Source: Nitrosopumilaceae archaeon (GTDB lineage: Archaea; Thermoproteota; Nitrososphaeria; Nitrososphaerales; Nitrosopumilaceae). Taken from it: 25,116 bases of DNA. This document shows positions 1 to 25,116 of the stretch, piece by piece. The notes under the pieces are model-generated. The model was not told the DNA's origin. It was given only the letters and a program-made list of their open reading frames with translations, and ran no database searches. Position 1 is the first letter of the stretch, and every line of letters begins with the position of its first letter. The position numbers and the translations under genes are program-made. The DNA lies in assembly GCA_965200155.1 (NCBI GenBank), contig CBDATR010000023.1, positions 1 through 25,116 on the forward strand, read 5' to 3'.

Positions 1-61
1 ACAAATCACATTAACTGTAGCGATCAGTTGTGCGTAAATTTAGACACAGGTGAACTCATAC
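1..61 (+). mobile_element. MITE-A copy, cut by window start
   Basis: Matches the last 61 nt of the 92-bp consensus and ends GTGAACTCATAC. Followed by AAACGGTTAC, a MITE-B terminus fragment. Confidence 0.9.
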
Positions 62-67
62 AAACGG

Positions 68-235
68 TTACCTCATACTCATGACTCGTTCATCAATCTC
101 TTGCCTTGTTTCATAGGTGTTAAGATGGCTTATCGTTTTCATGTAGGAATGGTCATCGAATACTTTAGTGAGTTGCTTTACTATTCCATCATGAAATACT
201 GGTACAGGTATCATTTTACAGCTGATGGATGACAT
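68..235 (-). pseudogene. Possible C-terminal gene fragment (55 codons) cut off by the IS5-like end at 237
   Basis: Open frame MSSISCKMIPVPVFHDG...ETRQEIDERVMSMR* abutting the IS terminus. Family not identified. Confidence 0.2.
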
Positions 236-236
236 T

Positions 237-548
237 AGACCTTATGCGCATGATTGACAGGAATAGCCCATGTTGCTTCAAACTGGGGTGTATTTTATGG
301 CACACAATCAGTCAAGCATGAACAATGTGAATGGCACCTGCCAGCACTAACGTATGCCGTGATTACAAATGTCGTGTAGTGGGGTGACCGGATCTTGATG
401 ACGTATATCATGAGTGAGCTAAATGGTTACCACAAAACCCATTAATTTAGTGGATTTTCTGATGAGTAATATTCGAATTATAATATCACGGAAATTATGG
501 ACAGATATTTTTCAAGAATTTCTTGTACCTGGTATGCTTGTGCATAAT
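237..548 (-). repeat. 312-bp tandem duplicate of the IS5-like element's downstream end
   Basis: 237-548 appears identical to 549-860. It starts exactly at the TIR AGACCTTATGCGCA and includes the last transposase codons. Confidence 0.9.
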
Positions 549-2094
549 AGACCTTATGCGCATGATTGACAGGAATAGCCCATGTTGCTTCAAACTGGGG
601 TGTATTTTATGGCACACAATCAGTCAAGCATGAACAATGTGAATGGCACCTGCCAGCACTAACGTATGCCGTGATTACAAATGTCGTGTAGTGGGGTGAC
701 CGGATCTTGATGACGTATATCATGAGTGAGCTAAATGGTTACCACAAAACCCATTAATTTAGTGGATTTTCTGATGAGTAATATTCGAATTATAATATCA
801 CGGAAATTATGGACAGATATTTTTCAAGAATTTCTTGTACCTGGTATGCTTGTGCATAATGTGTAAATTATGCAACCCGGATACTACGAGTAGATCTTCC
901 CGGAATTCCTCACGACTACCATCATATACCTGACTTAATCTACGATATACCTTTAGCATTCGAATTACATTCTCGATTAATATGCGCCTTTTTGATACAT
1001 ATTGGTTGTATTTCCTTTCAGTTTTAGTGAGTGATTCCCTACCCCTGTATGGAATCATGACCTTTGCGCCGGGTAGGAAGTCTTTCATACCCTGGTATCC
1101 TGCATCTGCTATTACTGTTATCTTATCGGATGGCGGCGTGGTTGATTCTTTTAGGGACTTGCCCCATTTGCCACCGAGGGGAATATCATTCTTGAATATA
1201 CCATAATCGTGTCTTTTTCCCTCATATACTCCACTTACGTGAATTATCAGTCTTTTCTTGTTTGATGTTATCTGTACGTTATACGTGTGGGTTTTTTGTT
1301 TACCAGAGTACATTGCCTCCTGATTTTTTTCAGGACGTTGTACGCGTACATGTGTCCCGTCAGTCTTTATTTCCCCTCCGGCTCGACCGGGAACAATTTC
1401 CTTAAAGTCCGATGCTGACTTGATTTGCGATATTGCTTTTGCAACGGTATCGGCCGTTGGGAGTATCTTGATCAGTCCCTGCTTTGTAAACTGGATGTAA
1501 CGGCATATGTTTGACTGGTTTATCTTGAGTATTGCTGCCAGCAGCTCCTGCTTTGTATTGCAGCGCAGGCGTATCAGTGTAACTAAGAGTACATGCCTGA
1601 CCGGAAATTTGTTCACGTGCCCGCGATCATTTGTAAGTTCTAAGAATCGCCGTGCATCATCGCCTTCCAGGGACTCTACGTATTCTGTGAATCTGATTAA
1701 TATCCATTTGAACTCTTCCGGGGTGCACCCGGTCAGGGAATGAAGCTGATCCTTGCGTTCTATGATGCCATCGAGATTTGAAACGAGGGCATTCTTTGTT
1801 TGAGCTTCAAGTTTGGCGTGCAGGCTGTCATTTTTCCCACGTAAACTGTCAACTTTGCCACGCAGGTTTGTTACTTCGGCCTCGGACCTGGTGCGTAGCC
1901 GGTAGTACTCTGTGACTAACTGCTCCCTGGTGAGTTCTTCTGCTTTTAGCATACCTGGTATTACAAAATTAGGTCTTAACTTTTCTGTTTCACACGAGTC
2001 TGTGGGAAAACCCATGATACTAGGTCAATTGTTCGTATCTAACAACTTGGTTTAGACGTGCAGGGTGGGAGAAGTGATTCTGCGCATACGGTCT
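549..2094 (-). mobile_element. IS5-superfamily (ISL2/DDE_Tnp_4-like) insertion sequence, apparently complete
   Basis: TIRs AGACCTTATGCGCA (549-562) and TGCGCATACGGTCT (2081-2094) match 13/14. AAT flanks both sides (possible 3-bp TSD). Contains an intact transposase ORF. Confidence 0.85.
807..1952 (-). CDS. DDE transposase, IS5/ISL2-like (HTH + DDE_Tnp_4); ORF is open upstream to 2015
   Basis: Motifs LTGCTPEEF, TDGTHVRVQRP, MYSGKQKTHTYN, GKRHD, IADAGYQG, RILIENVIRMLK are typical of this transposase group. Confidence 0.88.
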   Translation of the reverse strand: MLKAEELTREQLVTEYYRLRTRSEAEVTNLRGKVDSLRGKNDSLHAKLEAQTKNALVSNLDGIIERKDQLHSLTGCTPEEFKWILIRFTEYVESLEGDDARRFLELTNDRGHVNKFPVRHVLLVTLIRLRCNTKQELLAAILKINQSNICRYIQFTKQGLIKILPTADTVAKAISQIKSASDFKEIVPGRAGGEIKTDGTHVRVQRPEKNQEAMYSGKQKTHTYNVQITSNKKRLIIHVSGVYEGKRHDYGIFKNDIPLGGKWGKSLKESTTPPSDKITVIADAGYQGMKDFLPGAKVMIPYRGRESLTKTERKYNQYVSKRRILIENVIRMLKVYRRLSQVYDGSREEFREDLLVVSGLHNLHIMHKHTRYKKFLKNICP

Positions 2095-2338
2095 AATAAA
2101 AAATAATAAACTAAAGAAAGAAGATCTTCCAATTCCACCAGAAGCACAGACGTATATCATAAATACCAAACCGAAACATAAAGCGAGAAATTTTATACGT
2201 TATAAGAAAATATGTGGTATGTATATAGATGTAAATATTAGTGGTCAGTGTTGTGTACAAAATGCAATTAAATTAATTAAAGCTACAAATACACGTCTCC
2301 CTGATTTTAAATTAGTATTAGCTACTAGTTAATGATAC

Positions 2339-2417
2339 GATATGTCTAATTTTACACACGACGTATCACAATAATTAGTGTGATTTAAGCACGTAAATAT
2401 AAGATGTAAACTCGTAC
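2339..2417 (-). mobile_element. Decayed MITE-A relative (older subfamily)
   Basis: ATATGTCTAATTTTACACACGAC...GTGATTT...AAGATGTAAACTCGTAC aligns loosely to reverse MITE-A and resembles the decayed copy at 6694. Confidence 0.6.
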
Positions 2418-2426
2418 GATTATCCA

Positions 2427-3354
2427 CTATTCCACATAATGATGATGAACCAAATCATCATAGAATCTGACCGATTTTATATTAACAAACTCCAGCATTC
2501 CATACCTTGATAGCTCCCTCCCAAATCCACTATGCTTTATCCCACCAAAGGGAATTCTGGGATCTGATACGACCACATTATTCACGCTAACTATTCCTGA
2601 TTCAATGCGCCTCGATATCTTTTCTGCCTTCTGTAAGTTCTTTGTCCATATACTGGCACCCAGACCAAACTCAATATCATTGGCAAGTCTTATGGCCTCG
2701 TTTTCATCCTCGACTATAGTTATGGGTGCAACAGGTCCAAAGGTCTCCTCACTGGTAATCCTCATATTTGATTCTATATTGGTAAGTATGGTCGGCTTGT
2801 AAAAGAACCCGTCCCTGTCCATTTGCGAGCCTCCCAAAAGTATCTCTGCTCCCTTCTCCTTTGCATCCTCCACAATCCCAGAAATGGTATCAAGGCTATC
2901 TTTGCTTGAGAGGGAGCCAATATCTGTCTCCAATGATGCAGGATCCCCAACTCTCAACTGTGACGTCTTTTTAACAAACATCTCTATGAAATCCTTGGCA
3001 ACACTCTTACTCACAAAGAACCGCTTTGATGCCACACAGCTCTGCCCGCAATTGATAAATCTGCCCTTTACGGCTCCTTCGGCTGCCTTCTCTACTATTG
3101 CATCATCTAATACTATGAAGGGATCACTACCTCCCAGCTCCAGGACACATTTTTTCAGGTTCCTGGCTGCTCTTTGGCCCACCTTTGCCCCTGCATTTGT
3201 ACTTCCAGTAAAAGTGACAGCATTCACGTCCGAGTCAATCAGGTGATTCGCCGAGTCCACACTACCGACGACTGTCTGAAATATTCCCTCGGGTATACCT
3301 GATTCAGTAAACGCCTTTTCTATCTCCAATCCAGATTGCAATGTAACCCTGGAC
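2427..3354 (-). pseudogene. NAD(P)-dependent aldehyde dehydrogenase (succinate-semialdehyde dehydrogenase-like), 5'-truncated
   Basis: Motifs FTGST, LELGGSDP, NCGQSC, EETFGPV, PFGGIKHSGFGRE are present. The frame runs into MITE-A at 3355 and the N-terminal part of the cofactor-binding domain is missing. Confidence 0.85.
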
Positions 3355-3446
3355 GTATGAGTTCACCTGTGTCTAAATTTACGCATAACTGATCGCGACA
3401 GTTAATGTGATTTGTGCATAAGATTCCGGAAGACGTGAACTCATAC
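3355..3446 (-). mobile_element. MITE-A (92 bp), no TSD, at a deletion junction
   Basis: Perfect 12-bp TIRs. Flanks CCCTGGAC and CATTTGTA differ. Confidence 0.95.
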
Positions 3447-3972
3447 CATTTGTAAGCTCCATGAAGTATGAGTTCACCTGTGTCTAAATTTACGCATAAC
3501 TGATCGCGACAGTTAATGTGATTTGTGCATAAGATTCCGGAAGACGTGAACTCATACTCCATGAATCGCCGTGCATCATCGCCTTCCAGGGACTCTACGT
3601 ATCTGTGAATCTGGTTAGTATCCATTTGAACTCTTCCGGAGTGCATCCGGTCAGGGAATGAAGCTGATCCTTGCGTTCTATGATGTCATCAAGATTTGAA
3701 ACGAGTGCATTCTTTGTTTGAGCTTCAAGTTTGCCACGCAGGTTTGTTACTTCGGCCTCGGACTCGGTGTGTAGACGGTTGTACTCTGTGACTAACTGCT
3801 CCTTGGTGAGTTCTTCTGCTTTTAGCATACCTGGTACTACAAAATTAGGTCTTAACTTTTCTGTTTCACACTAGTCTGTGTGTGAAAACCCATGATACTG
3901 GGTCAATTGTTCGTATCTAACAACTTGGTTTAGACGTGCAGGGTGGGAGAAGTGATTCTGTGCATACGGTCT
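3447..3972 (-). mobile_element. Truncated second copy of the IS5-like element (upstream end and transposase N-terminus)
   Basis: Diverged copy of about 1628-2094, ending TGTGCATACGGTCT. Has a 42-bp deletion, a frameshift and a MITE-A insertion. Confidence 0.9.
3466..3557 (-). mobile_element. MITE-A (92 bp)
   Basis: TIRs present; 8-bp TSD TCCATGAA at 3458-3465 and 3558-3565. Confidence 0.95.
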
Positions 3973-3995
3973 ATTATTCCCCCGCCCTACTATAA

Positions 3996-5065
3996 TGTCA
4001 ATAGTACGAAAAGTAAGTCCGCTTAGGATCCGGCGTACAGTAGTTCAGATTGCACAAGCCAGATGGTAAAGAGAATAACAGAGGAATCAAGACAAAAGAG
4101 GCGTTGCCACCACCAAAATAGCTCAAGACCTGAAACAAGACACGTACGAAGATTGTGAACCAGAGAACGGGAACGACTCGAGTAAAGATGGGCAGGCCCA
4201 TGATACCAATCACCGCCACCCAGATACTAATGGTAACTGAAGCATACAGCAAGGACCCCGCCGGAGGTATGAGTTCACGTCTTCCGGAATTTTATGCACA
4301 AATCACATTAACTAGAACAACCTGTTCCATCAGTTATGCGTAAATTTAGACACAGGTGAACTCATACCGCCGGAGTAGTACGTATTGCAAAGAGGCTTAG
4401 ACATAATACATATCGCGCAGTATATCGCATAATGAAAAAGAATGGTACGGCAGGCTCATCACCTGCAAAGTCAGAGTGGGTACGCTATGAGCGTAAATAT
4501 TCCAATGCAATGTGGCACTGGCATGTCATGAAAAGATGAGCGCTTCAGGGGACTGAATCTCATAGATGATGCATCCAGGTGTATAGTCGGGGCGGCACTA
4601 TTTGAGCATGCAACCTCAGAGAACGCCCCGCTCTATTACTGAGACTGGCAATGAAACAATTCGGCGCCCCTGCATCTCGGATAACGGCGCGTGTTTCGTA
4701 GGACAATAAAAGGGCAAAAAGAACTGGAAACCCACTATTCTAGGAAGAACTGCTGAATCAAGACATCATACTAATCAATTCCAGACCATACCACCCGCAG
4801 ACAAATGGCAAACTGTAGCGCTTCCACAGAACGATTGAGGACGAGGGGACTCTTATTTAAGAGTCCGACGAGATATGGCATTATGACAGTCTCCGGGATT
4901 ATATCGACTACTACAATGAGAGAAGATTGCACTTCTCACTGGATATAGATAACGGCGAAACGCCGCTTCAGGAATAAAAAGGCGACCCAGACAATTAGGG
5001 CAAATGATGCAAAATGGATGGAGCGAGATACCAATGACTAGCGGACCGACTTTTCATACATTACA
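3996..5065 (+). mobile_element. IS481-family element, pseudogenised
   Basis: TGT...ACA ends with imperfect TIRs (TGTCAATAGTACGAAAAGTAAGTCCGCT / AGCGGACCGACTTTTCATACATTACA). Broken frames encode WVRYERKYSNAMWH, SDNG, SRPYHPQTNGKL and YIDYYNERRLHFSL (rve-type core). Confidence 0.82.
4267..4367 (+). mobile_element. MITE-A variant (101 bp) nested in IS481
   Basis: TSD CGCCGGAG. Central GTCGCG is replaced by AGAACAACCTGTTCC. Confidence 0.95.
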
Positions 5066-5144
5066 TTTCGTACTATTTGAATACATTGCAGCCAGTGAAT
5101 ACATATAAAAAAAGTTTTTAAAAAGAATCTAATATGTGCAAATT

Positions 5145-5555
5145 ATGACAAACAGGGCAATCAAGATATTGGTGGCAAAACTTGGACTGGATGGTCATGA
5201 TCGGGGCGCCTTGGTACTGTGCAGGGCATTTCGTGACGCTGGCATGGAGGTAATATACTCTGGTCTCTTTGCAACTCCGGACCGTATAGCACAAATAGCC
5301 GAAGACGAGGATGTGGATGCTGTGGCTATGAGTCTATTAAACGGGGCTCACAACACACTGTTTCCCCGTGTGGTATCAAAAATGAAGGAAAAGAATCTTG
5401 ATGATGTACTGGTAGTGGGCGGGGGTGTGATACCTTACTCTGATTATGTACAACTTCGGGATTCCGGTGTAGATAGAGTATTCGGGCCCGGAGCTCCACT
5501 CCCGGAGATAATCCAGCATATAGAGAGCGGTGTGGCACAGCGAAGAAGTCTGTAG
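5145..5555 (+). CDS. Cobalamin-binding subunit of an acyl-CoA (methylmalonyl-CoA) mutase
   Basis: AKLGLDGHDRG (DxHxxG) and VVGGGVIP motifs in a stand-alone B12-binding domain. Confidence 0.92.
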   Translation: MTNRAIKILVAKLGLDGHDRGALVLCRAFRDAGMEVIYSGLFATPDRIAQIAEDEDVDAVAMSLLNGAHNTLFPRVVSKMKEKNLDDVLVVGGGVIPYSDYVQLRDSGVDRVFGPGAPLPEIIQHIESGVAQRRSL

Positions 5556-5643
5556 CGAAGCATCTTTTATCAAAGGTACGATACTGTGTACAACTTTACA
5601 GTCATGTGTCATTATTAAGAAAAATATGTCATATTGTCTGCGG

Positions 5644-6642
5644 TCATTCTGTGGATTCTGACCACATCATTTTTCGCATACGACGGCCCACCTGCTCTAT
5701 CTGGTGATCCTCCATCTGTTTTATGTAGCGATCAAAGGAGTTGCGCCCGTTCTTTTTGTACTCTGAAACCCATTCCTCGTTGAATGTGCCATTCTGTATC
5801 ATGTCTAGAACTTTCTTCATGTTGTCCTTGTTGGCTTCGTTCATAACCATGGGTCCTCTGGTCAGGCCACCATACCTGGCGGTCTCGCTGACGCGGTTCC
5901 ACATTCCATTGATGCCGTATCTCTGTATCATGTCAACTATAAGCTTCAACTCGTGCAGTACCTCAAAGTAAGCTATTTCTGGCTGATAGCCTGCCTCCAC
6001 CAGTGTCTCAAATGCATTTGTGACCATCTGGGCTGCTCCTCCGCAGAGATCTGCCTGCTCACCAAACCAGTCTGTCTCAACCTCTTCTTGGAACGTGGTC
6101 TTGATTAGACCTGCTCTAGCGCTACCAATAGCCTTGCCTATGCCTAATGTTCTGTCCCAGGCGGTGCCAGTGTAATCCTGGTGAACTGCCACTATGGACG
6201 GGGTACCAAAGTTCTGTAGATATGTCTCGCGTACCTTGGAGCCAGGTCCCTTGGGTGCCACCATTATAATGTCGATGTTACTTGGTGCTTGTATCCATTT
6301 CCAATGAATGGCTGCCGCATGCGAGAAGGATAAGGCCTTGTTTTCAGTAAGGTGTGGTGCAATGTCATTGCTGTATACTTGGGACTGCATCATATCTGGT
6401 ATCAGGACATGTATTATGTCCGCTTCCTTGCATGCGTCAGCAGTCGCCATAACGCGGTGACCTGCCTTCTCTGCCTTGTTCCAGCTCGCGCTGTCTCTTC
6501 TTAGGCCTACAACCACATTCAGGCCTGTATCTCTCATATTGTCTGCCTGAGCCTCTCCCTGTATGCCATACCCCAAGACGGCCACAGTCTGATCCGCTAT
6601 AGCGTCAATCTTTATGTCGTTGTCTTTCCATGTTTGTGCCAT
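5644..6642 (-). CDS. ilvC: Ketol-acid reductoisomerase
   Basis: LGYGIQG, MVAPKGPG, EVETDWFGEQADLCGG, AYFEVLHELKLIVD and VSETARYG motifs. Confidence 0.97.
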   Translation of the reverse strand: MAQTWKDNDIKIDAIADQTVAVLGYGIQGEAQADNMRDTGLNVVVGLRRDSASWNKAEKAGHRVMATADACKEADIIHVLIPDMMQSQVYSNDIAPHLTENKALSFSHAAAIHWKWIQAPSNIDIIMVAPKGPGSKVRETYLQNFGTPSIVAVHQDYTGTAWDRTLGIGKAIGSARAGLIKTTFQEEVETDWFGEQADLCGGAAQMVTNAFETLVEAGYQPEIAYFEVLHELKLIVDMIQRYGINGMWNRVSETARYGGLTRGPMVMNEANKDNMKKVLDMIQNGTFNEEWVSEYKKNGRNSFDRYIKQMEDHQIEQVGRRMRKMMWSESTE

Positions 6643-6693
6643 ATGTTGCCCGTATGTATGGTTCCAATATTAACCATTGATGCTGCGCGCAGA

Positions 6694-6885
6694 GTATGAG
6701 TTCGCATATGTCTAAATTCACACACGACGAATAGCGACGATTAGTACTACTTTAGTATGAGTTCACCTGTGTCTAAATTTACGCACAACTGATCGCTACA
6801 GTTAAAGAACCGGTTCTTTTGTGCATAAGATTCCGGAAGACGTGAACTCATACCGACTTTAAGCACATGGAAGATTTGAACTCAA
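6694..6885 (-). mobile_element. Decayed MITE-A relative interrupted by a young MITE-A
   Basis: Starts GTATGAGTTCGCATATGTCTAAATT and resumes after 6861, ending GAAGATTTGAACTCAAA. Confidence 0.7.
6755..6853 (-). mobile_element. MITE-A variant (99 bp, internal 16-bp palindrome)
   Basis: TSD CTACTTTA / CGACTTTA (7/8). AAAGAACCGGTTCTTT at 6804-6819. Confidence 0.93.
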
Positions 6886-7566
6886 AGAGACTGCAATCAC
6901 CATTGGCTTCCTGAATCGTAGAGTTGGCGTGGACTGGGTGCTACTGAGTGATCGCAGAAATCCGTTCGCTTGTACACTGACTTGACTAAAGCCAGTTATG
7001 TCATATTTGGTCACTCTTGGGGTGCTGCAGGGACAAATGTTTCTTCTATGAAAACAATGATCACGTCTTGGCCACATGCCCAAATTATGTAGTCGAGCAG
7101 ATTGAATCAATCTCCAAGATTCATTATACGTGAGCCCATGGGTCCACAGCCATCATGTCCGTACTCCTGCCCTCATTGCCTTTACAGTATTCATCAGGGC
7201 GCGTAGGCTCTCATCGGATCCTATGTCGCTCCGGTGCTCCAGCCCACGGGCGCCAGAGGCCGCTATCGCATCCTCCACAATGCGTGATGCCTCGGGGTAT
7301 TGTGTCTGCCATGGCACCTATGGCAACCGCCCGGGATCTTCCCGGATACACGCGCCAGTCCATATGCTGGCACCAACCTCTTGGGCGTATGTATGGTTAA
7401 GCGTGAAGTTTATGCGACTGCCCGGGGCGGGGTACTGGGGGCCACCAAATATTTAACCACGCATGCGCGCCTTTCGAACAGGACAGCGTCATCGACAAGT
7501 GTTCTGCACCACATCATGCGCAGTATGTCTGAGAAGGGTGTGCGCAGCATTCGCAGTATGTTTAGA

Positions 7567-7658
7567 GTATGAGTTCACCTGTGTCTAAATTTACGCACAA
7601 CTGATCGCGACAGTTAATGTGATTTGTGCATAAGATTCCGGAAGACGTGAACTCATAC
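7567..7658 (-). mobile_element. MITE-A (92 bp)
   Basis: TSD TGTTTAGA. Confidence 0.95.
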
Positions 7659-7898
7659 TGTTTAGACCCTCCGGATCGCCAAACCGCCCGTTAAACTCAT
7701 GAATTTTATCCCATCTCTTGTCAGAAAGAATCCGCCATTCAGGACACCGGTGAACCTCAGTCCAAGGTTACGCATCTCTTTCAGTATTCTCTCCATCACA
7801 CTCTTGCATGCCTCCAAGTCATTATGGGTCATGAATGGCAATACCTTTGCCGGTCCGGTAAAGCAGCCCATGCAGTCTGTCCCGGGACCTGTATCATC

Positions 7899-7990
7899 GT
7901 ATGAGTTCACCTGTGTCTAAATTTACGCACAACTGATCGCGACAGTTAATGTGATTTGTGCATAAGATTCCGGAAGACGTGAACTCATAC
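7899..7990 (-). mobile_element. MITE-A (92 bp) with hybrid flanks
   Basis: Left flank GTATCATC is the TSD of the 8231 copy; right flank TGTTTAGA is the TSD of the 7567 copy. Confidence 0.95.
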
Positions 7991-8230
7991 TGTTTAGACC
8001 CTCCGGATCGCCAAACCGCCCGTTAAACTCATGAATTTTATCCCATCTCTTGTCAGAAAGAATCCGCCATTCAGGACACCGGTGAACCTCAGTCCAAGGT
8101 TACGCATCTCTTTCAGTATTCTCTCCATCACACTCTTGCATGCCTCCAAGTCATTATGGGTCATGAATGGCAATACCTTTGCCGGTCCGGTAAAGCAGCC
8201 CATGCAGTCTGTCCCGGGACCTGTATCATC

Positions 8231-8322
8231 GTATGAGTTCACCTGTGTCTAAATTTACGCACAACTGATCGCGACAGTTAATGTGATTTGTGCATAAGAT
8301 TCCGGAAGACGTGAACTCATAC
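8231..8322 (-). mobile_element. MITE-A (92 bp)
   Basis: TSD GTATCATC. Confidence 0.95.
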
Positions 8323-9199
8323 GTATCATCTGCATACCTGTACGGGTAATCGTATGACGAGGGTGACAGTATGAGGTGCGCGCCGTCGGTCAGTCCCATG
8401 ATGGTGAACTCTATGCCTTCCAGGCGCTCTACCAATAGTACGCCCTCACCGGGTTTGTCATGGAGCAGCTCGGAAGCATAATGCCGACAATCCTCGTATG
8501 TCTTTAGGTGTGGGCCCATGAACTTTACGCCCTTGCCGCCGGTCAGACCCTCCGGCTTTATTACTACGGCCACGCTGGCATTACTGAACCACTCTAGCGC
8601 ATCATGTAACTCATCTGTATTGTGTACGATCCTGTAGCGCGGCATTATGTCCGGGCATACGCGGCTAACCAGCAGGGCGGACCATATCTTGTCCCATTCA
8701 ATATGGGCGGCGGCCTTGGGGGATCCGACAGTCTTTATTCCGGCATCCAGCAACTGATCAACTACCCCCGGCAGCTAGGGGCTCATCTGAGCTCACAATG
8801 CATAATCTATACTATTATCCACGGCAAATGCGGTAACCTCTGCCAGATCACGCGTGTTGCCCATCGTCCAGGCGCCGCCGGTCCGCTCAACACATGGATA
8901 ATTCCCGGGTTCATGTGATCCATGATACTGATGAATCCTCTACTAACCTGGACGCAAAAGCCGCTTCTCTTCCGGCACTACACACTACCAGAAATTTTTC
9001 CACAGTTACCACACCAAGATGACCGCATTTAATCTGTAGTGTAATATTCATAGAATTACCCGCCTTTGCAGTAATCGTTGGCCCATGGATGCCTGCCAGA
9101 GGGTTAGGCAGTCTTGATTTGCTCATTCCTGCAGGTAATAAGCCACCGGTCATGATAACCGTCTCTCACATACAGAACTTGTGTGGTTATCGCGCATTG

Positions 9200-9702
9200 G
9201 TATCGCAATGGGATGGTGCCATCACACACTTACTGAGTTCGCCTGCATCTACATTTATACGCGGCAGCAGCAATGACTAGTATAGAGGTCACCATAAGTC
9301 TTTGAGAACATGGCACCTCGTAGTATGGCACCCCGACCATAGTTAGATGGTAACTCGCACACCACTCCAGATCAGGGCGCCACTTTGTTAATCCCAGGAA
9401 CAAACCATTCTTGTTGGACGGGTAAACCGTCCCCTGATAACCGTTTTAGAACGCGGTAGCTGATTCACGTATAATGAATCACCCTTCTTTAGGCCATATG
9501 GTGACTTGGTGGACTAGTTCCTATTCTTGATCTTGGCCGGATCATGCTTCAATTCGAGAGTGGTTCCCGGTATGTAGTAACCGCCAAGACTGATCTCGGA
9601 TACCGCCTTGTTATACACGTAATCGGATGTGTGTCCAAATATCTTTGCGCGCCTGGAGAACTCCCTATCCGTTTTCAACTGTATTCCGGGTTGTGTCGTC
9701 AA
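9200..9702 (-). pseudogene. Possible degraded TnpB-like (IS200/IS605/IS607 accessory nuclease) N-terminal remnant
   Basis: IQLKTDREFSRRAKIFGHTSDYVYNKAV resembles the TnpB N-terminal 'FG..R.VYN.A' motif. Downstream frames are broken and the left boundary is approximate. Confidence 0.4.
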
Positions 9703-9913
9703 TCATCTGGTGATTCTACTCTGGTAGTGGTTCCATATAAGCACGGTCCTATGCCCGGCAAAGACTTATGGTGGGCGCTATACCATCTTGCCTAGCAATG
9801 CATGAGCCCGTACACATATGGTGTAACTCAGTACACGAGCCATCACGTGTATTCTGTGACATTCAAATCTTGTATAAAATGAAGAGATACTGTATTAGTA
9901 TAACGGCGGCGGT

Positions 9914-11146
9914 CTACCAGCTATTCATATATGTTGTTTGTTTGGAGTTTAGCTCATCTATCTGGACATTCATGGAATCTAGCGCATCAATTGCTACTTG
10001 GCGATCTATGTGGGCGGGAACATTCATGATCTCCTTGGACATTGCATCGTGATTCTTCAATATGTGCAGTACCGATAGCATCTGGTTTGAGAATGAGAGC
10101 GCCATTACCTCAGGGGGGTGTCCCTCTGCGGCCGCCAAATTGGCCAGTCTTCCTTCTCCTATGAGGTATATGTGGTTGCCATTGGCTAGGGTGCATTCAT
10201 CCATGTTAGGGCGTACACGCTGCACCTTTTGGTTCATTATATACTTGGTATCTATTTCAACATCAAAGTGGCCTACGTTAGCCAGTATTGCACCATTGCG
10301 CATTTTGTCTATGTGCTCTGATCGGATTACGTCTGTCATGCCAGTCGCTGTAATGAATATGTCTCCTATGGTGGCAGCCCGGGACATGGGCATAACCTCA
10401 AAGCCAGCCATGTGAGCCTCCAGTGCCCGTATGGGGTCTGCCTCTACTATTATTACCCGTGAGTTCATCCCTGCGCATCTGCTTGCAACCCCGCGGCCAA
10501 CCCATCCATATCCGGCCACTACCACTATCTTGGCTGCCATCAACAAATTCATCGAACGTAAGAGGGCGTCTATGGTACTCTGGCCTGTGCCGTACCTGTT
10601 GTCAAAGAGGTGCTTGGTGTATGCCTCGTTCACAAGTATTACCGGATACTTGAGCTTTCCCTGTTTCTCTACAACCTTTATGCGGGTAACGCCGGCAGTT
10701 GTCTCCTCTGTGGCGCCCATTATGTGTAGATCTTTGTGTTTCTCATCAAAGTGCGCCTTGATGTTCATGTCTGCGCCATCATCCACAAGAATGGATGGTT
10801 TGTGTCCCAGCACCTGATCTATACACCAGTCATACTCCTGTGCATTCTGATCATTCCATGCATAGGTGTGTATGCCCTCAGAGTCAAGAAATGCGGCAAT
10901 ATCGTCCTGTGTGCTCAGGGGATTTCCGGGACAGCATGCTACTGTGGCGCCCAGCTCTTGGAGGCCCATAAGCAACGCTGATGTCTCTTTTGTTATATGC
11001 AGACAACACCCTACCGTTATGCCCTGTAGTGGTTTTGTGCCTTCCATACGAGAGATGGTTGTGTTTAAGGTGGCCATGTGGGCGCGAGCCCATCGGTATG
11101 ACACCTGTCCTTTCTCTGCTAGTGAAGAGTCCTTTATCTTACTCAT
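9914..11146 (-). CDS. ahcY: Adenosylhomocysteinase
   Basis: CLHITKET, NPLSTQD, EETTAG, KHLFDNRYGTGQS, GYGWVGRG and GEGRLANL...EGHP motifs. Confidence 0.97.
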   Translation of the reverse strand: MSKIKDSSLAEKGQVSYRWARAHMATLNTTISRMEGTKPLQGITVGCCLHITKETSALLMGLQELGATVACCPGNPLSTQDDIAAFLDSEGIHTYAWNDQNAQEYDWCIDQVLGHKPSILVDDGADMNIKAHFDEKHKDLHIMGATEETTAGVTRIKVVEKQGKLKYPVILVNEAYTKHLFDNRYGTGQSTIDALLRSMNLLMAAKIVVVAGYGWVGRGVASRCAGMNSRVIIVEADPIRALEAHMAGFEVMPMSRAATIGDIFITATGMTDVIRSEHIDKMRNGAILANVGHFDVEIDTKYIMNQKVQRVRPNMDECTLANGNHIYLIGEGRLANLAAAEGHPPEVMALSFSNQMLSVLHILKNHDAMSKEIMNVPAHIDRQVAIDALDSMNVQIDELNSKQTTYMNSW

Positions 11147-11193
11147 TATGCCATGTTCTGGGAGACACGTTAAAAACCATCCCGTGGTGTGTT

Positions 11194-12246
11194 TTAGGGA
11201 TTTATTACTGCACGGCCCACTATCTTGTGGTTCTTTAGATCGTTCAGGGCATTGTTGGCCTCGTCCAGTGAATATCGCTTTGATATCATGGGGTTTATCT
11301 TGCCTGCCCGTACCAGCTCAACCAGCTCCTTCATGTCCTTGTAGCTCCCAGTATACGCGCCCTGTATGGTTATTGCCTTGAGTGGGATGGTAACTAGTGA
11401 TATATTGAGCGAGCCTCCAAACAGTCCAACCAATACCATATTGCCTCGCTTGCGTAGGGAATTCAATCCCATTTTTGCAGTGGCCTTGGCATTTACAAAA
11501 TCCACCACACTATCGGCGCCCTTGCCCCCACATACTTGGATTATCTTTTGTACAATGTCCGGGTCCCGCGAGTCTAGGGTATGGTGCGCACCCATGTCCC
11601 GCGCCGTTTCTAGCTTCTTCTCACTCATGTCTATACATATGATCTTCGATTGTGTGATTGCCCGGGCAATCTGCACGCCCATTAGCCCCAAGCCTCCTGC
11701 ACCTATGATCACTATATACTCTGGAGAATTTTGCGCTGCCTTTTTTATGGATGTATAAGCGGTAAGTGCTGAACACGCTAAGGATGTGGATGCCTCCAAA
11801 TCAACACCATCTAGGTTTACCAGATATTTGTGATGCGGAATCAACACATAGTCTGAATAACCGCCATCTTGAAACACTCCCAAGGATCTGGGTGCATCAC
11901 AGAGATTTTCGTTATCTACCTTGCATGCGGGGCACTGCTGGCATCCAATCCACGGGTATACCAGTACGCGATCACCATTGGAGTAGCCCCCAGATTCCGT
12001 TCCGGTAGACTCTACATATCCTGCAATCTCGTGACCGGGCGTGACCGGATACTTTACGCCTCGGTCCGTCACTTTCATGAATGTCCCATCTCCCAGATCG
12101 TACCCGCCTTCCCATAAGTGAAGATCGCTATGACATACGCCCGTGGCCGCAACCTTGATGAGTACTTGGGGACCTTGGGGGACCGGCGTATCCGCATTGC
12201 TTATCTCTAGGGGTTTACTAGCCTCCACTATGCGAGCAGACTTCAA
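11194..12246 (-). CDS. Zinc-dependent (MDR family) alcohol dehydrogenase
   Basis: GVCHSDLH, GHE, structural Zn site CQQCPACKVDNENLC and GAGGLG; TTG start. Confidence 0.93.
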   Translation of the reverse strand: MKSARIVEASKPLEISNADTPVPQGPQVLIKVAATGVCHSDLHLWEGGYDLGDGTFMKVTDRGVKYPVTPGHEIAGYVESTGTESGGYSNGDRVLVYPWIGCQQCPACKVDNENLCDAPRSLGVFQDGGYSDYVLIPHHKYLVNLDGVDLEASTSLACSALTAYTSIKKAAQNSPEYIVIIGAGGLGLMGVQIARAITQSKIICIDMSEKKLETARDMGAHHTLDSRDPDIVQKIIQVCGGKGADSVVDFVNAKATAKMGLNSLRKRGNMVLVGLFGGSLNISLVTIPLKAITIQGAYTGSYKDMKELVELVRAGKINPMISKRYSLDEANNALNDLKNHKIVGRAVINP

Positions 12247-12296
12247 TGCAGAATATTTGGAACGTTTTCAATATAAGTTAAAGTGCCCTTGACACA

Positions 12297-12408
12297 GTAA
12301 CCGTTTAGGTTGCACGAGATCACAAGTGTCATTTTAGTAACACTGGCCACTGATTATCTGGAATCGGAAGTCAGAGAGAACCATGCTGGCAATGACCTAA
12401 ATGGTCAC
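12297..12408. mobile_element. MITE-B-like element (112 bp, decayed)
   Basis: Ends GTAACCGTTTAGG and CCTAAATGGTCAC match the MITE-B TIR. Confidence 0.6.
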
Positions 12409-12451
12409 CTTGATCCAAAATTCTCAGCACAGGTAGCCTATAATGGATATG

Positions 12452-13147
12452 TCAATCTGTCTTGTTGAGATAGATATACTTCATGAGTACTACCGCAATG
12501 ATTCCACCTACTAGAGGCGCCGCCCAATACATCCAATGAAACTCCCAGGATCCGGATATTAGTGCTGGACCAAGTGTCCTGGCGGGATTAACTGATGCTC
12601 CCGTTAGTGGCACACCTACCAAATGTATGAGGAATACCATTCCGCCTATGGCAAAACCTGCCCAACCGGCACTGGCTTTCTTGTGGGCGGCAGTCATGCA
12701 TATGGTGACCAGCAGGAAGAATGTGAGTACTGCCTCTACAGCAAATCCCGATGCCACACTTTGGTTTAATATATCCGAGGGTCCGCCCTGAGTTCCAAAG
12801 TTAACTTTTTGGCCCAACTCAGGGAATATTGTCCACAGCGTGGCTGCAGCTATTATGGCGCCTGTTATTTGGGCCGCAATGTATCCTATTCCATCCTTTA
12901 CGGGTAACTCTCGTACTATCATCATGGGTATGGTTACCGCTGGATTGATGTGAGCCCCTGATATGTGCCCAAAGGCGTAGATCATTATGCCAATTATTCC
13001 ACCATGCGCAAGCGATATGAACAGGACTGAGATAGTGCTCAGGCCCTCTCCAAAGTATGCAAGGGATACAATTATGGAGAGTGGACCAAAGAAGACCAGT
13101 GCATAGGTTGCAATACCTTCTGCCAGAATCGCTCTTGGGTTTACCAT
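12452..13147 (-). CDS. MIP family channel (aquaporin)
   Basis: HISGAHINPAVT and GASVNPART (two NPA boxes) with multiple hydrophobic helices. Confidence 0.95.
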   Translation of the reverse strand: MVNPRAILAEGIATYALVFFGPLSIIVSLAYFGEGLSTISVLFISLAHGGIIGIMIYAFGHISGAHINPAVTIPMMIVRELPVKDGIGYIAAQITGAIIAAATLWTIFPELGQKVNFGTQGGPSDILNQSVASGFAVEAVLTFFLLVTICMTAAHKKASAGWAGFAIGGMVFLIHLVGVPLTGASVNPARTLGPALISGSWEFHWMYWAAPLVGGIIAVVLMKYIYLNKTD

Positions 13148-13197
13148 GCGCTACGTCATACTTTGCTGCCAATATAAATTTGCTATAGTGGTTGAAG

Positions 13198-13438
13198 GTA
13201 ATCGTTTAGGTACGTAAAAATCAGACATCTAGACGATAAACCCATGAGCATATGTGAGGCATTATGATAGAAAAGGCAAGAATGGATATGTTCGCGGTGT
13301 ATTTTGGTATGAGTTCACGTCTTCCGGAATCTTGTGCACAAATCACATTAACTGTCGCGATCAGTTGTGCGTAAATTTAGACACAGGTGAACTCATACGT
13401 ATTTTGAGCGGTTGTCTAGGAGTGACCTAAACGGTTAC
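13198..13438 (+). mobile_element. MITE-B (141 bp once the nested MITE-A and one TSD are removed)
   Basis: TIRs GTAATCGTTTAGG / CCTAAACGGTTAC. Inverted, diverged homolog of 16638-16885. Confidence 0.8.
13307..13398 (+). mobile_element. MITE-A (92 bp) nested in MITE-B
   Basis: TSD GTATTTTG. Confidence 0.95.
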
Positions 13439-13479
13439 GTCTTCATCGAATGTAACTAGGAGTTTCATACCGATATCAA

Positions 13480-13725
13480 CGCGGCGTTTAGTAACCGGTT
13501 TCCCTGCATCGGGCGGCCGAGTGGGTCGTCCGGGGGGCGGTTTACCCGCCCAACCGGAGGCGTCAGGGCGGAACGCGTGGCGACCAACCAAAACATACAC
13601 GTCTCACTGGCAAGGCGCCATGAAGATCATAGTCAAGGACTTATCGCCGCTATAGCCACAGAACCAAATTCTCTTGGTCTTTGGCAGTGACCGGTTGTCC
13701 CACACCTGCACGGGATGACCTACGT
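13480..13725. ncRNA. Candidate structured non-coding RNA, family unassigned
   Basis: GC-rich intergenic island with nested stems (GGTCGTC/GGCGACC, CCGG/CCGG, GGGCGG/CCGCCC, GCGT/ACGC) and no convincing ORF. Confidence 0.5.
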
Positions 13726-13749
13726 GTGTGGAGTACAAGAAATATGCGC

Positions 13750-14490
13750 TTACAGTAGGTGTTCGAACTCTATTCCAAAATAGTTGCGCATTACTCCCAC
13801 ATAGGTGCGTACTGGGGTTGGTATCTCTGATTCACAGCACACACCAAGAGCGCGTGCGGAGCACCATATGGACAGGGCTTGCAATATGGTCAGAAAGCGA
13901 TCATTTTGGGAGTTGGCGGGCTGTATTGCCTTTGTATAACGTTCGGCGTACTCCCATGCTGTCCCATAACTTATACAATCCACTCCAAAGACAGCTTTGA
14001 TCTGTTCGCGCATATCTGCCGCCTCCGGTAAAGGAGTACGGCTTAGTATGTAGGGAAATTTTACCTTGTGTGGCAGATATCCTGGGAGTGGTCCCCAGAT
14101 TGTAATTATTCTTGTGTTGGCGCTCATTGCTGCTATGCGACCTGACATGATATGTGTTATCTTGGGATCCGTAAACCAGAACAAAAAGAGATCCGCGTTG
14201 GGAATACTACAGGATGTGATATCATCGCATATGATGTTGGCATCCGTGCCCAAAAGATGCTTACTGGCATTAGCCCGTGACTCGTCATGTTCTATTCCAT
14301 ATAGTTTTGCCCCATACTTGGCGGCCGCCTTCAATACATCTCCTTTCCCACAGCCTAAATGACAAAACGTCTCCCCGGACTGTAGCTCACCAAATTCTAG
14401 AATATCGCGTGTAACCTGTGGGGGCAATATTACGTCGTTCCCGTTCATTATATCTGTGGGTAATGTATCTAGATACTGCTCGATTCTCAT
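13750..14490 (-). CDS. Class I SAM-dependent methyltransferase
   Basis: HLGCGKG motif I and YGIE. The start MRIEQY overlaps the upstream stop (ATGA). Confidence 0.85.
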   Translation of the reverse strand: MRIEQYLDTLPTDIMNGNDVILPPQVTRDILEFGELQSGETFCHLGCGKGDVLKAAAKYGAKLYGIEHDESRANASKHLLGTDANIICDDITSCSIPNADLFLFWFTDPKITHIMSGRIAAMSANTRIITIWGPLPGYLPHKVKFPYILSRTPLPEAADMREQIKAVFGVDCISYGTAWEYAERYTKAIQPANSQNDRFLTILQALSIWCSARALGVCCESEIPTPVRTYVGVMRNYFGIEFEHLL

Positions 14491-14750
14491 TCCCGGATAG
14501 TTTCCAGCTTCGATACTGCTTGCCACAGCTGGGTGCGGACATATGACGGGACATTGGGATCCTGTGTTATCTCATCCAGCTGACTTATGGCATTAGCTGC
14601 ACGTACCGACATGGAATACTCCGAAGAGTTAAGATCCACCAACAATTCGGCGATGAGTTTTTTTACCGTCTTGGGAGTGGATGGATTCTTCGATACAATA
14701 TCCAATGTCTGTACTCCCTCTTCCATTGATCTATGATTTCTGTCTGACAT
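14487..14750 (-). CDS. UPF0147 family protein
   Basis: SVRAANAISQLDEITQDPNVPSYVRTQLWQAVSKLE is characteristic of the archaeal UPF0147 family. Confidence 0.9.
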   Translation of the reverse strand: MSDRNHRSMEEGVQTLDIVSKNPSTPKTVKKLIAELLVDLNSSEYSMSVRAANAISQLDEITQDPNVPSYVRTQLWQAVSKLETIRE

Positions 14751-14751
14751 A

Positions 14752-15063
14752 TCAGGGCACCTCTATGAAGATGTTGTTATCCTCTACTATAACGGTATAT
14801 TTGGCCAGATCTGGAATGGTATCCCGGAACTGGACTAGGCTGCCAGTGGTATAGTCAAAGCGAGCATCATGTCGCGGACATACCAAGTGACACTGCTCTA
14901 TAGTACCATCAGACAGACGGGCACCTTCGTGAGTACAAATATCATCAACTGCATAATATGTGTCATCCATGTTAATTACAGCTATATTGCGGCGGTCTAT
15001 CATAATTCTGGATACACTGCCATCAGGAAACTCCGCCATGGCTCCCGCTATTATTTTTCCCAT
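14752..15063 (-). CDS. Rieske [2Fe-2S] ferredoxin
   Basis: CTH...CPRH ligand pattern in a 103-aa protein. Confidence 0.92.
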   Translation of the reverse strand: MGKIIAGAMAEFPDGSVSRIMIDRRNIAVINMDDTYYAVDDICTHEGARLSDGTIEQCHLVCPRHDARFDYTTGSLVQFRDTIPDLAKYTVIVEDNNIFIEVP

Positions 15064-15111
15064 ACATAGTAAGGATTCTGCATCACTAATAATTATTTAG
15101 GTATGGTTATG

Positions 15112-15427
15112 GTAACAGTCTAAGTCAATTCTTCAGTACTGGACATTATGCAAATAGGTCTACAAAGCAACGAAGTTCAAAACGATCACGCATAAAAATT
15201 CACACCGTGGATTTACTGACCTTTATGCATAATCTCCACTGTCTACTAATCTGTGCAGCCTGTCACTTGTGCATATGAAATAGCAAATTCGTCTATAGTT
15301 TTTTTTTTGGATTGTGTGAGTGCACCGGTGTCTAAATTTATGCACGACTGATAGTGACTATCAGTGCATGAAATTAAGACGTGAACTTTGAATTTGATAG
15401 CTGGACGGTGTTAGCCCTAAATGGCTC
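15112..15427. mobile_element. Decayed MITE-B-like ends enclosing a decayed MITE-A (about 15314-15390)
   Basis: GTAACAGTCTAAGTCA ... CCCTAAATGGCTC, with inner GTGTGAGTGCACCGGTGTCTAAATTTATGCAC...AAGACGTGAACT. Confidence 0.5.
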
Positions 15428-15484
15428 CCGGCGGCTGTGTTCTCACACTACTATTATACGAATATCCATGTGTCATTCATGACA

Positions 15485-15871
15485 CTATACCGGAGGAAGC
15501 TCCGTCTTTTTATCATAACCGCCGGACCCAAATTTGCAGTAGAAGCATAGTTCTGACTCCATATACTTTAACTGTACGACTTTGATGGCGCCCATGCGTA
15601 GCGCCAGTTTGGTCATAAGACGATAACGCAGGGGCATACTTGGTATAACCTCGTTCAGGTAAACTTGGTAGTGATCCGGGCAGAACCTTAGGGTAACCCA
15701 ACCAGCTTGGCGATTGTCCCCCATCTGTTTGGCGAATTTAATTTGTTCTCTTATGTACTCGTGTTTGGGGCAAGGACAATCCTTGCCGCCGGGGTGCTTG
15801 TAGGCAGGAGTATTTTTCCAATCAAAGTCCGGATACTCTCGCTCAAAGTCGTCCATGTAACCTTTTGTCAT
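15485..15871 (-). CDS. Hypothetical Cys/His-rich protein
   Basis: Clean 128-aa ORF with CPCPKH, FCPDH and CFYC (possible metal binding). Confidence 0.75.
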   Translation of the reverse strand: MTKGYMDDFEREYPDFDWKNTPAYKHPGGKDCPCPKHEYIREQIKFAKQMGDNRQAGWVTLRFCPDHYQVYLNEVIPSMPLRYRLMTKLALRMGAIKVVQLKYMESELCFYCKFGSGGYDKKTELPPV

Positions 15872-15933
15872 GTATGGTATAAAAATATAGCACCACCTGC
15901 TTTGAGAATATTATGCGGAAATCATATTACTCT

Positions 15934-15988
15934 GTATGAGTTCATCTGTTCCTAAATCTATGCCCAACTAATACCAAATGATTCGTAC
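15934..15988 (-). mobile_element. Decayed, shortened MITE-A relative
   Basis: GTATGAGTTCATCTGTTCCTAAATCTATGCCCAACT aligns to one MITE-A end. Confidence 0.55.
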
Positions 15989-16065
15989 AAGTCTGCCAAT
16001 TTTTGCATGGAGCGCCAAACTATTCTGTACAACAAGTTTATTTCATTGTCTTGTGTAATAGCAAC

Positions 16066-16413
16066 ATGGAGGGTAGGCTAAACATCAATGTTTCTGCCAT
16101 AGATTATGAGAAGACTAGCACTGCCATGATGCGCCAACTTTCATTGTTGGAAGATATGGTCCACGGTGAAAGCGGTTTTGTTGTCACAGATTCAGAATTT
16201 GCTCTCGGTTGGCACTTCTTTGTAGTCAGCATTGATCGTTCTCTCATATCCAAGCTTAAAGATCAGATGGGTCCTGCCTATTCTGGACTAAAGGGTAGGG
16301 GTGATGACAAAAAGTTTCTGTATTGGCTGGAATCTAGAATGGCAAAACAGATACCCCGCTTCAAGCTTGCAATAAAGGAGGAGATGGAATCCTCAAAATA
16401 TGGATTGTTCTGA
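16066..16413 (+). CDS. Hypothetical protein
   Basis: ATG start MEGRLNINV with protein-like composition. No family recognised. Confidence 0.75.
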   Translation: MEGRLNINVSAIDYEKTSTAMMRQLSLLEDMVHGESGFVVTDSEFALGWHFFVVSIDRSLISKLKDQMGPAYSGLKGRGDDKKFLYWLESRMAKQIPRFKLAIKEEMESSKYGLF

Positions 16414-16514
16414 TCTGGAATTAAGCACAAGTCACATCTGTGAGTGATTACTAACACCAATTTTGTCCTACACATACTTATCTATACGCGTGATCTTGAA
16501 GTCAAGCTTATGTG

Positions 16515-16587
16515 GGCCCTCGAGGGGGATCGAACCCCTGTCCGGGGATCCACAGTCCCCTATACTAGCCACTATACGACGAGGGCC
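16515..16587 (-). tRNA. tRNA-His (GTG)
   Basis: Cloverleaf with acceptor GCCCTCG/CGAGGGC, anticodon arm GGGGA-CTGTGGA-TCCCC, T-loop GTTCGAT, C discriminator and encoded G-1. Confidence 0.95.
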
Positions 16588-16637
16588 ACGCATGTATGAC
16601 GCTGTTCTTGGTAATATATCATGACCACTTGGAGGTA

Positions 16638-16885
16638 GTACCCGTTTAGGTCACTCCGGACAACTGTCCAAAATACACCGCTAACATGTCACTTCTTGTT
16701 TTTTATATCATGTTGCCTAACATATGCCCATGAATTGTATGAGTTCACGTCTTCCGGAATCTTATGCACAAAAGAACCGGTTCTTTAACTGTCGCGATCA
16801 GTTATACGTAAATTTAGACACAGGTGAACTCACACCATGAATTTGCCATCTGGGTGTTGATCTTCAACGCGACCTAAACGGTTAC
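16638..16885 (-). mobile_element. MITE-B (141 bp once the nested MITE-A and one TSD are removed)
   Basis: TIRs GTACCCGTTTAGGTC / GACCTAAACGGTTAC. Reverse-complement homolog of 13198-13438. Confidence 0.8.
16737..16835 (+). mobile_element. MITE-A variant (99 bp) nested in MITE-B
   Basis: TSD CATGAATT. Palindrome AAAGAACCGGTTCTTT at 16771-16786; right TIR mutated (CTCACAC). Confidence 0.95.
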
Positions 16886-17235
16886 AAACTGTTATTCATA
16901 CATCAGTGTTAAGTTTATTATCCACTATAAAATGCCAAAATTAATGAGGTTGTGGTGGGTTGCAATGGCAGTTACCTTGGCAGTCACGTATTATGGTACC
17001 GGATTGCTACTTCCTTGGAAGTAATGGTGTCCCTACAAATCCAATTGTGACGTTGTTCGGGTGATTGGAGTGTGGTCTGTGAGCGGGTTGCACTGCCGTC
17101 GAATATTTGTCATGACGCGATGGCACAGCATAATATTTAGTCCCGACCAACACGGGGCTATGCCGCACATTGATGACATATCCCTTGAGCACGGATTATG
17201 CAGTACAGGTACTGATGAACTCTTGCAGTGATTAA

Positions 17236-17642
17236 GTATGAGTTCACGTCTTCCGGAATCTTATGCACAAATCACATTAACTGTCACGATCAGTTATGCG
17301 TAAATTTAGACACAGGTGAACTCACACTAGAGGAGACCTTCATGTGATAGAAATGGCCACATGTATGTGCGGCAAAAAACAACTGGTCCCAGCAGCGGGC
17401 GTACCAGAGAGTGGTGGTTTTGGAGTTCAATTATGTGGTGCCATCACTGCATTACGTGCGGAAAAGATTCCAATAAAGCGCATACCTGTAATTTCGAGGG
17501 ATCTCTTCGGCCTGAATATATCGGTGGGTGCGGTAAACAACATAATTGCCGTATGAGTTCACCTGTGTCTAAATTTATGCACAACTGATCGCGACAGTTA
17601 ATGTGATTTGTGCACAAGATTCCGGAAGATGTGAACTCATAC
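17236..17642. mobile_element. Composite mini-transposon: inverted MITE-A pair (17236-17327 +, 17551-17642 -) around a 223-bp IS66 transposase fragment
   Basis: A single TSD GTGATTAA flanks the whole unit (17228-17235, 17643-17650). Cargo 17328-17550 is homologous to about 22952-23175. Confidence 0.92.
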
Positions 17643-17688
17643 GTGATTAAAGCTCAACTAATAAACCCCATTAACAATCACACACTCC

Positions 17689-18720
17689 ATGAGTAAGACT
17701 GCCGTGGTGATCCGGGGGGATGGGATAGGTCCCGAGGTGGTAGATTCCATGCTACAGGTACTTCGTGAATGCGGTATACAGTCAGAAATTATACTACAGG
17801 ATGCAGGCTCAGAGCAATGGGATAAAAATGGCCGACGGGATGTGTCCTATATTCCGGAAACAACCATGGACGCGCTGACCGCGTGTGATGCATGCTTTAA
17901 GGGTCCTACAACTACCATACCAATACCTGATGCCCCCAAGAGCGTGGCCGTTACACTACGCCAAAAGTTTGATCTATACGCAAACATACGCCCCACCAAG
18001 ACATATGATAGACTGACTCCTGATCGCTCCCTGGATTGTGTCTGTTTCAGGGAAGCCACAGAAGGGCTCTATACTGGAGTTGAGGTGGCCATTACACCGG
18101 ACGCGGCTATAGCGATACGCAAAATTACCCGGAGAGGATCCCGGCGGCTTCTAGACTCGGCAGTAAGATGGGCTCTCAAAAATGATATGAAAAAGATGGT
18201 GTGTATAACCAAACGCAATATACTGAAGCAGACCGACGGGATATTCTGGGAAGAAGCTCAGGCAGCGGTACGGGGCACCGGAATAGAGTTATCTGAGATA
18301 TACATTGACAATATGGCTCAACAGCTGGTTATAGCTACCAGACAATTTGATGGGGCGGTGTTGGTAAGTACCAACCTCTTTATGGATATAATATCGGAGC
18401 TGGCCTCTGCACTGGTGGGTTCAATAGGCCTGATATATTCTGCTAATATGGGTGATGGGTTTGCAATGTTTGAGGCGGCTCACGGTAGTGCCCCACAATT
18501 TGCGGGACAAAACAAGGTAAATCCCACTGCATCCATACTATCCGGCGCCTGGATGGCGGGGTACTTGGGTGAGGAGGATATTCAGGGTGCCATATTCCGG
18601 GCAACTGCAGATGTAATAAACGAGGGGAAGACAGTAACTTGGGATATAGGTGGCTCGGCTACCACCTCTGCCATGACCGGCAGTATAGCAAAGCGCGCAA
18701 AAATGTATCTTCATCGATAG
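17689..18720 (+). CDS. Isocitrate/3-isopropylmalate dehydrogenase family protein (LeuB-like)
   Basis: GDGIGPEV, LRQKFDLYANIRP, REATEGLY, NLFMDIISE and FEAAHGSAP motifs. Confidence 0.93.
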   Translation: MSKTAVVIRGDGIGPEVVDSMLQVLRECGIQSEIILQDAGSEQWDKNGRRDVSYIPETTMDALTACDACFKGPTTTIPIPDAPKSVAVTLRQKFDLYANIRPTKTYDRLTPDRSLDCVCFREATEGLYTGVEVAITPDAAIAIRKITRRGSRRLLDSAVRWALKNDMKKMVCITKRNILKQTDGIFWEEAQAAVRGTGIELSEIYIDNMAQQLVIATRQFDGAVLVSTNLFMDIISELASALVGSIGLIYSANMGDGFAMFEAAHGSAPQFAGQNKVNPTASILSGAWMAGYLGEEDIQGAIFRATADVINEGKTVTWDIGGSATTSAMTGSIAKRAKMYLHR

Positions 18721-19241
18721 GCACGCAATACGTACAGCTCCTCAAAGAATAGTTTTTTCTTCATTGCAATCTCTGCATGTAATCCTAGTGACCTGGCAAG
18801 ATTCAGGAGTTGATCATATCTTGACAGTGATGATGTGATCATGGCCAGCTGACCGCCCGGCTTTAGCAGGGGTGCAGCTGAGCACATGAACATACCGGGT
18901 ATCGCGATTCCACCGGGGCCTCCGTCAGTATCCGGGAATCGTATCACTTCTGTGTCAAGGTATGGCGGATTACTAAGTATGGCATCGAACTGTCCGTGTA
19001 TGGCATCGGCAGCATTGCAGCAGACTGGATTTGTGACCGGATATGTCTGGTTACAAAGTATGTGAAAGGAAATTTCTGTACACACTACACGCTTAAAGTT
19101 TCTCTCCAATACCTTGCTGACATAACCGGATCCGCCTCCTATCTCTAGGGCAGATTCGCCAGATAGCTCCTCGATATAATCACAGAGTAGATATGTATCC
19201 TCGGATGGCGTATACTCATTGTATGGTTTTGACAAATTCAA
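18711..19241 (-). CDS. HemK2/Mtq2-like N5-glutamine methyltransferase
   Basis: YTPSEDTYLL, LEIGGGSGYV, SNPPY and DGGPGG motifs; lies downstream of rsmA. Confidence 0.88.
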   Translation of the reverse strand: MNLSKPYNEYTPSEDTYLLCDYIEELSGESALEIGGGSGYVSKVLERNFKRVVCTEISFHILCNQTYPVTNPVCCNAADAIHGQFDAILSNPPYLDTEVIRFPDTDGGPGGIAIPGMFMCSAAPLLKPGGQLAMITSSLSRYDQLLNLARSLGLHAEIAMKKKLFFEELYVLRAYR

Positions 19242-19893
19242 TAACCTGTGAGGCGTTAAGGTCGTCTAGACGCCGTGGATATGGGTCACGATACAGTATC
19301 TTGCGGCGTTGCGAGAAGAGTTGGTGCAATTTACGAATGGTGTTCTGATGTATTGTGTCAAATTTCTCAAAGGCTAGGACCACCGATTTTACCCGCGGCG
19401 GGGGCTCAAAACTCTCCGGATTCACCATAAGTGATTTTACAATACGAAACGCACTCTGCCATACAACGGATATGGCTCGCATATTCGTCCCCATCCGGGT
19501 TAGCTTACGTGCAAATTCATCCTGGACCATTATTGCGCCACATCGGAAGGTCTTTGTGGCTAACCACTCAACGGCTCTTCTACTCTGGGAGTATGGCAGG
19601 TTTGAGGCAAAGACATCAAATGTGGTATTAGTCTTGAATCCGTCGCCATGGGTGAGTGTAAGGTTGGGGGTACTTCCCAACCGACTGGTTACTCTCTCAT
19701 ATATGATAGGGTCTGACTCAATGGATATAACATGTCCTGCGTCCCTGCACAGCTTTTCTGTTAGGATGCCGTGCCCTGTCCCTACCTCCAACACAGTATC
19801 ATGCTGCGTAGTTCTGCTCATTTGGGTAATCTGATCAGCCAATCTTTGTGAGGTCAAGAAATGTTGTCCAAGCCTGTGTCGTCTTGAAATCAT
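19216..19893 (-). CDS. rsmA: 16S rRNA adenine dimethyltransferase (KsgA/Dim1)
   Basis: RLGQHFL, VLEVGTGHGILT, SNLPY and SFEPPPRVKS motifs. Confidence 0.93.
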   Translation of the reverse strand: MISRRHRLGQHFLTSQRLADQITQMSRTTQHDTVLEVGTGHGILTEKLCRDAGHVISIESDPIIYERVTSRLGSTPNLTLTHGDGFKTNTTFDVFASNLPYSQSRRAVEWLATKTFRCGAIMVQDEFARKLTRMGTNMRAISVVWQSAFRIVKSLMVNPESFEPPPRVKSVVLAFEKFDTIHQNTIRKLHQLFSQRRKILYRDPYPRRLDDLNASQVIEFVKTIQ

Positions 19894-19928
19894 GATTCTA
19901 AGCAGTGACACTGCCAGTGTGGCTTGTG

Positions 19929-20255
19929 TTATTTATCCTCATGGATTATTCTGTGTATCTTAGTTAGCGTCTCTGCCAGTATGAGCTTACGCCAACCGAA
20001 TGTGAAGGATCGTATCTCTGCCAATGTGCCGGGCATTATGTTTATTATTTCCACTGCTTCCTCATCAGTAAGCCCGCACTCTTTTATCAATGCGCTCCTC
20101 ATTCTACGAGCCTGCTTTGCTTCCACTTGTGCAAAGGCAGAGACATAGTCAAAAGTCCAACGCTGTATTTGGTCCAATTGCTCCACATCCATTTTTGAGA
20201 ATATTTCTTTCACTTCGGGAAGAGTAACCGGCTCGCTGCGCTTTATGTCCTTCAT
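19929..20255 (-). CDS. rpo4: DNA-directed RNA polymerase subunit F (Rpo4)
   Basis: VTLPEVKEI...IQRWTFDYV...EAVEIINIMP; sits in the conserved archaeal order rpl21e-rpo4-(...)-rsmA. Confidence 0.9.
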   Translation of the reverse strand: MKDIKRSEPVTLPEVKEIFSKMDVEQLDQIQRWTFDYVSAFAQVEAKQARRMRSALIKECGLTDEEAVEIINIMPGTLAEIRSFTFGWRKLILAETLTKIHRIIHEDK

Positions 20256-20557
20256 GTCTGTACCCCAAACGGCTTTATGTGATCCAGCCTTGTAATGAGC
20301 ATCTTGGTCTTTTTGCCAAGTTTAACATCCAGCGTTATCATGCGCCTTCCAACCTCGGACACTGTGCCCACTTTGCCGTGATACCTCCTATGTGGTAATC
20401 CCTTGTGCTGCCGCGGATCTATAATGACAAGGGCTCTGTCTCCTACAGCATACTCCCGAAGTAGGAATGATACTCCACGCGGCTGTTTCTTTGTCATTAC
20501 GGATCTTGATTTATGCCTAAACCCATGAGAACGACCTGACGGCTTTTTTGTGGTCAT
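20252..20557 (-). CDS. rpl21e: 50S ribosomal protein L21e
   Basis: SHGFRHKSR and HKGLPHRRYHGKVGTV motifs. Confidence 0.96.
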   Translation of the reverse strand: MTTKKPSGRSHGFRHKSRSVMTKKQPRGVSFLLREYAVGDRALVIIDPRQHKGLPHRRYHGKVGTVSEVGRRMITLDVKLGKKTKMLITRLDHIKPFGVQT

Positions 20558-20777
20558 ATAGTAGCAATGTTGGAACACCATATTTTAACCGTATGTATCG
20601 ACGTATCGTGAATCTGGAACCAAGAATGCCACTACGTTCTGTCTCATAACCCTGATCAAGCTAATTCTACCATGCATTTACTTGAGTGGATGCCATCAAG
20701 TGGTGGCAGTACCTACCATGTGGAGTTCATATCCAATATAGTAATACATTTTAAATGAGCTGGCCGAATATCTATCA

Positions 20778-21552
20778 ATGAAAATTGTTCAGATATCTGA
20801 ATTGCATGTAGGATCGCAGTTTCTTGAGTCAAAGTTCTACAAGATGGCTTTGGAGGTTAATGAACTGAATCCTGACGTCGTGGTTATAACAGGAGATCTT
20901 ACCAATGATGGTATTCTCAGCGAATATGAGCGATGCTCACAACTCCTCTCCACAATAACCACAAAGACCATATGATAGCGGTAACCACGACTATCGCAAT
21001 ACTGGCTGCCTATTGTTCCGGAGATACTTTCCATCAAGGAACGTGACAGATTTGAGAGAGAATGTTGTACTGGCTACTATTGGCACAGCACGACCGGATC
21101 GCAATGAAGGCGAGGTGGGGTACAGACAGAATTTGTGGCTAGAGGATACGCTCAAGAAGTACGCGTATAGCCGGATACTGGTAGCCATGCACCATCATCT
21201 TATTGACGTTCCGGATATGGGTCTTGATCATCAAACAATACGCGACGCCGATGTTCTGCGCACTATACTAGCTTCCGGGGTAAGTTTGGTGATGTACTGC
21301 CACAACCATCGCCCGTGGCTTTGGGATCTTGGTAAGCTCAAGGTAGTGAATGACGGAACTGCAACTTTTCAAAGACCACGTGGTCTCTTTGAGAATACCT
21401 ACAACGTAATCACAATAAATGATGGTGTAGTGGATATAGATCTCAAGATAGTAGGCGGAGCGCGGTTTACCTCTATCGAGATAGTACGCAACTACAACCA
21501 GTTTAACTCTTGTAACACACCGTTGCCTGGTTCTGCTAGAAAAGAACCATGA
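20778..21552 (+). pseudogene. Calcineurin-like metallophosphoesterase, frameshifted
   Basis: ISELHVG, VVITGDLT, (shifted frame) SGNHD, MHHH and CHNH. Frame break near 20970, and conserved motifs look substituted (E for D in DxH, C for G in GHxH). Confidence 0.8.
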
Positions 21553-21584
21553 CTTATTTACTACACTAATTATGCCTCTCATGT

Positions 21585-21668
21585 GCGGGGATCGCCTAGC
21601 CTGGTAGGGCGTGGGATTGCTAATCCCATGTCAGAAATGACACGGGGGTTCAAATCCCCCTCCCCGCG
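21585..21668 (+). tRNA. tRNA-Ser (GCT)
   Basis: Acceptor GCGGGGA/TCCCCGC, anticodon arm TGGGA-TTGCTAA-TCCCA, long variable arm TGTCA-GAAA-TGACA, T-loop GTTCAAA. Confidence 0.95.
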
Positions 21669-21704
21669 CTTCGTTTAATACTGTCATCTATGTAATATTT
21701 AGGA

Positions 21705-21866
21705 ATGGGAAGGCGTAAGACACAAAAAATAATTCGTACTGCACAACGAAATTCCACAATAGGTCGTTGTCCCCACTGCAGAACAATAGGCAAAATCATC
21801 CTCTTGGGTAAGCCAGGTCAAGAGAAATGTAAATGTGATAAGTGTAGAGGGGAATTTGACATATGA
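21705..21866 (+). CDS. Small Zn-ribbon protein (53 aa) with Elf1-like basic N-terminus
   Basis: Hand translation: MGRRKTQKIIRTAQRNSTIGRCPHCRTIGKIILLGKPGQEKCKCDKCRGEFDI*, with two CxxC motifs. Shorter than anything in the ORF track. Confidence 0.7.
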   Translation: MGRRKTQKIIRTAQRNSTIGRCPHCRTIGKIILLGKPGQEKCKCDKCRGEFDI

Positions 21867-21927
21867 TGCTCGGCTTGTAATGCATTGTCGAGCATTATCA
21901 CTCTCTTTTATTGAGACCTAACATGTG

Positions 21928-22019
21928 GTATGAGTTCACCTGTGTCTAAATTTACGCACAACTGATCGCGACAGTTAATGTGATTTGTGCACAAGATTCC
22001 GGAAGACGTGAACTCATAC
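21928..22019 (-). mobile_element. MITE-A (92 bp) at an inversion breakpoint
   Basis: Flanks AACATGTG and AGATCTTT differ. AGATCTTT is the reverse complement of AAAGATCT at 22480-22487. Confidence 0.95.
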
Positions 22020-22191
22020 AGATCTTTCTCGGTAGACGCAAGGGTATCCTGAAGAAGTTTATTTTCCAGTTCCAATTCCTTATAGGACCGGCGTCTTCTC
22101 ATTAGATTCTTATTGCAAATTTGGTATTTAAGTAAAATATTGTCATACCAATCTATATCTTAGTGAATGATCAAAACACGTGAACTCATAC
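22020..22191 (-). mobile_element. Inverted left end of the IS66-family element (IRL, leader and first ~27 transposase codons)
   Basis: 24-bp TIR at 22168-22191 reads GTATGAGTTCACGTGTTTTGATCA on the minus strand. ATG at 22102 gives MRRRRSYKELELENKLLQDTLASTEKD, which joins KDLAHYKE at 22480. Confidence 0.88.
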
Positions 22192-22432
22192 CAGATAATC
22201 TCTCGGTCTTGAAATGGGATTCATCCTGGGTAACAATGGCATAATCCATCTTTATGTAACGTGCAGCCTTTTCTGACATTTCTTGCCTCCATTTTTTCAC
22301 GTCTTCCATTGAATCATAATTCATGTGGATTGGGGATGACTTTTTGTTGGAGCAACCCCACTTTTTGGCGTAACGCTTGAACCTGATTTGCGCTCAGTCT
22401 TATTCCGGATATCTCTTCGAGGTAATCCTGCT
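22192..22432 (-). pseudogene. Inverted 5' part of an IS630-family transposase
   Basis: Minus strand reads ...KKWRQEMSEKAARYIKMDYAIVTQDESHFKTERLS and joins via ATTATCTG to VRFWAP at 24335. Confidence 0.78.
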
Positions 22433-22479
22433 GGGATGTATTCTATCTTATTATATGATCAAAACACGTGAACTCATAC
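22431..22479 (+). mobile_element. Extra copy of the IS66 right end (IRR')
   Basis: CTGGGATGTATTCTATCTTATTATATGATCAAAACACGTGAACTCATAC nearly matches 24286-24334. Confidence 0.85.
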
Positions 22480-24276
22480 AAAGATCTTGCACATTACAAG
22501 GAACGTGTGAGAGTATTGGAAGCATATGTGTCCCGCACCACAAAAGAAATACGAAATCTCACACAAGATTTCCAAATTATTAGGAATTATGTAAATGAAT
22601 TGAATGAGAAATTAAAAGAAAAACAGGGGAAAATTGCGGTACTCACAACGCGACTTAAATATTATGAGAATGCTCACTCGCCACCATCCCTTCAATCCCT
22701 CCAGTACAAGAAGCGAAAACAGGAGGAACAGAAGCGAAAACAGGGAGATAATAAGCAACAGACAGAAGCCAGTACGAAATCAGCCAAAAAGGCTGGCGCG
22801 CAAAAGGGACACAAGGGGGTTTCCCGTTCCCACAACCCCGGCAGAGTAGTGCATCACACCTTTGAGTACACACCAATATGTGAGTGCGGCAATATGATGA
22901 CAAAAATTGGTTGGAAACAACGACACATAACGGAATTAATACCAGCCAAAATAGAGGAGACCCTTCATGTGATAGAAATGGCTGCATGCAAGTGCGGCAA
23001 AAAACAACTGGCCCCAGCAGCGGGCGTCCCAAAGAGTGGTAGTTTTGGGGTTCAATTATGCGGTGCCATCACCGCATTACGCGCAGAAAAGATTCCAATA
23101 AAACGCATACCTGTAATTTCGAAGGATCTCTTCGGCCTAAATATATCGGTGGGTGCAGTAAACAACATAATTGCCAGGGCCGCCGATGCATGTGAATCAT
23201 TTATGGAAACAATTCATGAGAATATAATAAAATCACCCAGCATACATGTGGACGAAACTGGTATATCACTGGCGGGTAGGCGTGGCTGGGTATGGGGGAT
23301 GCGAGCCGAAGAGTGGATGATGTCCATATATGACAAAAGTAGGAGTTCAAATGTAGTGAACAAATACCTGAACGGTTACCAGGGAGCGATAGTCACAGAC
23401 AGGTACGTTGTGTATCGCCGGTTTGATGACGGTGGGAAGCACCAGTTGTGTTGGGCGCATTTATTGCGCGATACCCAGGCATTACATGCAGGATTCTATA
23501 TTGATCCCGGTGCTCAGGACGCCCGGATCAAACTTGACAACGACCTGAAAGGATTGTTCCGGAGCGCACGGGAATCCCTGAATCACTGCGGGCCGTCCGC
23601 GCAATTACGACACTCATTTGAGACAGGAGCAGATGCATCAGTACTGTGATGTTGATGATACTGAACTACAAAAGAAGGTAAAAGGATTGAATAAGGCCAT
23701 ACCATGCATGTTCGTATTCTTAGAATATGACAGTGTGGAGCCCACCAACAATCTAGCGGAGCAGGCTTTGCGATACGCAGTGGTATTCCGCAAGATTAGT
23801 GGCCAGATAAAAGGTGGTGAAAGGGCAATGCGCCGCATGTCTACATTTGTATCATGTGTTCAGACATGGAGGGCTCAAGGCCTGTATGAGTTCACGTCTT
23901 CCGGAATCTTATGCACAAATCACATTAACTGTCGCGATCAGTTGTGCGTAAATTTAGACACAGGTGAACTCATACGATCATGTTACTAATAGCGCCTGTG
24001 AGGGGTTGTATATCACTCATCTCAGAATTAACAGCATGGATTTTGCATATTCTATCATATTTTGATTGCAATCAGTAACCTGAGAATTCGTACCATGTAG
24101 TCGTTTAGGTGCCCAAAGTCACAATAATGTTTTCTTGTATGAGTTCACGTCTTCCGGAATCTTATGCACAAATCACATTAACTGTCGCGATCAGTTATGC
24201 GTAAATTTAGACACAGGTGAACTCATACCAAGGCCTTTCTGTTATGAACGAGGTTGCTGCCAGAATGCAGTTATAA
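22480..24276 (+). pseudogene. IS66-family (single-ORF, ISBst12-like) transposase, main body, disrupted
   Basis: Coiled coil, NAHSPPS, GAQKGHKG, CECG/CKCG Zn ribbon, HVDETG, TDRY, HQLCWAHLLRD and PTNNLAEQALR. Frameshift near 23620-23640. The true C-terminus QGLSVMNEVAARMQL* resumes at 24229 after the composite insertion. Confidence 0.92.
23884..24228 (+). mobile_element. Composite unit: direct MITE-A pair (23884-23975, 24137-24228) around 161 bp of cargo
   Basis: A single TSD CAAGGCCT at 23876-23883 and 24229-24236. Inner flanks do not match. Confidence 0.92.
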
Positions 24277-24310
24277 TTAAAAAAACTGGGACGCATTCTA
24301 TCTTATTATG

Positions 24311-24334
24311 TGATCAAAACACGTGAACTCATAC
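24311..24334 (+). repeat. IS66 right terminal inverted repeat (24 bp)
   Basis: TGATCAAAACACGTGAACTCATAC followed by TSD ATTATCTG, the reverse complement of CAGATAAT next to IRL at 22192. Confidence 0.9.
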
Positions 24335-25020
24335 ATTATCTGTGCGATTCTGGGCCCCTGCAGGCAGGCGCGTACTCATGGTATGGACCGGCGGGCGATA
24401 CCGGTTCTCCATGGCCTGTACCATTGATTAATGATGGCAGGGTATTCCTTGATGATTACACGATCATAGACACAGAGAATTTCCTGGATCACATGCATAA
24501 CAAGGTGGGCAAGATGGTACTGTTCGTGGACATGGCACACCTCAAGGAAGGCCAAAGAATTCTTTGCTGATCTGGACATAATCGTAATAGAGTATCCGGT
24601 TGGACATCCGTACCTGAATCCGGTCGAGGAATTCTGGAGCGTACTCAAGAGGGGGATGGATCACTCCATACGATATTCGGATATCAATTACCACAAGCAG
24701 GCAGTGTATGATTTCAAAGATGACCATAAGTTCGATTATGATTTTAACAAATTCTGGAACAGAAAACCAGCTGATGGATTAATACTACCAATCATGGAAT
24801 CGTATGAGTTCACGTCTTCCGGAATCTTATGCACAAATCACATTAACTGTCGCGATCAGTTATGCGTAAATTTAGACATAGGTGAACTCATACATGGAAT
24901 CAGTACGCAAGGGGGGACCCAGCGACCCAAGGCAGAAGAGGCGATTCAAAAATGCAGGCGGTGCGGAAAGTACATCCGTATCGGCCGGTGTAGCACAAAA
25001 GGCCAAACTTGCAAAGTAGA
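24335..25020 (+). pseudogene. 3' part of the IS630-family transposase, frameshifted
   Basis: MVLFVDMAH and EYPVGHPYLNPVEEFWSVLKR (IS630 'P..P.LNP.E..W..LK' motif). Right boundary approximate. Confidence 0.8.
24802..24893 (+). mobile_element. MITE-A (92 bp) in the IS630 remnant
   Basis: TSD ATGGAATC. Confidence 0.95.
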
Positions 25021-25116
25021 TTTCATCATTCTAGATATTATTATCAAAAAATATACTAAGTGGTGGATTTTGTGCGTGATCGTTTTGCAAGCATATGCCT
25101 CATAAACAGACGCTAA

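Follow-up and report, generated by a model that had tools for sequence, protein, structure and literature searches.

A high-copy 92-bp IS66-type MITE in a Nitrosopumilaceae archaeon, with palindromic inserts in part of its copies

Why should one short non-coding element occur again and again in a single 25,116-nt stretch of DNA (the window) from a Nitrosopumilaceae archaeon, and what moves it? A preliminary description of the window had proposed 16 near-identical 92-bp copies with 8-bp target duplications, a recent and very high-copy non-autonomous family of IS66 type. Our analysis leads to an element that is ordinary in kind; its copy number is unusually high. The 92-base element is very probably a non-autonomous MITE that belongs with the ISBst12 type of IS66 elements and is moved in trans by a partner transposase.

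The window holds 15 MITE copies from end to end and a sixteenth cut by the contig start (1..61, + strand), and both orientations occur. The earlier count of 16 stands with the cut copy included, whereas the uniform length does not, since the full copies comprise 12 of 92 bp, two of 99 bp and one of 101 bp. The 92-bp copies differ from the reference copy at 13307..13398 (+) by 0-4 substitutions. All seven 8-mers named earlier are true flanking duplications, but only 7 of the 15 full copies own one. These include the 92-bp copies at 3466..3557 (-), 13307..13398 and 24802..24893 (+; five empty paralogous matches), and two in the same GARS_A (purD-like) pseudogene, at 7567..7658 and 8231..8322 (both -). 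The others are a 101-bp variant at 4267..4367 (+), which has a 15-bp palindromic insert, lies inside an IS481-like remnant and has 80 empty paralogous matches, and a 99-bp variant at 16737..16835 (+). The copies at 13307 and 16737 are each nested in an older element of ~142 bp (13198-13438, with different GTA ends, and 16638-16885, respectively).

More than half of the window copies are not simple insertions, and the length variants carry stereotyped palindromic inserts; the preliminary description had missed both points. The second 99-bp variant, at 6755..6853 (-), has a 12-bp palindromic insert and flanks that agree at 7 of 8 positions. The 92-bp copy at 3355..3446 (-), which adjoins a 5'-truncated aldehyde dehydrogenase fragment, has neither its own duplication nor a partner. 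That at 7899..7990 (-, 92 bp) came about secondarily, through a tandem duplication of 332 bp between both neighboring copies; this duplication and another of 312 bp are exact. Four copies form two pairs, each pair having one outer duplication in common (17236/17551 and 23884/24137). In the composite at 17236..17642, inverted MITEs (17236-17327 and 17551-17642) flank a 223-bp IS66 transposase fragment within a single outer 8-bp duplication. In the composite at 23884..24228 (+), direct MITEs (23884-23975 and 24137-24228) enclose 161 bp from elsewhere, again with one outer 8-bp duplication, and the unit sits in the 3' end of a broken autonomous IS66 (22020..24334, +, right end at 24334). The left end and 5' part of this IS66 are inverted (22020-22192), and its transposase lies in pieces at 22459-23643 and 23624-23887. 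The 92-bp copy at 21928..22019 (-) has its right-flank 8-mer in common with the sequence bordering the IS66 end at 22480; the shared 8-mer is the mark of an inversion of ~22020-22479.

We counted 554 MITE copies in the whole assembly (G000; 87.6% complete, 51 contigs), making up 2.2% of the DNA. Their length ranged from 70 to 130 bp and was exactly 92 bp in 396 of them. The element has a perfect 12-bp terminal inverted repeat (TIR) and is non-coding, with only one stop-free frame. The two commonest sequences are represented by 76 and 72 identical copies, and the mean divergence from the consensus is ~1% when two haplotype sites are set aside. Archaeal amoA is present in the genome, which is that of an ammonia-oxidizing archaeon. 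The proposed high copy number, recent spread and thaumarchaeote host are thus borne out. The element had also been described as one long imperfect inverted repeat, and the fold z-scores agree (-3.0 and -3.7 for RNA of the two strands, -3.3 for DNA), although these scores take in the 12-bp terminal repeat and are not proof of structure in the interior alone. MITE density is 60 per 100 kb in the window vs. 22-28 per 100 kb on large contigs, and repeated sequence accounts for 27% of the non-MITE DNA on MITE-bearing contigs.

A comparable burst was not found among 150 genomes of the family. In a separate search, the sole match in a relative was one of 22 bases. Plasmids, phages and viral contigs gave no MITE match, nor did a search with a 26-base exact pattern. 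Four metagenome matches to the TIR pattern were tandem arrays without duplication and do not represent the present element. A search for older, diverged copies that could root the variants returned one sequence. CRISPR targeting of the MITE or the IS66 was not seen, with none of 287 spacers matching outside the array, and no clear promoter or terminator was seen at the one MITE copy examined. A description of the element was not found in the literature on MITEs, IS66, archaea and Thaumarchaeota; an entry for it could exist in ISfinder, in papers behind subscription or in supplements to PMC11602168 and PMC13343696.

Given that a perfect 8-bp duplication flanked 324 of 555 short end pairs genome-wide, and that no other length from 2 to 14 bp gave more than 17, we conclude that the flanking duplications are not due to chance. 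When both flanks were unique, the duplication was present in 89 of 104 copies. A duplication of their own is absent in 230 of the 554 copies, and partners explain only part of them. Empty sites, suggested earlier as a check, were found: paralogous ones for 159 of 311 MITE sites tested, and orthologous ones for both sites tested, the two copies in the GARS_A pseudogene (7567 and 8231), where the ortholog in relative G001 is 100 bp shorter in each case. No empty-site joint (a 100-bp skip) was seen among the 15 joints listed, out of 35, in the contigs of four public runs over one 14.2-kb stretch with seven copies. At copy L023:1312, one contig of run X1 ends exactly before the element and one contig of run X3 leaves the stretch, which is suggestive. 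Frequent 8-9-bp deletion scars were considered as footprints of MITE excision and are not supported by the flank scores, as 27 pure 8-bp deletions scored -0.36 +/- 0.40, compared with 0.0 for the control and 1.87 for true MITE sites. MITE copies are not enriched near gene starts or stops (13/254 and 22/254 vs. 8.9% and 7.1% expected).

The genome contains a candidate autonomous partner, a single-gene IS66 of 1.67-1.70 kb whose terminal 12-13 bp are common to the MITE, in accordance with the IS66-type, non-autonomous assignment made earlier. Among 18 end-to-end IS66 copies, 10 have an intact DDE transposase (one of them at C10:266182-267726) and 11 are flanked by a perfect 8-bp duplication; the TIR begins with GTA. 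The transposase matches NF033517 with 222-226 bits (cut-off 180) and Pfam DDE_Tnp_IS66 (PF03050), and its zf-IS66 match is below that model's cut-off. Residues D290, D339 and E462 are invariant across 11 aligned homologs. Each of two IS66 copies yielded exactly one ORF of 300 aa or more, and TnpB_IS66 (PF05717) was absent from the 87.6%-complete assembly, while the control was positive in 3 of 14. Beyond the two clusters that contain this transposase, the eight nearest database proteins reach no more than 36-41% identity to it, and the IS66 transposases of congeners ~30%; a search for related loci found only distant IS66 proteins. Relatives G001, G004 and G006 hold related IS66 elements with similar ends, and G063 carries an 82-bp MITE with the same ends. 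The MITE interior has no homology to the partner. Only the 12-13-bp TIR is common to both, whereas the IS66's own terminal repeat reaches ~24 bp; we infer from the shared ends that the IS66 transposase mobilizes the MITE in trans.

Several other readings of the MITE were weighed. Mobilization by another transposase has some appeal, as IS5/ISL2-like, IS481-like and older GTA-ended IS66 families are all abundant in the genome. However, the ends of these families differ from those of the MITE, the IS481-like element duplicates 15-16 bp, and the duplications of the IS5-like element, whose ends are again different, look to be ~3 bp long by eye. A REP/REPIN-like spread belongs with this reading, and REPINs are not known to make an 8-bp duplication; we therefore regard either route as highly improbable. 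It is just as hard to credit that misassembly, or the collapse of a mixture of strains, produced the copies. The assembly is incomplete and in 51 contigs, and the window begins inside a copy and contains exact tandem duplications of 312 and 332 bp. Nevertheless, copy L023:13529 is bordered on either side by contig breaks in runs X1, X3 and X6 (X1 is possibly the source sample and hence not independent), and the summed depth at a MITE position is hundreds-fold the single-copy depth, a value that is not a copy number. In addition, all four junction probes from X6 and X9 adjoin a MITE in G000. Misassembly cannot yield site-specific 8-bp duplications and orthologous empty sites. Recurrence of the junctions in other runs and the existence of these empty sites indicate that the copies are real.

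The possibility that the copies behave like introns, removed from RNA or excised from DNA as introners are, leaving the genes functional, has some points in its favor. The whole MITE folds as one long hairpin, and removal of the MITE with one duplication restores the reading frame; the purD-like gene carries two such copies. Against this, unique genes hold only 21 of 324 copies, a count that rests on a crude gene caller, although such genes cover 56% of the DNA, which speaks against tolerance of the copies in intact essential genes. Moreover, the purD-like pseudogene bears further lesions while an intact GARS gene lies on contig C1, an Rfam match was not obtained, and RNA contigs of X6 end at MITE junctions just as DNA contigs do. 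Given this rarity, these lesions and the intact gene copy, we rejected intron-like removal as having next to no likelihood.

Further evidence on the movement of the IS66-type MITE came from units larger than one copy. Orphan ends with a matching 8-mer partner numbered 188 of 739, compared with 21 +/- 8 in controls. There were 17 MITE-cargo-MITE units with an outer duplication, and for four of them the donor unit is still in place. The spacers of 1-60 bp between adjacent ends showed no peak that would mark circle or dimer junctions. We propose that the IS66 DDE transposase would bind the MITE ends in trans and copy the element into AT-rich 8-bp targets with a weak preference for palindromic flanks. 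The route is probably copy-and-paste, because donor copies of composite units remain in place. Ends that belong to different copies may also be paired in one event, which would account for the composite transposons, inversions and adjacent rearrangements, and recombination may occur between direct copies. Insertions in needed genes would be purged, which would leave the surviving copies concentrated in spare genes and in mobile DNA that is already dead.

The palindromic inserts form a separate problem. Palindromes of 12-15 bp have replaced 4-7 bp in 144 of the 554 MITE copies and in 38 transposase copies, at ~25 distinct sites, with a degenerate half-site, R-K-A-A-Y. They occur without target duplication at several unrelated sites. 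One 92-bp MITE lineage has been overwritten up to 4-5 times almost without point mutations, and insert-marked subfamilies have been amplified (68, 42 and 19 copies). In the IS66 transposase, one insert directly follows the catalytic glutamate. Neither terminus discovery nor TIR scans found a source element, the insert core was absent from all 287 CRISPR spacers, and the bare 8-bp core ranked only 33 of 256 palindromes by distinct contexts. In genome G008, 12 motif matches were found, 9 of them in one repeat, and this genome was dismissed as showing no sign of the process.

The most likely reading, which we hold tentatively as the weakest step of the model, gives the palindromes one of two origins: rare filler added during the repair of breaks, or a tiny mobile cassette. 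Once a copy carried such a mark, its transposition, together with short gene conversion among copies, would spread the palindrome. A less likely reading takes the inserts for footprints left by an insertion sequence that has since been lost, or for putative host-protein binding sites favored once present. One insert type does match both ends of the older GTA-ended IS66 family, over six bases at each, and the amplified subfamilies also fit. However, the inserts delete 4-7 bp and duplicate no target, their half-sites vary, a full element with such ends was not recovered by the scans, and an insert in the transposase destroys the gene, so that copy would not be favored. Less likely again, an undescribed sequence-writing process could act repeatedly on mobile DNA, each time exchanging 4-7 bp for a palindrome of 12-15 bp; it might be a mobile cassette of minimal size, or a host system for marking and disabling transposons. 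Small dispersed repeats (SDR) are very short palindromes whose appearance leaves no target duplication; Elhai et al. (2008) reportedly found them to be numerous, at 21-27 nt, in cyanobacteria. The inserts are likewise very short, palindromic and free of target duplication, but unlike SDR they are 12-15 nt long, degenerate and at ~25 distinct sites.

The partner resembles the ISBst12 group (ISBst12, ISDge4) in its single ORF, short GTA-starting TIRs, 8-bp duplication and retained donor, as far as the accessible part of the literature describes them; ISDge4 is given there as single-ORF and copy-and-paste with an 8-bp duplication (PMC12898284). What differs here is the non-coding 92-bp partner. 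The MITE is like those of haloarchaea, Methanosarcina and Sulfolobus solfataricus (SM1-SM4) in being short, TIR-bounded, non-autonomous and mostly outside genes, according to the excerpts available; SM1-SM4 number 25-44 copies per family (PMC10969869). In the accessible text of a census of 8,220 genomes, the archaeal maximum is 251 for all families together (PMC11602168). The 554 copies of this one family exceed that published maximum, which was obtained by another detection method, and are possibly the largest number reached by one MITE family in any archaeon. High-copy bacterial MITEs include ERIC in Photorhabdus (711 copies), Correia elements and MITECca01 of Cardinium (169 copies, 3.5% of the chromosome). 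Within the portions of these reports at hand (PMC9769881, PMC10969869), they share with the present family a lineage-specific burst, a host-associated genome, an intact parental IS that sustains them and landing mainly in other mobile elements. They differ in belonging to other transposase families, and those portions do not mention stereotyped palindromic overwriting.

In this family, nature supplies a clean pairing of MITE and transposase from a transposase group that has received little study, and more than 300 insertion sites are available to define the target preference. It also presents a host-associated archaeon in the phase of repeat expansion known from bacterial symbionts. Should a dedicated process turn out to make the inserts, it would amount to a novel type of mutation or transposon control.

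The assembly spans 2.38 Mb in 51 contigs (87.6% complete), and the window is its contig C23 in full. We found 15 end-to-end MITE copies in the window and one cut by the contig start, in agreement with the 16 copies of the preliminary description. Its statement that these are near-identical 92-bp copies held for 12 of them (0-4 substitutions), but not for two variants of 99 bp and one of 101 bp. An own 8-bp flanking duplication was present at seven of the 15 end-to-end copies, exactly those whose duplications had been named before. Among the other eight, one has a 7/8 flank match, four share outer duplications in pairs, one arose when 332 bp between two neighbouring copies were duplicated in tandem, one pairs with an IS66 end across an inversion, and the last is unpaired. 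The MITE folds into a single imperfect hairpin (z -3.0 to -3.7). Four degenerate partial relatives (76-84% identity; window positions 2343-2392, 6694-6738, 15314-15358 and 15934-15972) are probably an older wave.

The very high copy number proposed from the window was borne out when the MITE was compared with the whole genome by BLASTN: 642 places matched, 567 at full length and 382 of these with at least 95% identity. Pairing the 12-bp terminal repeats at a length of 70-130 bp gave 554 elements (396 of 92 bp, 58 of 99 bp, and 69 of 101 bp), and the MITE makes up 2.2% of the genome (52.3 kb). Perfect flanking duplications had a length of 8 bp at 324 of 555 short end pairs, whereas no other length was seen at more than 17; the rate was 89/104 where both flanks are unique and 235/450 where a flank lies in repeated DNA. 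Insertion targets are AT-rich, and their flanks show a weak palindromic preference (G and C approximately 50% at two positions each side). Identical copies of the two commonest MITE sequences number 76 and 72, and the 92-bp copies differ pairwise by 2.9% on average, chiefly by C-to-T changes, two A/G haplotype sites apart. Archaeal amoA was found in the genome, and sponge metagenomes are among the runs holding the organism. Thirty-three contigs (265 kb; e.g. C2, C6, C8, C26 and C33) lack the MITE; many are simple-repeat-rich with 35-41% GC, and these small contigs may be foreign to the archaeon.

Empty paralogs were found for 159 of the 311 testable MITE sites. The purD-like gene of the window, hit by two MITEs, reads as an open frame of 448-582 aa in five congeners, and its ortholog in the congener G001 lacks 100 bp at each of the two MITE positions; empty sites, which the preliminary description had proposed to look for in sister genomes, therefore exist. 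Given these empty paralogs and orthologs, the MITE copies arrived by insertion. In public sequencing data, one MITE copy has contig breaks at both of its junctions in three runs, and all four junction probes from runs X6 and X9 lie next to a MITE in the assembly; no empty allele occurred among the matches listed for public-run contigs. Run X1 is a possible source sample of the assembly.

MITE-type ends also bound a 1.67-1.70-kb element with one ORF, which scores above the cut-off for IS66 transposase and retains the catalytic residues D290, D339 and E462. No IS66 TnpB was found in the 87.6% complete assembly, and a single-ORF arrangement without TnpB is shared with ISBst12, as excerpted from PMC12898284. 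Eighteen copies of this partner IS are end-to-end, ten with an intact 501-530-aa ORF and 11 with an 8-bp duplication. The MITE has only the first 12-13 end bases in common with it and no interior match, so that it is not a simple deletion derivative; a separate 378-bp element is such a derivative. Related IS66 proteins (about 30% identity) occur in all nine congeners, some with similar ends and 8-bp duplications, and a degenerate end motif has just 4-34 occurrences in five congeners, mostly full IS ends. The exact 12-mer end occurs 1,213 times in this genome and at most six times in any of 150 family genomes. A genome of another genus, G063 (loci L091-L096), holds a MITE of 80-82 bp that shares the terminal repeat and has 8-bp duplications but a different interior, in five copies by pattern search.

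Using our own gene caller, we assigned 21 of 324 copies to unique genes and 39 to repeated genes; the other 264 lie outside genes. As unique genes cover 56% of the contigs, this scarcity reflects purging and rules out an intron-like element. An intact GARS gene is present on contig C1, and the purD-like gene in the window is a spare that has decayed. The ends of separate copies work jointly: of 739 orphan ends, 188 had a matching 8-mer partner, compared with 21 ± 8 in shifted controls (nested insertions counted in). An outer duplication encloses 17 MITE-cargo-MITE units, of which 12 are direct and five inverted. Four of these units recur at a second location, one of the four being inverted with 2,528 bp of identical cargo, a sign of duplicative movement; direct units may alternatively arise from an excised circle recombining into an existing copy. 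The MITE in turn serves as a target: an IS481-like element has 22 of its 185 ends at a single MITE site, in both orientations, with 15-bp duplications.

A remnant of this IS481-like element (about 980 bp; 71 paired copies in the genome, 15-16-bp duplications) lies at window positions 3998-5065. Positions 236-3975 form a 3.74-kb unit with IS5/ISL2-like ends, containing a transposase, two MITE copies and an aldehyde dehydrogenase fragment truncated at the 5' end; a second copy of the unit lies on C31 (99.8% identity), the fragment with one MITE also on C43, and a full-length gene on C34. The left end of the IS5-like element shows an exact 312-bp tandem duplication (236-847). An older family of about 142 bp, with different GTA-starting ends and 8-9-bp duplications, is represented at 13198-13438 and 16638-16885; it has 281 end matches in the genome and decayed 1.7-1.8-kb partners, and the 92-bp MITE is often nested inside it. 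A CRISPR array of 288 repeats occupies C9:71011-92015; its spacers have no match elsewhere in the assembly outside the array, and the likeness of its repeat centre to the end of the older family is probably chance. A metallophosphoesterase-like gene (20778-21552) is split into two ORFs with no MITE inside, and tRNA-His (16514-16586) and tRNA-Ser (21585-21669) are intact.

Palindromic inserts of 12-15 bp, at least one per copy, were observed in 144 of the 554 MITEs at four positions. Each replaces 4-6 bp without a target duplication, and the longest variants (119-130 bp) have three to five stacked. In 38 alignments of the IS66 transposase, an insert of this kind takes the place of 7 bp directly after the catalytic glutamate and introduces a stop; homologs retain the unmarked motif, and the insert is therefore a gain. 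Marked and unmarked paralogs occur in at least three other repeat families. Pieces of a decayed TIR element (13445-13652 and 9290-9785; about 39 matches) have a GC-rich part with several varying palindromic inserts. The 12-bp insert motif has 162 matches in the genome, compared with 4 for the control, and 39 of 40 relatives have 0-3 each; the 162 collapse to 25 distinct sites, 19 touching repeats. With a two-base spacer, it occurs in 35 contexts outside genes, compared with 8.4 ± 5.1 for control cores, and the two central bases are identical in 23 of 60 contexts. Against such an enrichment, the bare core does not stand out among palindromes.

Inserts in the MITE could possibly reflect loss from a longer ancestor. 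Given the transposase case, two different inserts at one site and one nested insert, we infer that they were gained. Three types of insert are found at similar proportions on both SNP haplotypes, yet the SNPs on either side remain linked, suggesting repeated gain or gene conversion over short tracts. Dead elements across repeated DNA have many net 8-9-bp deletions with few filler bases. The deletions do not fit the IS66 target motif; they show a marked repair signature of error-prone end-joining, which could also have written the palindromic inserts.

The 92-bp element works like an IS66/ISBst12-type MITE in every testable respect, and our literature search turned up no account of it. Its 554 copies compare with 25-44 per family for Sulfolobus MITEs (PMC10969869) and an archaeal maximum of 251 MITEs per genome (PMC11602168), as given in the excerpted texts; ERIC reaches 711 copies in Photorhabdus (PMC9769881, PMC10969869). 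Excerpts also report transposase enrichment in some sponge thaumarchaea (PMC7848895) and the highest archaeal IS content, 14.95%, in a Nitrosopumilus genome (PMC13343696); that of PMC3971601 holds nothing further on mechanism. The main interest of the element lies in its inserts, for which no source element was found in the genome, and in its copy number, which is record-level for archaea.

Follow-up and report, generated by a model that had tools for sequence, protein, structure and literature searches.

Elements at the locus and their genomic setting

We analysed a window of 25,116 nucleotides, which is the entire contig C23 of the 2.38-Mb assembly of a Nitrosopumilaceae archaeon (51 contigs, completeness approximately 88%). 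By gene content the organism looks like an ammonia-oxidising archaeon, and the best matches to the window in a search of public runs were sponge metagenomes. The 12-bp terminus GTATGAGTTCAC occurs 1419 times in the assembly (up to one mismatch allowed), where it bounds 539 paired MITEs and about 160 IS66 ends; 1370 element ends were examined for their flanks. MITE and IS66 sequences combined make up 6.5% of the assembly. A 16-letter form of the terminus was absent from all 18 family relatives, so that its expansion is apparently lineage-specific among the genomes searched; one of 12 other genomes had a single match. A scan of a metagenome collection for the terminus gave 34 single matches, none with more than 33 matching letters and none with protein similarity. 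The left flank pattern of the locus gave no match in that collection, which may omit this genome.

The large element at the locus was firmly identified as IS66, with Pfam matches to the IS66-type DDE domain (PF03050, E = 1.6e-28) and to zf-IS66 (PF13005, E = 6e-5). A copy on contig C34 has 1674 bp, matching ends and a single ORF of 508 aa (coding strand, ORFs of at least 150 aa considered), and an exact 8-bp repeat flanks 17 of the 50 IS66 left-right configurations. The label ISBst12 group was taken from the group description in the available part of PMC12898284. As described there, the group resembles the element studied here in its single gene, its IS66 DDE domain, its 8-bp repeat and its ends starting with GT; the element of this archaeon differs from that description by its 25 identical terminal letters and by the approximately 540 matching MITEs. 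The MITEs (539 copies, mostly of 92 bp) are short and non-coding, reach a high copy number and have both termini (12–14 identical letters) and duplication length in common with IS66, as expected of MITEs derived from this IS66; 340 of them are flanked by an 8-bp repeat with at most one mismatch. The element that hosts the IS66 insertion is probably IS630-like, an assignment weaker than that of IS66: its Pfam match to DDE_3 (E = 0.004) was below the cut-off of that profile, and three of its four weak tblastn matches were on annotated IS630 genes. Its left end has been lost at the focal locus.

From left to right, the host flank AACATGTG is followed by end B and end A of a MITE, 172 bp of inverted IS66, an inverted IS630-like remnant, a 49-bp IS66 right end, the remainder of IS66 copy 1 and the remainder of the IS630-like element (Table 1). 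The MITE is of the most frequent haplotype (76 of the 539 copies), and the inverted 172 bp are 100% identical to several IS66 copies. The empty form of the site occupied by the 345-bp composite was present in contigs of four runs, where it may come from any IS66 copy. Elsewhere in the window, positions 236–847 hold a 312-bp exact tandem duplication located at the 3' end of an IS5-like element.

Table 1. Features of the focal locus. Positions are those of the window.
Feature	Position	Strand	Remarks
tRNA-Ser(GCT)	21585..21669	+	ARAGORN; host context left of the element pile
Unpaired 8-bp flank AACATGTG	21920..21927	+	no partner beside other termini in the assembly
92-bp MITE-A	21928..22019	.	end B at 21928, end A at 22019; without own duplication
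IS66-internal target AAAGATCT, inverted copy	22020..22027	-	joined to MITE end A
IS66 copy 1, left 172 bp, inverted	22020..22191	-	left end at 22191; start of transposase gene
IS630-internal target ATTATCTG, inverted copy	22192..22199	-	passenger inside the inversion
IS630-like pseudogene, 5' remnant, inverted	22192..22430	-	start lost; 97% to a C13 copy
Right end of a second IS66, 49 bp	22431..22479	.	fused to the IS630 remnant; terminus-free junction
AAAGATCT, direct copy	22480..22487	+	joined to the 49-bp IS66 right end
Remaining IS66 copy 1	22480..24334	+	frameshifted single-gene transposase; right end 24286-24334; PF03050, PF13005
Two-MITE composite, 345 bp	23884..24228	.	in IS66 3' part; own 8-bp repeat CAAGGCCT
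ATTATCTG, direct copy	24335..24342	+	joined to right end of IS66 copy 1
IS630-like pseudogene, 3' part	24335..25009	+	right limit approximate
Further MITE in IS630-like 3' part	24802-24893		own duplication

The relatives place a tRNA gene after the small gene left of the pile in eight of nine loci, and the corresponding tRNA-Arg of this genome was found on contig C51, which has no overlap with C23. The element pile therefore occupies what is a short spacer in the relatives. These are too distant (70–72% identity at best) to provide an empty site at base level.

Split target duplications and the inverted segment

A sequence-only reading of this region had described an inversion marked by two 8-bp duplication pairs that now lie in opposite orientation. 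All four 8-mers were located at the proposed positions, each abutting the 12-bp terminus, and AAAGATCT was joined to MITE end A (22020) and to an IS66 right end (22480), as had been claimed. Both targets are single in uninterrupted copies elsewhere, and the opposite orientation of the pairs confirms the inversion. Each of the four 8-mers adjoins exactly one of the 1370 ends examined. With shuffled flanks, the genome-wide expectation of inverted pairs was 0.12 at distances under 500 bp and 0.23 at 1–2.5 kb. Rebuilding the targets gave sequences present uninterrupted in paralogues within the assembly (spanning BLAST matches: IS66 target, 55; IS630 target, 4), so both pairs are true split duplications. 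A single IS66 copy on contig C9 matched both halves of copy 1, at 100% and 98%. The 49-bp end differs from the right end of copy 1 at three positions and thus stems from a second IS66; one deletion eliminated both the body of this second element and the start of the IS630-like element.

The statement that flipping the segment restores both reading frames held with one correction. The frames do meet at both targets, but two different segments can be flipped to this effect and they imply different histories. One is 22020–22479; the other, 21928–22479, which the sequence-only reading had overlooked, also yields an ordinary MITE with a perfect direct duplication, in an IS66 that is collinear and lies within IS630. 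In both histories AAAGATCT is the sole mark of a breakpoint, while the ATTATCTG pair is a passenger.

We favour, with a probability of roughly 0.65, an intramolecular transposition carried out by two facing ends, MITE end A and an IS66 right end, either directly or via an end-to-end junction. The geometry of the locus, its two targets, the foreign origin of the 49-bp end and the mixed-end units present elsewhere are read directly from the assembly. At the locus the target is duplicated in opposite orientation with each copy at the tip of an element, which is the layout of a deletion-inversion by facing ends. What preceded this layout, in which order and by what chemistry it arose, and that a spacer was lost, we infer. 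The ancestral order would have been host flank, MITE, a spacer now lost, the right end of the second IS66, the IS630 remnant and an intact IS66 copy 1, with the MITE at AACATGTG and its end A facing the second right end. End A would have been paired with this right end by an IS66 transposase that acted in trans and was encoded by an intact copy, for instance that of 508 aa on C34. The DNA between the paired ends would have been lost, and each of the two ends would have been attached to a different strand of AAAGATCT, a target at a distance of a few hundred bases. Such an event would leave 22020–22479 (460 bases) inverted, the 8-bp duplication in opposite orientations and the ATTATCTG pair passively split. 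The reaction may have been direct, as in Tn10-type deletion-inversion, or may have taken two steps through an end-to-end junction of IS30 type. The two-step route fits at least as well as Tn10-type cutting, given that copy-and-paste transposition is reported for ISDge4 of the ISBst12 group (available text of PMC12898284). The 23 abutting end pairs of the assembly have spacers of 0–35 bp with no fixed length, and for this reason the assembly does not decide between the two routes. Facing MITE and IS ends, the substrate of this history, are common in the assembly: 80 lie within 1 kb of each other, some of them 7–11 bp apart.

The identical final structure would result if the MITE had inserted normally at AAAGATCT and an exchange had then inverted 21928–22479, either within or at the tips of the 12-bp terminus that the IS66 right end has in common with end B. 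Such an exchange would create no further duplication, and the mixed ends would have acted in it rather than in a transposition. Each of the two histories needs about six events, and the local sequence fits them equally. We consider the exchange unlikely, in spite of the orderly MITE and IS66 that its flip produces. The deletion by which the 49-bp end became fused to IS630 would account for the missing AACATGTG partner, and unequal exchange between direct 92-bp MITEs is visible at the flanks of a 332-bp tandem duplication in the window (7567–8322). The exchange point at the focal locus, by contrast, comprises only 12 common letters, and the contigs of four of four runs showed no branch to an IS end past the host flank, bearing in mind that contigs drop rare variants.

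A terminus flanked by AACATGTG or CACATGTT, a search for which the sequence-only reading had proposed, was found at the focal locus only, among the 1370 ends and on C23 and C51. No nearby partner is present for 555 of the 1370 ends in this assembly of approximately 88% completeness, and both histories include a deletion that would remove it; the missing AACATGTG partner consequently does not separate the two models. Target preference scores (1.69 vs. 1.66) did not separate them either. A replicative inversion of the Tn3/IS26 type was excluded because the far breakpoint is an IS66 right end and a second MITE is missing there.

No event using both ends would be needed if a longer chain of steps had built the layout, for instance separate insertions into a favoured site combined with deletions and with recombination between longer repeats. 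Target hot spots are indeed common (in 41 of the 125 groups of ends that have an outer flank in common, the end types differ), and an IS66 site 2 bp from the AAAGATCT target has also been used. Nevertheless, AAAGATCT itself adjoins only the two focal ends, the ATTATCTG pair and the sister copy on C9 show that both IS66 halves originated from a single element, and the segment is not bounded by a long inverted repeat. We judge such a chain very improbable.

Public contigs bear on the reality of the junctions. In four of four runs, from two studies, an unbranched path of single-copy depth leaves the host flank and covers the first 27 letters of end B, up to 21954. The last 15 of these 27 letters lie past the terminus that end B has in common with the IS ends. 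The overlap is short of the 31-letter rule of the contig search, and one of the runs is possibly the source sample. Three further runs contain about a quarter of the sequence words. The three inner junctions were absent among the contig matches listed for the four runs, as was the pre-inversion allele with facing ends. The absence of the inner junctions, a region made up almost entirely of repeats and the lack of overlap between C23 and C51 would suit an assembly artefact at common termini, which we nonetheless find scarcely credible. The decisive junction (22479/22480) has only 12–14 letters in common with any MITE end. This is less than the usual assembly word sizes, and a misjoin at this point is unlikely for that reason. 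In addition, contigs of up to 540 kb span many 1.7-kb IS copies, which suggests a long-read assembly, the left junction is present in contigs of two studies, and the unique fusion of the 49-bp end to IS630 is not an expected product of an artefact. The public contigs also contained an opposite-strand joint, 22489/23977, at single-copy depth in three of the four runs; none of the readings tried located it in the assembly.

Pairing of MITE and IS66 ends across the assembly

End pairing was analysed in the 676 ends outside simple short elements, counting the pairs that enclose up to 3 kb and carry an exact 8-bp repeat. There were 60 such pairs: 17 plain IS66, 28 MITE-MITE, 9 mixed MITE/IS and 6 others, compared to a shuffle expectation of 0.11 for the mixed and 0.33 for the other class. 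A lone mixed unit is explicable by a deletion inside one IS, so that the argument is carried by recurrence. Two mixed units recur with different repeats, one at C10 381825 and C24 187449 (99.3% identical) and another at C13 51431 and C25 10634 (97.3% identical). Each of these moved with mixed ends at least once, unless the same deletion occurred twice. A further mixed unit, C10 536581–536900, is 100% identical to C24 295224–294905, where the MITE lies inside the IS and keeps its own duplication. For a 272-bp unit the source is likely on C9, being 72 bp longer through a repeat-insert-repeat; the C9 site is a hot spot, which makes this link uncertain. The 72-bp repeat-insert-repeat lies in the C9 153860–154203 region, inside the right part of IS66.

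The mixed classes differed. End A with an IS right end enclosed a repeat in 7 of 77 configurations, compared to none of 164 in the three other main mixed classes (end B with right end, 0/56; left end with A, 0/58; left end with B, 0/50). Among like ends the counts were 7/140 for A with A and 1/151 for B with B, and a unit combining end B with a minor left-end variant was found in 1 of 13. The proposal that the ends are interchangeable is therefore right in part, since they do combine but not freely. End A has 14 letters in common with both IS ends, and a passive exchange should thus yield no preference for the right end (p = 0.02); a preference of the enzyme can account for the bias. When repeated units were merged, the single-class comparisons gave p = 0.07 each and the pooled comparison p = 0.003. 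As the configurations are not independent, we read this bias as a lean and not as proof. The deletion-inversion history uses the favoured pair, A with the right end, while in the exchange history end B and the right end would have to swap, the combination with no repeat in 56 configurations. On these genome-wide data the claim that a mixed MITE/IS pair acted in one transposition event is the more likely reading of the locus.

Reciprocal flank swaps, the expected trace of exchange between inverted copies, were absent even between full 92-bp copies: none was detected among 199 MITEs without their own duplication, in a genome with 262 inverted MITE pairs within 3 kb. The test requires both pairs to be intact and exact, so that inversions trimmed later are missed. 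Homology-driven inversion seems to be rare in this genome.

Several units have end A on both sides. In the window, 17236–17642 holds two opposite MITEs with ends A outward, an internal IS66 piece and one common 8-bp repeat. A 2721-bp unit with end A on both sides forms a source/daughter pair at C24 502960–505680 and C10 260490–257770, in which the two copies are 100% identical and the source is without the repeat; a second pair of this kind is located at C10 132907–133236 and C10 35375–35704. On many contigs, hot spots were observed at which the same base in copies of other elements has been taken by a MITE in one copy and by IS66 in another, and in both orientations; one of them is situated within IS66, about 39 bp from its left end. 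The frequency of hot spots weakens arguments from common flanks.

No second well-supported mixed-end inversion was found in the assembly. The candidate at C10 160727/163205 is doubtful, as its MITE is truncated, its IS possibly has a degenerate duplication of its own and paralogues give no support; moreover, the relatives show that the enclosed gene came from elsewhere. This small gene (C10 160953–161381), between the truncated MITE and IS66, lies about 50–80 kb from both neighbours in three of three relative loci. The candidate at C24 489684/499429 also had no paralogue support. Inverted AAATATTG pairs on C10 were left out of the count, being at a hot spot with several possible partners. Flipping of whole MITEs in place was rejected: the MITEs were identical in only one of 14 same-site pairs of opposite orientation, compared to 11 of 22 in the same orientation and 5% at random. 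Independent insertion explains the opposite-orientation pairs, though they seem slightly closer to each other than random pairs.

On a larger scale, two IS66 right ends and an 8-bp direct repeat bound a 25.6-kb block on C13 (23697–49277). Its flanking genes on either side are adjacent in five of five relative loci, the block has no long second copy in the assembly, and its genes occupy scattered positions in several places in the relatives. Among its genes are some that resemble those of glutamyl-tRNA synthetase and isoprenoid enzymes. Two like ends may have moved the block as one large composite.

Related systems and significance

Tn10, IS30 and Ac provided examples of such rearrangements decades ago. 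The novelty here lies in the combination: in an archaeon, an IS66 end is combined with that of a MITE, and the bias of the ends can be measured. The comparisons that follow refer to the available portions of the cited papers. The deletion-inversion layout was defined for the inside ends of Tn10 (PMC2723962); in both cases an element is found at the target, followed by an inverted segment and a second element rejoined to the target, with loss of the intervening DNA. Two copies of one IS and a cut-and-paste transposase act in Tn10, whereas the ends here belong to a 92-bp MITE and an IS66 remnant. In IS30 (PMC9333248), a junction forms between ends of separate copies and then attacks a target close by, giving deletions or inversions; IS30 differs in its 2-bp duplications and strictly left-right junctions, while a junction class of fixed spacer was absent here. 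The reversed-ends events of maize Ac/fAc (10.1101/2021.03.08.434479) likewise combine ends of two different elements, one of them defective, with an 8-bp repeat at both breakpoints and loss of the intervening DNA, but they depend on a eukaryotic hAT transposase, involve inversions of about 80 kb and have a known progenitor allele. Two MITEs in either orientation mobilise the DNA between them in TIME-COMP (PMC4133298), comparable to the MITE-MITE pairs that make up 28 of the 60 repeats here; that system is of the Tn3 family, both its ends are MITEs, and inversion is not described in the portion available. The 'hybrid TSDs' of Halobacterium salinarum (PMC7002104) are split duplications from which archaeal rearrangements, including inversions, were reconstructed, in that case between copies of the same element. 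The available parts of PMC10969869 and PMC8024623 held nothing further on mixed ends, and we found no report of a mixed MITE/IS66-end inversion in the open-access literature searched.

The DNA turned round by the inversion is defunct transposon sequence, and no consequence for the host is evident; the inversion is of value as a footprint. The genome also illustrates that densely spaced MITEs are able to disrupt the gene order of a sponge-associated archaeon. The mechanisms of IS66 are described as 'insufficiently characterized' in the available text of PMC12898284, and for their study this genome supplies a countable set of end pairings, which is modestly useful. As a tentative generalisation, with somewhat less than an even chance of being right, the IS66 transposase may treat the approximately 1300 near-identical ends as a rule-bound pool, in which end A replaces the IS left end, A–A pairs form as well and pairing of two right ends is allowed. 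Such a pool would drive composite moves of up to 25.6 kb, including single-copy housekeeping genes, as well as deletion-inversions, and MITE ends would be the main engine by which this chromosome is reshuffled. If this is true, the end pool would constitute a natural read-out of IS66 end recognition.
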